From assembly GCA_964423645.1 (NCBI GenBank), contig CAYRFE010000023.1, positions 10,473 through 58,016 on the forward strand: 47,544 nt of DNA. The letters are read 5' to 3'. Source of the stretch: an uncultured bacterium. Lineage in GTDB: Bacteria; Macinerneyibacteriota; Macinerneyibacteria; Macinerneyibacteriales; CAYRFE01. A program made the position numbers and the translations under genes. The notes beneath the pieces are model-generated. The model did not search any database, had not been told where the DNA came from, and saw only the letters and a program-made list of their open reading frames with translations. Shown piece after piece: positions 1 through 47,544 of this stretch (within the stretch, counting starts at the first letter, position 1; every line of letters begins with the position of its first letter).

Positions 1-140
1 AATATTACTATGTGCTCTCCCCAAACCCCTCTCGTTGAAATCGAGAGGGGCTTCATTTGTTTTATAGTGGGGACTTCGTCCCCACACCCCTGTTTTGGAA
101 ATAAAGAAAAATCGGAAATTTTGAATTTTGCAAAACTCTC
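1..140 (-). repeat. G-rich modular intergenic repeat, copy 1 (reverse orientation, truncated by window edge; hairpin subtype C)
   Basis: ccccaaacccctctcgttgaaatcgagagggg ... gtccccacacccc is the reverse complement of the conserved ends ggggtgtggggacg / ggggtttgggg seen in the other copies. It contains the hairpin cccctctcg-atttcaa-cgagagggg. TTTGCAAA motif at 127-136. Confidence 0.75.
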
Positions 141-250
141 ACATCGTTAATAAATGGTAGTTTAAACCTCTCATCAGGGTATTGGGGGGCATTTTTCTTG
201 ACATGCACAGCATATCAACCTACACTTAACCCTATAGAAAGGAGATTACA

Positions 251-673
251 ATGAAAAAATTCGATCTGTCTTCCATGTTTTTCGGAATACTGGTGTTTTC
301 GATCATTCGTATTGTTAGCGGCAGTATATCAATGCTTGTATATTCCGTAAATAGCGATATCCCGCGTATGCAATATGCTTTTCTTGCGCAAAATTTAGTT
401 AGTTTTGTGTTGTACTCTATTACGCTTGTGTTTTTAGGAATGTATATCGTAAAAGGCTTATATCGCACGGGTGTCCTTGCGTGTACTATTCTTATTGCAG
501 TTAAGGTAACGCTTATGGCAGGTTATTCATTGGTCGCAAATATCACACGGTATTCTTCTTCAAATTTGATCTTTACGGTTTCCGGATTATTCGAGCAAAT
601 GATATTTCTGATATTTCTTGTTATATATATTATATATGTAATGAAATCAGATGATGAACAGTCCGGGTTTTAA
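251..673 (+). CDS. hypothetical small integral membrane protein (4 predicted TM helices)
   Basis: ORF of 140 aa, hydrophobic throughout, AGGAG-like RBS (aaaggagattacaATG). Confidence 0.45.
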   Translation: MKKFDLSSMFFGILVFSIIRIVSGSISMLVYSVNSDIPRMQYAFLAQNLVSFVLYSITLVFLGMYIVKGLYRTGVLACTILIAVKVTLMAGYSLVANITRYSSSNLIFTVSGLFEQMIFLIFLVIYIIYVMKSDDEQSGF

Positions 674-706
674 AAACGGCATGAATTTTACAGAAAGGAG
701 AATGCC

Positions 707-1444
707 ATGAAAAAATGTATGTATTTTATTATCGCATGTTTGGGCGTGATCGGAATCGTGAATGCTGATTTTACCATTTACCGTAATGGGGAGCATGAAG
801 AAACAAAAGAGTATGCACCTTTTGTGGATGCTGTAAGGATTCGTGCGACACCGGATCTTAACGGTAAGTCTATCGCTACTTTAGAGTTTCCAAATAGTGT
901 AGAATTTATCATTGATTCAACTCACGAAACAGTTGTCGATTATAACGGCGAAAAGATGAAGTCTCGATGGATGAAGGTTTCACAATACAATACGGATGAA
1001 AAAGGATGGATCTGGAAAGGTTTCATGGTACGCTTACGCATGTATCAAACTGATAATGCACGTTTTTATATACCCGACACGAGCAAAAGCTCGGTAATGA
1101 GTTTGGAGATCATACAAGGAAAATCTCAACTTGAAACAAAACCGCGCGATACCGTACGAGTGACAAAAGAAAATGATGATACCATCTACACATATTCGAT
1201 ATCGTGGATCAACGGGAATTCAATTCCTGAATATTTTAATATGAGTGTCCGCAGTGACAAGCTTTTTACCGATCAGGAGATGATAACCCGATTTAATGCA
1301 CTTGTAAAAAAGGGTGATACGTCTGCCGCATGGGAATATTTGGAAAATGCTTCAAAAAGTGCGTCACTTACCTTTCGAGGGTTACAGTGGTACGGCTATC
1401 TCCGAGTATTAAAACATGCAATGACCGAACAAATTAACAATTAA
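707..1444 (+). CDS. secreted protein with SH3b-like domain (signal peptide)
   Basis: N-terminal signal peptide MKKCMYFIIACLGVIGIVNA. RBS aaaggagaatgccATG. Segment VRIRATPDLNGKSIATLEFPNSVEF...RWMKV resembles a bacterial SH3 domain. Confidence 0.5.
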   Translation: MKKCMYFIIACLGVIGIVNADFTIYRNGEHEETKEYAPFVDAVRIRATPDLNGKSIATLEFPNSVEFIIDSTHETVVDYNGEKMKSRWMKVSQYNTDEKGWIWKGFMVRLRMYQTDNARFYIPDTSKSSVMSLEIIQGKSQLETKPRDTVRVTKENDDTIYTYSISWINGNSIPEYFNMSVRSDKLFTDQEMITRFNALVKKGDTSAAWEYLENASKSASLTFRGLQWYGYLRVLKHAMTEQINN

Positions 1445-1505
1445 CCTTTTATCATATGAAATCGTTAAGACCGTCGCAAAATGCAATGTCGCAGCGTATA
1501 GTGTT

Positions 1506-1702
1506 AGACCTTTGCGAAATTCGAATTTATTCACGGTTCCATTTTTCCTAAAAAGGGGTGTGGGGACGAAGTCGGGTGCATGGTATGCACCCGCGACATT
1601 GAGAATTTTGTAGCAGACAATCTTTTTGCCTGCCTCTCGATTTTCACGGGAGGGGTTTGGGGTGGGCACAAATTCAAAAAATGGAAGCTTTGCAAAGGTC
1701 TT
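1506..1702 (+). repeat. G-rich modular intergenic repeat, copy 2 (complete, with TIRs; subtype B)
   Basis: 5' agacctttgcgaaattcgaattt and 3' aattcaaaaaatggaagctttgcaaaggtctt form inverted repeats. Core is ggggtgtggggacg...gggaggggtttggggtgggcacaaat with internal hairpins. Confidence 0.8.
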
Positions 1703-1798
1703 AATTTGGGATCATCGTTCAAGACACATAGGGAAGATTGAAAAATTTGCTGTATCAAACAATCTTGGTTGTCTCCATGATTTAATTTGATCATGAAA

Positions 1799-1827
1799 CA
1801 AAAAAGGACGGTTGACACCGTCCTTTA
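1799..1827 (-). terminator. rho-independent terminator (bidirectional hairpin) downstream of the DUF4282-like gene
   Basis: aaaggacggt-tgac-accgtccttt is a perfect 10-bp stem, followed on the minus strand by TTTTTTGTTT. Confidence 0.6.
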
Positions 1828-1846
1828 AAATAATAAAAAGTATTAA

Positions 1847-2131
1847 TTATTTTTTGCGTAATTCTTCATAGAGTTTGAAGATTACGATGAGTATCTCATA
1901 ATACACACGGGTGAAGATAATTGATAACGCACCGCCGATAGGTATTGTGACAAACAAGAAGAAAACACCCATAAGCGGTTTTGCAATGAAGGACATGATT
2001 AGTCCGACGAGTAAACCGAGACCGATAAGGCCCAATGTGATCATGTACAGTATCGACACGATTTTCGGAGTCACGAATTCAGAAAACGAGAAATCAAACA
2101 ATGAACCGATAAACCCTTTTTTCTCTTCCAT
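1847..2131 (-). CDS. DUF4282-like small membrane protein
   Basis: Internal Met (MEEKKGFIGSLFDFSFSEFVTPKIVSILYMITLG...) is preceded by a perfect RBS taaaggaggaaaaaATG. The six-frame ORF extends to 2281, but the upstream part lacks an RBS. The FDFSF...T motif and two TM helices are typical of the DUF4282 family. Confidence 0.55.
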   Translation of the reverse strand: MEEKKGFIGSLFDFSFSEFVTPKIVSILYMITLGLIGLGLLVGLIMSFIAKPLMGVFFLFVTIPIGGALSIIFTRVYYEILIVIFKLYEELRKK

Positions 2132-2382
2132 TTTTTCCTCCTTTATATAGTATGCCTCTTTCACAACCAACCGTAGTATAGCACGTTCGCGAAAAACGTC
2201 AAGATATTTGAAAGATATTTTGTGTAATTTTATTGTGACTTCATGATATGAGAAAGCGTTGTCTTTCAATAGGTACGCCACTTTTTGTAAGTCCTTGAGA
2301 AATAAAATAGTAAAAAAACAAAATAATCGGAATAACTTGAAGATAAGTGTAACTTTTTCAAAAAATATGCATCTATATTAAT

Positions 2383-3999
2383 GTGAGTATACAAAACCCA
2401 ACAACAACAGCAGTTATCGAACGAGTGGATATCGTTGAGTTCATCAACAGGTATATACCGCTTAAAAAATCCGGAAAAAATTATATGGGCGTTTGTCCGT
2501 TTCATAATGACAAGGGGCCGTCTCTTTCGGTGAGTGCCGAAAAAGGATTGTTTCATTGTTTCGGATGCGGAAAATCAGGCACGGCAATTACCTTTCTTAT
2601 GGAATATGAAAGTTTGTCTTTTCCCGAAGCGTTGGAACGACTTGCTCGTGAAGTGGGGGTTGCGTTATCCGTGAAGGAAAATGATGCGACTGATCGACTG
2701 AAAAAAGTCAATAATTTAGCGATGGATTATTTTTACCAAAATCTTATGTTCAGTGATGTGGGAAAAGACGCACGTATGTATTTATCGGGGAGAAAAATTA
2801 CCAAAGAAACTATTGAGACATTTCGCTTGGGGTATGCACCCGACGGGTGGCAAGGGTTTACCGATTACGCGAAGTCGAAGAAAATTACGCTTTCCGATGC
2901 GGAATTACTTGGTTTGGTAAAAACGAATAATGGTTCCACGTATGATGTGTTTCGAAATCGATTGATGTTCCCGATACTAGATGCCGGCGGTAATGCGATC
3001 GGGTTTGGCGGACGCACGCTTGATGACACACAACAACCAAAGTATTTAAATTCTTCGGAGACACCGTTATTTAAAAAATCATATGTGTTATACGGATATC
3101 ATGCCTCGCGGCAGGAAATCAATCGTCGAAAAGAGGCGATACTCGTTGAAGGATATATGGATCTTTTAAGCATGGTGCAGCATGGTGTGCCGAATGTAGC
3201 GGCAGTATTAGGAACCGCATTTACTGAGCATCATGTAAAATTGCTTGTCAATCGTGCGGAAACAGTGTATTTATTTTTCGACAGTGATGAAGCAGGTATA
3301 CGAGCAGCGCTGCGCTCCCTTGAGATATTGTTTAAGTCATCACTCAGCAGTTATGTGATTTCTAATCCGCATGGTAAGGATCCTGATGATCTCATGCGTA
3401 CTGAAGGGAAATCTGCCTTCGACGATCTGCGTTCGAATGCAAAGACAGGTTTTGAATTTTTCATCGAGCGACATATACAGGAGAAGGATTTTGAAAATCC
3501 GCAAAAAAAGGCGATCGCGTATAAAAAGTTGGAAGAATATTTCGGAACAATAACCGATGAATCCCTTCGATTGATGTATATGCAACAACTGGACCGACGA
3601 TTTGGTATCATACGACGCCGGAACGCCGTTACTGCACCGGAACAGAGAACATTGGCACATATGCCCGTATTTGCGAAGGATGATATTTTTCTACTTATGT
3701 TTGTACTGGAAAACAGTACGTTTGCGCGTGAGATTTTTGACCGCATTGATAAGGCTGAGTATTTTTTAAAATCTTCGGTGATTATCGAAGAACTTCATCG
3801 AGTCTACAATGCTCACGCAAGCGGAGAAAACATTTTTGTTAAAGGAAATGTCGATTTGTTTATAGAGGATAAGAATATTGCATCTGAGATGACGCTATAT
3901 GTCACAAAAAATGCAATACAGTTGACAAAAGTCAATTTTGAACACATGCTGAAGAAAATTGATAGGAATATTGCTCTCTATACAAAGAAGGAGGGGTAG
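2383..3999 (+). CDS. dnaG: DNA primase
   Basis: Zinc-binding [13 protein letters not shown]...[10 protein letters not shown] motif, TOPRIM region EGYMDLL...FDSDEAG, 538 aa. Probable GTG start. Confidence 0.9.
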
Positions 4000-4000
4000 T

Positions 4001-5635
4001 TTGAAAAAAACGCTGGGTCCGGAAGAGTTGATTGAACAGATTGTTAAAGAGGCCTCAAAGAAAAACGGTATCAGTTATGAAGAATTAAATGACCTGATAC
4101 CTGATGAGGTCGTGTCGCCGGAGATTTTTGAGCGAATCGTGAGTGAATTACAAAAACAAGGTTTGTTGTTGGAAGACAAAGAAGAGTCGAATAAAGAACT
4201 CAATTCTGAAATCCTTGAAAATGCATTAGCCGAAGATACTCTTGATGATCCTGTTCGCTTATATTTGCGCGAGATGGGAAAAGTGCCGTTGCTTGATAAA
4301 GACGGCGAGATTGAGGTCGCCAGACGTATTGAAGAAGGCTACAATATAATCAAAAAGTATATTTTCAAACTCGATTTTATCGTCGACGAGTTGAAGCAAC
4401 GTATTCCCCGATGTGAAGAACGACATTGTGAGGACGTTATCAATATGGACTACGGTGATATTAATAATTTAGATAAACAGGAAGAATATTATCGCAACTT
4501 TAAAATGAATTATGAACGTATTGTTGCTATTCACATGGAAATATCGGAAACGTATGAGAAGATTGAGAAAGCAAAGACTGAAAAAGAACGTGATAAGAAC
4601 ACCCTTTTGATTGAGGCAAAACGTGAACGATTGCGCATCGCGGTTGAAGAGACCAATCTTAATTATACACAAGTTGAAAAACTTGCCGAGCGATTCAAAC
4701 GTATCATGAAGGACATTGATGAAAAAGAGAAGGAATTGAGTCGTATTCGCTTGAAAGAAGACGTAGAAGCATTTGAAATTAGAGGACACGAAGAGCGGAT
4801 TCGTGCAAACGAGAAAAGACTTGGTCTGAAACGCGATGATCTCAATTTTATTCTTTTGGAGGTCAATAAAGGCTTGCGTAAGGTTGAGAAAGCAAAAAAT
4901 CATCTTATCAGCGCAAATGTCCGTCTGGTTATCAGTATCGCAAAAAAATATACCAATCGCGGCTTACAATTTCTTGACCTGATTCAGGAAGGGAATATCG
5001 GGCTTATGCGTGCGGTAGAAAAATTCGATTATAAAAAAGGCTATAAGTTCTCCACGTATGCAACATGGTGGATTCGTCAAGCCATTACTCGTGCAATTGC
5101 CGACCAGGCACGTACCATTCGTATTCCTGTGCATATGATTGAAAATATTAATAAAATAAATAAAGCGATGCGTGTGTTTAAACAGGAAAACGGTCGTGAG
5201 CCTACTACCGAAGAACTTTCACCGATTGTCGATATGCCTGAATCAAAGATCAATCAGATCAAAAAAATTGCGATCGATCCGGTTTCATTGGAAACGCCTG
5301 TCGGAGATCAAGGCGACAGTCAGCTTGGTGATTTTCTTGAAGATACTCGTATTGAATCCCCCGAACGTACGGTGCAGATAAAACTTCTTCGTGAAAAACT
5401 TAACGAACTCTTGCTCACACTTGAAGATCGTGAGCAGAAGATCCTGCGGTTACGTTATTCATGGATAGAGGGGCGGTCGTACACTCTTGAAGAGGTTGGT
5501 TCAAAATTCGGTATCACTCGTGAGCGCGTGCGTCAAATTGAGCAGAAAGCACTGAAAAAACTCAAACATCCGAGCCGCAGACGAATTCTTGAGGATTACG
5601 TGCGTATTATTGAAGAATTATCATCGAAGTATTAA
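4001..5635 (+). CDS. rpoD: RNA polymerase primary sigma factor (sigma-70)
   Basis: Region 2 motifs [36 protein letters not shown] and region 4 [31 protein letters not shown] in frame at 4001 is preceded by GGAGG 7 nt upstream and immediately follows the dnaG stop. The upstream ATG at 3959 lies inside dnaG and lacks an RBS. Confidence 0.9.
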
Positions 5636-5657
5636 TTTCTATTTTTCCGTTTTTCTC

Positions 5658-5685
5658 AAACCCTCCCGAAAATGGGAGGGTTTTA
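5658..5685 (+). terminator. rho-independent terminator after rpoD
   Basis: aaaccctccc-gaaaat-gggaggg followed by TTTT. Confidence 0.75.
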
Positions 5686-5794
5686 CGTTATTATGGTGTG
5701 AAGAATTTTCTCCACGGTCTTTTTAAGGTGTAAAAAAATAGCAAGTTATTGAATTTCACCAACATCTCGTTTTTTTTCTATACTAAATGGATAT

Positions 5795-5996
5795 CTTTGC
5801 AAAAATCAAAATTTCCAAATCATCGTTATTTTCTAAAAAAGGGTGTGGGGACCGTAGCAGGGCTTGTCCCTGCCCGATACTATGCACCGCTACATTGGGA
5901 ATTTTTGTAGCAGAAGATCTTTCTGCCCGCTTTCCGATTTCCATGGGAGGGGTTTGGGGTGAGCACACATTCAAAAATGGTAGTTTTGCAAAGGTC
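5795..5996 (+). repeat. G-rich modular intergenic repeat, copy 3 (complete; subtype B)
   Basis: tctttgcaaaaatcaaaattt ... gggtgtggggacc ... gggaggggtttggggtgagcacacattcaaaaatggtagttttgcaaaggtc. Central part is homologous to copy 2 (tttgtagcaga.gatcttt.tgcc). Confidence 0.8.
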
Positions 5997-6037
5997 AAAT
6001 AATCAAAATGAGATTCAATAAACTGATTATTTTATTG

Positions 6038-6403
6038 TTATTGGTTGAGAAAGTCATCTTCTTCACGAAAAACAGGAATGTGTAATTGCATACTCAAGTT
6101 TTTCATAGTGTTAACGACGTCTAAATAGTCTGTCTTTTTTACATGATATTGACCGACGACACGGCCAATGGGATTCTCAAAAATACGCAATCGTTCTCCT
6201 CGTTTTGTGAAATAGACACAAATGTAATAGTGTGTGGTTTTTTCTTTTCGTGGATTTTTTTCATAAAAGAAGAATGCCCATGATCCGAGTAGTATAAATC
6301 CTGAAATAAAAAACAAACCGAGAATATCACCGGATGTAAAAATATATCGTCCCCAGAGAAGAAAAAGAATAATTGCACCAACCGTGAGGATGTACTTCAT
6401 CAT
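6038..6403 (-). CDS. hypothetical membrane protein (2 TM helices near N-terminus)
   Basis: 121-aa ORF, hydrophobic N-terminal half, no recognisable family. Confidence 0.4.
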   Translation of the reverse strand: MMKYILTVGAIILFLLWGRYIFTSGDILGLFFISGFILLGSWAFFFYEKNPRKEKTTHYYICVYFTKRGERLRIFENPIGRVVGQYHVKKTDYLDVVNTMKNLSMQLHIPVFREEDDFLNQ

Positions 6404-6668
6404 ACACCAGTATAACCGTTACAATGATGATCTTCAAGTGTTGATATAAATACGTATATGAGAAAAGTTGGAAACAATTACGTGATGCGGAAAAATGTGT
6501 TTTAAAAAATACTTGACGAAATGTGTATAGTGCGATATTCTGAAATTCGAACGTTACTGATAAAAGAGGTAAACATAATTTGACGGAGTACTGTTGAATG
6601 CAGAGAAACACTGAATACTACATTTGCTCATGGCAAAAAGACGTGAAAAAGCGCGGAGTCGGCATATA

Positions 6669-7157
6669 ATGACAGACTATCGCATTATTCGGGCAGAACG
6701 TGCGCATCTCCGATTTTGCGCTGAAAGCAGATATGAAGTTTTTCGTGACGACAAAGATTACACAATGCGTAAAGATGATTTTATTCGTATTACCGAGAAT
6801 TATTTTGTAGATCATTTGTCAGACGAAAACGTGATCACGCTTGTAGCGGTCACGGATGCTTGTACAATCGGATGCGGTACTCTTATTGTTCAAGAGCGCT
6901 TACCGCACATTGAGATTTATGAAAATAAACGCGGATATATACTGAATGTATTTGTCAAACCTGAATTTCGCGGTTGTGGAATAGCAAAGATGCTTATGCG
7001 CGCGCTTCATGAAGAAGCAGTACGGAAAAATGTAGCAGTGATTGATCTTCATGCTGCCGATAAAGCATATTCATTATATTTAGCACTAGGATATACGCAT
7101 AATGAAAATTGTCTGGAATTTGATATTCGCTCTGCCATTGATAACAGAAATGTTTGA
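6669..7157 (+). CDS. GNAT family N-acetyltransferase
   Basis: Acetyl-CoA binding motif VFVKPEFRGCGIAKMLMRALHEEA (Q/RxxGxG/A). Start taken at MTDYRII. The six-frame ORF begins at 6624. Confidence 0.65.
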   Translation: MTDYRIIRAERAHLRFCAESRYEVFRDDKDYTMRKDDFIRITENYFVDHLSDENVITLVAVTDACTIGCGTLIVQERLPHIEIYENKRGYILNVFVKPEFRGCGIAKMLMRALHEEAVRKNVAVIDLHAADKAYSLYLALGYTHNENCLEFDIRSAIDNRNV

Positions 7158-7189
7158 ATGTGACGGATATATTAAAACGAGGTAATAAC

Positions 7190-7675
7190 ATGCGCTATGA
7201 CATTATTGATGCCACAAAAAATCATGCATTGTTTCTTGCACAATGCAGGTATGCGATGTTTGCCGCGATGTACCCGAAGGAAGATTTATCGGCAAAAAAG
7301 GATTCTTTCATTGCCGAAGCCGAACGTTATTTCAGACAGCATGAAGCAACGGAACAGTTGCAAAGTGTAATTGCAACGTGTGACGGCAAACCGGTTGGTT
7401 GCGGTACCGCACTGCTGCAGCTGCGTCCGCCAAGTATCAAACATCCTGTAAATATATTTTCATATATACTCAATGTGTTTGTGATGCCTGAACATAGAGG
7501 TAAACAGCTCGCCCGAAAGATGATGGATGCATTGCATGAACGCTCTGAACAACATGGCGCACATACGGTAAGTTTGCATGCTTCTGAGATGGGGTTTCCG
7601 GTATATACCGGTTTGGGATATGAAAAGGTTGAAAACTATTTGGAAATGGCATTGAAACTTGATGAAAATCAATAA
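7190..7675 (+). CDS. GNAT family N-acetyltransferase (paralog of upstream gene)
   Basis: VFVMPEHRGKQLARKMMDALHERS motif, same architecture as 6669-7157. A 4-nt overlap of the longer ORF with the upstream stop suggests an operon. Confidence 0.65.
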   Translation: MRYDIIDATKNHALFLAQCRYAMFAAMYPKEDLSAKKDSFIAEAERYFRQHEATEQLQSVIATCDGKPVGCGTALLQLRPPSIKHPVNIFSYILNVFVMPEHRGKQLARKMMDALHERSEQHGAHTVSLHASEMGFPVYTGLGYEKVENYLEMALKLDENQ

Positions 7676-7697
7676 ACATAGATAATAAGGAACTCAT

Positions 7698-7919
7698 ATG
7701 ACAAATAATACCGTAGATCTGGGATTTTCATATCAAGCAGTGAAAAGCGGTAAGGTGTTTATCTATCGTGATGGAAAAACCGTGACCACGCTTTCAGAAA
7801 AACGTGCGATTGAGTTTTTGGCTCAAATTACCGGAGCTGATGATAATGAAGCTCAAATGATCATGGCTAAAGTAACAGGAAACTATAAACGTGGCAACGA
7901 AAAGCACAAGAAAACGTAA
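7698..7919 (+). CDS. hypothetical small protein (73 aa)
   Basis: RBS aaggaactcatATG, no recognisable domain. Confidence 0.4.
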   Translation: MTNNTVDLGFSYQAVKSGKVFIYRDGKTVTTLSEKRAIEFLAQITGADDNEAQMIMAKVTGNYKRGNEKHKKT

Positions 7920-7961
7920 TAATCCATAAGTTAATTGCGTTTCACTGAAAAGGAGGAGATC

Positions 7962-9251
7962 ATGGAAGTCGGAACCATTCTGATGTATACCGGTATCGGT
8001 ATTGCGGCTATTTTTATGCGTCATATTATCGGCGGTTTTTTTGGGTTGTATCGTATCGTACCGGTGAATGAAGCGCATATTCGTATCTTGCAGAATAAGA
8101 AACAAGTATTTTCCGCACGTGAAGGCAAAACGGCATATTGGTATATACCGTTTATTACAAGGATTCATAAATTACCGTTGTGTAACCTCGCTATTCCCGT
8201 TAATGACATAAAGCTGAATGATAAAAATATGGCAAAATTTGTGTGTGATATCATGTGTTTTATCAATATCAATGATATTAATCTGGCCGTTGAGCGTCTT
8301 GTTCTGACCGATACGACGCATAGCATGGGTTTTGATTTTGTGCGATTGTCTGAGGATTTACGTGCAATTATGGAGAGTATCGGTCGTACTGTGACGACCA
8401 AACAAAGTATTCTCGACATTTATATGGATAGACAGATGCTTGATATGGCAATTACAAAGGAAGTAATTGCGGTATTTCCAAAATGGGGTATAGAACTTGT
8501 TGACCTTGAATTGAAAGACATCAAGGATGCACACGAAAGTACAATTATTTCTGATATTGAACGTAAGGTGGCGGCAGAGATCCGTAGAGACGCTGAAATC
8601 ATTGTTGCAAATACAACCAAGGAAGCTGAACTGGTAAAAGCAGAGGCAGAAGAAATATATCGCAAACGTCAAATTTCAAAAGATATGGAAATCGGTATTT
8701 CCGAACAAGACAAAAATCGACAAATCGCCGAGAAAGAAGCTCAAGCGAATATCGTCCGCGTTGAAGCAAAACGCAAATTAACGGTTGGTGAAGCCGAGAT
8801 TGAAAAACAAAAAATCGAACAACTTGCTCAGGCTGAAAAAATAAAACTGACAACCGAAGCCGAAGGAGAGTCGAACAAAATTACCGCCGTCGGTAAAGCT
8901 GAAGCGAATATTATTCAGATCAAAAAAGAAGCTGAAGCAGCAGGTACGCTCAAACTGGCTGAAGCAATGAAAGAGTTCAATGATACGGCTATCAATGTAA
9001 AAGTGCTTGATATTCAAAAAGAAGTATTGCTCGGAAAGTATGAGGCACTTGCCAAAGCATTACAAGGCGCAGATTTGAAATGGATAATGAGCGGTGATAA
9101 TGCACAAAAATTCTTCGGTATAGACCTGTCTGCAGAAGGCGGGGCGAATCTCAATCAATTTATGCAGGAAGCGGGGATTGACGGTTCTATGGTCGAAAAG
9201 TTTCGCACATTGTTGGGAAAAAATCAAAAAATTGAACATGAGAAAAAGTAA
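7962..9251 (+). CDS. SPFH/band-7 (flotillin-like) membrane scaffold protein
   Basis: N-terminal TM helix, SPFH core, then a long Ala/Glu/Lys coiled-coil tail (EAELVKAEAEEIYRKRQ...AEKEAQANIVRVEAKRK...). RBS aaaggaggagatcATG at 7962. Confidence 0.7.
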   Translation: MEVGTILMYTGIGIAAIFMRHIIGGFFGLYRIVPVNEAHIRILQNKKQVFSAREGKTAYWYIPFITRIHKLPLCNLAIPVNDIKLNDKNMAKFVCDIMCFININDINLAVERLVLTDTTHSMGFDFVRLSEDLRAIMESIGRTVTTKQSILDIYMDRQMLDMAITKEVIAVFPKWGIELVDLELKDIKDAHESTIISDIERKVAAEIRRDAEIIVANTTKEAELVKAEAEEIYRKRQISKDMEIGISEQDKNRQIAEKEAQANIVRVEAKRKLTVGEAEIEKQKIEQLAQAEKIKLTTEAEGESNKITAVGKAEANIIQIKKEAEAAGTLKLAEAMKEFNDTAINVKVLDIQKEVLLGKYEALAKALQGADLKWIMSGDNAQKFFGIDLSAEGGANLNQFMQEAGIDGSMVEKFRTLLGKNQKIEHEKK

Positions 9252-9255
9252 TATG

Positions 9256-9280
9256 AAGGGGGCAAATGCCCCCTTATTTC
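9256..9280 (+). terminator. rho-independent terminator after the flotillin-like gene
   Basis: gaagggggc-aaat-gcccccttatttc. Confidence 0.7.
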
Positions 9281-9289
9281 AGGAGATGC

Positions 9290-9850
9290 ATGAACCACGA
9301 AGTACTGTTTGACAGTGAACGGTTGTTTTTTCGCAGATTGGTCGCGGATGATGCTGAACTGTTTTTTCGAGATCATTCTTTGCCGGACTTGATCCGTTTT
9401 CAAAGCTGGAAACCGAGAACAATTGACGAGATCCGTGATTTTATCAGTAAGCAACACACTATCGAGATTGATACCTACGGTACATGGTTTCAAATGGCGA
9501 TTTGCCTAAAAAATAACGGTTATTTTATCGGTGATTGCGGGTTTCATTTCTCTGATCCCGAAGGATATCAGGTTGATATCGGGTATACTATTGCACCGGA
9601 ATTTCAAGGCAACGGATATGCTGTTGAAAGTGTACACGCAATGGTTCAGTATCTTTTCACGGAGTTGCACAAACATCGTCTATGCGGGTATGTCGACCCC
9701 GGAAATCTTGCCTCAATCCGTGTACTTGAAAAAGCAGGGTTCAGAAAAGAGGCTCATTTTCGAAAAAGCATCATGATAGACGGTCAATGGTGTGATGATG
9801 TTGTTTTTGCCATACTGAAAGAAGAGTTTGTACATAAAAAGGGCGGTTAA
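9290..9850 (+). CDS. GNAT family N-acetyltransferase (RimJ/RimL-like)
   Basis: FQGNGYAVESVHAMVQYLF motif, RBS aggagatgcATG. The six-frame ORF starts inside the terminator at 9266. Confidence 0.65.
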   Translation: MNHEVLFDSERLFFRRLVADDAELFFRDHSLPDLIRFQSWKPRTIDEIRDFISKQHTIEIDTYGTWFQMAICLKNNGYFIGDCGFHFSDPEGYQVDIGYTIAPEFQGNGYAVESVHAMVQYLFTELHKHRLCGYVDPGNLASIRVLEKAGFRKEAHFRKSIMIDGQWCDDVVFAILKEEFVHKKGG

Positions 9851-9895
9851 ACACCACCCGTCGTTGTTATCACTCTATTACCACTATTACAATGT

Positions 9896-10378
9896 TTATT
9901 TCTTGATTTTTTCTGCCCATTCTTTGCAAATTTCCGTCACTCCTTCGAGCGCATCAGATTTCGGTTCTTTAAATTCACAATTACCGATAAACGTATTACC
10001 TTCAAGCATCTTTTCCATATGCTCAATTGTTTTTCCGGGATTGCCTCCGTGAGTGCAGTAGAATGCGATTCGTTTTCCGACAAAAGGTTTTGACGAGAGA
10101 AAAGTTCGTATCGCGGGAGCCATTGTCCATGCCCATACGGGAGTACCGATAATGATGGTTTCATAGTGAGAAAAATCGATCGTGATCGGTTCAAGTTCGG
10201 GAGTTTCTTTCATTTTCGCTTGTTTTCCCAACCAAAAATATTTTTTTAAACCGGTCAAGCGCTTTTCGGCCTTAGGTTTAAGCTCAACAACATCCGCGGG
10301 AAAAATCGGTGACAACAATTCTGAGATCAAACGACAATTTCCCTCATACGAGTAATAGATAATCAGTGTGGTATTCAT
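9896..10378 (-). CDS. flavodoxin-like fold protein (NAD(P)H-dependent FMN reductase/flavodoxin family)
   Basis: MNTTLIIYYSYEGN...GTPVWAWTMAPAIRTFL has the flavodoxin-like pattern. RBS aaggagaaaattATG. Confidence 0.6.
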   Translation of the reverse strand: MNTTLIIYYSYEGNCRLISELLSPIFPADVVELKPKAEKRLTGLKKYFWLGKQAKMKETPELEPITIDFSHYETIIIGTPVWAWTMAPAIRTFLSSKPFVGKRIAFYCTHGGNPGKTIEHMEKMLEGNTFIGNCEFKEPKSDALEGVTEICKEWAEKIKK

Positions 10379-10553
10379 AATTTTCTCCTTGTTGTCCATA
10401 CTATAGAGTTTAAATGATTGTTTTGTCAAGTCAGAATTTTATGATGTGCGAAAAATTCACATTAATTCGTATGGCGAGCGTTCAGAGCAATTCAATTCAT
10501 AAAAATCGTTTTTCTCAAATCCCTTAATCTCAAATATGCGTGTTATAAAGATC

Positions 10554-10587
10554 GTAAAAAAAACGGCAGGTCTAATCACCTGCCGTT
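10554..10587 (-). terminator. bidirectional rho-independent terminator between two minus-strand genes
   Basis: aaaaaaa-cggcaggt-ctaatc-acctgccg-ttttg with an A-run and a T-run on either side. Confidence 0.7.
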
Positions 10588-10606
10588 TTGAACAATGATT
10601 ATCGGA

Positions 10607-11434
10607 TTAATTGAACTTATATCCGAAAAGAATATACAGAGAAGCAGATTCTATAGAAGCGTTTTTCTCGGAATCAGGATCGTGTCCGACAGAATACATA
10701 AACGGGTGTTCACGGAACCATTGCTGACGTTCTGCTGTCGGAAGGGCATCCACACGAGCATATTCTTCGTCAGTCAGCCCGTAGTATTTCTCAAGGCTTG
10801 TTAAACCCATGACATATCTGAAGTCGACAGAGATGTTCGCGGTGAGTTTATATTCAAGACCGAATTGTGCACTCATAACAAATGATTTTAAGCATTCTCC
10901 GATATCAACGTCAGAGTAATCGATATCGATTTCAAAGTCTGTCTCATTTCCTGAACCGTCATAGTCATAGTCTGCTATATACGCTGACATTGAATTGCTG
11001 ACAAGAAGGCCGGCACTCACGCCTGCATAGGGTGTAAATTTATCGACTGAGAATTTTAATAGTACAGGCATTTCAAGATATGACGCATTGATTTCATACT
11101 TTAGAACATCGCGATCAGAAAGGATTAAGCCACTTCCATTATAGTATTCTGAATCAATCTCAAGTTTTCCGCTTCGCGGTGCATAGAATATGCCCGTTTC
11201 AACAGAAAGATAGTCATTAATCGGTAATTCAACCGTCGCACCGATATAGAAGTTGAATACATTTTTGTAGTACTGATCCGGATATGTCATTCCTTCAAAG
11301 CCACCTTCAGGAGCAACCATAAAATCACGTACATTATTCAATCCCAATCCACCCTTCACGCCAAATGACATCTGCGCATACGTTGCACTTAACAAAACAG
11401 CAACGACAACAACCAACAACCCAACCTTTTTCAT
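10607..11434 (-). CDS. outer-membrane beta-barrel protein (porin/OmpA-like barrel family)
   Basis: Signal peptide MKKVGLLVVVVAVLLSATYAQ. Alternating amphipathic strands. C-terminal LYILFGYKFN ends in an aromatic residue as expected for an OMP. RBS aaaaggaggtctgaaATG. Confidence 0.65.
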   Translation of the reverse strand: MKKVGLLVVVVAVLLSATYAQMSFGVKGGLGLNNVRDFMVAPEGGFEGMTYPDQYYKNVFNFYIGATVELPINDYLSVETGIFYAPRSGKLEIDSEYYNGSGLILSDRDVLKYEINASYLEMPVLLKFSVDKFTPYAGVSAGLLVSNSMSAYIADYDYDGSGNETDFEIDIDYSDVDIGECLKSFVMSAQFGLEYKLTANISVDFRYVMGLTSLEKYYGLTDEEYARVDALPTAERQQWFREHPFMYSVGHDPDSEKNASIESASLYILFGYKFN

Positions 11435-11564
11435 TTCAGACCTCCTTTTTTAAAATAAGACATATATAAATATAGCAAGTAATAAAAAAATATCAAGGCA
11501 AACCCAAGAAATATCTGTAATAATAGTTCTTAAGTGATATACTTAGGCAACGAGGTGAGTATAT

Positions 11565-12539
11565 ATGTTTACAATCCGTGACGCAAACAATAGTCTCCGT
11601 TCAAAAAAAATTTGTATTATCGGCTACGGTAACCAAGGGCGCCCGCAGGCGTTGAATCTGCGTGATTCAGGATTATTGCCTGTGATTGCGTTACGTGACA
11701 CAAGTCCGCATCGGCAACAAGTGAATGAAGATCGTTTGGTCGCACTGCCGATTAACGACGCATTAGCCACGTGTGACGTGTTTGTCGTACTGATACCCGA
11801 CGAGGCTCACGCTGATTTTTTCAATGAGTATGTTTACCCGACGATTCGTGAAGGACAGACGTTTATTTTTGCGCACGGTTTTTCGGTTCATTTCAATTAT
11901 GTCGATCTGACGAAATATCCCGTTAATGTCGGGTTGGTAGCGCCGAAGGGACCGGGGACAGCCGTTCGTGAACGGTTTCTTGCAGGAGAAGGATTACCGG
12001 GAATTATCGCCTTCGGGCAGGATTATGACGGTTCACTTCGTGATAGTGTGGTAGGATACGCCGACGGGATAGGTTTGTTGAAACGCGGATGTTTTGAGAC
12101 AACATTTCGCGAAGAAACCGTTACCGATATTTTCGGTGAACAGGTGTCACTTTGCGGGGGTACGATCCATGTTATGAAAGAAGCGTTTGCGACATTGGTA
12201 GACGCAGGTTTTTCACCGGAAATGGCATATTTTGAAACGATATTTGAAATGAAAGCAATTGTTGATCTGATCTACACACGCGGAATAAGCGGTATGCGTG
12301 AAAAAATATCGGATACAGCTGAGTTTGGCGCATATGATGTCATTGCATCCTTATTCACCGATGACTTGAAAGAGCGTATGAAGTCACGATTACACGATAT
12401 TGAAAACGGCGATTTTGCAAAACGCTGGATGTCTGATTATCGCTTGCGTAAACAGCGCTTATATGCTACAAGAAAAGAGGAGAAAGAGTCATTAGTGTGT
12501 ATCGTCGAACAGGAAATGAAAGAGAAAGGCTTACTGTGA
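11565..12539 (+). CDS. ilvC: ketol-acid reductoisomerase
   Basis: N-terminal Rossmann motif KICIIGYGNQGRPQALNLRDSGL and IlvC-like C-terminal domain. 324 aa corresponds to the class I short form. Confidence 0.8.
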   Translation: MFTIRDANNSLRSKKICIIGYGNQGRPQALNLRDSGLLPVIALRDTSPHRQQVNEDRLVALPINDALATCDVFVVLIPDEAHADFFNEYVYPTIREGQTFIFAHGFSVHFNYVDLTKYPVNVGLVAPKGPGTAVRERFLAGEGLPGIIAFGQDYDGSLRDSVVGYADGIGLLKRGCFETTFREETVTDIFGEQVSLCGGTIHVMKEAFATLVDAGFSPEMAYFETIFEMKAIVDLIYTRGISGMREKISDTAEFGAYDVIASLFTDDLKERMKSRLHDIENGDFAKRWMSDYRLRKQRLYATRKEEKESLVCIVEQEMKEKGLL

Positions 12540-13069
12540 TGTTGACAAGAAAACCACACAAGGTAGTGTATTACGGTGATAAGCGGTTGACCGCTCCGAA
12601 TGAAACCGTGACTGAAATTACACCCGAGATAAAAAAAGATGTGCGTGCAATGATAAAGATTATGTTCAAATATAACGGTATCGGTTTGGCGGGACCGCAG
12701 GCGGGGATTAACAAAAGAATCGTTGTGATCGATATGTCATTCGGGAAGTCTGATGATGAGATTCTTGTGTTATTAAATCCTGAGGTTGTTGCGTTGAGCG
12801 AGGATACTGATGTTATGGAGGAAGGGTGCTTGAGTTTTCCGAAGTTATATATTCCGGTAAAACGCTCATTAAAGATTAGCGTAGAAGCGATGAGTCTGAA
12901 AGGTGAAAAAATGCGCTTTGATGCGGAAGATTTTTTTGCCCGTGTGTTGCAACACGAGATCGATCATTGTAATGGTATTGAAATGGTCGATCGTCTTAGT
13001 CCTGCCGAGCGAATGGCAATATCCGATAAATTGGTGCAAATCAAAGAGCTTGCCGAGATTCCGGAATGA
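12539..13069 (+). CDS. def: peptide deformylase
   Basis: Motifs GIGLAGPQAG, EGCLSFP and HEIDHCNG. GTG/ATG start overlaps the ilvC stop. Confidence 0.9.
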   Translation: MLTRKPHKVVYYGDKRLTAPNETVTEITPEIKKDVRAMIKIMFKYNGIGLAGPQAGINKRIVVIDMSFGKSDDEILVLLNPEVVALSEDTDVMEEGCLSFPKLYIPVKRSLKISVEAMSLKGEKMRFDAEDFFARVLQHEIDHCNGIEMVDRLSPAERMAISDKLVQIKELAEIPE

Positions 13070-14001
13070 AAATTGTATTCATGGGCACATCGTTATTTGC
13101 AATGCCTATTCTCGAAATGCTGGTTAACGAGAAATATACTATTGTTGCCGTATACACCAAACCCGACAAACCGCATGACCGAGGCATGAAAACCGTTGAG
13201 GGAGAGATCAAGCATTACGCCGTTGAGCAAGGATTAACGGTAAGAACTCCCGTGAAATTAACGAATGAAGAACGTGATATAATAGCGGCGCTTAATCCTG
13301 ATTGTATTGTCGTCGTGTCGTATGGACTCAAAATACCGCGTATGATTTTAGAAATCCCGCGTTATGGTGCGGTTAATGCACATGCGTCACTGTTGCCGAA
13401 ATTTCGTGGTGCCGCCCCGATCCAGAAGGCGATTCTTGAGGGTGAACGCGAGACGGGGATTACTGTTTTTCAACTTACTGAAGAGTGGGACGCCGGTGAT
13501 ATTGTTGAAAAAGATGTGATTTCAATCGGCGAACATGAACGTGGCGGTGAATTATGGGAGCGTTTACGAAAGCTGTCGTCACAGACCATGCTCAAGGCAT
13601 TGCGTGCATTTGAGACTCAGACATTTGAGCTAATTCCGCAAGATCATGCACGTGCATCTTTTGCATATAAAATCAATAAAGAAGACGGACACATTTACTG
13701 GGAACAACAGGCAATGTGTATAGAACGTATGGTCAGAGCGTATCATCCGTGGCCTATGGCACACACACATTTGGGTGAAAAATTTTTAAAGATACATGCA
13801 TGTGTCCACGAAGAAGGTTCACGACGCGAACGTCCCGGATCGATATTTTCCATAGATTGTACCAAAGGAATAGGTGTCGTATGCGGCGAAGGAGTTGTAT
13901 TTATCAGCGAACTTCAAGTCGAGGGAAAACGAAAAATGCATTTCAGGGATTTTCTTAACGGGCATCAATTACGTTTAGGGGATCGTTTTGGAGAATCGTA
14001 A
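13066..14001 (+). CDS. fmt: methionyl-tRNA formyltransferase
   Basis: MKIVFMGTSLFAMPILEML...NAHASLLPKFRGAAPIQKAILEGERETGITV. 4-nt overlap with def. Confidence 0.9.
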   Translation: MKIVFMGTSLFAMPILEMLVNEKYTIVAVYTKPDKPHDRGMKTVEGEIKHYAVEQGLTVRTPVKLTNEERDIIAALNPDCIVVVSYGLKIPRMILEIPRYGAVNAHASLLPKFRGAAPIQKAILEGERETGITVFQLTEEWDAGDIVEKDVISIGEHERGGELWERLRKLSSQTMLKALRAFETQTFELIPQDHARASFAYKINKEDGHIYWEQQAMCIERMVRAYHPWPMAHTHLGEKFLKIHACVHEEGSRRERPGSIFSIDCTKGIGVVCGEGVVFISELQVEGKRKMHFRDFLNGHQLRLGDRFGES

Positions 14002-14704
14002 TCTTATCGTTTCGATCGTTATGTATGCATTATTGATCGGAATGTTGTTTTATTTGATTTTACCTCGTATTGCTGTAACCGATTGGCTTGTGTTTGTGGT
14101 CGCTGCCATTTTCACGTGTGCGATTTTAGTTTATTCGATCGGTGTATTATTGTTGCTTTCCGGTTCTGCGCTCAATTCTCTTTTTCTCTATTATATGTAT
14201 CATTATTATGTGTTTCCCATAGCAGGAGCATTGACGGCTCTTTTTTGCCGAGACAAATTGCATCAATGGGAGGCATTTATCACTATGAACAATCGTATTT
14301 TGGAAAAGCGTAAGTTTTTACTTACGAAGGATGAGGTGTTGGTGCTTCTACCGCATTGTCTGCAAAATACACGGTGCGGAATTCGTATCACCACTGATTT
14401 GAGTCAATGTAAAGAATGCGGGCAATGTGAGATCGGTGCATTGAAAAAAAGCGTATTGTCACGAGGAATCAAAGGCTATGTCGTGACCGGAAGCACGCTT
14501 GCTAAGAAAGTCATCAAAGAGCATATGCCCAAAGCAATTCTTGCGGTAGCGTGTCACCATGATCTTTTCGAAGGGATTAAAGGAGTATATCCCATCCCTG
14601 TCTACGGTGTGCTCAACACACATCCGGAAGGACCGTGTGTGAATACTCATGTAAATACCGATGCACTGGAGTATGCGATCACAAAAGTGTTTGGGATACA
14701 ATGA
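13988..14704 (+). CDS. DUF116 family protein (membrane-anchored, Cys-rich)
   Basis: Two N-terminal TM helices, then CLQNTRCG...CKECGQCEIG, typical of DUF116. The def-fmt-DUF116 order is conserved in several anaerobic lineages. Confidence 0.6.
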   Translation: MENRNLIVSIVMYALLIGMLFYLILPRIAVTDWLVFVVAAIFTCAILVYSIGVLLLLSGSALNSLFLYYMYHYYVFPIAGALTALFCRDKLHQWEAFITMNNRILEKRKFLLTKDEVLVLLPHCLQNTRCGIRITTDLSQCKECGQCEIGALKKSVLSRGIKGYVVTGSTLAKKVIKEHMPKAILAVACHHDLFEGIKGVYPIPVYGVLNTHPEGPCVNTHVNTDALEYAITKVFGIQ

Positions 14705-14741
14705 TTTAAAATAGTTGACGTACTATCGTAGTAATGATTTA

Positions 14742-14934
14742 ATCTAAATTGGTCAAATTCCCCGAAGCTTGCATCGGTTTTACTGTTATAGTTTTGGTTA
14801 TTATAAGGGGTGTGGGGACGGTGTAGAGACACGGCATGCCGTGTCTGTAACCGAAGAATTAAACCCCTCCCAAAGTCAAAGGGAGGGGTTTGGGGTGGGC
14901 ACAAATCATAAAAATTGTCATTTTGCAAAACGTT
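14742..14934 (+). repeat. modular intergenic repeat, copy 4: 5' module plus G-rich core (subtype A)
   Basis: 5' module tttaatctaaattggtcaaattccccgaagcttgcatcggttttactgttatagttttggttattataa. Core ggggtgtggggacg-[gacacggcatgccgtgtc palindrome]-[cccctccc aaagtcaaa gggagggg hairpin]-tttggggtgggcacaaat. 3' end ttttgcaaaac. Confidence 0.85.
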
Positions 14935-15136
14935 CTCATTTTGGGTTAAATACAGAAATGTATGGATTTTTAACGTCAGAATGAATTAAGTTTGTAGAGC
15001 GGTAGATCCACCCAAAATTAAAGGACGGGAATGGTGCTGATTGAACCCGTAGGTCGCAGGAGGTTCTTTTTGTGTATGTATCTATTATATAAAAAATACC
15101 GCGGTTTCATTGGCGTATGATCTTTTCACACTCTCT

Positions 15137-15162
15137 CAAAGGCAGGCGTTCACCTGCCTTTG
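15137..15162 (-). terminator. hairpin downstream of the EF-hand gene (possible terminator, no clear U-tract)
   Basis: caaaggcagg-cgttca-cctgcctttg is a perfect 10-bp stem. Confidence 0.4.
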
Positions 15163-15164
15163 TA

Positions 15165-15923
15165 TCATACGTATTTATCTACAAAAAGACCGTTCGCCGC
15201 ATCAGATTGGCTTGATTCGCTTGCACCGGTTGCTTGTCTATTGTTGAGTAATTGTAACAATTGTTGTGCAAAATGTGTGACCCCGTTGTTATCGGCTGTT
15301 TGATTTTGCTCACGTTCTGTTTCCTTTGTCTCGATATCCGCTTGTAGTTCTTCAAGCGTGATGATGCCGTCTCCGTTTGTATCTATCTGCGAGAATAGCG
15401 GTGCCGCGGGTTTGTCGTAAGAATTTCCGATGTTTTTTCCCATTTTGATGAATTCTTCAATTGAAATGCCGTTACTTTCATCGGTGTCAAGATCAGCAAA
15501 CATATCGCTTGCGGAGGGTGGCGGTGGCGGGTGATTGCCACGCATAGGCGAGAGAGCTCCTTGCGGTTTTGAATAGGTCGGGTTCATTTTTTCGGCAACA
15601 GTTTTCATTATTGACGCAACCGACTCCAAGTCACCGGATTGTAATGCATCGATCAGCTCTGTTTGCATTTCATCGGTAAGGACTGAGTTGAGTTTTTCTT
15701 GTAAGCGTGCATTGATAGAATCGTTCATCTCGATTTGCGAGATACCTCCGTTTCCATCGATGTCGGTCTTTGAAAAAATATCAGAGACAGTATCAGCACT
15801 CATCGATCTTTTCACATTTAACTTTGCGAACTCTTCGTTGTTTAAGCTGCCGTCTCCATCGGTATCAAATCTTTTGAATACTCGTGAGAGCATCTGTGCA
15901 TTGGATACGTTTCCGATTTCCAT
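15165..15923 (-). CDS. EF-hand calcium-binding protein (four EF-hand loops, proline-rich linker)
   Basis: DTDGDGSLNNEEF, DIDGNGGISQIEM, DTDESNGISIEEF and DTNGDGIITLEEL match the 12-residue EF-hand loop DxDxDG...E. GNHPPPPPSASD linker. No signal peptide. Confidence 0.75.
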   Translation of the reverse strand: MEIGNVSNAQMLSRVFKRFDTDGDGSLNNEEFAKLNVKRSMSADTVSDIFSKTDIDGNGGISQIEMNDSINARLQEKLNSVLTDEMQTELIDALQSGDLESVASIMKTVAEKMNPTYSKPQGALSPMRGNHPPPPPSASDMFADLDTDESNGISIEEFIKMGKNIGNSYDKPAAPLFSQIDTNGDGIITLEELQADIETKETEREQNQTADNNGVTHFAQQLLQLLNNRQATGASESSQSDAANGLFVDKYV

Positions 15924-16031
15924 GATCGCTCCTTTCTTATGGCATTGCTTGCATGATTGCCGTACTCAAGATATCGGCAGAATCGATGTGTTTCCGTATG
16001 TTTCCATTCGGTTGTAGCGGGTGGAAAGTGA

Positions 16032-16325
16032 TTAATTTCTTTCCGTTTTTTCAATCAATGCTTTCAATACAATAGATTTTAAAAGATCAAGATTGTTTTT
16101 TATTTCTCTAATTTCTTGTTCAAGCCGGTGAATATCGGGGTTTTCTGTGCTCGAATCATGAATATCACAGGCCTCATATTTTTTTATCCATTTTGAAAGC
16201 GTTCCGCATGAAATCCCAAGGATTTTTGCTGTTTCTCGCATTTTTTGGTGATTATCTTTATACAATTTGATCGCATTTTTTCGAAAGCTCATATCAAATC
16301 CGTTACGATGTGATGCAGGTGTCAT
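16032..16325 (-). CDS. IS3-family OrfA-like HTH protein (solo, no OrfB) or small HTH regulator
   Basis: Start at MTPASH is preceded by GGAGG. SFRKNAIKLYKDNHQKMRETAKILGISCGTLSKWIKKYEA is an HTH resembling IS3/IS150 OrfA. C-terminal leucine-zipper-like LEQEIREIKNNLDLLKSIVL. No transposase catalytic ORF follows. Confidence 0.5.
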   Translation of the reverse strand: MTPASHRNGFDMSFRKNAIKLYKDNHQKMRETAKILGISCGTLSKWIKKYEACDIHDSSTENPDIHRLEQEIREIKNNLDLLKSIVLKALIEKTERN

Positions 16326-16405
16326 GGTATACAACCTCCAAACGAGATATTTATTCTGAGTATACGATGCAATTGTGGAGAAATTATGGAGTATGAAAAA
16401 ATGAT

Positions 16406-16798
16406 TCAATCATCAAGTAATCGTTCATGCATATTCGGGCAGCATCCTTCGGCGCAGTCGTAAAACCCTTCGTCATCAATTATGGTACTGACATGGTAGT
16501 GTTCCTGACAATAACATGCATCACACTGCGGGCAATAAGCATCAATGCCAAAATCGAGAAGACGTTTTTTTATGAGAAACCTGTGTAATCCGGCGGCATC
16601 ATTTTTATCAAGAAATCGGTAGATGATTGGTGCATACTTGATATCGACAGCTTTATTGTGCGTAATCCCTTTAAAAATCACGCATAATTTTTTTAGATAG
16701 AACGGAGTGTTATTTTCAATTATGCATGCAGGTTTATTACAAATGTCGCAACGAAATTCAAAGTGATTTACGTCAACCTTTGTGATGGACACACTCAT
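16406..16798 (-). CDS. Cys-rich zinc-ribbon protein (hypothetical)
   Basis: CDICNKPAC, CPQCDACYCQEH and CAEGCC clusters. 4-nt overlap with the upstream sigma54 activator gene implies translational coupling. Confidence 0.5.
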   Translation of the reverse strand: MSVSITKVDVNHFEFRCDICNKPACIIENNTPFYLKKLCVIFKGITHNKAVDIKYAPIIYRFLDKNDAAGLHRFLIKKRLLDFGIDAYCPQCDACYCQEHYHVSTIIDDEGFYDCAEGCCPNMHERLLDD

Positions 16799-18174
16799 AG
16801 GTGTGTTTCATCGATGCTTATGCCATATTTAGCGATTTTTTCATACAGTGTTTTTCTCGTCACACCGAGATTACGTGCAGCAAGGGCCTTATTGCCACCT
16901 GACTTTTGTATCTCATGCATGATTGTCGCTCGTTCAGCTTCTTCAAGAGGAGTATAGCCTTTAAAACCTTCCGATAGAACGGTGATAATCGATGATTGTT
17001 CGGTGGCTTTCGTTTCGGGCAAGGCGGTTTTGACCAACTCATAAAATGCATAGGGTAAATGCTCTTTTCTGATAAATCGATCTCGAGTAAGAATGACACA
17101 GGATTCAACCAGGTTTCGTAGTTCGCGAATATTACCATCCCACGAATATACTGAGAATAAAGACAATACTTCTTGAGAAAATCCTTCAATGTGTTTACTG
17201 TATTGCGTATTAAATTGTGCCAGAAAATGTTGCGCCAAAACACTGATATCTTCTTTGCGTTCCCGAAGAGGAGGGATATGGACATTTATGACATTCAAAC
17301 GGTAGTACAGATCATCACGGAACTGTTTCGCTTTGATCATTGCACGGAGGTTTTGATTGGTCGCTGCAATTATTCGTACATCCACTTGAATTGGTACATT
17401 ACTGCCGACCCGCTCGATTTCTTTTTCTTGTAATACTCGCAAAAGTTTCGCTTGCAGAGGTAATGACATTTCACCGATCTCGTCAAGAAATATTGTACCG
17501 CCATGAGCGAATTCAAATTTTCCGATTTTGTTTTTTGCTGCTCCCGTAAAGGCTCCTTTTTCGTAGCCGAATAGTTCCGATTCCAGCAAACTTTCAGGAA
17601 GTGCGGCACAATTGATCTTAACTACCGGATTTGTGACACGTGTACTGAGCTCATGAATTGCGGTCGCTACCAATTCTTTGCCTGTTCCTGTCTCGCCGGT
17701 AATAAGGACTGTTGCGTGAGTTGGGGCAATTTGTCGAATCATTTCAAATAGAGCATGCATAGACGGGGATGCACTGATGAACCCTTTCGTTAACTCTTCA
17801 TACGGTTTTTTTGAATCACCGGAAGCGGTAAGTTTTGCGATCGATTCACGCAATTCTTTAAAACGAACAGGCTTTTGTAAATAATCAGATGCACCGGCAC
17901 GAAATGCAGTACGTGCAGTATCAAGGTCGGTATCGGCCGAAAGAATAATAATCGATGCAAGCGGGAGAGTTGCTTTTACCGTACGTATCTCAGCTGTTAT
18001 ATCAGTAGCCCGTACGGCATCTATTATGACAATTTCATACGTTTTTTTTAAAACCGATCTGAGACCGTCAAGCGTATGGGGAATTATATCCACTGCAAAA
18101 CCTTCGGTAATAAGTAACTCTTTAAGCGGCAGCGCAGTATCGTTTGAGGAGTCGACGATAAGAATGCCGATCAT
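16795..18174 (-). CDS. sigma-54-dependent response regulator (NtrC family: REC + AAA+ + Fis-type HTH)
   Basis: REC domain with a conserved Asp. Walker A GETGTGKE. GAFTGA motif (ESELFGYEKGAFTGA). C-terminal HTH ALAARNLGVTRKTLYEKIAKYGI. Confidence 0.9.
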   Translation of the reverse strand: MIGILIVDSSNDTALPLKELLITEGFAVDIIPHTLDGLRSVLKKTYEIVIIDAVRATDITAEIRTVKATLPLASIIILSADTDLDTARTAFRAGASDYLQKPVRFKELRESIAKLTASGDSKKPYEELTKGFISASPSMHALFEMIRQIAPTHATVLITGETGTGKELVATAIHELSTRVTNPVVKINCAALPESLLESELFGYEKGAFTGAAKNKIGKFEFAHGGTIFLDEIGEMSLPLQAKLLRVLQEKEIERVGSNVPIQVDVRIIAATNQNLRAMIKAKQFRDDLYYRLNVINVHIPPLRERKEDISVLAQHFLAQFNTQYSKHIEGFSQEVLSLFSVYSWDGNIRELRNLVESCVILTRDRFIRKEHLPYAFYELVKTALPETKATEQSSIITVLSEGFKGYTPLEEAERATIMHEIQKSGGNKALAARNLGVTRKTLYEKIAKYGISIDETHL

Positions 18175-19286
18175 GTGATATCTCCGTCGGCTCCCGGTAA
18201 TGATCGCTGTGAGGAAGTTCTGAGCGGTAATGCTATTCGAACGCTGGTGCCGGCATCCGGCTTGCTTGAAATATCGATTTTTCCGAGATGATTATAAACA
18301 ATTTGGGAAACGACAGAAAGTCCCAAGCCTGCAGAGCCCGGTTTTGTCGTAAAATAGGGTTGGAAAAGGCGGGGGATATTTTCGGGTGTTATTCCGCACC
18401 CGGTATCAGTGACGGTAGTGATAACATAGTTGTCTTCGACGGTCGTCTCGATATGAACGATACCGCCATTTGTATATGACTCAACTGCATTTCGAATGAT
18501 ATGCATGAATAATTCTTGCAACAATGATTCATCTCCCAAAAGAAGCGGTATGTTCTCTGCACGATATTCAACAGAAACCTTTTTATTTTTAATATCATAA
18601 AAAAGGATTTGCACCGATTTTTCGATCACCGTCGGTATTGACAGGGACGTGAAGCGAAAAGGTAATTTGCGAAACGAATGGACAAAAGTATCTAATGTGG
18701 AAGTGATTTTGTCAAGTTGCGATTGCAGCGCGTCAATGGCACGTTGTGATCCCGGCAATGATTTACGTTGCAGCAATTCAATATCCAGCGACATCGCGTG
18801 CAAGGGGGTTTTGATCTCATGATTCAACACCGTGACAATATGATTGAGTGCGTTGTAATGCTCATGTTGTGAAAAAAAATGTTTATAGAAGATGGTTTTA
18901 TCGGCTATGTAGAAGACAACGATTTTTTTTTCAATGTAGGGAGAGACCGTTATTTGCAATTCTTTTTTATAAAAAGACACTGTTTTGCTTATGGTAAAAT
19001 GATACCCCAACACTGCCTCGGTAAATATGCCGGTTTCTTGTTGGGGATCGATCTGCAGAATGTTCTTCACGTCCTCATGTATATGAAGAAGCGAGATCGC
19101 TTTGATATTTGCATACATTATTTTGCCGTTGTCTTGAGCCATAAGAAGTCCTTCGTCAATGTTTTCGAGCATTGACTCGGTCATTTCTCGTTCTGATAAA
19201 AGTTTGTTGATTATTTTTGCCGCATTTTCCGAAGAAACGAAGTCTCCCTGACGATTAATAAAATCTGAAAAATTATTATGACCCAT
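18171..19286 (-). CDS. sensor histidine kinase (cytoplasmic, PAS-like N-terminal region)
   Basis: H-box LNHEIKTPLHAMSLDIE, N-box IIRNAVESY, and G-boxes DTGCGI and GSAGLGLSVV. 4-nt overlap with the response-regulator gene. Confidence 0.85.
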   Translation of the reverse strand: MGHNNFSDFINRQGDFVSSENAAKIINKLLSEREMTESMLENIDEGLLMAQDNGKIMYANIKAISLLHIHEDVKNILQIDPQQETGIFTEAVLGYHFTISKTVSFYKKELQITVSPYIEKKIVVFYIADKTIFYKHFFSQHEHYNALNHIVTVLNHEIKTPLHAMSLDIELLQRKSLPGSQRAIDALQSQLDKITSTLDTFVHSFRKLPFRFTSLSIPTVIEKSVQILFYDIKNKKVSVEYRAENIPLLLGDESLLQELFMHIIRNAVESYTNGGIVHIETTVEDNYVITTVTDTGCGITPENIPRLFQPYFTTKPGSAGLGLSVVSQIVYNHLGKIDISSKPDAGTSVRIALPLRTSSQRSLPGADGDIT

Positions 19287-19320
19287 GACGTATTATACTC
19301 AAAAAACAGGAGGGTTGTCA
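19287..19320 (-). promoter_or_regulatory. candidate sigma-70 promoter giving a leaderless or near-leaderless transcript for the HK operon
   Basis: Minus strand reads TTGACA-18 nt-TATAAT-acgt-ATG, so the -10 box ends 4 nt before the start codon. Confidence 0.4.
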
Positions 19321-19443
19321 ACAGCGTATATGGTGCAAAATTTTTTCGAATAACGAAATAAATGCGTGCTTCATGGCAATTTCACCTTGCGTTTTTACGT
19401 GTTTTGAGCTAAAATTACATGTCGCATGAAAAAGGTGGTATCA

Positions 19444-20142
19444 ATGAGCTGTATTTCTGACAATATTGAATATATTCGTGAAGAGGTCGCGCTATTGTGT
19501 GCCCGTAATCGTATAAAAAATAGTGTGAAGCTTTGCGCGGCCACAAAGATGCGAACAGTTGAAGAGATCAATGCGGCGGTGAAGGCCGGTGTTGATTGTA
19601 TAGGAGAAAATAAAGTTCAGGAAGCGCGTGATAAATATCCGTATGTGACAGAAAGCGTTCAGAAACATTTTATCGGTCATTTACAGACGAATAAGGTGAA
19701 ATATTGTCCGGTATTATTCGATTGTATACAATCAGTTGACAGTATTGCGATTCTTGAAGCTTTGGAAAAAAGTGCCGAAGCAAATCAAAAAAGGATGACA
19801 TACATGATAGAGGTCAATATTTCGGGAGAGGAAAGCAAGTTCGGGGTGAGTCCGCAACGACTTGAGCCTTTCTTTGAACATGCCTCGACGCTGCGATATA
19901 TGAAACTGATCGGATTCATGACCATGTTGCCTCTCAGTGACGATGTACAGCAATTGCGACGTCATGCAGATATGATGTATACACTATTTGAGCACAGTAA
20001 GCGTTTTAATAATACGATGATCGAGATCAGTGAATTATCCATGGGGATGTCACAGGATTATGCAATGTGTATTGAGGCCGGCAGTACGATGGTTCGGATC
20101 GGTACAAAGATTTTCGGAGAAAGGCAGGCGATGCATTCATGA
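19444..20142 (+). CDS. yggS: PLP homeostasis protein, YggS/PLPHP family
   Basis: KLCAATKMRTVEEINAAVKAGVDCIGENKVQEA and HFIGHLQTNKVK are YggS hallmarks. RBS aaaaaggtggtatcaATG. Confidence 0.85.
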   Translation: MSCISDNIEYIREEVALLCARNRIKNSVKLCAATKMRTVEEINAAVKAGVDCIGENKVQEARDKYPYVTESVQKHFIGHLQTNKVKYCPVLFDCIQSVDSIAILEALEKSAEANQKRMTYMIEVNISGEESKFGVSPQRLEPFFEHASTLRYMKLIGFMTMLPLSDDVQQLRRHADMMYTLFEHSKRFNNTMIEISELSMGMSQDYAMCIEAGSTMVRIGTKIFGERQAMHS

Positions 20143-20987
20143 GAGACATGCATATACTTACCATTATATATAAATTTACACTGATCATAGCTCTTGTGAA
20201 CACATATATAATGTTGTTAGTGATTCGATTTTTTGTGCCGTTACGCAAACAAATGATGTTTAATCGTATTTATCGGTTGTTGTATATGGCGACGGAAGGT
20301 GTCATGCGTTTGTTCGGTAAAAAGAGATTGAACCGGCGATGCGATAGTCGTGCATTCGCGGCGGGTTTTGTGCTGGTTTTGTTGTATTCGGTTTTTTGGG
20401 CATGGGTCAATATTCATCAGTCTTATGCTGAGGGACTTGTCTACATGCTTGCGTCATTTGTAACATATTCGTATTATTTCATGTTATTTGTTTTTATCGG
20501 TGACTTTATTGCTGCATTCAATCCGCAACATGCATATGGGGAGTTTGCCCGAGTCGTACATTTGATGTCTGATACTGCAATGGGTTTTTGGAAAAAATTA
20601 TTATCTTTCTCTAATCGTAATTATGCGCCACTGTGGGGCATTCTCATTATTATTCTTCTTAATGGGATCGCGATGACGTTTTTAAGTTCACTTTTGGGTA
20701 ATGCAGTTGCGTTTGGTGATAATCTTCGTATCGGGATAAAGTCTGCATTGTTCTTTTTTTCCGGTCTGTGGGTATTGTTTGTGATTGTCCGCCAAATTTT
20801 GTCCTGGAGTGGCGTTTCGGAAGAGTTTTTTATACTTAAGAACACTATTCTTTTTACTGAACCGTTGTTTATACCGATCAGAAAGGCATTTCCGCCCTAT
20901 AAGGTCGGCTTTGATCTGTCTCCGCTTGTTATTGTGTGTGCGTTAGCAATGGTATTCTTGACGACACTTTTCTTTTTATGGGGGTAA
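20139..20987 (+). CDS. integral membrane protein (possibly YggT/YlmG-like, enlarged)
   Basis: Multiple TM helices. Its position between yggS and divIVA mirrors the ylmE-ylmG-divIVA arrangement. Sequence assignment to YggT not verified. Confidence 0.4.
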   Translation: MRDMHILTIIYKFTLIIALVNTYIMLLVIRFFVPLRKQMMFNRIYRLLYMATEGVMRLFGKKRLNRRCDSRAFAAGFVLVLLYSVFWAWVNIHQSYAEGLVYMLASFVTYSYYFMLFVFIGDFIAAFNPQHAYGEFARVVHLMSDTAMGFWKKLLSFSNRNYAPLWGILIIILLNGIAMTFLSSLLGNAVAFGDNLRIGIKSALFFFSGLWVLFVIVRQILSWSGVSEEFFILKNTILFTEPLFIPIRKAFPPYKVGFDLSPLVIVCALAMVFLTTLFFLWG

Positions 20988-20988
20988 T

Positions 20989-21651
20989 ATGCAAATCACC
21001 GCACGCGATATAAAGGAAATGGGTTTTTCCAAGAAATTCAACGGGTATGAAATTGATGAAGTGCGTAATTTTTTGGAAATGGTCGCGGTCGAATATGAAA
21101 AACTTGTTCTTGAAAATACCGAATTGAAAGAAGCGACTAAAAAAGCTGAACGAGAAATAGAAATGTTTCGTCAAAAAGATGAAAATTTAAATAAAATATT
21201 ACTTACTGCGCAATCATTTGCCGAGAATGAGCGTAAACGTATTCAGCAGGAATCAGAACTTCGTATCAAAGAGACTGAACTGACCATACGAACAATGATC
21301 GAAGAATCAGCACGTCAGAAAGCACGTCTCGAGTCTGAAGTGCAAGCATTGATACTGAAACGCAATGATTTTATACGACGTTATTTTTCTCTGATGGAAG
21401 ATCAAAAACGGTTTTTTTCAGAATTACAATCGGCAGATGCGGTTTATATGCAACAAAATGAAACGAGGACCGCGGAGAATCAGTCGGTGACCACCATACC
21501 TGTGACTTCTTCACCCTCCGCAACGAAAGATTCGATACCTGTATCTCCAACCATACCGGATGATACCGATATAGACAGGATCGTGGAAGAAAAAATTGTT
21601 GAAGAGAGAAAAGATATTTTTCAAAAAAAGGATGAAAATGGATCATTTTGA
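20989..21651 (+). CDS. divIVA: DivIVA domain protein
   Basis: MQITARDIKEMGFSKKFNGYEIDEVRNFLEMVAVEYEKLVLEN is the canonical DivIVA N-terminal domain, followed by a coiled coil. Confidence 0.85.
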   Translation: MQITARDIKEMGFSKKFNGYEIDEVRNFLEMVAVEYEKLVLENTELKEATKKAEREIEMFRQKDENLNKILLTAQSFAENERKRIQQESELRIKETELTIRTMIEESARQKARLESEVQALILKRNDFIRRYFSLMEDQKRFFSELQSADAVYMQQNETRTAENQSVTTIPVTSSPSATKDSIPVSPTIPDDTDIDRIVEEKIVEERKDIFQKKDENGSF

Positions 21652-22474
21652 GCGTTGTCGTAATTCTGCTGATTTTATACGCTCGCAGGGCATTGATCAT
21701 GTAGATGTATGCGTTATTCTCGGTACAGGGTTAAGCGGTGTGGCAGATATGTTTTCGGCGTTTAAAACTATTGCCTATAAAGATATTCCGGATTTTCCGC
21801 AGTCAACTGTGGGGTCACATAAGGGAATGATGATGTTTGCGCGAATGGGGACTCTGGTAATCCTTTTTCTTCAAGGGCGTTTTCACATGTATGAAGGTTA
21901 TTCTGTTCAAGATGTCGTCATTCCGGTGCGTACTGCGCGCTTACTGGGGGCTACTACTTTTTTTGTAACAAATGCTGCGGGTGGTGTCGGCGATCATTTA
22001 CGAGTGGGCGATATCATGCTTATCAATGATCATATCAATTTTTCAGGAGATAATCCCCTTATCGGGAGAAATATTGATGAATTGGGCGAACGTTTCCCGG
22101 TAATGAATGATGTTTATGACGCAGCGTCTCGATTTATTGTTCATTCGATTGCTCAAAAACACTCCGTGTCTTTAAAGGACGGTGTGTATGTATGGTTTAA
22201 GGGACCTTCGCTTGAAACGCCTGCAGAATATCGTCTCATTAAGGCGATAGGTGGTGATGCGGTGGGTATGTCCACTGTTCCCGAGGTCATTGCTGCAAAA
22301 CATGCAGGGATGAGAATAATTGGTTTTTCGATAATAACAAACATATTTAAAGCAGATAATGTGACTGAAAATAAAGCGGAATTTGATACCGTTGTCGACG
22401 TGGCAAGTAACGCGGGGAAAAAACTTGGTTTTTTAATTACGGAATGTATTAAAAACCTTGACACGGGAGTGTAA
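21638..22474 (+). CDS. purine nucleoside phosphorylase (PNP/MTAP family)
   Basis: ILGTGLSG..., GMSTVPEV and phosphate/ribose-binding motifs. Start at MDHFERC with RBS aaaaaggatgaaaATG. Overlaps the divIVA 3' end. Confidence 0.8.
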   Translation: MDHFERCRNSADFIRSQGIDHVDVCVILGTGLSGVADMFSAFKTIAYKDIPDFPQSTVGSHKGMMMFARMGTLVILFLQGRFHMYEGYSVQDVVIPVRTARLLGATTFFVTNAAGGVGDHLRVGDIMLINDHINFSGDNPLIGRNIDELGERFPVMNDVYDAASRFIVHSIAQKHSVSLKDGVYVWFKGPSLETPAEYRLIKAIGGDAVGMSTVPEVIAAKHAGMRIIGFSIITNIFKADNVTENKAEFDTVVDVASNAGKKLGFLITECIKNLDTGV

Positions 22475-22510
22475 AATAAATAGTATTGCTAACCAAAGGA
22501 GGGCATACGC

Positions 22511-22876
22511 ATGAAAAAGGTATTTGTTATCATGCTTATTGTGACTATGAGCGTCGCGATGGTATATGCACTGAAAATTGTACCACGACCGAATCCATGG
22601 AATTATGTGACCAGTACTGCAACGAACATGACATTTCCGCTTGTGTCGGGAGCTACAGAGGCACATTTAAAAATATTTACCTTAAATGGGGATCTTGTTT
22701 TTAAAAAAACCGCATCATCATCAGAGCTTACGACGGGGATAGTGTGGGACGGAAAAAATAATTCCGGATTTTTGGTGGCCACGGGAGTGTATTTTTATTC
22801 AGTCGAAATAACCTATACTGCATCAACCGGCGCAACTACAGAAACTGCTTCCGGCAAGTTGCTTTTTATACGGTAA
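22511..22876 (+). CDS. secreted FlgD-Ig-like domain protein
   Basis: Signal peptide. IVWDGKNNSGFLVATGVYFYSVEI matches the FlgD-Ig-like/T9SS-CTD-like signature (WDG..d..G..v..GvYfY). RBS aaaggagggcatacgcATG. Confidence 0.6.
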   Translation: MKKVFVIMLIVTMSVAMVYALKIVPRPNPWNYVTSTATNMTFPLVSGATEAHLKIFTLNGDLVFKKTASSSELTTGIVWDGKNNSGFLVATGVYFYSVEITYTASTGATTETASGKLLFIR

Positions 22877-22888
22877 GGAGGCAGTACA

Positions 22889-23818
22889 ATGAGAAGAATA
22901 TTTATAATTAGTCTCATCATTATGGTTTCCGTCCTTGTCGTGTTTGCCGGGGAAACATGGAATGGGAGAACCGGTGCTCAGATAATGAAAATGAATCCCG
23001 CGATTCGTAGTTTGGGTTTGGGCGGGGGGTACATTTCCGGTATAGGCGGTGTAGAATCTCTTACATTAAATCCGGCCGGTTTAACTCATGTCGAACGTCG
23101 TATGGCAGCAGTTGGCGATACTGAGTTGGTAGAGGGAATACGTATCCTTTATGGCGGGTATGCTCAGAAATATGGAATATTTTATTTCGGTGCTGAAATA
23201 AAGGCGCTCTATGATACCTTTGATATTGTTGACGAACTCGGTGCGGCGGCCGGATCCTTGAGCGTGTATTCGTTAGCACCATCATTCGGTGTCGGTATGA
23301 AGGTCAGCCCTACGTTTTCTTTTGGCGGATCTGCTACCGTATTACTCGAAGATTATGGCGATGTCACACAATTCATGTGGGCGCTTAACGGTGGGATTCA
23401 AATGAGTTTTTTTCACGATGTTATTCGTTTTGGCGGAGCAGTACGCAACGTTGCGCTTTCACAGTTGTCATACTACGACGGTTCAGAAATGCCTATGCCC
23501 ATGATGGGGAATGCCGGTCTTTCATATGTTTTTAAAGATGTAGAATTACGTGATAAGATTATAATCACAGCCGATATAGAAATCCCGTATGATCGCAGTT
23601 GGATCATAAGCGGCGGGGCTGAATATTCTCTTGCCGACTGGGTAAAACTGAGGGCGGCGTATCGTTTAAATGATGATTATGATATGATCGATAATATTTC
23701 CTTTGGTCTCGAATTAAAAGAAACAGTAAAAAAAGTAACCGGTGCCTTGCAGTATGCATATGTCGGATACGGTGATGTTATTGGAACTCATCGTGTCAGC
23801 TATGCGATGTATTGGTAA
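22889..23818 (+). CDS. outer-membrane beta-barrel protein (family unassigned)
   Basis: Signal peptide MRRIFIISLIIMVSVLVVFA. Gly/aromatic-rich alternating strands. C-terminal ...SYAMYW ends in an aromatic residue. RBS taaggaggcagtacaATG. Confidence 0.55.
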   Translation: MRRIFIISLIIMVSVLVVFAGETWNGRTGAQIMKMNPAIRSLGLGGGYISGIGGVESLTLNPAGLTHVERRMAAVGDTELVEGIRILYGGYAQKYGIFYFGAEIKALYDTFDIVDELGAAAGSLSVYSLAPSFGVGMKVSPTFSFGGSATVLLEDYGDVTQFMWALNGGIQMSFFHDVIRFGGAVRNVALSQLSYYDGSEMPMPMMGNAGLSYVFKDVELRDKIIITADIEIPYDRSWIISGGAEYSLADWVKLRAAYRLNDDYDMIDNISFGLELKETVKKVTGALQYAYVGYGDVIGTHRVSYAMYW

Positions 23819-23841
23819 CAAAAAGAAAGAGGTGCATCGCC

Positions 23842-26589
23842 GTGGACTACAAAGATACGCTTAACTTGCCTGCGACCGATTTTCCGATGAAGGCCAACCT
23901 TCCCGTAAAAGAACAAGAAATAATTAAAATGTGGGAAGATAAGGGGATTTATTCGCGAATTATCGACAGCCGAAAAGGCAATAAGCGTTATGTTTTGCAT
24001 GACGGACCTCCGTATGCGAACGGTGTTATCCATATGGGGCATGCGCTTAATAAATCACTTAAAGATTTTGTCGTAAAATATAAAACCCTGAAGGGTTTTG
24101 AAACTCCCTATGTGCCGGGCTGGGATTGCCATGGGTTACCGATTGAACTTGCAGTGGCAAAGCAAGTTGAAGAGAGCAAAGAATCACTTACTGTGCCTGA
24201 ATTTCGTAGAAAATGTCGAAATTATGCATTGAAATTTGTGGAAAAACAGAAAAAAGAATTTATTCGTCTTGGTGTTTTCGGAGATTGGGAGAATCCGTAT
24301 CTCACCATGACTTCTGATTATGAGGCAGGTATCGTAACAATATTTAAGAAACTTGCAACGGACGGGTATGTTTTCAGGCAAAAGAAACCGGTTTATTGGT
24401 GTGCAGATTGTCGTACGGCATTGGCTGAAGCAGAGATTGAATATGAGGATCATACGTCACCTTCAATTTATGTGAAGTTTGAGGATATCAACGAACCCGG
24501 TACTTTTTTTGTGATCTGGACAACGACACCGTGGACCTTACCTGCTAATGTTGCGATTGCGTTGCATCCTGATTTTACATATATCAAGGTGCGTGTAGGC
24601 ACTGAAATATGGGTAATCGGAGAGTCGTTGTGGCAGGCCGTTCAACACGAAACCGGGATCTCAGGGGAGATATTATCTCGAATGAGCGGTAAGTCGTTGG
24701 AAGGGCATATGACGCAACACCCGTTTATTCCTGAGCGGAAAAGCGTGATTGTGTTGGCTGACTATGTTACGGATGATACCGGTACGGGGTGCGTACATAC
24801 AGCCCCGGGGCATGGAGTCGAGGATTATATAACAGGTCTCAAGTATAAATTACCAATATTAAATCCCGTTGATGACGAGGGACGATATACTGACGAATTT
24901 GCAATGATGAAAGGTGTCTTTATTTATGACGCCAATAAAATGATACTTGACGTGCTTACCGAGAAAAATGCATTGATAAAACAGTCGAAAATATCACATT
25001 CATATCCTCATTGTTGGCGTTGTAAAAAACCCGTTATCTTTCGTGCGACAGAACAGTGGTTTGTAAAAGTTGACCATGATACGCTTCGTACTCGGGCGCT
25101 TGATGCAATCAAAAAAACCGAGTGGATCCCGTCATGGGGTGAAAATCGTATCACAGGCATGATTGAGAATCGACCTGATTGGTGTTTGTCGCGTCAAAGG
25201 ATTTGGGGCGTGCCCGTGCCGATGTTCGGATGCCCGACATGTAAAAAATATGTGTATTCAGAAAAAATATTTGATACGATCATTGATTTTATACGCCAAA
25301 ATGGAGCTGACGGGTGGTTTACCCATGATGAACAATCCATGCTCGGTAATTTAAATCATTGTCCCGATTGCGGAGGCGGTCTTGTGAAAGACACGAACAT
25401 TCTTGATGTGTGGTTTGATTCCGGAGCGAGTTATTATTCCGTTGTTGAACAACGACCGGAATTAACATTTCCTGCAGATCTTTATTTGGAAGGTTCCGAT
25501 CAACATCGCGGTTGGTTTCATCATGCGTTATTACTTTCGGTCGCTCATAGAAATAATGCTCCCTTCAAGACAGTATTAACACACGGGTTCATTGTCGACG
25601 GACAAGGTAAAAAAATGTCGAAATCATTGGGTAATGGCGTTGACCCTCAAGACATTATCAAAAAATACGGAGCCGATGTCTTGCGTTTATGGGTTGCATC
25701 TGAGGATTATCGTAATGATATTCCTATATCAAATGAAATTGTCGATAGAATTGCGGAGGCGTACCGACGTATTCGTAATACATTCAGATTTATGCTTGGT
25801 AATTTAAACGGTTTTACACCTGATATGAAAATTGCTTATGACGACATGCCGTTACCGGATAAATATATGATGCAACGTCTCAAACAGATGCTTGCGACGC
25901 TTGATCAAGCGTACGATACGTTTGAATTTCATAAGATATTCCACACGGTACATAGTTTTTGTGTCGTTGATCTTTCTGCATTATATCTTGATAGTGCAAA
26001 ATCGGTACTATACGCCGAAGCGAAAGATAGTGTCGCACGTCGTGCGATACAAACAGTGATGTGGGAAACGGTTCGTTCGCTTACAATTGCTCTTTCTCCG
26101 GTTATGCCATTTACTATGGAGGAATTGTGGGGGTACATTTCGTCAACAAACAATGATCCTGAAAGTGTACATATGGCGTTATGGCCTTCTGTGGAGTGCC
26201 CGGAAGATGAGGCTGTGTTGACTGTATGGGAAAAAATATTGATTTTACGAGAAGATATTAAAAAAGGTCTTGAAACCCTTAGAAAAGATGGTACGATCGG
26301 ACATTCTCTCGATTCATATGTGTATTTATTCAGCGAGAATGAAGCGAATCTTTTATTTTTACAAAAAAATGCACATTATATCCGCCAGTTATGTATTGTA
26401 TCCGGTGTATTTGTTGAGAAACGGGAAGGAATGTCTGCATTAGAAACTCTTCCGGAATATCTTTGCAAAGCTGAAAAATCCCCGCATGCAAAATGTGAGC
26501 GATGCTGGGAGTATTCATCAACCATAGGAAGTGATTCGGCGCATCCGACCGTATGTGCTCGATGTGCAGGGGTTCTTACCAACACGTAA
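23842..26589 (+). CDS. ileS: isoleucine--tRNA ligase
   Basis: HMGHALN (HIGH), KMSKS, and C-terminal zinc finger CERCWEYSS...CARCAGV. GTG start at VDYKDTLNLPATDFPM with RBS aaagaggtg. The six-frame ORF extends upstream to 23812. Confidence 0.9.
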   Translation: MDYKDTLNLPATDFPMKANLPVKEQEIIKMWEDKGIYSRIIDSRKGNKRYVLHDGPPYANGVIHMGHALNKSLKDFVVKYKTLKGFETPYVPGWDCHGLPIELAVAKQVEESKESLTVPEFRRKCRNYALKFVEKQKKEFIRLGVFGDWENPYLTMTSDYEAGIVTIFKKLATDGYVFRQKKPVYWCADCRTALAEAEIEYEDHTSPSIYVKFEDINEPGTFFVIWTTTPWTLPANVAIALHPDFTYIKVRVGTEIWVIGESLWQAVQHETGISGEILSRMSGKSLEGHMTQHPFIPERKSVIVLADYVTDDTGTGCVHTAPGHGVEDYITGLKYKLPILNPVDDEGRYTDEFAMMKGVFIYDANKMILDVLTEKNALIKQSKISHSYPHCWRCKKPVIFRATEQWFVKVDHDTLRTRALDAIKKTEWIPSWGENRITGMIENRPDWCLSRQRIWGVPVPMFGCPTCKKYVYSEKIFDTIIDFIRQNGADGWFTHDEQSMLGNLNHCPDCGGGLVKDTNILDVWFDSGASYYSVVEQRPELTFPADLYLEGSDQHRGWFHHALLLSVAHRNNAPFKTVLTHGFIVDGQGKKMSKSLGNGVDPQDIIKKYGADVLRLWVASEDYRNDIPISNEIVDRIAEAYRRIRNTFRFMLGNLNGFTPDMKIAYDDMPLPDKYMMQRLKQMLATLDQAYDTFEFHKIFHTVHSFCVVDLSALYLDSAKSVLYAEAKDSVARRAIQTVMWETVRSLTIALSPVMPFTMEELWGYISSTNNDPESVHMALWPSVECPEDEAVLTVWEKILILREDIKKGLETLRKDGTIGHSLDSYVYLFSENEANLLFLQKNAHYIRQLCIVSGVFVEKREGMSALETLPEYLCKAEKSPHAKCERCWEYSSTIGSDSAHPTVCARCAGVLTNT

Positions 26590-26605
26590 CTAAAGGAGGG
26601 GCAGG

Positions 26606-26986
26606 ATGAAACAGGAAAAAGTAGCTCATTTTAAGCAAGTGCTCCTTGACATGAAGGATGCGATTATCAAGAATCTTACAGCGATTGAGGATGAGTATAT
26701 TCATCATTCGCGGATACGGGATTTTGGTGATTCCGCATACCCGATACATCTTGCTGATATAGCAGATGATGTGGCTGATACGGATCTCAATTTTAAGATC
26801 AAGTCCTCCGAAGAACATATTCTTCATGAGATAGACGCTGCATTAAAACGTGTTGAAGAGGGAACATATGGATTGTGTATTGACTGCGGTGTAGTGATTT
26901 CAGATCAACGTCTGGAAGCTATGCCCTATGCGGTTCAGTGTATGAATTGTAAAGAGGAATATGAAAAAAACCATAAAACTAAATAG
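26606..26986 (+). CDS. DksA/TraR family C4-type zinc-finger protein
   Basis: C-terminal CIDCGVVISDQRLEAMPYAVQCMNC. RBS aaaggaggggcaggATG. Sits between ileS and lspA. Confidence 0.7.
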   Translation: MKQEKVAHFKQVLLDMKDAIIKNLTAIEDEYIHHSRIRDFGDSAYPIHLADIADDVADTDLNFKIKSSEEHILHEIDAALKRVEEGTYGLCIDCGVVISDQRLEAMPYAVQCMNCKEEYEKNHKTK

Positions 26987-27482
26987 TACAATTCTTTGGA
27001 TCGTGATCGTAGGATTTGTTGCAGATATTGTATCTAAAGAATTGATAACTTCAACAATTCCGCTTAATCAGTCAGTAGATGTGATAGCTGATTTTTTTAA
27101 ATTGACCTATATTTTTAATAGTGGCGTTGCGTTCGGTATGTTTCAAAACATACCGATACTTTTGCTTGTGATCAATTTATGTGTATTGCTCGGAATAGTG
27201 TGGTTTTTTAAGCATGTTATTTTTACGTCGCACTCAGACTCAAAAACACTTACCTGGGCGGTCGGCATGATCCTTTCAGGCGCATTCGGTAATAATCTTG
27301 ATCGTATACGTTTCGGAAGCGTGAGAGATTTTCTCGATTTTGATTTCCCGGATTTTATCATGGATCGTTGGCCGGTCTTTAATGTGGCCGACAGTCTTAT
27401 TTGTGTGGGCATCACGTTGATTTTGTATTATTCTTTTTTTATTGAACATAAAATTAAACAACGTACCGGAGGTGGGGAATGA
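26961..27482 (+). CDS. lspA: lipoprotein signal peptidase II
   Basis: Four TM helices. NSGVAFGMF, FGNNLDRIRFGSVRDFLDF and FNVADS are signal peptidase II motifs. Confidence 0.85.
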   Translation: MKKTIKLNSTILWIVIVGFVADIVSKELITSTIPLNQSVDVIADFFKLTYIFNSGVAFGMFQNIPILLLVINLCVLLGIVWFFKHVIFTSHSDSKTLTWAVGMILSGAFGNNLDRIRFGSVRDFLDFDFPDFIMDRWPVFNVADSLICVGITLILYYSFFIEHKIKQRTGGGE

Positions 27483-28396
27483 TTCCGTATAAGGGGCGTT
27501 CAATCGTGTCGTTGAAGGATATGGCAAAAGATGAGTTGCTGTATCTTTTGGATCGTGCAAAAGAAGTGAAAAATAAGAAAATCAGCAATATTCTTGAAGG
27601 AAAAATTGTTGCTTCATTGTTTTTTGAACCCTCAACACGAACGCGTTTGTCTTTTGAATCTGCTGTGCTTAGCCAGGGCGGAACGGTTTTCGGTTTTTCG
27701 GATCCGGGCGGTACATCAGTTAAAAAAGGCGAAACGCTTACCGATACGATCAAAACTGTGACCGGCTATTGTGATGCGATCGTCATGCGACACAACAATG
27801 AAGGTGCCGCTCGAAGAGCATCTGAAGTTGCGTCGGTGCCTGTCGTAAACGGTGGCGACGGATCGAATCAGCATCCGACACAAACCTTTTTAGATCTTTT
27901 TACCATGCTTGAAAAAAAAGGTAGTCTTGACGGGAAAGTAGTCGGGTTGATGGGCGACTTGAAATATGGTCGGACAACGCATTCACTGGCGATGGCGCTC
28001 ACTCATTTTAATGTTAAATTGCATTTTATTGCACCGAAAGAGTTAAGTATTCCCGAGCAATATTACGATTACTTAAAAGCTAAAAAAATAGATTTCGTAC
28101 ATTCCACGCTTGAGTCATCCGGAAAGGAACTTGATTTTTTATATTGTACACGTATTCAAAAAGAACGTTTTTATGATCCGATGGAATATGAGCGTGTGGC
28201 GGGAAGTTATAAGCTCGATAAAGCATCACTTGAGTTGTTAAAAAAGGATACGTATATCATGCATCCGTTACCGCGTGTGGACGAGATCGCCACAGAGATT
28301 GATGATGATCCTCGTGCAATTTATTTTGAGCAGGCACATAACGGTGTTCCCGTTCGCTCCGCATTGTTGGCGCTGGTTATCGGGACAATCAAATAA
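27479..28396 (+). CDS. pyrB: aspartate carbamoyltransferase catalytic subunit
   Basis: STRTR carbamoyl-phosphate-binding motif (EPSTRTRLSFE), HPTQ and HPLP motifs. Confidence 0.9.
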   Translation: MIPYKGRSIVSLKDMAKDELLYLLDRAKEVKNKKISNILEGKIVASLFFEPSTRTRLSFESAVLSQGGTVFGFSDPGGTSVKKGETLTDTIKTVTGYCDAIVMRHNNEGAARRASEVASVPVVNGGDGSNQHPTQTFLDLFTMLEKKGSLDGKVVGLMGDLKYGRTTHSLAMALTHFNVKLHFIAPKELSIPEQYYDYLKAKKIDFVHSTLESSGKELDFLYCTRIQKERFYDPMEYERVAGSYKLDKASLELLKKDTYIMHPLPRVDEIATEIDDDPRAIYFEQAHNGVPVRSALLALVIGTIK

Positions 28397-28408
28397 GGAG
28401 AGATGTGT

Positions 28409-28870
28409 ATGAGTGAAACTCGCGGATATAAAGTTTTTAAAATAGAAGAAGGAACAGTTATTGATCATATACCTTCACCAAAAGGCTTAACAGTATTTGC
28501 AATTTTGGGACATAAAAAGGAAGGAATCGTTTCGATAGGGCTTAATTTTGAATCAAAGCAAGTCGGACTGAAGGATTTGATAAAATTTGAAAACAAAGTC
28601 ATCAGTAAAGAGGAAACAGATAAGATCGCTCTTGTTGCTCCTGAAGCGACAATAAATATTATTAAGAACGGGAAAGTTGTTGAAAAAAGACCTATTGACA
28701 TTCCTGAGAACATAAAGGGTTTTTTGACATGCATGAACCCGAATTGCATTACGAACGTTGAACACGTTGAGAGTGAATTTGCAGTAGTTGAAAAAAGACC
28801 GGTAAAAGTCATGTGTAAATATTGTGAACGTGTCTGGGAAGTAAAACGGGATATGATCAATAAACAGTAA
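28409..28870 (+). CDS. pyrI: aspartate carbamoyltransferase regulatory subunit
   Basis: C-terminal zinc domain CMNPNCIT...CKYCE. Follows pyrB. RBS aaggagagatgtgtATG. Confidence 0.85.
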   Translation: MSETRGYKVFKIEEGTVIDHIPSPKGLTVFAILGHKKEGIVSIGLNFESKQVGLKDLIKFENKVISKEETDKIALVAPEATINIIKNGKVVEKRPIDIPENIKGFLTCMNPNCITNVEHVESEFAVVEKRPVKVMCKYCERVWEVKRDMINKQ

Positions 28871-28882
28871 GGAATAAAAAGT

Positions 28883-29308
28883 ATGGCAAAACAAGTATTT
28901 GATGAACTCGAATTGTTGATGCGTAAAATTCATGTGCAGACGTTTAATTACGGTCGCACAATACTCTCAAAGTATAATTTGTCAAATTCGCAATTCAATA
29001 TCATCGTGTATATTTATTTCCATGGTGCCAAAAATTTAAAAGAGTTATGTGAAGAGTTGGTGTTGGCTCCAAGCACTATTTCTGAGATGTTGGTGCGAAT
29101 GGAAGATACCGATTTGGTCAAAAAAGATCGCAATGATATCGATAAACGTAAGATCGTTATCGATATTACTGATAAAAGCAGAGAGATAGTGAATACGGTA
29201 ATAAAAAAACGGGTTGAGTTTATTAAAAAACTTACCGAAGATTTGTCTCCGACACAATTAGATAGTTTTAAAACGATTCTCTCACACATGGTTGAATGTC
29301 TTCAATAA
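28883..29308 (+). CDS. MarR family transcriptional regulator
   Basis: Winged-helix region LSNSQFNIIVYIYFHGAKNLKELCEELVLAPSTISEMLVRMEDTDLVKKDRNDIDKRKIVI. Confidence 0.7.
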   Translation: MAKQVFDELELLMRKIHVQTFNYGRTILSKYNLSNSQFNIIVYIYFHGAKNLKELCEELVLAPSTISEMLVRMEDTDLVKKDRNDIDKRKIVIDITDKSREIVNTVIKKRVEFIKKLTEDLSPTQLDSFKTILSHMVECLQ

Positions 29309-30312
29309 TTCGCACTACGGATGACTGTCGTTTTCGTAATGTGTTCGGTGAAGCGAGTCGTGATACGGAGCGGGTATTTCCCTTCTCATCATCCGAATAC
29401 TATCTTTCATTAATTCGATCCTGTGAGTATTCTGATCCGATTTTTCGTCAATGTATTCCCTCTGCAGAGGAATTACACGATACTCATGGCACTGCTGACC
29501 CGTTCTGTGAAAATGCGAAGCAACATGTCTTTCGATTAATCCATCGATATCCTCGTCGCGCAGTGCTTATCACTACAAATGTCTGTGCTGTGCATTGCAG
29601 ACATTGCATGCGAAAACGCCAGTGGAAGGAAGAACCTTTTTTTATCACACGATCTGAGATCGATACTGCGATGCAGTATTGTGAAGACCATGGAATAAAT
29701 GATATTATTCTTTCAGGCGGTGATCCCTTAATGTTACCAAAAGACATTCTTGAGTATTGTATAACTGCCTGCAAAGATTCAAAAAGTATACAAGTCATGC
29801 GGATCGGAACACGGGTTCCGGTTGTTGATCCGGAGCGTGTGACCGACGAGATCGCTGCGTTATGTGAAATATTTCCGACAACATATGTACTTACTCATTT
29901 TAACCACCCGATCGAGTGTACACCTGATGCACTTCATGCAATTAAACGATTACGCGCACACGGTGCCGTTCTTTTGAACCAGAATGTCCTTTTGAAGGGG
30001 ATCAATGACAATGCTGATATTCTGTATGAGTTGTATACACAGCTGCTTTCCTGGGGAGTTAAGCCCTATTATATGCATCAATGTGATTTGACCGAAGGCA
30101 CGACGCATTTCTGGGTAGAACCCGAAAAAGGTGTCGCGTTATTGAAAGCATTGCAAGGAAACATTTCCGGTCTTGCGCTACCGTACTACGCGATAGATCT
30201 TCCCGGAGGAAAAGGTAAAATACTATTGGGTCCCGAAACATCGTTTGAGAAAGACGGAGATACGTACTATTTTATAACGTATACCGGTGAAAAAGTTGCA
30301 TATCGTCTATGA
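29296..30312 (+). CDS. KamA-family radical SAM protein (lysine 2,3-aminomutase-like, EpmB-sized)
   Basis: CAVHCRHCMRKR is the CxxxCxxC radical SAM cluster motif in KamA context. 338 aa is shorter than canonical KamA (~416 aa). Confidence 0.7.
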   Translation: MSSIIRTTDDCRFRNVFGEASRDTERVFPFSSSEYYLSLIRSCEYSDPIFRQCIPSAEELHDTHGTADPFCENAKQHVFRLIHRYPRRAVLITTNVCAVHCRHCMRKRQWKEEPFFITRSEIDTAMQYCEDHGINDIILSGGDPLMLPKDILEYCITACKDSKSIQVMRIGTRVPVVDPERVTDEIAALCEIFPTTYVLTHFNHPIECTPDALHAIKRLRAHGAVLLNQNVLLKGINDNADILYELYTQLLSWGVKPYYMHQCDLTEGTTHFWVEPEKGVALLKALQGNISGLALPYYAIDLPGGKGKILLGPETSFEKDGDTYYFITYTGEKVAYRL

Positions 30313-30887
30313 ACGGCACAATTCGCGAACAAAAACAGAAACTACGGTCGTTATATTTACGTGAGCGACGAAGATTGACAATCGATACGGTTCGTGAGGT
30401 CGGTCATGAAATACTGCACATTCTTGATAAAAACGGTGTGATAGCTGATAATAATGTCTTTCACGTCTATTATCCTATCAACAACGAAGTCGATACACGG
30501 CCGTTGATAACACGTCTTTTTGCACTCGGTAAAACAGTGCTTATGCCGCGTACAAATTTTGACCTCGGGACAATTGATACGTTTATTGTGCGTTCTTTTG
30601 AAGATCTTGAGATCACGCGATTCGGTATGCATGAGCCGAAACGCAGTTGTAGATTATTTACCGATGAGCCGGATGTGGTGTGTGTACCGGGCGCAGTATT
30701 TGATATGAACGGGAATCGAATAGGATACGGGAAAGGATTCTATGACGGATTTCTTGCATTCAATAATGCAAAAAAGATCGCATTTGCCTATGACTTCCAA
30801 GTGATTGAAAGCCTGCCGCATGATCCTCATGATATCAAAATGGATATGATTGTGACGGAGAAAAGTATTATTTCAGCTCAATTATAA
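30309..30887 (+). CDS. 5-formyltetrahydrofolate cyclo-ligase
   Basis: KQKLRSLYLRERRRL...VPGAVFDMNGNRIGYGKGFYDGFL is the MTHFS signature. Confidence 0.75.
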   Translation: MNGTIREQKQKLRSLYLRERRRLTIDTVREVGHEILHILDKNGVIADNNVFHVYYPINNEVDTRPLITRLFALGKTVLMPRTNFDLGTIDTFIVRSFEDLEITRFGMHEPKRSCRLFTDEPDVVCVPGAVFDMNGNRIGYGKGFYDGFLAFNNAKKIAFAYDFQVIESLPHDPHDIKMDMIVTEKSIISAQL

Positions 30888-30903
30888 CGAAGAGAGGGTG
30901 GGT

Positions 30904-32001
30904 ATGAACAGTTTGTATGTTTTTATCTCATTAATGTTTGTTTTTTCATGTAGCAAAAGTATTATTCAAAATCCGAATTCTCCAAAGCACTTCCTCGAAT
31001 CACCTATTGTAAAAGTCTGGGGATTGCCGAGTGTTACCGGCAATAATCCCGCCCGTTCATGCGGTATTTATAATGATACAATTTATATCATGTCCAATGA
31101 ATCAAAACACTACCGTGTGACATTTTATACATTTGACGGTAAAGAAATACGATTCGTGGATATCCCGAAAGGGAAAGGGCCGGGGGAAGTGGTGTTTAAT
31201 TATATTTTCAAAATTCGGAATGAGAAAATGTATTTTTACGATTCCACACTTAAGAAGATTGCTATCTTCGATCTTTACGGTAAATCTATTGACGATATTC
31301 TTATCACCGAGGATTTGGGATATGTACAGGGATTAGAATATGAAAAGAATTGTATATATGTCCATGATGCATTAAAAAGTAAGATTATTACCATGGATAT
31401 GACAGGTAAAGTAGTCCGGCGTATACCGTACGAAAATGGTGAAATTACACGTGAAGAATTTTTCGAAAAGCCTATACGATTCGGGAGAATACTATTTGAT
31501 GACGTACGTAGCGAATTATGGATCGGTTATATGAATTTACCTTATACACTTGAGCGGTATGATAGAAATATGAGAAAAACAATGACGATTACTAAAAAAA
31601 TATCCGGCTCGTATCATGAAGCCAAGTGGATGAAAATGAACGGCAGAATTGCGTTGGTCGGTAATATGATGGTGGATACGATGGTTGCACATGACGGGTA
31701 TATATATCTTCCGTTCGGTATCGGGTACTATTATTCTGATAAAGGAATCGAAACATATCATTGTGAGAATACAATCTATGTTTTTAATGCACAGACAGGA
31801 AAATTTGACTATACTATCTGGAATAAAAATTTGAAAAACAGCGGTTATGGGTATATGCTTCTCGGAGTAACCGATGACTATGTAGTTTTGATGACCGTAT
31901 ATGATTATGAGGTCGCAAATAAATTTGCTTCCAAAGATGAGCTTGAACGTATGCAAGGATGGATTTTTGTGTTGAAAAACAGTATTGGCAATAAAAAATA
32001 A
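30904..32001 (+). CDS. lipoprotein, probable beta-propeller fold (hypothetical)
   Basis: Lipobox LMFVFSCSK. Repetitive Y/W/G-rich beta-strand segments. No assignable family. Confidence 0.45.
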   Translation: MNSLYVFISLMFVFSCSKSIIQNPNSPKHFLESPIVKVWGLPSVTGNNPARSCGIYNDTIYIMSNESKHYRVTFYTFDGKEIRFVDIPKGKGPGEVVFNYIFKIRNEKMYFYDSTLKKIAIFDLYGKSIDDILITEDLGYVQGLEYEKNCIYVHDALKSKIITMDMTGKVVRRIPYENGEITREEFFEKPIRFGRILFDDVRSELWIGYMNLPYTLERYDRNMRKTMTITKKISGSYHEAKWMKMNGRIALVGNMMVDTMVAHDGYIYLPFGIGYYYSDKGIETYHCENTIYVFNAQTGKFDYTIWNKNLKNSGYGYMLLGVTDDYVVLMTVYDYEVANKFASKDELERMQGWIFVLKNSIGNKK

Positions 32002-32018
32002 TAAGAGGGAATGTAACT

Positions 32019-33080
32019 ATGAAAAATATTTTCATGGTAATAATTGTTATTATAACGTTAGTATTGTTGGTCAAGGCGGATGGTATTGGCAGAGTGAAAT
32101 TTTTCACTGATCCTTCTTGTGAGACGTGTCATAAAGTTGACGCATATCTGCAGGAGCTGAAACCTGCATATTCATTAAAAATAGAAAAATTATCGGTATA
32201 TGAGAAAGAAAATATGGAACGACTGTTCGCGTTGGAGAAAACATACAACGTATCGGTTTCTCAAGTGCCGGTCGTTGAAATTGAGGGTATCGGCATATTG
32301 CAGGGTGATGCTATCCTTCGTGATTTGAAAGAACTGCTTGAAAAAGGACGAACTGATACAAGCACCTCAGATTTCAGCACACGTAACTTTACGATAGGTG
32401 CGGTAGCACTCGCAGGTCTTCTCGACGGTATTAACCCGTGTGCATTTGCGACAATGGTGTTTTTGATACTATTTCTTTTTTCTATCAATAAAAGCCGACG
32501 AGAAATACTCGGCGTGGCACTGTGCTTTTGTGCAGGAGTGTTTATCGCGTATTTTGCAATGGGTATCGGATTACGTGCGGTATTGAGTGCATTGTATAAT
32601 GTTGCGGCAGTGAAGAAGTATTTGAACACAGTGCTTGCAGGAGTATTGATCATTTTGGCGGTATGGTCGTTTGTCGATGCATATTTGTTTATTAAAAAAG
32701 GAATCGTTACGCTCAAACTACCCGAATCCTGGAAACGCTATATCAATCATTTCATTATTATTCGAAGCAAGTACGGCTCTCTGTATGCAGGGAGTATTAT
32801 CACCGGTATCATCGTCTCAGTTATCGAGATCGCCTGCACGGGGCAGATATATATTCCGGTGATAGGCTACATGATCAAAGAAGGTAAAACGTCAGGTTAT
32901 CTTTATCTCACGGTATATAATCTTGCGTTCATTTTGCCGCTTGTCGCAGTGGGTATTGCAGTATTTTTCGGGATGCAGAAAGAAACAGTCCGCACAATGT
33001 TATCGAAGAGTGTTGTAAAAGTAAAGATCGCCATGGGTGTATTGTTCGTGCTTCTTGCGATTTTAATCTCAATGGGTTAA
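32019..33080 (+). CDS. thioredoxin-like domain fused to a CcdA/DsbD-like cytochrome c biogenesis transmembrane domain
   Basis: N-terminal FTDPSCETCH (thioredoxin-like CxxC), then multi-TM region with LLDGINPCAFATMVFL. The last 5 codons and stop lie inside repeat copy 5. Confidence 0.5.
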   Translation: MKNIFMVIIVIITLVLLVKADGIGRVKFFTDPSCETCHKVDAYLQELKPAYSLKIEKLSVYEKENMERLFALEKTYNVSVSQVPVVEIEGIGILQGDAILRDLKELLEKGRTDTSTSDFSTRNFTIGAVALAGLLDGINPCAFATMVFLILFLFSINKSRREILGVALCFCAGVFIAYFAMGIGLRAVLSALYNVAAVKKYLNTVLAGVLIILAVWSFVDAYLFIKKGIVTLKLPESWKRYINHFIIIRSKYGSLYAGSIITGIIVSVIEIACTGQIYIPVIGYMIKEGKTSGYLYLTVYNLAFILPLVAVGIAVFFGMQKETVRTMLSKSVVKVKIAMGVLFVLLAILISMG

Positions 33081-33265
33081 ATTCCCCGAAGCTTGCTTCG
33101 GCTTTACTATTATAGTTTTTTTATTATAAGGGGTGTGGTGACGGTGTAGAGACACGGCATGCCGTGTCTGTAACCGAAAGCCCCTCCCAAAAAGAAAAGG
33201 GAGGGGTTTGGAGTGGGCAAACAAATAAAGTTTTTTTCGGAGATACCCTGTAGCTAGTTCATTAC
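33064..33265 (+). repeat. modular intergenic repeat, copy 5: 5' module + G-rich core (subtype A) + 3' module
   Basis: tttaatctcaatgggttaaattccccgaagcttgcttcggctttactattatagtttttttattataa + ggggtgtggtgacg-[gacacggcatgccgtgtc]-[cccctccc aaaaagaaaa gggagggg]-tttggagtgggcaaacaaat + ggagataccctgtagctagttcat. Confidence 0.85.
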
Positions 33266-33417
33266 TTTACTAAGATAATGTGAGATATTTTTGCCTAATC
33301 GCATGTGTTATATTGTCAATCATGTCAGTAATGATATGAAAATGCATGTAATCTCCAGATTTCACTTGCCCTTTCGAGGAAAATTCAGTATACTTTTTGA
33401 AGTTAAAAGGGGGTGTT

Positions 33418-34224
33418 ATGCAAAAATATATTCTTCCCGATGATATGAATGTTAAAACTGCTGTTCATGAAGAAAGCCCCGAGTATGTTTTGAAGGAAGC
33501 GGACCGATATTATACATTGGGTAATTATGACAAAGCCCTTGATCAGTATAATCGCGTTCTTGAAAACGGGGGAAAGTTCCCCGATGTGTATAATAAAATT
33601 GGGATTATTCTCAATCATATAGGACGGCATTATGAGGCGATCGAGGCGTTTAAGAATGCATTACGATTAAATGCACGCTATCTTGATGCCATTATTAATT
33701 TGGGGATCGTATACGCTGATCTGAGCGATGAGGTCAATGCAATCCTTGAATTCAAAAGAGCGCTTGAAATCGATGCTAATAATACCGAAGCGTTGTTTAA
33801 TCTTCGTTTGGTAACGCGACAAGATTTAAAAGGGTTTGCGCAAACATCAAATGAGATAGAGATATTGGTGGATATGGGGAAAACATATTATGAAAAAGAA
33901 ATGTACAGGCAAGCCATAGAAAAATTTAATCAAATTCTTGAAAAAAAACCAAATTATCATGATATAAAGTTATTGTTGGCGAACGTATACCTACAGGATG
34001 GTTTTTATAAAGAAGCGGAGCAATTGTTTAAGGATATAATCATTAAAAAGCCGGACTGGGCTGCCGCATACGTGAATCTTGGTACTCTTTATTATAATGT
34101 GAAACGATACAAGCAAGCGATCGAAATGTGGGAGTCGGCAATCCATAATGGTGCCGATGCCGACAGGATGAAAGTATGCATCAATGAGTGTACGCATAAA
34201 ATGAAAGGAATGTCTGCAAAATGA
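33418..34224 (+). CDS. tetratricopeptide repeat protein
   Basis: Multiple TPR units (YYTLGNYDKALDQYNRVLE, YNKIGIILNHIGRHYEAIEAFKNALRLNARY, ...). Start at MQKYIL with RBS aaagggggtgttATG. Confidence 0.7.
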   Translation: MQKYILPDDMNVKTAVHEESPEYVLKEADRYYTLGNYDKALDQYNRVLENGGKFPDVYNKIGIILNHIGRHYEAIEAFKNALRLNARYLDAIINLGIVYADLSDEVNAILEFKRALEIDANNTEALFNLRLVTRQDLKGFAQTSNEIEILVDMGKTYYEKEMYRQAIEKFNQILEKKPNYHDIKLLLANVYLQDGFYKEAEQLFKDIIIKKPDWAAAYVNLGTLYYNVKRYKQAIEMWESAIHNGADADRMKVCINECTHKMKGMSAK

Positions 34225-34739
34225 TTCAATCCTTCAAAGGAAAGACACCGCGGATTGCCACCTCTGCGTATATACATGAAACTGCAGTCATTATCGGTGA
34301 TGTGGTTATTGGGGAACATGCAAATATTTGGCCTCACGTAGTGATACGTGGAGATATCAACAGTATTATCATTGGAGATAGAACGAATGTACAGGACAAC
34401 ACCGTCATTCATGTTGATCATGCAATACCGACAATTATTGAACATGATGTTACGATTGGTCACGGCGCGATCATTCATGCATGTACTATTAAGCATACGT
34501 CATTGATCGGTATGGGAGCTACCGTACTTGATCGTTCGGTTATTGGCGAGTGTGCGATGGTCGGTGCGAATGCATTGGTTTCTCCGGGTTCAGTTATTCC
34601 GCCCAATACCTTGTCCATCGGAATGCCTGCAAGACCAAAACGAGAATTAACTTCCGATGAAATTCACGCATTAGCTGATTCTGCACATCATTATTGTGAA
34701 ATTGCAGCTGATTTTAAAAAAGCACAGGACGGTGAATGA
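34221..34739 (+). CDS. gamma-carbonic anhydrase / hexapeptide-repeat family protein
   Basis: Left-handed beta-helix hexapeptide repeats (IGDVVIGEHANIWPHVVIRGD...IGDRTNVQDNTVIH). Confidence 0.75.
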   Translation: MIQSFKGKTPRIATSAYIHETAVIIGDVVIGEHANIWPHVVIRGDINSIIIGDRTNVQDNTVIHVDHAIPTIIEHDVTIGHGAIIHACTIKHTSLIGMGATVLDRSVIGECAMVGANALVSPGSVIPPNTLSIGMPARPKRELTSDEIHALADSAHHYCEIAADFKKAQDGE

Positions 34740-34743
34740 GTAT

Positions 34744-36546
34744 ATGAAAAAAATTGTTTATTTTATTTTGTTTTTGGTGATGTCTTCGTGTGCGCTTATA
34801 AATGGGAATACAAAAGATGCTACTGATACTTCAACGAAAGAGCCGACAGTTGTAAAGACCACTCCGGAACCGGTTATCGACCAAACGGTGATTGATAAAA
34901 CGTATGAACAGGCAGTCGCATTGTATTCCAAACAACAATATCCGGAATCGACAGCAGCTTTTTTGGATTATATCAAAAGTTCCAAAGACAATGACCGTAC
35001 GATCAAGTCGTATTTTTATCTCGGGGATATGTACCGTTACAACCTTGATTATGACATGGCACGTAATTATTATAAAAAAGTGATTGAAAAAACAGCCGAT
35101 GCGTCAAATACCTCAAAAGCACAGTTTTATATCGCACGTTGTTATGATGAACAGGAGCGCTACCGCGAAGCGATTGAATATTATAACACGATGTTGTTGT
35201 CGGATGGCGCAGAAAAAGCACTTCGCGATATTGTGAGTGCGCAAATAGAGACCATCATTACGAATCACTGTTCGGTTGAAGATTTAAAGCATATTGTGAC
35301 CAAACTTCCCCCGACACCTGCTTTGGCGCAAGCCTATTTGCGTTTGGGGAAACATTATCTTGATACCCGTCAGTATACGGAGAGCGAGAAAGTATTTACG
35401 CAAATGAAAACGACAGGGAAAACACAAGAAGCGGAAACATTTCTGAAAGTTGCACAACAAAAGGGTAAAAACCCGCAAGTGAAAATCGGCGTCATGTTGC
35501 CATTTTCAGGATCGTACGGTCAATTAGCGGAACGAATTTATCATGCAATTAATCATATGCAAAATTATAAGAATAAGAATTTGCCGAAAGAAACGCCGAT
35601 TCTTGTCGTGCGTGAAGATACCGGCGATGAAGTCAAACAGATCGGTGCGGTTTACGAAAAATTGGTAGCGGAGGGCGTACAGATCATAATCGGGCCGTTG
35701 TATTCTCAAGTGGCGGATGCTCTTGTTCCTTTTGTAGAGAAACATAAAGTTCCGGTCATATTTCTCGTTGCCAATGATGATCTTCTGCATAAAAAGAGCT
35801 CGTACTTTTTCAGGAACTCATTTCGCAAACAAGATGAGGCGATCACGCTTGCCGATTATGCCGTGAAAAAACTTCGTTTGACAAATTTTGGTGTATTGGT
35901 GCCCAATGATGATCGCAGTATGAATACCGGTAATGTTTTTAAAAGACGTGTCGAAACATACCGTGCCGTTATGCCGGTTTTTCAATCCTACAACAAGGGT
36001 GAAACAACATACACAACATATTTAAATCAAGTTAAAACTGCATTTGTAGAAGGCTTATTTATTCAGGGAACCAACCGTAGGGATTTAGAGCAACTTGTGC
36101 CGACCATTCCCTATGTCGGATTAAATATTGCGGTCTTGGCTGACTCTACGCTGTATGATGAATATCTGTTCCGTGTATTGGCTGAGCATACGAATGGTAT
36201 GATTATAGCGACGTATTTTAACACGAATGATTTCGGGATTCTCGAAAAAGATATTTACGACTCATTCAAGGCCAGTTTCAACTACACTCTCGACCAATAC
36301 AATATTCTTGGCCTCGATGCATTTAATGTCGCCTATGAGGCATTAGTTCGTACCGGTGGTGTAAGCGGGGATGAGTTGGTTCAAGCACTTAAATCGGTGA
36401 AGGATATGAAGGGATTATGCGGACGCATCACTATGTCGTCCGAAGGAGATATGGTAAAGGATATTTTCCTCTACCGCGTCGAAAGCGGAGTACCAAAAAA
36501 GGTTGATTTCAGTGCTGATACAAGCGCTTTTATGGCGTTTAAATAA
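34744..36546 (+). CDS. lipoprotein with N-terminal TPR region and C-terminal type-I periplasmic-binding (Leu/Ile/Val-binding-like) domain; LpoA-like architecture
   Basis: Lipobox LVMSSCA. TPR-like helical region. C-terminal KIGVMLPFSGSYGQLAERIYHAIN...IIGPLYSQVADAL resembles the PBP type 1 fold. The six-frame ORF starts at 34696, but the lipoprotein start is at MKKIVYF. Confidence 0.5.
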   Translation: MKKIVYFILFLVMSSCALINGNTKDATDTSTKEPTVVKTTPEPVIDQTVIDKTYEQAVALYSKQQYPESTAAFLDYIKSSKDNDRTIKSYFYLGDMYRYNLDYDMARNYYKKVIEKTADASNTSKAQFYIARCYDEQERYREAIEYYNTMLLSDGAEKALRDIVSAQIETIITNHCSVEDLKHIVTKLPPTPALAQAYLRLGKHYLDTRQYTESEKVFTQMKTTGKTQEAETFLKVAQQKGKNPQVKIGVMLPFSGSYGQLAERIYHAINHMQNYKNKNLPKETPILVVREDTGDEVKQIGAVYEKLVAEGVQIIIGPLYSQVADALVPFVEKHKVPVIFLVANDDLLHKKSSYFFRNSFRKQDEAITLADYAVKKLRLTNFGVLVPNDDRSMNTGNVFKRRVETYRAVMPVFQSYNKGETTYTTYLNQVKTAFVEGLFIQGTNRRDLEQLVPTIPYVGLNIAVLADSTLYDEYLFRVLAEHTNGMIIATYFNTNDFGILEKDIYDSFKASFNYTLDQYNILGLDAFNVAYEALVRTGGVSGDELVQALKSVKDMKGLCGRITMSSEGDMVKDIFLYRVESGVPKKVDFSADTSAFMAFK

Positions 36547-38260
36547 TGTATTTAAAATAATATTTTTTATACTGCCATTTGCTATATTTTATGTATCTGC
36601 GATACCGCAGATACATATTCCGTTAGTGTTTCGTCATTCTGATAAATTATTTCATTTTCTTGAATATTCGGTGCTTGCACTTACCGGATTTTTCGCGTTT
36701 CGGACTGTGCGTGGTTTTCGGTGGAGATTGCTTATTTTCGGAATTATATTTGCATTCTTTGACGAGTATCATCAGACATTAGTTCCCGGACGAGTGGGAG
36801 ATTACGGCGATGTGATTGCCGATATTATTCCGTTTCTTTTGCTGTGGTGTATACGCTTCCCGTTACCATGTCCGACGATATCGGTGAAAGGGAATTACTG
36901 TATGCCGATTTTTGAACTTGTTCGGTCCGTCATCACCGGCGCAAAAGTGACTATTGACGGTGCAGGGGTGTTGACCATATGGATATTACCGGACAGGGTT
37001 CGATATTTTTATGAGGGTTCGATGCTTTTTGAACATATTCTTAAAAAAACCAGCGCTCAGATCGTGAAATTTGCAGTCTATCGTGACATTGAGTTTCTTT
37101 TGGATAAAAAATTATCTGCGTGGGGGGTATTGTATCAAGTTCGCCCCGGGAAAGCTCTTGATTATATTCGTGGCAGTGACGACGAACGTATACAGGAACT
37201 CCGCCGACGCTTTGCGGTGAATAAAAAAAAGGCAGATCTCTTACTTGAGATCGAGCACATACAGAGACCTCTTTTAGCACAACTTGAAGGCACTATGGGA
37301 GTCTATATTGGAGTACCGTTTTGTCCGTCAAAATGCAGTTATTGTTCGTTTACATCCTACCCGATAGAAAAATATGAGAAGTTCTACCAACCGTATTGTG
37401 ATGCGATAGTGCATGAAATGCATGAACGCTTGACGCATATTGCTCAACCCGTGAGTATGGTATACATCGGAGGAGGGACTCCGTTTACCTTAAAAACAAC
37501 TGATTTGGAAAAGATACTTGCCACAATACGTCTTTATTGCGGTGGTGATTTTGTCGAGTTCACCTGTGAGGCCGGTCGTCCGGAGTTATTTACCGATGAA
37601 AAATGTGCATTGCTGAAAAAATATGGTGTCACGCGAATTGCGATCAATCCGCAAACAATGCATAATCGCACTTTGCAACGGATCGGTCGTCTCCATACTA
37701 CCGATGATTTTATTGCGGCATATCATATGGCATCGTCCTATGGATTTGATGTGATTAACGCAGATTGTATTCTTGGCTTACCCGGAGAAACAAGGAAAAA
37801 TCATCGCCACACCATATCGTCATTATGCGCTTTGGACCGCATCAATTCAATCACAATACATGCTCTTGCGCCAAAAAAGGGTGCACGAGAACAATTTATG
37901 TCAAGCGAGCGTATGATGAACGCATCGTATGCATCAACAGATACAATTCTTCGTAAACACGGATTTCACCCCTATTATGTGTACCGTCAGCGGCATATAG
38001 CTGGCAATACTGATAATATAGGGTATAGTAAACAAGGGAAGGAATCAGCATATAATATTTCTATGATAGGAGAGCATCATACGATATTTGGATTTGGACC
38101 AGGCGCAAGCACGAAATATGTCCACAACAAGAAAGTATTCACGGTGAGAAATCCAAAAGACCTTTCATTGTATATTACTCACACGAAGAACGGTATGATA
38201 CATGATGATATTTCAAATATACAAGGAGGAGTATTCCATGCAATTAACAGCAGTCATTGA
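36503..38260 (+). CDS. VanZ-like membrane domain fused in frame to a HemN/HemZ-like radical SAM protein (oxygen-independent coproporphyrinogen-III oxidase family)
   Basis: N-terminus FFDEYHQTLVPGRVGDYGDVIADIIPFLL is the VanZ signature. YIGVPFCPSKCSYCSF is the HemN-type CxxxCxxC. No stop codon between the two parts. An internal Met at 36902 has a weak RBS. Confidence 0.55.
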   Translation: MISVLIQALLWRLNNVFKIIFFILPFAIFYVSAIPQIHIPLVFRHSDKLFHFLEYSVLALTGFFAFRTVRGFRWRLLIFGIIFAFFDEYHQTLVPGRVGDYGDVIADIIPFLLLWCIRFPLPCPTISVKGNYCMPIFELVRSVITGAKVTIDGAGVLTIWILPDRVRYFYEGSMLFEHILKKTSAQIVKFAVYRDIEFLLDKKLSAWGVLYQVRPGKALDYIRGSDDERIQELRRRFAVNKKKADLLLEIEHIQRPLLAQLEGTMGVYIGVPFCPSKCSYCSFTSYPIEKYEKFYQPYCDAIVHEMHERLTHIAQPVSMVYIGGGTPFTLKTTDLEKILATIRLYCGGDFVEFTCEAGRPELFTDEKCALLKKYGVTRIAINPQTMHNRTLQRIGRLHTTDDFIAAYHMASSYGFDVINADCILGLPGETRKNHRHTISSLCALDRINSITIHALAPKKGAREQFMSSERMMNASYASTDTILRKHGFHPYYVYRQRHIAGNTDNIGYSKQGKESAYNISMIGEHHTIFGFGPGASTKYVHNKKVFTVRNPKDLSLYITHTKNGMIHDDISNIQGGVFHAINSSH

Positions 38261-39152
38261 AAAATCTATTCGGTTAGACGTATTTATCAGTAAAGAATTG
38301 GAATGGTCGAGCAGGAGTGCCATCCAAAAATGGATAGCAGACGGGTGTGTTGCGGTAAATGGGACCATCATTATAAAAACAGGATATGCATTAAATAATG
38401 GTGACACCATTGATATTCAAGTCCCTGAAAAAGAAAAAATACTGCTTCTTCCCGAAGAAATACCTCTTACCATTGTGTATGAAGACGAGTATTTAGTGGT
38501 GATCAATAAACCGTCAGGATTGGTTGTACATCCAGGTGCCGGTGTACAGAGCGGTACGTTGGTGAATGCGCTTTTGCATCATTTTTCATCGTTATCTGCT
38601 GTTGATACCACACGACCGGGCATAGTTCATCGCCTTGATAAAGATACGTCGGGATTGATGATCGTGGCGAAAGATGATATCGCACATCGCAAATTGAGTG
38701 ATATGTTGAAAGAGCGTACCGTGAAACGTGTGTATATGGGGATACTTGTGGGAAAGTTTGAAAAAACAAGCGGGAATATTATAGCTCCGATAGGCAGAAA
38801 CGATGATGACCGTAAAAAAATGGCGGTGAATGTTCGCGGACGATATGCAGAGACAAAATATACGGTCTTGGAAGTATTTCGCGGATATTCCTTAGTTGAG
38901 TTCTCTTTAAAAACAGGGCGAACACATCAAATTCGTGTTCATTCGAAATTCATGGGGCATCCTATATTGGGAGATGTTATTTATGGCGGAAAAGCGACGG
39001 AAAAAAAACTTGCGTGTGTCACACGACAAATGCTTCATGCGCAAAAACTTAGTTTTCATCATCCGGTAAGCGGAGAGTTTATGCAATTTGAGACAGTATT
39101 ACCTGATGATTTTCAACATACTCTTGATGTGCTGTATGAATTGTTTAGTTAA
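38238..39152 (+). CDS. RluA-family 23S rRNA pseudouridine synthase (RluD-like, with S4 domain)
   Basis: S4-like N-terminus (LDVFISKELEWSSRSAIQKWIADGCVAVNG) and catalytic HRLDKDTSGLMIVAKDD. RBS aaggaggagtattccATG. Confidence 0.85.
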   Translation: MQLTAVIEKSIRLDVFISKELEWSSRSAIQKWIADGCVAVNGTIIIKTGYALNNGDTIDIQVPEKEKILLLPEEIPLTIVYEDEYLVVINKPSGLVVHPGAGVQSGTLVNALLHHFSSLSAVDTTRPGIVHRLDKDTSGLMIVAKDDIAHRKLSDMLKERTVKRVYMGILVGKFEKTSGNIIAPIGRNDDDRKKMAVNVRGRYAETKYTVLEVFRGYSLVEFSLKTGRTHQIRVHSKFMGHPILGDVIYGGKATEKKLACVTRQMLHAQKLSFHHPVSGEFMQFETVLPDDFQHTLDVLYELFS

Positions 39153-39488
39153 AATTGGGGCACAAGCTCTGGGTAAATAATCGATTATTATGTCTATTTC
39201 ATTAGCCCCCTCTCATTTGGGAGGGTGACAGGAGCACTTTGTATTCTATCAACGGCATTATTTCCACTCCTGCGGTGCGATAAAAACTTGAATTGACAGA
39301 GCACCTGTTTTCTTATGATTAAAAGCAATGCGATACGTGCACGGTTAATATTATGTCACGTAGAAATATTGTTCATTCTTGTGTCAGTTTCGTGATGTAT
39401 TCCGGAAAAAAGAATAAGAAAATAAATCAAGTGTGACCTTTTCGAAATGTAAAAGATGAGACCCTCGTAAAATTCAAATTCTCTCGTT

Positions 39489-39700
39489 TAATCTCAATGG
39501 GTCAAATCCCCCGAAGCTTGCTTCGGATTTACTATTAATTTTGTTATTATAAGGGGTGTGGGGACGAATTCCCCCACATATTAAAAAAATAAGCCCCGCC
39601 CAAAAGAAAAGGGCGGGGTTTGGGGTGGGCAAACAAATATAGTGTTTTTTGGGGCGATACCCCGTAGCTTGCTGCGGGGTAGTTCATTTTTGCAGGTTGA
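39489..39700 (+). repeat. modular intergenic repeat, copy 6: 5' module + G-rich core (subtype with compensated stems) + 3' module
   Basis: tttaatctcaatgggtcaaatcccccgaagcttgcttcggatttactattaattttgttattataa + ggggtgtggggacgaattcccccaca + [ccccgccc aaaagaaaa gggcgggg] tttggggtgggcaaacaaat + ggggcgataccccgtagcttgctgcggggtagttcat. Confidence 0.85.
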
Positions 39701-39776
39701 TAACAGGGGTGTCGGTAGAGCGCAATGTAAAATTATGGTAGTTTTGCATAAATCTCAAGATATACGTTCTTTTAGT

Positions 39777-39840
39777 CTAAATGAGGCAAATCCGCCGAAG
39801 CATACGCTAGGTTGACTATGATAATTGTGACATGGGAAGA
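39777..39840 (+). repeat. solo, degenerate 5' module of the repeat family
   Basis: tttagtctaaatgaggcaaatccgccgaagcatacgctaggttgactatgataattg aligns with the 5' module (tttaatctcaatgggtcaaatcccccgaagc...). Confidence 0.55.
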
Positions 39841-40063
39841 AGTGTGTAGGTTGAGGTCAGGCAAATCAAAAGCGTCACAGTTTGGGTGGTATAGGAAAGA
39901 TCTTTCCGGGATCAACCTGGCAATTATCGATCGATCGCATCGCATTATACCACAAAGTTCATCGTGGGGAGAGGCTATATACCTCTCCGCAGGGATGTAT
40001 TCTTAAAACGGCAGTTTCGCAAAGGTCTATAGAGAGATGCAGCGCATTGTTTTTCCTGGAGGA

Positions 40064-40768
40064 TTATTCCATCTCGAAGGATACTGCTACAGTGGCAGTA
40101 ATTGTGATCATTCCGGGTGAGAAACTATCACTTGAGGGAGAGCCGGAACCCAATTCGACCATTGAATTTTGTGTCATCTGGCGCTCATTTCGCATATAGT
40201 TGTACCAATAGTTGGACTGATTCTCATTAATACTGAATGGTTTTCCCACTTTCATTCCAAGCTCAGTCGCCAGAGCGACAGCCTTTTCTTTTGCTGCTTT
40301 TATTGCCATTTGACGCGCGGTGTCTCGATGTTTACGCAAATCAGTGGTCCGAAATGTAATGTCATGGATATAGTTTACGCCTCCGACAAGAATATCGGTC
40401 GTAAGGGATTCAAATTTCGTAAGATCTTTCAGCGTGACCACAAAACGCTTTGTTACGAAATATCCTGAAAATTCTTTTTTCGGGTATGTTTCATACCGTG
40501 GTTCGATAGTTATGTAATCTGTTTTAATGTATTTTTCCTCGACCCCTGATTTTTGAAAGATGCTTTTTACTTGTCGAGATTTTGTGTCATTTTCTTGCTT
40601 TGCTATGATCAGATCTTTGTTTGATGTCTCAATAGCGACCGTGATAACGACCTCATCGGGTATCACACGGATCTCTGCCTCCCCGGTTACCTGGATCGTT
40701 CGATCAAAGGCATTGAGAGACAACAATAAACCAATTTGTGCTAGTACGATGACAACAAAATATTTCAT
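40064..40768 (-). CDS. SIMPL/DUF541 domain periplasmic protein
   Basis: Signal peptide MKYFVVIVLAQIGLLLSLNA. 234 aa. VTGEAEIRVIPDEVVITVAIE start and size are typical of DUF541/SIMPL. Confidence 0.55.
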   Translation of the reverse strand: MKYFVVIVLAQIGLLLSLNAFDRTIQVTGEAEIRVIPDEVVITVAIETSNKDLIIAKQENDTKSRQVKSIFQKSGVEEKYIKTDYITIEPRYETYPKKEFSGYFVTKRFVVTLKDLTKFESLTTDILVGGVNYIHDITFRTTDLRKHRDTARQMAIKAAKEKAVALATELGMKVGKPFSINENQSNYWYNYMRNERQMTQNSMVELGSGSPSSDSFSPGMITITATVAVSFEME

Positions 40769-40873
40769 GATGGTCTCCTTTGTTTAATGAATAGTATACG
40801 ACATTCCATGAGTAAAATCAAGAGACGGTTTTAGTGATCACAGGGGGCATCATTGTTGAAAATATAAATGTTG

Positions 40874-41102
40874 AGACCTTTGCGAAACTATCATTTTTTG
40901 AATTTGTGCCCACCCCATCCTTCGACGGAGTTTACACTGAGCGAAGCCGAAGTGCTCAGCACAAGCGCCCCTCCCGCGAAAAATCGGGAGGGGCTTTAAT
41001 TTTCGGTTACAGACACGGCATGCCGTGTCTCTACACCGTCCCCACGCCCCTTTTTTGAAAAAAAGAAAATATAAAAATTTTGAATTTTGCAAAGGTCTTA
41101 TC
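40874..41102 (-). repeat. G-rich modular intergenic repeat, copy 7 (complete with TIRs; subtype A, reverse orientation)
   Basis: agacctttgcgaaa ... atttgtgcccaccccatcc ... [cccctcccg cgaaaaatc gggagggg] ... gacacggcatgccgtgtc ... cgtccccacgcccc ... ttttgaattttgcaaaggtctta. Confidence 0.85.
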
Positions 41103-41204
41103 TTACCAATCGTTTTTTTATAACACTCTCATACGTCTTGTCTTTACGCGGAGCAGTAAAAAATGTAGTTTCGCAGTGGTCGGTGTATTGCATTTTGATG
41201 AGGA

Positions 41205-41681
41205 TTACTCAAGGTCTTTTTCTATTGATTTGGTAAGGATGTTTCGTTCATCACCGATATTTTGTAAAGCATCACGTAACAGTTCTATGAGAGAAAGGAT
41301 TTTGTTGTCATACGGTTCTTCTACGTGAATATAATCAAACGATGAAAGACGTGAGTAAAACGTGGACGTTTGTAAAATGAGGATTTTAACTTGAGACTCG
41401 GGCTGGTAACCATATAATGCAATATGTTTGTTGTTAAAAATAATTTCATATTTATTTTTATACTTGAACACACCATAACGTTTCTCGCCGTGCATCTGTT
41501 GTGTGTACGTTGTTTTGAGCATATGCAGTAATTCCAAAATGATATCCGTTTCGGGAAAAAGTAATCGTGCTCGTGCGTTATTAATCGTGCGCTTATCGCC
41601 GATAAATGAAAACGTATGCCATAATGTGGCAATGACAAGAAGTGCGCCGATCGCAAAAAGAGTTATTTGAACGAATGTCAT
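41205..41681 (-). CDS. hypothetical membrane-anchored protein (single N-terminal TM)
   Basis: Start MTFVQITLFAIGALLVIATLW with RBS aaaggagaccttATG. Forms an ATGA overlap with the mscS-like stop, implying translational coupling. Confidence 0.45.
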   Translation of the reverse strand: MTFVQITLFAIGALLVIATLWHTFSFIGDKRTINNARARLLFPETDIILELLHMLKTTYTQQMHGEKRYGVFKYKNKYEIIFNNKHIALYGYQPESQVKILILQTSTFYSRLSSFDYIHVEEPYDNKILSLIELLRDALQNIGDERNILTKSIEKDLE

Positions 41682-42733
41682 AAGGTCTCCTTTTTTGAAA
41701 GATTTGGAGTATCGGTGCGTGTGACGATCGTGCGAACTGCATACGGCAACGGTAAACCTTCTTGTTTGAATCGAGTTATAAATCGTTTGATACATTCATG
41801 TCGCAACGGAAATTGTTTGTCGAATTGCTCGACGTACACCCATATTGTACCTTCTACACGGGATTCCGTCCATTGCTGAAAACGTATAATAGGAGCATAT
41901 CCATGGACAGTTCCGCCGACATTCTCCATAGCATGAATTGTCTCCTCAATAAGGATTTTTTCCGCGAACTCAAGATCTGCTTCGGGGTTGATCGAAAAGG
42001 GTATTCCCACATAAAGCTTGCGAGAGGGGTATGAGAAATTGGTAAGGATAGTCGCTGCTATTTGTGTGTTCGGCACAATGACAATAGTATCCGACATGGT
42101 TCGTATCACGGTGTTTCGCCATGTAATATCGGTTATGTAACCCTCTTCTCCGGAAGAAAGTTTTACGTAGTCATTTGAGTGAATATTATGAGCAGCCAAA
42201 ATATGAATGCCGGCGAATAAATTTGATAGCGTGTCTTGCAGTGCAAGAGCCACTGCCAAACCGCCTACACCGAGAGCTGTTATGAGTGGAGTGATCGATA
42301 CTCCCAAGTATTGTAAAAGGATCGTACAGCCTCCGATATAGACAAAGATTCGTACAATATTTGATACCAATGATGTTGTAGGTAGATCGCCTGATGCATT
42401 TTTGCCATACGCGCGAATGAAACTTGATGCGATATTTGCAATAAAAAGTGCGATAGATATGATGGTAATGGAAATAATTGTTTTTATAATAATGTGATTC
42501 ACGGATGGCTCAAACATTTCTGCAATAAATTCATATGCAGCAAACACGGTTCCGAGAAAGATCCAGAACGCGATAAAACCCTTCATGGACATCGAAACGA
42601 TGCAGAGGGTGTTTTGATTGGTTTTACATGTTGCTTTTTTGATTCTTCGAATAATCACGTGTTCGACAAGGATACTGATAATAATACCGCCTGCAAGAAT
42701 TGATAACGGTACAATCCACTCATTCATATTCAT
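41678..42733 (-). CDS. mechanosensitive ion channel, MscS family
   Basis: 3-4 N-terminal TM helices, then the conserved pore helix ALGVGGLAVALALQDTLSNLFAGI and the beta domain VIVPNTQIAATILTNFS. Confidence 0.8.
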   Translation of the reverse strand: MNMNEWIVPLSILAGGIIISILVEHVIIRRIKKATCKTNQNTLCIVSMSMKGFIAFWIFLGTVFAAYEFIAEMFEPSVNHIIIKTIISITIISIALFIANIASSFIRAYGKNASGDLPTTSLVSNIVRIFVYIGGCTILLQYLGVSITPLITALGVGGLAVALALQDTLSNLFAGIHILAAHNIHSNDYVKLSSGEEGYITDITWRNTVIRTMSDTIVIVPNTQIAATILTNFSYPSRKLYVGIPFSINPEADLEFAEKILIEETIHAMENVGGTVHGYAPIIRFQQWTESRVEGTIWVYVEQFDKQFPLRHECIKRFITRFKQEGLPLPYAVRTIVTRTDTPNLSKKETL

Positions 42734-42748
42734 GATTTTCCGCCTGTT

Positions 42749-43312
42749 CTATTGAAAAAACAAATGCTCTATAAGTATTTTCACGCCAATTGCTATTAAG
42801 ATACAACCACCAAGAAATTCCATTTTCTTTTCAAATAATGCACCGAAACGACGCCCGAGATATACTCCTAAAAAACACACGACGAAAGTAATGACCCCGA
42901 TGATAAGTGCAGGTTTTAATATGGTTATCTGTAAAAATGCAAAAGTGACGCCTACTGCAAGAGCATCGATGCTTGTTGCGACCGCGAGTGTTAACAAAAC
43001 AAGAAGTCGTAAAGGATTATTTTCTTTTTCGGCCTCATCTATCATATATGACTCGTAAATCATTTTACTGCCAATGAATCCTAAAAGTCCGAATGCGATC
43101 CAGTGATCAACTGTGGTTATATAGGATTTAAGAGTCGTACCGGCAAGCCATCCGACGGCAGGCATGAGGGCTTGAAAAAATGCAAATATAAACGCTATTG
43201 CACAGGCATGTTTAATTTTTAGATTTTTGATGGCAAAACCGCTACTGATCGATACCGCAAAAGCATCCATCGATAAACCAAAGCCGATAATGATGATCTC
43301 AATAAGTCTCAT
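42749..43312 (-). CDS. mntP: manganese efflux pump MntP family protein
   Basis: 187 aa, six TM helices, duplicated DAFAV/DALAV motifs (GLSMDAFAVSIS ... ATSIDALAVGVT) characteristic of MntP/DUF204. Confidence 0.7.
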   Translation of the reverse strand: MRLIEIIIIGFGLSMDAFAVSISSGFAIKNLKIKHACAIAFIFAFFQALMPAVGWLAGTTLKSYITTVDHWIAFGLLGFIGSKMIYESYMIDEAEKENNPLRLLVLLTLAVATSIDALAVGVTFAFLQITILKPALIIGVITFVVCFLGVYLGRRFGALFEKKMEFLGGCILIAIGVKILIEHLFFQ

Positions 43313-43322
43313 ACAACCTCGG

Positions 43323-43670
43323 TCACAATAGAATATTGAATTTTTTTATGAGGACCGCGGTAAGTTTGTAGAGAAGAACAGTGACGGAACATGCGATCGC
43401 AAGAGCAGGGAAAAACAGCATTTTTTTTAACAAAAGCGGAAGAATGATAAATAATGCGAGCGAAGGAATGACCATCCAAAACACTGTGTATGACAATTCA
43501 ATAACCTTTTGAGTGTTTTTTGTGTCAAGATATAACCAAATGATCGCTAAGAGCGAAGTGAGCGGAAGCGAAATAAGAACCCCGCCGATCGAGGGGTATT
43601 TTTTTGATATTTCTGAAGCGACGACAATGATACTTGCGGAGATAATAAGTTTTATTATATATAAAAGCAT
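43323..43670 (-). CDS. hypothetical small membrane protein (4 TM helices)
   Basis: 115 aa, wholly hydrophobic. Adjacent to mntP. Confidence 0.4.
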   Translation of the reverse strand: MLLYIIKLIISASIIVVASEISKKYPSIGGVLISLPLTSLLAIIWLYLDTKNTQKVIELSYTVFWMVIPSLALFIILPLLLKKMLFFPALAIACSVTVLLYKLTAVLIKKFNILL

Positions 43671-43800
43671 ACCTGTCCCTTCTTTCTGTGGTGAGTATAT
43701 CGCGGTTCAACTTTTCATGCAAGCATACTTTTTTAATCTGCAACAAAGTTTGTCGTTTTACGTAATATAAATAATAAAAAGGATATATAAGGAGGAGACC

Positions 43801-44574
43801 ATGAACGCATTTAAGCAGAAAATATCGGAAGAAATTAAACAAGTATTACTCCAATCAGATACCGTGTTTGCCGCCTGGGAAGGCGGTTCTGCCGCGACAG
43901 GATTTGAAGACAGCTATTCTGATCTTGATCTTGCGGTATTGTCTGGTACCGATCATGTCGAGGATGTGTTTGTGCTGATATCTCATTTTCTGGAAAAACA
44001 ATACGGAATTCTTCATTCGATCCGTATGCCTGAGCCTGCATGGCATGGGATGTCGCAGTGTTTTTATTTTATCAACGGGGCTCCTGATTTTTTTTATATT
44101 GATCTTGCGGTGATGAAAGAAGATGTTAAAGATCCATTGCTAGAAAAGGAACGACATGGACATGCCAAAGTGTGGTTTGATAAAAAGAATTTTGTTGTAC
44201 CGGTGACGATAGATATGACGAAATACCAACAAAAGATGCGCGATCTCTATAAACACACCGTTGCTTTTTTCCCATTACTGTTTGTTGAGTTTAAAAAAAA
44301 TGCAACAAGAGGAAGTATCGTTGAAACTTGGAAATTATACAATAATATACTCGGTCAGTTTATCGCAGTCATGAATCTCAAATATCGTCCTGCGAAATTT
44401 GATTTTCAGTCCCGATATATCGAACGTGACTACCCCGCTGATGAAGCGATGCTTATTCAATCGCTCTGCATGCCAAAAACGATGACTGAAATGAAAAGTA
44501 ATGGTGATTACATTGAGAAGCGCTTCAAAGACATATGCAAAGAATTAGCGAATACATATGGTGACGTATCTTGA
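43801..44574 (+). CDS. nucleotidyltransferase-domain protein (aminoglycoside/lincosamide nucleotidyltransferase-like)
   Basis: N-terminal minimal NTase motif GGSAATGFEDSYSDLDLAVL (G[GS]x9-13Dh[DE]). RBS aaggaggagaccATG. Confidence 0.6.
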   Translation: MNAFKQKISEEIKQVLLQSDTVFAAWEGGSAATGFEDSYSDLDLAVLSGTDHVEDVFVLISHFLEKQYGILHSIRMPEPAWHGMSQCFYFINGAPDFFYIDLAVMKEDVKDPLLEKERHGHAKVWFDKKNFVVPVTIDMTKYQQKMRDLYKHTVAFFPLLFVEFKKNATRGSIVETWKLYNNILGQFIAVMNLKYRPAKFDFQSRYIERDYPADEAMLIQSLCMPKTMTEMKSNGDYIEKRFKDICKELANTYGDVS

Positions 44575-44620
44575 GTGAACGTTGTGCATAACACAGATTG
44601 AATGCAATTTTTTTTATCAA

Positions 44621-44650
44621 GTAACTGCATTCCGATAACTGCATTCCGAA
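44621..44650 (+). repeat. short tandem direct repeat (2 x ~14 nt)
   Basis: taactgcattccga repeated twice, head to tail, between convergent genes. Confidence 0.6.
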
Positions 44651-44687
44651 ACGATCGTTTTTTTAAGTGATTGGTAAATGAGCTATA

Positions 44688-45251
44688 TTATTGTGTGACG
44701 CCCTCACCGGGATTGTGAATTTTATTTCTCATTTCTTCAACTTCTTCTAGCAATTTCTTAACTCTCTGATTTGCATCCATAGCTTCATTTTGTAATCCGT
44801 CTATCATTTCATTGCTGATTTCTAAGATTGCTTTCAACTCTTCTTCTGATGAATGCAACATATTGATATAGTTAATGACAGTTTTAATTTTTATTATCAT
44901 TTGAACCACATTGAATGGTTTTGTGAGAAAATCATCCGCACCTGCGGCAACGATCTCATCCCAAAGATATTGATCGGAGTAGCCTGTCATGATAACAACA
45001 AAGATATCCTTGTTATACTCTTTTATCCATCGAGTGAGTTCCAAACCGTCCATACGAGGCATTTTTATATCGGTGATTACGACCGGATAATGATTTTTGA
45101 GAATTTTTTCTACCGCTTCTCTGCCGTCCTGAGCTTCATCGGCATTTATTTTTTTATTCATACATACCATTTTTATCATTTCACGAATCTCTGCGGTGTC
45201 ATCAACTATCAGGATAGTTGTTTCATTATTATTTATGCGTTGTTCTTCCAT
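44688..45251 (-). CDS. response regulator receiver-domain protein with C-terminal coiled coil (no DNA-binding domain)
   Basis: REC motifs ILIVDDT, PVVITDIKMPRMDG and VVIMTGY. C-terminal heptad-like region. Confidence 0.75.
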   Translation of the reverse strand: MEEQRINNNETTILIVDDTAEIREMIKMVCMNKKINADEAQDGREAVEKILKNHYPVVITDIKMPRMDGLELTRWIKEYNKDIFVVIMTGYSDQYLWDEIVAAGADDFLTKPFNVVQMIIKIKTVINYINMLHSSEEELKAILEISNEMIDGLQNEAMDANQRVKKLLEEVEEMRNKIHNPGEGVTQ

Positions 45252-45320
45252 ATGATTGAGTATACGGCATCAATATGGGTTGTTCAAGTGAAAAGCACTG
45301 ACAAACGCTGAAGACACCGT

Positions 45321-45758
45321 TTAATTGTTGATAATAGGTTTTTCCCATGAGGCGATCCCGCCCTGAATGCAATAAAACATCGGATGCGTGACGGGTGTGG
45401 TTAATTGTTGATAGTGAATAAATCGTTCATACGATCGAATAGATAACTTATGCAACAGGTGTTGCCATTCATAGGCGATTTGACCGTGCGTTACAGGAAG
45501 TGAGATTTGTTCACATACAATAATTTTCTTCATATCAAATGAATACTTACGAGACTCGGCCTCTTGTGCAATCGCAAACAGATACCTGCCTATTGCACCA
45601 AGCGGATCGGACGTGGCGCGGAAGCGTTCAAGCTGCGGATGATTTTTGTAGCCTTTCGTCTCACCGCGCAGAACTGCTTGTGCAAGCAAACCTTCCCGCC
45701 ACACAGCGGTCAATCCTTGCCGATCAAGATATTTCGGATGCAAACTCCAAAGGCGCAT
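45321..45758 (-). CDS. pyrimidine dimer DNA glycosylase (T4 endonuclease V-like, DenV family)
   Basis: MRLWSLHPKYLDRQGLTAVWREGLLAQAVL matches the N-terminal catalytic region of the pyrimidine-dimer glycosylase family (N-terminal amine nucleophile plus an HP.YLD.-type motif). Confidence 0.65.
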   Translation of the reverse strand: MRLWSLHPKYLDRQGLTAVWREGLLAQAVLRGETKGYKNHPQLERFRATSDPLGAIGRYLFAIAQEAESRKYSFDMKKIIVCEQISLPVTHGQIAYEWQHLLHKLSIRSYERFIHYQQLTTPVTHPMFYCIQGGIASWEKPIINN

Positions 45759-46005
45759 GTTACATTACACTTCTTACCACGCGGAAGCCGATTTCAGCTT
45801 TGGTGATATCAGAATATTTTTTCCACATGTTATAGCGGAATATTTTTTCGTTGTCATAAAACTTCCTTCCCGGGAAACCAATCTTGTCGGATCACGGACA
45901 ATACTTTTTATTGCTGGAATCGGCATGCTCATCTCAATAATACTCGCATAGATTGCTGATTATGTCAAAGAATATATTGTCAGTATTCTTTTTTTCTTTC
46001 AGTAT

Positions 46006-46070
46006 TTAATCTCAACCGGTCAAATTCTTCGAAGCTTTCTTAGGCATTACTGAGGTAGTTTGTGATACGA
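46006..46070 (+). repeat. solo, degenerate 5' module of the repeat family
   Basis: tttaatctcaaccggtcaaattcttcgaagctttcttaggcattactgaggtagtttgtgata aligns with the 5' module consensus. Confidence 0.55.
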
Positions 46071-46240
46071 GAAGCTGTGCGAGGATTGTAGCGACAGGGA
46101 TTGCCTTTGCCTGAAATCACCGAATCGCAAATCGATTATTATTTTTTGAGGTATTCCGCCGTTTGCTGCGGTGATGTTCAGTTGCTACAAACTGTTGCCA
46201 TTGGTGTATGTTCATATTATCTGCTTAAACCACGTCACAA

Positions 46241-47269
46241 TCAATCAAGATTCCATAGGGATCGGTTTGCGAGCACTGTTTCTGAGGCAAGCTCCCGAAA
46301 GTATTGAGCGTCATTTTCTGAAAGATCACCATTGTAAGGCGTATTTGTCACAGATTCTTTAAATAGTGATGCATAGAGCACGCAAGCGTAAAGATACGAG
46401 CCTGTTGCTGTCGGATGCCACCCGTCAGTCATGTACAGGGCATTTCTTCGGGAAGTATCTGTCGTTTCATGCCAAGCCATTCCTATAGGGACTATACCGA
46501 AGTCATACTGTTGTGACACAAACTTCACTCCGTCGAGTATGTGCTGGTACAATTCCTCATAGGTATAATTAAAATATCCTTCAGGCATTGTCCAACACAT
46601 AAAATAGAGTATTTTTGTCTTTTTACTGTTCGCGGTAATTTTATTTTTTACATATGTTAACGCTTCAAGTTCTTTTGCACGGTATTCTTCGCATGCAACC
46701 AAATCATCAGATTGCAGAAAGACATAATCCCATTGTTTCTCGACCAGAATATTGGCAAATGTTTCATTTGTGTAATATGCTCTAAAAGACGGCCCATAGA
46801 CCAGATAGTTCGTGACTTCGATGTTTTTCCCGTTGAGTGACGCAAGTGTTTCAAACGTATGAGGCATATCGTTTGCCCCGGTTAAGCTGTTACCGACAAA
46901 TAGAATGTGTAAGGGAGAATGTGGAGGTGTAAGACTTTTTACTGTTATTGACTGTGTCAGTGTTGATTTCTGTGCATCTTCAATATAAACGATGTATGTG
47001 CCTACGCTACAATTTTCTATATTTTTTGCTATCTCACCGGTTGACCATAAATAAGAATACGGAGGAACACCTCCTGAAACCGAAATAGTTATTGCGCCGT
47101 CCTTCGAATCATCCGTGGTGGTATCGGTCACCATAAAAGATATTTTCAAAGGATCCTGGTTTTCGATCGGAGAGGTTATGTTGTTGTTTTTTGTGCATTG
47201 CACAGAAACAATAAGAGTAATGAATACCGAGATATGAACGAGAAAGTTTTTTGCTATGTGATGCGACAT
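46241..47269 (-). CDS. secreted SGNH/GDSL-like hydrolase family protein (DUF4886-like) with N-terminal Ig-like segment
   Basis: Start MSHHIAKNF with perfect RBS aaaggaggaattattATG and a signal peptide. HILFVGNSLTGANDMPHTF resembles the GDSL/SGNH block I. The six-frame ORF extends to 47305. Confidence 0.5.
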   Translation of the reverse strand: MSHHIAKNFLVHISVFITLIVSVQCTKNNNITSPIENQDPLKISFMVTDTTTDDSKDGAITISVSGGVPPYSYLWSTGEIAKNIENCSVGTYIVYIEDAQKSTLTQSITVKSLTPPHSPLHILFVGNSLTGANDMPHTFETLASLNGKNIEVTNYLVYGPSFRAYYTNETFANILVEKQWDYVFLQSDDLVACEEYRAKELEALTYVKNKITANSKKTKILYFMCWTMPEGYFNYTYEELYQHILDGVKFVSQQYDFGIVPIGMAWHETTDTSRRNALYMTDGWHPTATGSYLYACVLYASLFKESVTNTPYNGDLSENDAQYFRELASETVLANRSLWNLD

Positions 47270-47442
47270 AATAATTCCTCCTTTTTTTCCGGTTTGACTA
47301 TACACGATCTTTTCACTCAGGCGGTAGTATTATGACAAAGAGTGATTATTGCGGACAATCGAATTTCATCAGTAATCACCACGTTCGATCTATGACGAGT
47401 AAGCTGCGAACACAGTAAGATTTCGTAAATTTTTCACTCTAA

Positions 47443-47499
47443 GGACTTTGCAAAACTTTCATTTTTGAATTTGTGCCCCCCCTTCCGCCCCCCCCCCCA
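47443..47499 (-). repeat. truncated 3'-end fragment of the G-rich repeat with an expanded poly-C/G homopolymer
   Basis: aaggactttgcaaaactttcatttttgaatttgtgccc + cccttccgcccccccccccc. Its reverse complement matches ...gggcacaaattcaaaaa..gttttgcaaag. Confidence 0.6.
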
Positions 47500-47544
47500 T
47501 TTTTCAAATGTATGTTTCGTTTGATCTTCATGTTTATTATTAAT

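Follow-up and report, generated by a model that had tools for sequence, protein, structure and literature searches.

Repeat copies in the window and their modules

The window, i.e. the whole 47,544-nt stretch of DNA that we analysed, comes from an uncultured member of the candidate phylum Mcinerneyibacteriota, and between its genes lie small, non-coding, hairpin-rich repeats. A sequence-only reading had described these as an unannotated, modular, hairpin-rich intergenic family with its own sequence, built like the mosaics of the BOX, BIME or Correia type, and this description stands. The eight loci that it reported, with their G-rich boxes GGGGTGTGGGGAC and GGGGTTTGGGGTGGGCA, all exist to within a few bases, and repeat finding and alignment confirmed the two boxes, the three centre variants and the inverted-repeat ends. 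Allowing up to three mismatches, GGGGTTTGGGGTGGGCA had 6 matches in the window (0.00 expected by chance); with up to two mismatches, GGGGTGTGGGGAC had 8 (0.26 expected) and TTTGCAAAGGTCT had 12 (1.5 expected). As a full list the eight loci fell short, as two further family loci (39771-40030 and 46005-46200) had been missed.

The copies consist of successive GC-rich stem-loops set in AT-rich sequence. The common core (GGGGTGTGGGGAC ... CCCCTCCC-loop-GGGAGGGG-TTTGGGGTGGGCA) has two conserved hairpins and measures 76-144 nt, not 85-120 nt as first proposed. Its exchangeable centre is either short ('S'), one GTAG-tagged palindrome ('A') or two GTAG/CTAC-tagged palindromes head to head ('B'). Type I arms end in 13-nt terminal inverted repeats (AGACCTTTGCAAA). 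Type II arms (L2 and R2) lack inverted repeats; instead, one subterminal hairpin (CCCCGnAGCTTGCTnCGG) lies ~22 nt inside the left end and another, in the same orientation, ~8 nt inside the right end, and the leftmost 13 nt (TTTAATCTAAATG) are themselves a conserved part of the element. What had been taken for an added '70-nt 5' module' and '3' module' is this alternative L2/R2 pair, which replaces the inverted-repeat arms. Every centre-by-arm combination was seen, with all three centres occurring with both arm types, which establishes that the modules reassort. The description of the family as bounded by terminal inverted repeats is correct for the older subfamily (about one third of copies) but not for the younger Type II; among the eight reported loci such ends stand at both sides only in c1, c2, c3 and c7, at one side in c4, c6 and c8, and at neither in c5.

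Copy c1 (1-143, minus strand) is Type I, with inverted-repeat arms and an 'S' centre; the locus, reported as 1-140, is real but incomplete because the window start cuts it (the complete copy lies at L116 9733-9892), and its counterpart in L123 consists of three tandem 143-nt units. A solo degenerate left-arm repeat (AGACCGTCGCAAAATGCAATG; 1468-1488, plus strand, with a TTTGCAAAGGTCT-type match at 1468-1480) lies 17 nt upstream of c2 (1506-1701, plus), a Type I copy whose 'B' centre is a head-to-head pair of REP-like hairpins (hairpin-CGAC-ATTGAGAATTTT-GTAG-hairpin) and which sits between convergent genes, past the DUF4282 terminator (1826-1803). Also Type I with a 'B' centre, of GTAG-tagged hairpins, c3 (5791-5997, plus) starts ~105 nt past a terminator-like hairpin of rpoD (5659-5686); the JGI annotation has a spurious 71-aa gene there. 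The hybrid c4 (14738-14934, plus) joins an L2 hairpin arm and an 'A' centre (GTAG-AGACACGGcatgCCGTGTCT) to an R1 inverted-repeat arm.

Type II copy c5 (33062-33262, plus) has an L2 arm, an 'A' centre and an R2 arm with an internal deletion, and its first 19 nt supply the last six codons and stop codon of the ORF at 32019-33080. In c6 (39487-39757, plus) a Type II unit (L2, 'S' centre and R2, 39487-39693) is continued by a short stretch with an R1-like repeat (TAGTTTTGCATAAATCTC) at its end. The first of the two missed loci (39771-40030, plus) joins an L2-like arm to an R1 inverted-repeat end, with an unrelated centre and a GGGGAGAGGCtatataCCTCTCC hairpin that recurs at L116 5752; it matched the Type II profile with E 8.7e-08 and, for that end, the Type I profile with E 0.017. 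In the second (46005-46200, plus) the arms, L2-like and R2-like, are diverged and the centre is a different one (Type II profile E 4e-12 on the left and 0.026 on the right). Type I copy c7 (40874-41098, minus) has an 'A' centre plus two extra hairpins. The fragment c8 (47441-47499, minus; profile E 6.7e-07), reported as 47443-47499, is likewise real, although it comprises only an R1 right arm (GGGCACAAATTCAAAAATGAAAGTTTTGCAAAGTCCT) beside a degenerate G-run.

Both strands are predicted to fold strongly (z -1.3 to -7), the strongest fold being that of c7 (z ~ -7 on both). In the core hairpins 95.8% of cells were paired, four pairs (9 cells) had changed on both sides, as in c6 (CCCCGCCC/GGGCGGGG), and the covariation score was reached by 0 of 500 shuffles, establishing that the hairpins are maintained. 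The R2 loop is flipped in L128 (CAGCAAGCTG vs TAGCTTGCTG), which points to template switching at the DNA level.

Dispersal, placement and relatives

Five contigs attributed to the same organism (117,020 nt) hold ~30 family loci and 23 complete cores, or one repeat per ~3.9 kb, which amounts to 5.7% of the sequence; if the copy through which each extra contig was found is discounted, 14 remain in 59.7 kb. Assemblies break within copies (L117; starts of L119 and L127). Copies on the four further contigs lie beside unrelated genes, which establishes a dispersed family and not a local duplication. All copies on the five contigs are intergenic, in both orientations, and coding capacity is established to be nil. 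Pairwise differences between copies range from 3 to 40%. Type II copies share a mean identity of 83%, reaching 97.5% between copies on different contigs, and Type I copies 72%; by these values copying is recent, and Type II is the younger, more uniform subfamily and Type I the older.

Neither the window, as previously noted, nor the 117 kb holds a RAYT or any other transposase gene; the only related gene in the 117 kb is an orphan 97-aa HTH_Tnp_1, syntenic in relatives. Searches of Rfam (gathering and relaxed thresholds), tRNA, plasmid, phage and viral collections gave no match to the family. No clean filled-versus-empty site was found, the sole polymorphism being tandem copy number (1 vs 3 units), which could stem from slippage or assembly. 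In relatives with 75-95% identical RpoD, ~44 kb held one diverged fragment, which occupies the position of c1 in reverse orientation; by this comparison the family appears to turn over and to be lineage-specific.

GTAG ranked first of all tetranucleotides 5' of hairpins (27 distinct arms per 1000 occurrences; median 6.2, 95th percentile 13.9), a test in which six of the perfect-stem hits are the same module and which is partly post hoc, since it was prompted by GTAG seen in the sequences. The tag is found on at least eight different palindromes in the modules and is absent from the most conserved parts, i.e. the G-rich boxes and their two hairpins. There are also inverted doublets (hairpin-CTAC-linker-GTAG-hairpin). 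The host intergenic regions that could be classified from gene calls were tandem (13) or convergent (6) and in 0 of 19 cases divergent, the distribution also reported for REP sequences (PMC3733652); the host genes' own terminators lie between stop codon and element. The orientation of Type II copies was biased 12:3 towards the strand with positive GC skew, i.e. the lagging-strand template (PMC5027513), in a small sample (10:3 if adjacent copies count once) and confounded with gene direction.

Likeness to known repeat systems

Among the closest known systems are the GTAG-superfamily REP sequences, BIMEs and REPINs, which are mobilised by RAYT Y1 transposases (PMC3733652, PMC3333891, PMC3116915). 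In both, short imperfect palindromes rich in GC have an unpaired GTAG on one side, a tag common to many stems, and both show inverted doublets with a conserved linker, mosaic mixing with other short motifs, high copy number, species specificity and placement in tandem or convergent but never divergent gaps. Unlike REP sequences, the present family has a conserved heart (two G-rich boxes and two untagged hairpins) without REP counterpart, units of 160-270 nt as against 20-40 nt, one subfamily with terminal inverted repeats and no RAYT gene within the 117 kb, and the host's candidate phylum is not among the phyla named in the abstract of the REP survey.

Type II copies also resemble IS200/IS605 ends and the non-autonomous PATEs (model IS608; PMC3201880, PMC5027513): they lack terminal inverted repeats and target duplication, have similar same-orientation subterminal hairpins at both ends, and lean in orientation to the lagging-strand template. 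Their hairpin-to-end distances (~22 nt left, ~8 nt right) are close to those of IS608, which is cleaved 19 nt 5' and 10 nt 3' of its hairpins (PMC3201880). In contrast to IS200/IS605, the 117 kb holds no tnpA/tnpB partner and the left 13 nt of Type II (TTTAATCTAAATG) are conserved within the element.

BOX elements of Streptococcus pneumoniae (PMC3049150) share the few box types, variable middle modules and lack of coding capacity, but their order is fixed as A-B(n)-C, whereas here arms and centres are both exchanged. The Correia/NEMIS elements of Neisseria, which can be co-transcribed (PMC3184786), are likewise inverted-repeat-bounded, intergenic, ~100-200 nt long and non-coding with long stem-loops, but have 26-bp inverted repeats and a TA duplication, both absent here. 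Neither has sequence similarity to the family. Classical bacterial MITEs (PMC10969869) resemble Type I in size, terminal inverted repeats, AT-rich subterminal DNA and intergenic, gene-free character, but the family has no parent insertion sequence or target-site duplication and its most recent copies lack inverted repeats.

How the copies may have spread

We give a probability of roughly 0.55 to the whole statement that these are lineage-specific non-autonomous mosaic repeats of the REP/BIME/REPIN/MITE class, spread by a Y1 enzyme and shuffled by recombination. That they form a non-autonomous mosaic repeat family is, taken alone, highly probable; that a Y1 enzyme is the agent of spread is a tentative proposal, held at somewhat less than even odds. 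Terminal inverted repeats of the Type I kind are no feature of Y1 transposons and count against such an agent.

The copies could instead be classical MITEs, i.e. deletion derivatives of an insertion sequence whose DDE transposase binds the 13-nt AGACCTTTGCAAA ends and acts by cut-and-paste, with the hairpin-armed copies having decayed or recombined. Type I copies have matching ends that pair and close the predicted fold, are 160-230 nt long, AT-rich just inside and non-coding, and solo end repeats occur at 1468-1488 and L129 ~4190-4270. However, the target-site duplication check proposed with the MITE reading gave none of fixed length (best flank matches 0, 3, 0, 3, 5, 5 and 0 nt; mean 2.0 vs null mean 1.26), so that the defining MITE footprint is absent. 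The 117 kb contains no transposase gene with AGACCTTTGCAAA ends, blastn of Type I against plasmid and phage collections rich in insertion sequences gave no match, and Type II, without inverted repeats, is the younger (83% vs 72% mean identity), where decay predicts the reverse. The lack of duplication, the like-oriented subterminal hairpins that Type II has in place of inverted repeats, and the GTAG tag together favour single-strand elements of REP/BIME or IS200/IS605 type, and we regard MITEs as unlikely.

Less likely still is that the core is selected as a multi-copy small RNA or as a 3'-UTR terminator or mRNA-protection module, spread being secondary. This would fit the compensatory changes in the two core hairpins, the C-rich-strand CCCCTCCC/GGGAGGGG hairpin with its T-rich tail in several copies and terminator-like scores at 26-50 (plus) and 14884-14864 (minus), and the co-orientation with the upstream gene of 16 of 26 copies (12 of 15 for Type II). 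In the first core hairpin most single-sided changes are of the G-U kind on the G-rich strand (5 cells), but in the second, by inspection, G-U-type and A-C-type mismatches are balanced (3 vs 3). Against this reading, fold strength is equal on both strands, both orientations occur, the adjacent genes carry terminators of their own upstream of the element, neither arm has a conserved promoter (candidate -35/-10 spacing 14 to 17 nt), Rfam gave no match, whole centres are exchanged, and the family is lacking in close relatives.

It is improbable that copies are kept by selection for protein-binding sites, as proposed for BIMEs, with the G-rich boxes (potential G-quadruplex GGGAGGGGTTTGGGGTGGG) or the TTTGCAAA palindromes binding a nucleoid protein, gyrase or a regulator. 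In its favour, no other part is as conserved across both arm types as the boxes, copies follow one another at fairly regular intervals of about 4 kb, and the lineage conserves the orphan DNA-binding protein HTH_Tnp_1, but no binding protein can be named and the sites are absent in relatives with 92-95% identical RpoD. The 3' box fits a canonical four-tract quadruplex in c2, c4, c6 and many other copies, but the pattern is broken in c1, c3, c5 and c7, and a conserved hairpin occupies half of it.

An assembly chimera or a segmental duplication limited to the window is refuted: the window does start within a tandem array that has different numbers of units in different assemblies, and short contigs terminate in repeats, but the ENA, JGI and Logan assemblies independently give the same sequence, repeats included, at 99.99-100% identity, and mutually diverged copies lie on other contigs.

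Under the preferred reading of a mosaic family spread by a Y1 enzyme, the enzyme that makes the copies would act in trans from a gene elsewhere in the genome. It would most likely be a hairpin-recognising single-strand Y1 (HuH) transposase (RAYT or IS200/IS605-type TnpA) that uses the GTAG-tagged and subterminal hairpins as its substrates at replication forks. Modules would then be shuffled, stems repaired and loops flipped as copies recombine, undergo gene conversion and switch templates with one another. Consequences for the host (termination, protection of mRNA 3' ends and occasional new gene ends) would be by-products and not the cause of the family's existence. The family is new in sequence but belongs to a well-known kind of genomic parasite (REP/BIME/MITE-type) and is not a new kind of system.

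Copy number and dispersal

Repeat finding and pattern searches recovered all eight repeat loci of the sequence-only reading (c1 to c8, in window order), with its coordinates correct within a few bases, although two related loci, at 39771-40030 and 46005-46200, had been overlooked. Its general reading, of a modular, hairpin-rich family of intergenic repeats, was right and the family is real. Pattern searches of the window gave 6 matches to the G-rich 3' box GGGGTTTGGGGTGGGCA (0.00 expected), 8 to the G-rich 5' box GGGGTGTGGGGAC (0.26 expected) and 12 to the end motif TTTGCAAAGGTCT (1.5 expected). Gene prediction occasionally places small proteins on the repeats, and profiles built from such spurious ORFs led to four more contigs from the same samples; a spurious 71-aa ORF used as a protein query matched nothing except itself. 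We infer that the extra contigs belong to the host from the shared samples, the similar G+C content and the near-identical repeats. Since copies were found on four further contigs, the family is dispersed and is not the product of a local duplication.

The window locus and the other contigs attributed to the host comprise 117,020 nt (117 kb), in which nhmmer profiles and motif searches detected ∼30 family loci, i.e. one per ∼3.9 kb; there are 23 complete cores (5' box to 3' box) of 76-144 nt. Without the copy through which each contig was found, 14 copies remain in 59.7 kb. The repeats account for 5.7% of the 117 kb and are entirely intergenic. Several of the short contigs start or stop inside copies, an effect that high-copy repeats have on short-read assemblies. 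Locus c1 is cut off by the start of the window and is complete in an overlapping ENA contig. At this site a JGI assembly (L123, 5715-6134) carries 2.9 tandem units of 143 nt and an ENA assembly (L116, 9733-9892) a single unit; the copies in both reach window positions 1-134 to 1-142, the flanks are otherwise identical, and the window start falls inside the array.

When a 17-mer core pattern was searched against one genome per species, the matches listed were mostly due to chance, and a 19-mer scan of JGI metagenomes returned 19 stretches, none with the element. Among the matches listed, the 17-mer GGGGTTTGGGGTG(A/G)GCA also lay inside unrelated multi-copy intergenic repeats of Bacteroidota MAGs: in six Saprospiraceae MAGs (L011, L031, L035, L060, L082 and L083) it forms one arm of a long palindrome, and in a Paludibacter MAG (L015, 4800-5070) it stands at the end of a tandemly repeated unit. 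These occurrences may reflect chance or a shared preference for a G-rich motif.

Modular anatomy and hairpin maintenance

Alignment of the eight loci gave a common layout of left arm, 5' box, variable GC-rich hairpins, a CCCCTCCC/GGGAGGGG hairpin, 3' box and right arm. Type I copies have arms with a 13-nt terminal inverted repeat (AGACCTTTGCAAA ... TTTGCAAAGGTCT) and AT-rich subterminal DNA. Boundaries of this kind, previously ascribed to complete copies in general, were confirmed at both ends of c1, c2, c3 and c7 and of four copies on other contigs, but are absent from all Type II copies (c5, c6 and seven on other contigs), and are found in about a third of copies overall. Type II copies start with TTTAATCTAAATGGGTCAAATT-CCCCGAAGCTTGCTTCGG and end with GATA-CCCCGTAGCTTGCTGCGGGG-TAGTTCATT; the L2 hairpin CCCCGAAGCTTGCTTCGG lies ∼22 nt from the left end and the R2 hairpin CCCCGTAGCTTGCTGCGGGG ∼8 nt from the right end, and, read in the same direction, the two agree at 16 of 18 positions. 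At the left end at least two T residues always precede TAATC, and conservation continues through the following 13 nt, which belong to the element. Type II copies have a mean pairwise identity of 83%, reaching 97.5% between copies on different contigs, and Type I copies one of 72%; Type II, which lacks inverted repeats, is the younger subfamily.

Each of the three centre variants, i.e. short (S), with one palindrome (A) and with two palindromes (B), was found with both arm types, and hybrids such as c4 (Type II left arm, Type I right arm) also occur, which shows reassortment of the modules. The other contigs have a third kind of right arm, as is a repeated module of ∼190 nt (CTTACTTTTTGTCTTGACACAAAAAGTAACAAAAAAGTCAAGGCTGTAAAAAATCA...AAACTCGCTACGCTCAAACAGTATTTG...TTGAATTGCTTCACGCTGATTTTTTAAGGCC; L126 3575-3745 and 19605-19780, L127 1-155, L128 12770-12960, L129 600-790), which in many cases adjoins the 3' box and forms that third arm, and is absent from the window. 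Small recurrent hairpin modules (GGATTATCGGGTCAAGCCCGATAATGACACC, GTGTCATTCCCGTGAAAACGGGAATC and CCCCTTCACACTGAAGGGGTG-CATCC-AAGGATGAC; L116 5385-5640, L126 4030-4150, L128 13150-13290, L127 175-235) surround the main family in an order that varies from place to place. Shared modules make up a patchwork across the intergenic DNA.

The predicted folds of all copies are much stronger than those of shuffled controls, equally so on both strands (z from -1.3 to -7). Across 12 S-type cores, 95.8% of the cells in the two conserved stems are paired and four stem pairs show changes on both sides (9 cells), with a covariation score that none of 500 shuffles reached. Compensatory changes include GTGGGGAC/GTCCCCAC to GCGGGGAC/GTCCCCGC, and replacement of the CCCCTCCC/GGGAGGGG stem by CCCCGCCC/GGGCGGGG or CCCCTTCC/GGAAGGGG. 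The stems are thus maintained. A strand test that compared G-U with A-C mismatches was balanced for one hairpin and counted 5 G-U for the second, numbers too small for a decision; the mismatch types carry no clear strand signal and give no sign of maintenance at the RNA level. In one copy the R2 loop is inverted, the mark that template switching leaves at DNA hairpins.

Relationship to known repeat classes

For each tetranucleotide we counted how often it stands directly 5' of a hairpin, on either strand of the 117 kb. GTAG ranked first, with 27 distinct hairpin arms per 1000 occurrences (median 6.2, 95th percentile 13.9), in a test that was prompted by prior sight of GTAG in the sequences; 8 of the 10 distinct GTAG arms fall in repeat modules. 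Examples are GTAG-AGACACGGcatgCCGTGTCT, GTAG-GGGCAGGGtttatCCCTGCCC and GTAG-GGGCAGAAAatcTTTCTGCCC; they agree in kind with REP sequences, which are 20-40-bp imperfect palindromes that carry an unpaired GTAG at one end. The two most conserved core hairpins carry no GTAG tag. The B centres are inverted doublets of the form hairpin-CTAC-ATTGAGAATTTTT-GTAG-hairpin, read as hairpin-CTAC-ATTG(A/G)GAATTTTT-GTAG-hairpin in c3 and at L127 8560-8640; the B centre of c2 has CGAC instead and a 12-nt linker, L126 17725-17850 has the hairpin-CTAC half only, and a hairpin doublet lies at L126 3759/3810. REP sequences and BIMEs are characterised by palindromes with a GTAG tag, by their pairing in inverted orientation across linkers and by mosaic clusters (PMC3733652, PMC3333891), and the present family shares with them the tagged palindromes, the inverted doublets with short linkers and the combination with other motifs in mosaic clusters. 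It is likewise extragenic, high in copy number and placed away from divergent gene pairs: by the gene calls, 19 classifiable host intergenic regions comprised 13 tandem, 6 convergent and no divergent ones. No Y1 transposase, the class that includes the RAYT enzymes whose genes are typically flanked by REPs, is encoded in the 117 kb.

The Type II copies also resemble IS200/IS605-type elements, PATEs among them, in having neither inverted repeats nor a duplication at their boundaries and in carrying subterminal hairpins of like orientation at unequal distances from the ends. IS608 is cleaved 19 nt 5' and 10 nt 3' of its two hairpins (PMC3201880). GC skew is positive on the displayed strand at all six loci, and the orientation of Type II copies relative to it is 12:3, with the top strand on the lagging-strand template, a small sample in which orientation is confounded with gene direction; the ratio for Type I is 5:6. 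A bias towards the lagging-strand template has been reported for the IS200/IS605 family (PMC5027513), and on this sample the Type II orientation is suggestive only. IS200/IS605 elements insert 3' of a specific tetra- or pentanucleotide, with which a guide 5' of the left hairpin pairs. Under the IS608 pairing rule (PMC5934647) we found no convincing guide/target pair for the L2 arm.

The sequence-only reading had likened the family to MITEs. The elements are, as expected of MITEs, small (160-270 nt, where MITEs span about 50-500 bp), multi-copy and devoid of coding capacity, any overlapping ORFs being spurious. However, a fixed-length target-site duplication was not found at the boundaries, where the best direct repeats were 0, 3, 0, 3, 5, 5 and 0 nt; their mean was 2.0, against a null distribution with mean 1.26 and 95th percentile 2.0, and neither length nor sequence was constant. 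The absence of a transposase gene noted for the window holds across all 117 kb, where the sole related gene is a 97-aa HTH_Tnp_1 ORF. The evidence places the family closer to REP/BIME sequences and to IS200/IS605-type single-strand elements than to classical MITEs.

A likeness to BOX and Correia (NEMIS) elements in organisation, with a distinct sequence, had also been proposed, and holds for the modular, intergenic build. As judged by eye, the repeat ends and boxes are unlike boxA, boxB and boxC and the Correia 26-bp consensus. The Correia-type TA duplication was not found at the element boundaries, and the hosts of the BOX and Correia families are unrelated to this organism. A search of the window against Rfam 15 gave no match at the gathering threshold and nothing convincing at relaxed thresholds, where only one match fell on a copy (39557-39690, in c6; E 3.8) and the best match anywhere (E 1.1) lay off the elements. 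In the other contigs Rfam identified only an RNase P RNA and a tRNA, both outside elements, and a tRNA search of the window found none. Collections of 72,556 plasmids and 50,697 phages gave no blastn match, and a viral-contig scan gave nothing.

We consider it very improbable that the G-rich core is a 'cargo' that has been fitted both with inverted repeats, for a DDE enzyme, and with subterminal hairpins, for a Y1 single-strand transposase, perhaps with internal REP hairpins as well; such a core would persist either through a benefit to the host, for which it would act as structured RNA or as a G-quadruplex or protein-binding site, or as the module that an undescribed enzyme truly recognises. 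If this were so, the family would represent a non-coding element switching between transposition machineries. Integron attC sites, dif/Xer sites, CRISPR, retrons and group II introns were dropped, as the conserved motifs do not fit them and the context is one of housekeeping genes.

The reading that we favour is that of a non-autonomous element that would be copied in trans by an enzyme, most likely a Y1 (HuH) transposase, with recombination and template switching reshuffling the copies. The data show that the family is dispersed and mosaic and that its hairpins are maintained; the enzyme and the mechanism are inferred.

Genomic context and significance

The window is AT-rich (about 40% G+C), has a steady positive GC skew and encodes housekeeping functions that include dnaG, rpoD, ileS and a sigma-54 two-component pair. 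Identical sequence was independently assembled from ENA, JGI and Logan data (99.99-100% identity). Its RpoD shares 76% identity with a protein labelled 'Candidatus Mcinerneyibacteriota bacterium' and 69% with RpoD of Candidatus Mcinerneyibacterium aminivorans, so the host is an uncultured member of the candidate phylum Mcinerneyibacteriota, a name that a full-text search located in three papers, once in each. No canonical copy was present in relatives whose RpoD is 95%, 92% and 75% identical (∼44 kb in total); one diverged fragment (E 4e-11) occupies the c1 intergenic site there, in the opposite orientation and with the other arm type.

Gene order 3' of rpoD differs in the relatives with 75% and also 95% RpoD identity, which indicates that these genomes are heavily rearranged. 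The ∼5.9 kb that separates rpoD from ilvC-def-fmt in the window (5636-11564) holds c3, acetyltransferases, a Band_7 gene, a flavodoxin gene and an outer-membrane beta-barrel gene; in the 75% relative (L121, 11635-11638) only 2 nt lie between rpoD and ilvC-def-fmt. The beta-barrel gene (window 10607-11434, i.e. L001 16741-17568, compared with L002 10151-10978) is a 275-aa ORF in one ENA assembly and is in two pieces of 50 and 154 aa in another. As the two assemblies show only 2 substitutions relative to the window in 14.8 kb, the split may be a strain-level nonsense mutation.

The HTH_Tnp_1 ORF (16032-16325, minus strand) is an orphan with IS3-type OrfA helix-turn-helix domains (HTH_Tnp_1 and HTH_28) and no transposase partner. 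It adjoins the same EF-hand gene in the 92% relative, and so looks domesticated rather than mobile; in principle its product could be a candidate binder of the inverted-repeat ends. The convergent genes around 39152-40064 are separated by ∼900 nt of gene-free DNA, which holds c6, the related locus 39771-40030 and ∼330 nt of unassigned sequence (39160-39480) that have hairpins of their own and no match elsewhere in the data. On contig L128 the RNase P RNA gene lies at 9702-10060 (plus strand, 318 bits) and the tRNA gene at 8407-8479 (plus strand); a Type II element follows 48 nt 3' of the RNase P RNA gene, and a 69-aa 'protein' called by JGI covers the end of that RNA and the element.

Possible roles in host gene expression were considered. 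The inverted repeat was rejected as an outward-facing Bacteroidetes-type -7 promoter box (TAnnTTTG), since the host uses TTGACA-17-TAnnnT promoters (e.g. 198-226, conserved in the relative L119) and many of the ends face gene 3' ends. A promoter in the L2 arm (TTTACT-N-TATAAG) was unsupported, with a spacing of 14-17 nt and a -10 box lacking the final T. Some C-strand hairpins score as terminator-like, but a general role of the core hairpin as terminator of the upstream gene was rejected because PmbA, rpoD and DUF4282 terminate before the element. The terminators of these three genes are kept between stop codon and element, and gene 251-673 has a promoter (TTGACA-17-TACACT) whose conservation in a relative is independent of the adjacent element, from which it follows that the elements sit in dispensable DNA. 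ORF 32019-33080 takes its final six codons (ILISMG) and its stop codon from the first 19 nt of c5 (33062-33080); insertion of c5 has rewritten the C-terminus of this ORF.

The repeats have consequences for the study of this organism: they break its short-read assemblies, seed spurious gene calls (of 32-173 aa, present in public protein databases) and rewrite gene ends, as in ORF 32019-33080. They could also be usable as strain markers, because copy number differs between samples. The family opens no new mechanistic question and at most could aid in locating a RAYT or IS200-type enzyme in the lineage. The family, new in sequence and of a known kind, gives a first view of the repeats in a little-known and barely studied candidate phylum, and provides a compact natural case of module shuffling between ends of the inverted-repeat type and ends of the hairpin type.

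Follow-up and report, generated by a model that had tools for sequence, protein, structure and literature searches.

A dense intergenic MITE family with IS5-type ends in an uncultured bacterium of the Mcinerneyibacteriota, with compensatory base changes in its stem-loops

The DNA analysed here, a stretch of 47,544 nucleotides referred to below as the window, carries ordinary housekeeping genes. Its RpoD, a full-length sigma-70 factor with region 1.1, shares 69-76% identity with proteins that carry the label Candidatus Mcinerneyibacteriota or Ca. Mcinerneyibacterium aminivorans. The region, part of a metagenome contig, is assembled almost identically in the ENA, JGI and Logan data, and the other assemblies, being 99.95-100% identical to it, are uninformative about strain polymorphism. 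Between the genes lie 10 copies of a dispersed repeat, all of them intergenic. Positions 14807-14906, which the sequence-only reading had singled out for the pairing of a hairpin, are the core of a single one of these copies, c4; the sequences quoted in that reading are indeed present where it placed them. The core of c4 runs, in order, through a G-rich L box, hairpin 1, a short A/T linker, hairpin 2 and a G-rich R box. The features of this copy are the following.

14738-14806, plus strand: accessory left module of c4 (the "U module"), found as a repeat
14807-14819, plus strand: L box GGGGTGTGGGGAC, G-rich, bounding the core on the left
14819-14853, plus strand: hairpin 1 of the c4 type, a CGGT..ACCG outer stem enclosing the palindrome GACACGGCATGCCGTGTC (14828-14845)
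14861-14891, plus strand: hairpin 2, with stem CCCCTCCC (14864-14871) / GGGAGGGG (14881-14888) and loop AAAGTCAAA
14889-14902, plus strand: R box TTTGGGGTGGGCAC, beginning TTTGGGG (14889-14895)
14921-14937, plus strand: right terminal inverted repeat of c4, degenerate (TTTTGCAAAACGTTCTC against the consensus TTTTGCAAAGGTCTC)

The L box and the first part of the R box repeat each other directly, with the string GGGGTNTGGGG in common. In c4 the stem of hairpin 2 is lengthened by AAA/TTT, which extends it from 14864-14888 to 14861-14891. The U module holds a small hairpin of its own, CCGAAG-CTTG-CATCGG (14762-14777), and occurs again at 33062, 39487, 39771 and 46005. The core of c4 folds well below dinucleotide-shuffled sequences on both strands, with z values of -5.2 and -5.6 when it is folded as DNA and of -4.2 and -5.6 when it is folded as RNA.

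The other copies in the window differ in their length, in their modules and in their state of preservation.

1-140, minus strand: copy c1, cut by the start of the window; complete in the sequence to its left (L109, 9273-9434)
1505-1702, plus strand: copy c2, full length with both terminal inverted repeats; c2-type hairpin 1; two T.G wobbles in hairpin 2
5790-5998, plus strand: copy c3, full length; hairpin 2 with T.G at positions 4 and 6 and G.T at position 9
33062-33245, plus strand: copy c5, U module and core; hairpin 2 at 33181-33206 with the same stem as c4
39458-39756, plus strand: copy c6, long form with terminal inverted repeat, U module, core, right-hand hairpin and terminal inverted repeat
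39771-40029, plus strand: copy c6b, with decayed G boxes; right terminal inverted repeat kept
40873-41099, minus strand: copy c7, full length, with an extra hairpin inserted between hairpin 2 and the R box
46005-46200, plus strand: copy c8b, a strongly decayed long form in which the U module and the right-hand hairpin are recognisable
47441-47544, minus strand: copy c8, a short form without hairpins; complete in L111 (13642-13744)

The left part of c8 is unreliable in the window, owing to a poly-G run and a disagreement between assemblies. The start of the U module of c5 provides the final codons and the stop of ORF 32019-33080. The window contains seven L boxes, each with one partner R box. 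The R-box pattern matches nine times in the window against 0.7 expected, a number that none of 100 shuffles reached.

Profile searches over 139 kb from the same organism raised the number of copies to about 34. This sample consists of the window, 9.3 kb to its left (L109) and five further loci (L130-L135), which were reached by translating the open frames of the repeat and searching proteins for the resulting spurious ORFs. Of these copies, 24 are long forms that have both boxes, 4 are short forms and 6 are truncated or decayed. This amounts to about one repeat per 4 kb of the DNA sampled and, as roughly estimated from the number of copies and their length, to about 4% of it. Logan short-read contigs end inside the repeat, as is expected of a high-copy element. 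Pattern scans of larger collections brought only chance matches. A 17-nt degenerate R-box pattern, too short for the purpose, gave 105 unrelated matches in a genome-contig collection, none of them with an L box; a 23-nt pattern gave a single one in a metagenome-contig collection, which evidently does not include the sample of this organism; and two pattern scans of viral contigs gave chance matches only.

The full element measures 110-300 bp. It contains no transposase gene, and the only open reading frames across it are spurious ones that translate the repeat. At the start of a full-length copy stands (G)AGACCTTTGCAAAATTCAAAATTTCC, at its end the inverted sequence TTTTGCAAAGGTCT(C); in at least 13 copies both ends carry the 15-nt terminal inverted repeat (G)AGACCTTTGCAAAA, in inverted orientation. 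ISNme1, a member of the IS5 family, has GAGACCTTTGCAAAA/TTTTGCAAAGGTCTC as its listed terminal inverted repeat, and the ends of the Porphyromonas gingivalis MITE BrickBuilt and of ISPg1/ISPg9 lie within one or two bases of GAGACCTTTGCAAAA (PMC4596501). Insertion leaves a 5-bp target duplication: 42 of 65 flanking positions match, against 25.9 +/- 3.5 when each left flank is set against the right flank of another copy (p = 1e-5), and the signal is confined to one register. The base beside AGACC takes no part in the duplication; since it is mostly G at the left end and C at the right, it belongs to the inverted repeat. A 7-bp duplication was considered and dropped, the position-wise count giving 5 bp plus one base of the inverted repeat. 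The duplication is perfect in the flanks of c8 (TAGAGT/TAGAGT).

Signs of movement are also found. Copy e10 is nested in e9, and the removal of e10 together with one copy of TTATRT restores the consensus of the family. In a relative with an RpoD 95% identical, the copies flanking dnaG-rpoD are absent and a different copy (a fragment at a contig end) lies upstream of a neighbouring gene. Relatives at 92% and 75% RpoD identity have no copies in 12 kb and 22 kb, respectively. The terminal inverted repeats, the target duplication, the dispersal and the mobility therefore identify the element as a MITE, i.e. a non-autonomous DDE transposon, with IS5-type ends, and not as a REP/RAYT or IS200-type single-strand element. 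The Pfam gene tables for the 139 kb of genome sampled list no DDE transposase, and the gene tables for the same 139 kb list no Y1 transposase (Y1_Tnp, RAYT) either.

The interior of the element is modular. The core is combined with several left-hand modules (the terminal-inverted-repeat type, the U module and the X2 type), and the long forms c6 and d6 carry an extra small hairpin with a CUUG loop on each side of the core, within the ends. Short forms (e4, e13, e14 and c8) have both ends and a single fused box (GGGGTGTGGGGTGGGCAC or GGGGTTTGGGTGGGCAC), without hairpins. They are best read as deletions in which the L and R boxes recombined or slipped against each other, since both L-type and R-type junctions occur; e12 shows a similar deletion between G runs. 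Several copies (c6b, c8b, d5, d7, e3 and e11) are visibly decaying, and c6b nevertheless retains a perfect 7-bp hairpin, GGAGAGG/CCTCTCC, at 39968-39988.

It had been claimed from the window alone that the pairing of hairpin 2 is preserved by compensatory changes at independent positions. This was followed up by tabulating nine stem positions of hairpin 2 in 23 copies from the 139 kb, and the claim is borne out. The consensus stem is CCCCTCCCG/CGGGAGGGG. Canonical pairs occupy 171 of the 184 stem cells formed by positions 1-8 in the 23 copies, and permuting the 3' arms among the copies gives p = 3e-4 for eight positions and p = 1e-5 for nine. Pairs changed on both sides are found at position 5 (T-A to G-C, in c6), position 6 (C-G to T-A, in e7), position 7 (C-G to T-A, in c1 and e11, probably a single event) and position 9 (G-C to A-T, in c9 and e7). 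Two of these lie in the window: the compensated G-C pair of c6 (39594-39618, CCCCGCCC/GGGCGGGG) and the compensated T-A pair (CCCCTCTCG/CGAGAGGGG) of c1 (26-50, minus strand, CCCCTCTC/GAGAGGGG); the stem of c7 (40967-40994, minus strand) is the same as that of c4. Single changes lead to G.T or T.G in seven cases and to A.C in three. The plain mismatches occupy about 13 cells, five of which trace back to a single G.G inherited within the c2-type subfamily, and four of which belong to one decaying copy.

The 19 copies with a 7-nt loop were in addition compared with 500 shuffles, a control that, like the permutation, ignores the kinship of the copies. Of their stem cells 89.5% are paired against 86.6 +/- 0.7% after shuffling, and the covariation score is 0.142 against 0.093; neither value was reached in any of the 500 shuffles. 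Three pairs are changed on both sides, a number reached in 11 of the 500. Shifting the partner by one to three columns lowers pairing to about 60%. Compensatory changes stay more frequent than expected from shuffling as the sample grows from 7 to 23 copies. RNAalifold, which had been proposed as a check, recovers the stem of hairpin 2, but its covariation term is near zero, because most stem cells are invariant. The same program extends hairpin 2 by UAAG/UUUG (U.G, A-U, A-U, G.U), a pairing that exists on the G-rich strand only and is conserved in 11-12 of 13 copies. The compensatory changes of hairpin 2 are real and rest on few events, namely three independent double changes.

The 5' stem requires a different reading. 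The alternation between GACACGGCATGCCGTGTC and TGTGGGG..CCCCACA had been presented as further covariation. These are non-homologous hairpin modules that replace each other, and this part of the claim does not hold. At least four unrelated modules follow the L box across the copies (the c1, c2, c4 and c3/c10 types). The c4 type is identical in six copies, the others having non-homologous hairpins at the same place, and hairpins 1 and 2 are themselves unrelated in sequence. Covariation is present inside the module types. In the commonest hairpin 1, the c1 type, the 5' arm is the L box itself (GTGGGGAC-GAA-GTCCCCAC); double changes lead from T-A to C-G in e2 and from G-C to A-T in e5 and e10, and G.T intermediates are found in c9 and e10. 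Paired cells make up 95.5% of this stem, and its covariation score was reached by 5 of 500 shuffles. The c2-type hairpin 1, GGGTGCAT-GGT-ATGCACCC, offers at one position a complete stepwise series, T-A in c2 and d7, T.G in e1 and C-G in d5. Independent double changes thus number two in the commonest hairpin 1 and one in the c2 type.

Conservation is unevenly spread over the core. When 11 copies of the c1 type are aligned, the boxes and both arms of both stems show 90-100% column identity, against 30-70% for the linker, the loop of hairpin 2 and the flanks. Since stems and loops or linkers are compared inside the same copies, this contrast favours constraint on the core over recent origin alone. 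A pairing constraint on the stems, with purifying selection, is likely, and the proposal that there is selection on secondary structure, beyond inherited identity, is the best reading of the data. The strand that folds is less clear. Single changes in both hairpins lead to 14 G.T against 5-7 A.C, an excess that is not significant. Taken with the UAAG/UUUG extension, it is only suggestive of the G-rich strand as the folding strand, and it could equally reflect a sequence constraint on the G-rich arms.

The core is also better conserved than the transposon ends. The ends suffice for a DDE transposase, and the better-conserved internal core is thus left unexplained by transposition. The copies lie in about 14 tandem, about 9 convergent and 3 divergent spacers, and their orientation shows no bias with respect to the neighbouring genes (about 6 co-directional and 10 antisense in tandem spacers). 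The neighbouring genes retain their own canonical terminators. No conserved promoter or terminator was found around the core, and a search of Rfam 15 gave no matches at gathering thresholds, the only ones at E <= 5 being unrelated chance matches.

Several known kinds of element were considered and rejected. Hairpin 2 does not qualify as an intrinsic terminator: on the plus strand the stem is followed by TTTGGGG, with just three T and no U tract, and a terminator scan found a terminator-like site on the minus strand of c4 only. A sigma-54 promoter in TGGTAGTTTTGCA was discarded on account of its GG-to-GC spacing, which is 9 and not 12. For a promoter of the Bacteroidota or sigma-70 type, neither the ends nor the U module offered a consistent spacing, and this idea was dropped too, RpoD being a full-length sigma-70 factor with region 1.1. 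The boxes are direct, not inverted, and have no cassette context, so that an integron attC site does not apply. No feature supports a CRISPR, retron or tracrRNA-like RNA.

The element is best explained as follows. An IS5-family DDE transposase, acting on the ends, may move it in trans. Between the ends, a cassette of GC-rich stem-loops is enclosed by two G-tract direct repeats, the L and R boxes. The stems are likely held by purifying selection for pairing: their rare substitutions are often complemented or pass through G.T intermediates, and loops and linkers drift freely. The relevant paired form would presumably be a single-stranded state of the G-rich strand, most likely RNA arising from read-through of the element from neighbouring genes. 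Such a stem-loop module might protect, process or weakly terminate transcript ends, as has been proposed for REP, ERIC, bcr1 and SPRITE (PMC3184786). There is precedent both for MITEs folding at the RNA level and for compensatory changes, the latter in bcr1 (PMC3184786). We consider it probable that the whole explanation is of this kind: a trans-mobilised IS5-type MITE whose stems are kept by selection for pairing, most likely as read-through RNA.

Other explanations share part of this evidence. Matched changes need not reflect selection on structure, since they could come from arm-templated repair or replication (quasipalindrome correction), with the identity of the cores stemming from recent bursts of a few master copies. 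Templated mutation in quasipalindromes is an established mechanism. Most stem cells here are identical by descent (14-18 of 19 copies share the same pair per position, 11 of 19 at the closing pair), which agrees with the near-zero RNAalifold term; some compensated pairs are common to related copies (c1 and e11, e5 and e10), and many copies are decaying. But the G.T intermediates and the T-A, T.G, C-G series fit stepwise substitution under a pairing constraint and not templating in one step, and recency offers no explanation for loops, linker and flanks that diverge so much more than the stems of the same copies. We hold this alternative to be unlikely. It is improbable, too, that the hairpins are recognition structures of a Y1 (HUH) transposase, of the REP/REPIN-RAYT or IS200/IS605-derived kind, with pairing selected because the transposase binds folded single-stranded DNA. 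Single-stranded transposition of the REP/RAYT or IS200-like type had been offered as an option in the sequence-only reading. GC-rich hairpins with compensatory changes would suit it, as would G.T pairs tolerated on one strand, a GTAG just 5' of hairpin 1 in c3, c10 and copies of the c4 type, and the same small hairpin (CCGAAGCTTGCTTCGG / CCGTAGCTTGCTGCGG) in direct orientation on both sides of the core in long forms. However, REP and IS200/IS605 elements have neither terminal inverted repeats nor a target duplication, and IS5-type 15-nt inverted repeats with a 5-bp duplication are characteristic of MITEs moved by double-strand cut-and-paste. Moreover, the commonest hairpins (the c1-type hairpin 1 and hairpin 2) have no GTAG, the two hairpins are not related to each other, the gene tables for the 139 kb list no Y1_Tnp domain, and the similar flanking hairpins are limited to the long-form subfamily (c6, d6), where they lie inside the inverted repeats.

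That the cores are independently transcribed small RNA genes or cis-regulatory RNAs, the transposon ends being incidental, is in our view less probable still. The better conservation of the core than of the flanks, its combination with different left modules and its make-up, with a pair of stable stems, G-rich boxes that are single-stranded and conserved, and G.U pairing on one of the strands, would speak for it; the absence of any related Rfam match even at E <= 5, of a conserved promoter or terminator around the core and of an orientation bias towards neighbouring genes speaks against it, and a density of about one per 4 kb, nesting and decay are typical of mobile DNA and not of RNA genes. 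Lowest of all we place a role at the DNA level, in which the G boxes would form a G-quadruplex (with an i-motif opposite) that competes with hairpin 2 and affects replication, recombination or transcription. With the R box, hairpin 2 contributes through its 3' arm to four G tracts, GGGAGGGGTTTGGGGTGGG, that fit G3+N1-7 x4, the L-box string (ACA)GGGGTGTGGGG is that of a well-studied quadruplex-forming human repeat, and deletions between G runs are frequent (the short forms e4, e13, e14 and c8, and e12). Yet the otherwise intact copies c1 and c5 break the four-tract motif, and the covariation of the stems is left unexplained. Each of these rivals, single-stranded DNA recognition, templated mutation, a small RNA and a quadruplex, is rated lower than a module of read-through RNA. 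A further reading is that the 80-nt core is a functional single-stranded module on which the host or the element relies (a structured RNA or, on the G-rich strand, a switch between hairpin and G-quadruplex) and not passive transposon filler. It is suggested by a core that is better conserved than the ends, has at least three flanking modules and has stems that covary, and we regard it as possible but doubtful.

Among known systems, the closest in their ends are the IS5-end MITEs of Neisseria meningitidis (ATR/ISNme1) and P. gingivalis (BrickBuilt, MITEPgRS/ISPg1, ISPg9), which are likewise short, non-coding, multi-copy and intergenic (PMC4596501) and have in common with the present element short target duplications, nesting into other repeats and terminal inverted repeats that are the same (ISNme1) or near-identical (BrickBuilt, ISPg1). 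They differ in their far lower density, about 19 per genome as against about 34 copies in 139 kb, and in their internal content, a minisatellite as against a G-box/hairpin cassette; the present element, moreover, belongs to an unrelated candidate phylum. In its manner of evolution it resembles bcr1 of the Bacillus cereus group and ERIC/IRU of enterobacteria. These are also MITE-like and intergenic with short direct-repeat flanks, have predicted stem-loops kept by compensatory changes, and range from intact to decayed copies (PMC3184786). They have no sequence similarity to it, and their long hairpin is formed by the two halves of the element, whereas here a two-hairpin core lies internally between G-tract direct repeats. 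REP/BIME and REPIN-RAYT systems share with it GC-rich extragenic palindromes in high copy number, mosaic modules, a location between convergent or tandem genes and a GTAG by some hairpins. Unlike them, the present element has terminal inverted repeats and a target duplication, its main hairpins have no GTAG, and neither inverted REP doublets nor a RAYT were found in the 139 kb. The SPRITE and terminator-like repeats of Streptococcus pneumoniae, finally, have a comparable GC-rich stem-loop, often just downstream of genes; here hairpin 2 is followed by TTTGGGG instead of a U tract, the genes keep their own terminators and there is no orientation bias.

Compensatory pairing in bacterial intergenic repeats is thus already known, and the present family adds one more case, from a distant lineage, of mobile intergenic repeats with selected stem-loops. 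It is a previously undescribed and unusually dense MITE family in the uncultured candidate phylum Mcinerneyibacteriota, linked by its ends to IS5-family transposases, and its internal stem-loops are a textbook example of structure-preserving evolution. For the genome of this organism the repeats have practical consequences: they break its short-read assemblies, yield spurious ORF calls, several of which have entered public protein databases, and can donate stop codons to genes. They would represent a new kind of system only if the core turned out to be functional in its own right. In that case, the MITE would serve to distribute a device that acts in cis, as RNA or DNA, among the intergenic regions of an uncultured phylum.

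Copies of the repeat, a dispersed intergenic MITE with IS5-type ends, also bear on a neighbouring gene and on gene calling. At window positions 33062-33080, ORF 32019-33080 takes its final codons and its stop from the start of the U module (the accessory left module) of copy c5, so that the 3' end of this gene has been reshaped by the element. In the public protein collections, several "proteins" of 42-127 aa (P0121-P0127) are translations of the repeat itself (for example ...KKGCGDEVPT..KPLPIFTGGVWGGH...), and these entries are spurious gene calls. Terminators similar to the hairpins of the repeat were also seen standing alone, in the window (5658-5683) and at a further locus of the same organism, L134 (~9667-9700). 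The rpoD terminator, AAACCCTCCC-GAAAAT-GGGAGGGTTT followed by T, is similar to hairpin 2, while GTAGAGACAAGGCAATGCCTTGTCTCTTTTTT, found 3' of a peptidase gene, is similar to hairpin 1 of the c4 type, with a compensated change of a C-G to an A-T pair.

A second repeat family of about 100 nt, unrelated to the MITE, was noted at three places, all outside the window. It has the inverted ends GTGTCATT...AATGACAC (GTGTCATTCCCGTCCCCGTTTTCACGAGG...GGATTATCGGGTCAAGCCCGATAATGACAC), and its copies are the following:

L109 (the 9.3-kb stretch to the left of the window), 4946-5043: copy followed by the repeated module ACTTGAATTGCTTCACGNTGATTTTTTAAGGCC
L134, 9879-9979: copy followed by the same module
L134, ~14480-14565: copy directly adjoining the left end of MITE copy e9

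The module that follows two of these copies is also the left flank of some copies of the MITE core (e2, e7 and near c10).

The final 50 bases of the window (47495-47544) differ from the sequence that JGI assembled for this locus (L111, 13642-13760). The two assemblies part at a poly-G run (GGGGGGGGGGGCGGAAGGGGGGG versus 17 G); either a mis-join or a sequencing artefact at a short-form copy of the repeat is the probable cause.

In a relative whose RpoD is 75% identical, ilvC-def-fmt comes immediately after rpoD (L115, 11635-11638), whereas in the window ~6 kb separates rpoD from ilvC, an interval that holds eight additional genes and one copy of the repeat:

Window 5636-11564: extra genes, for acetyltransferases, Band_7, flavodoxin and an outer-membrane barrel, among the products

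A trio of genes encoding an EF-hand protein (252 aa), a small HTH_Tnp_1 protein and a small unknown protein (window 15165-16798; L114, 6443-8246) is conserved in two related genomes beside differing neighbours, so the HTH_Tnp_1 protein is probably not a component of an insertion sequence.

Upstream of ORF 251-673 lies a near-consensus sigma-70 promoter, TTGACA-17 nt-TACACT (window 176-210), which is kept in the relative with 95% RpoD identity. This shows that classical promoters are in use by the organism, despite the SprB and T9SS-type proteins that it encodes.
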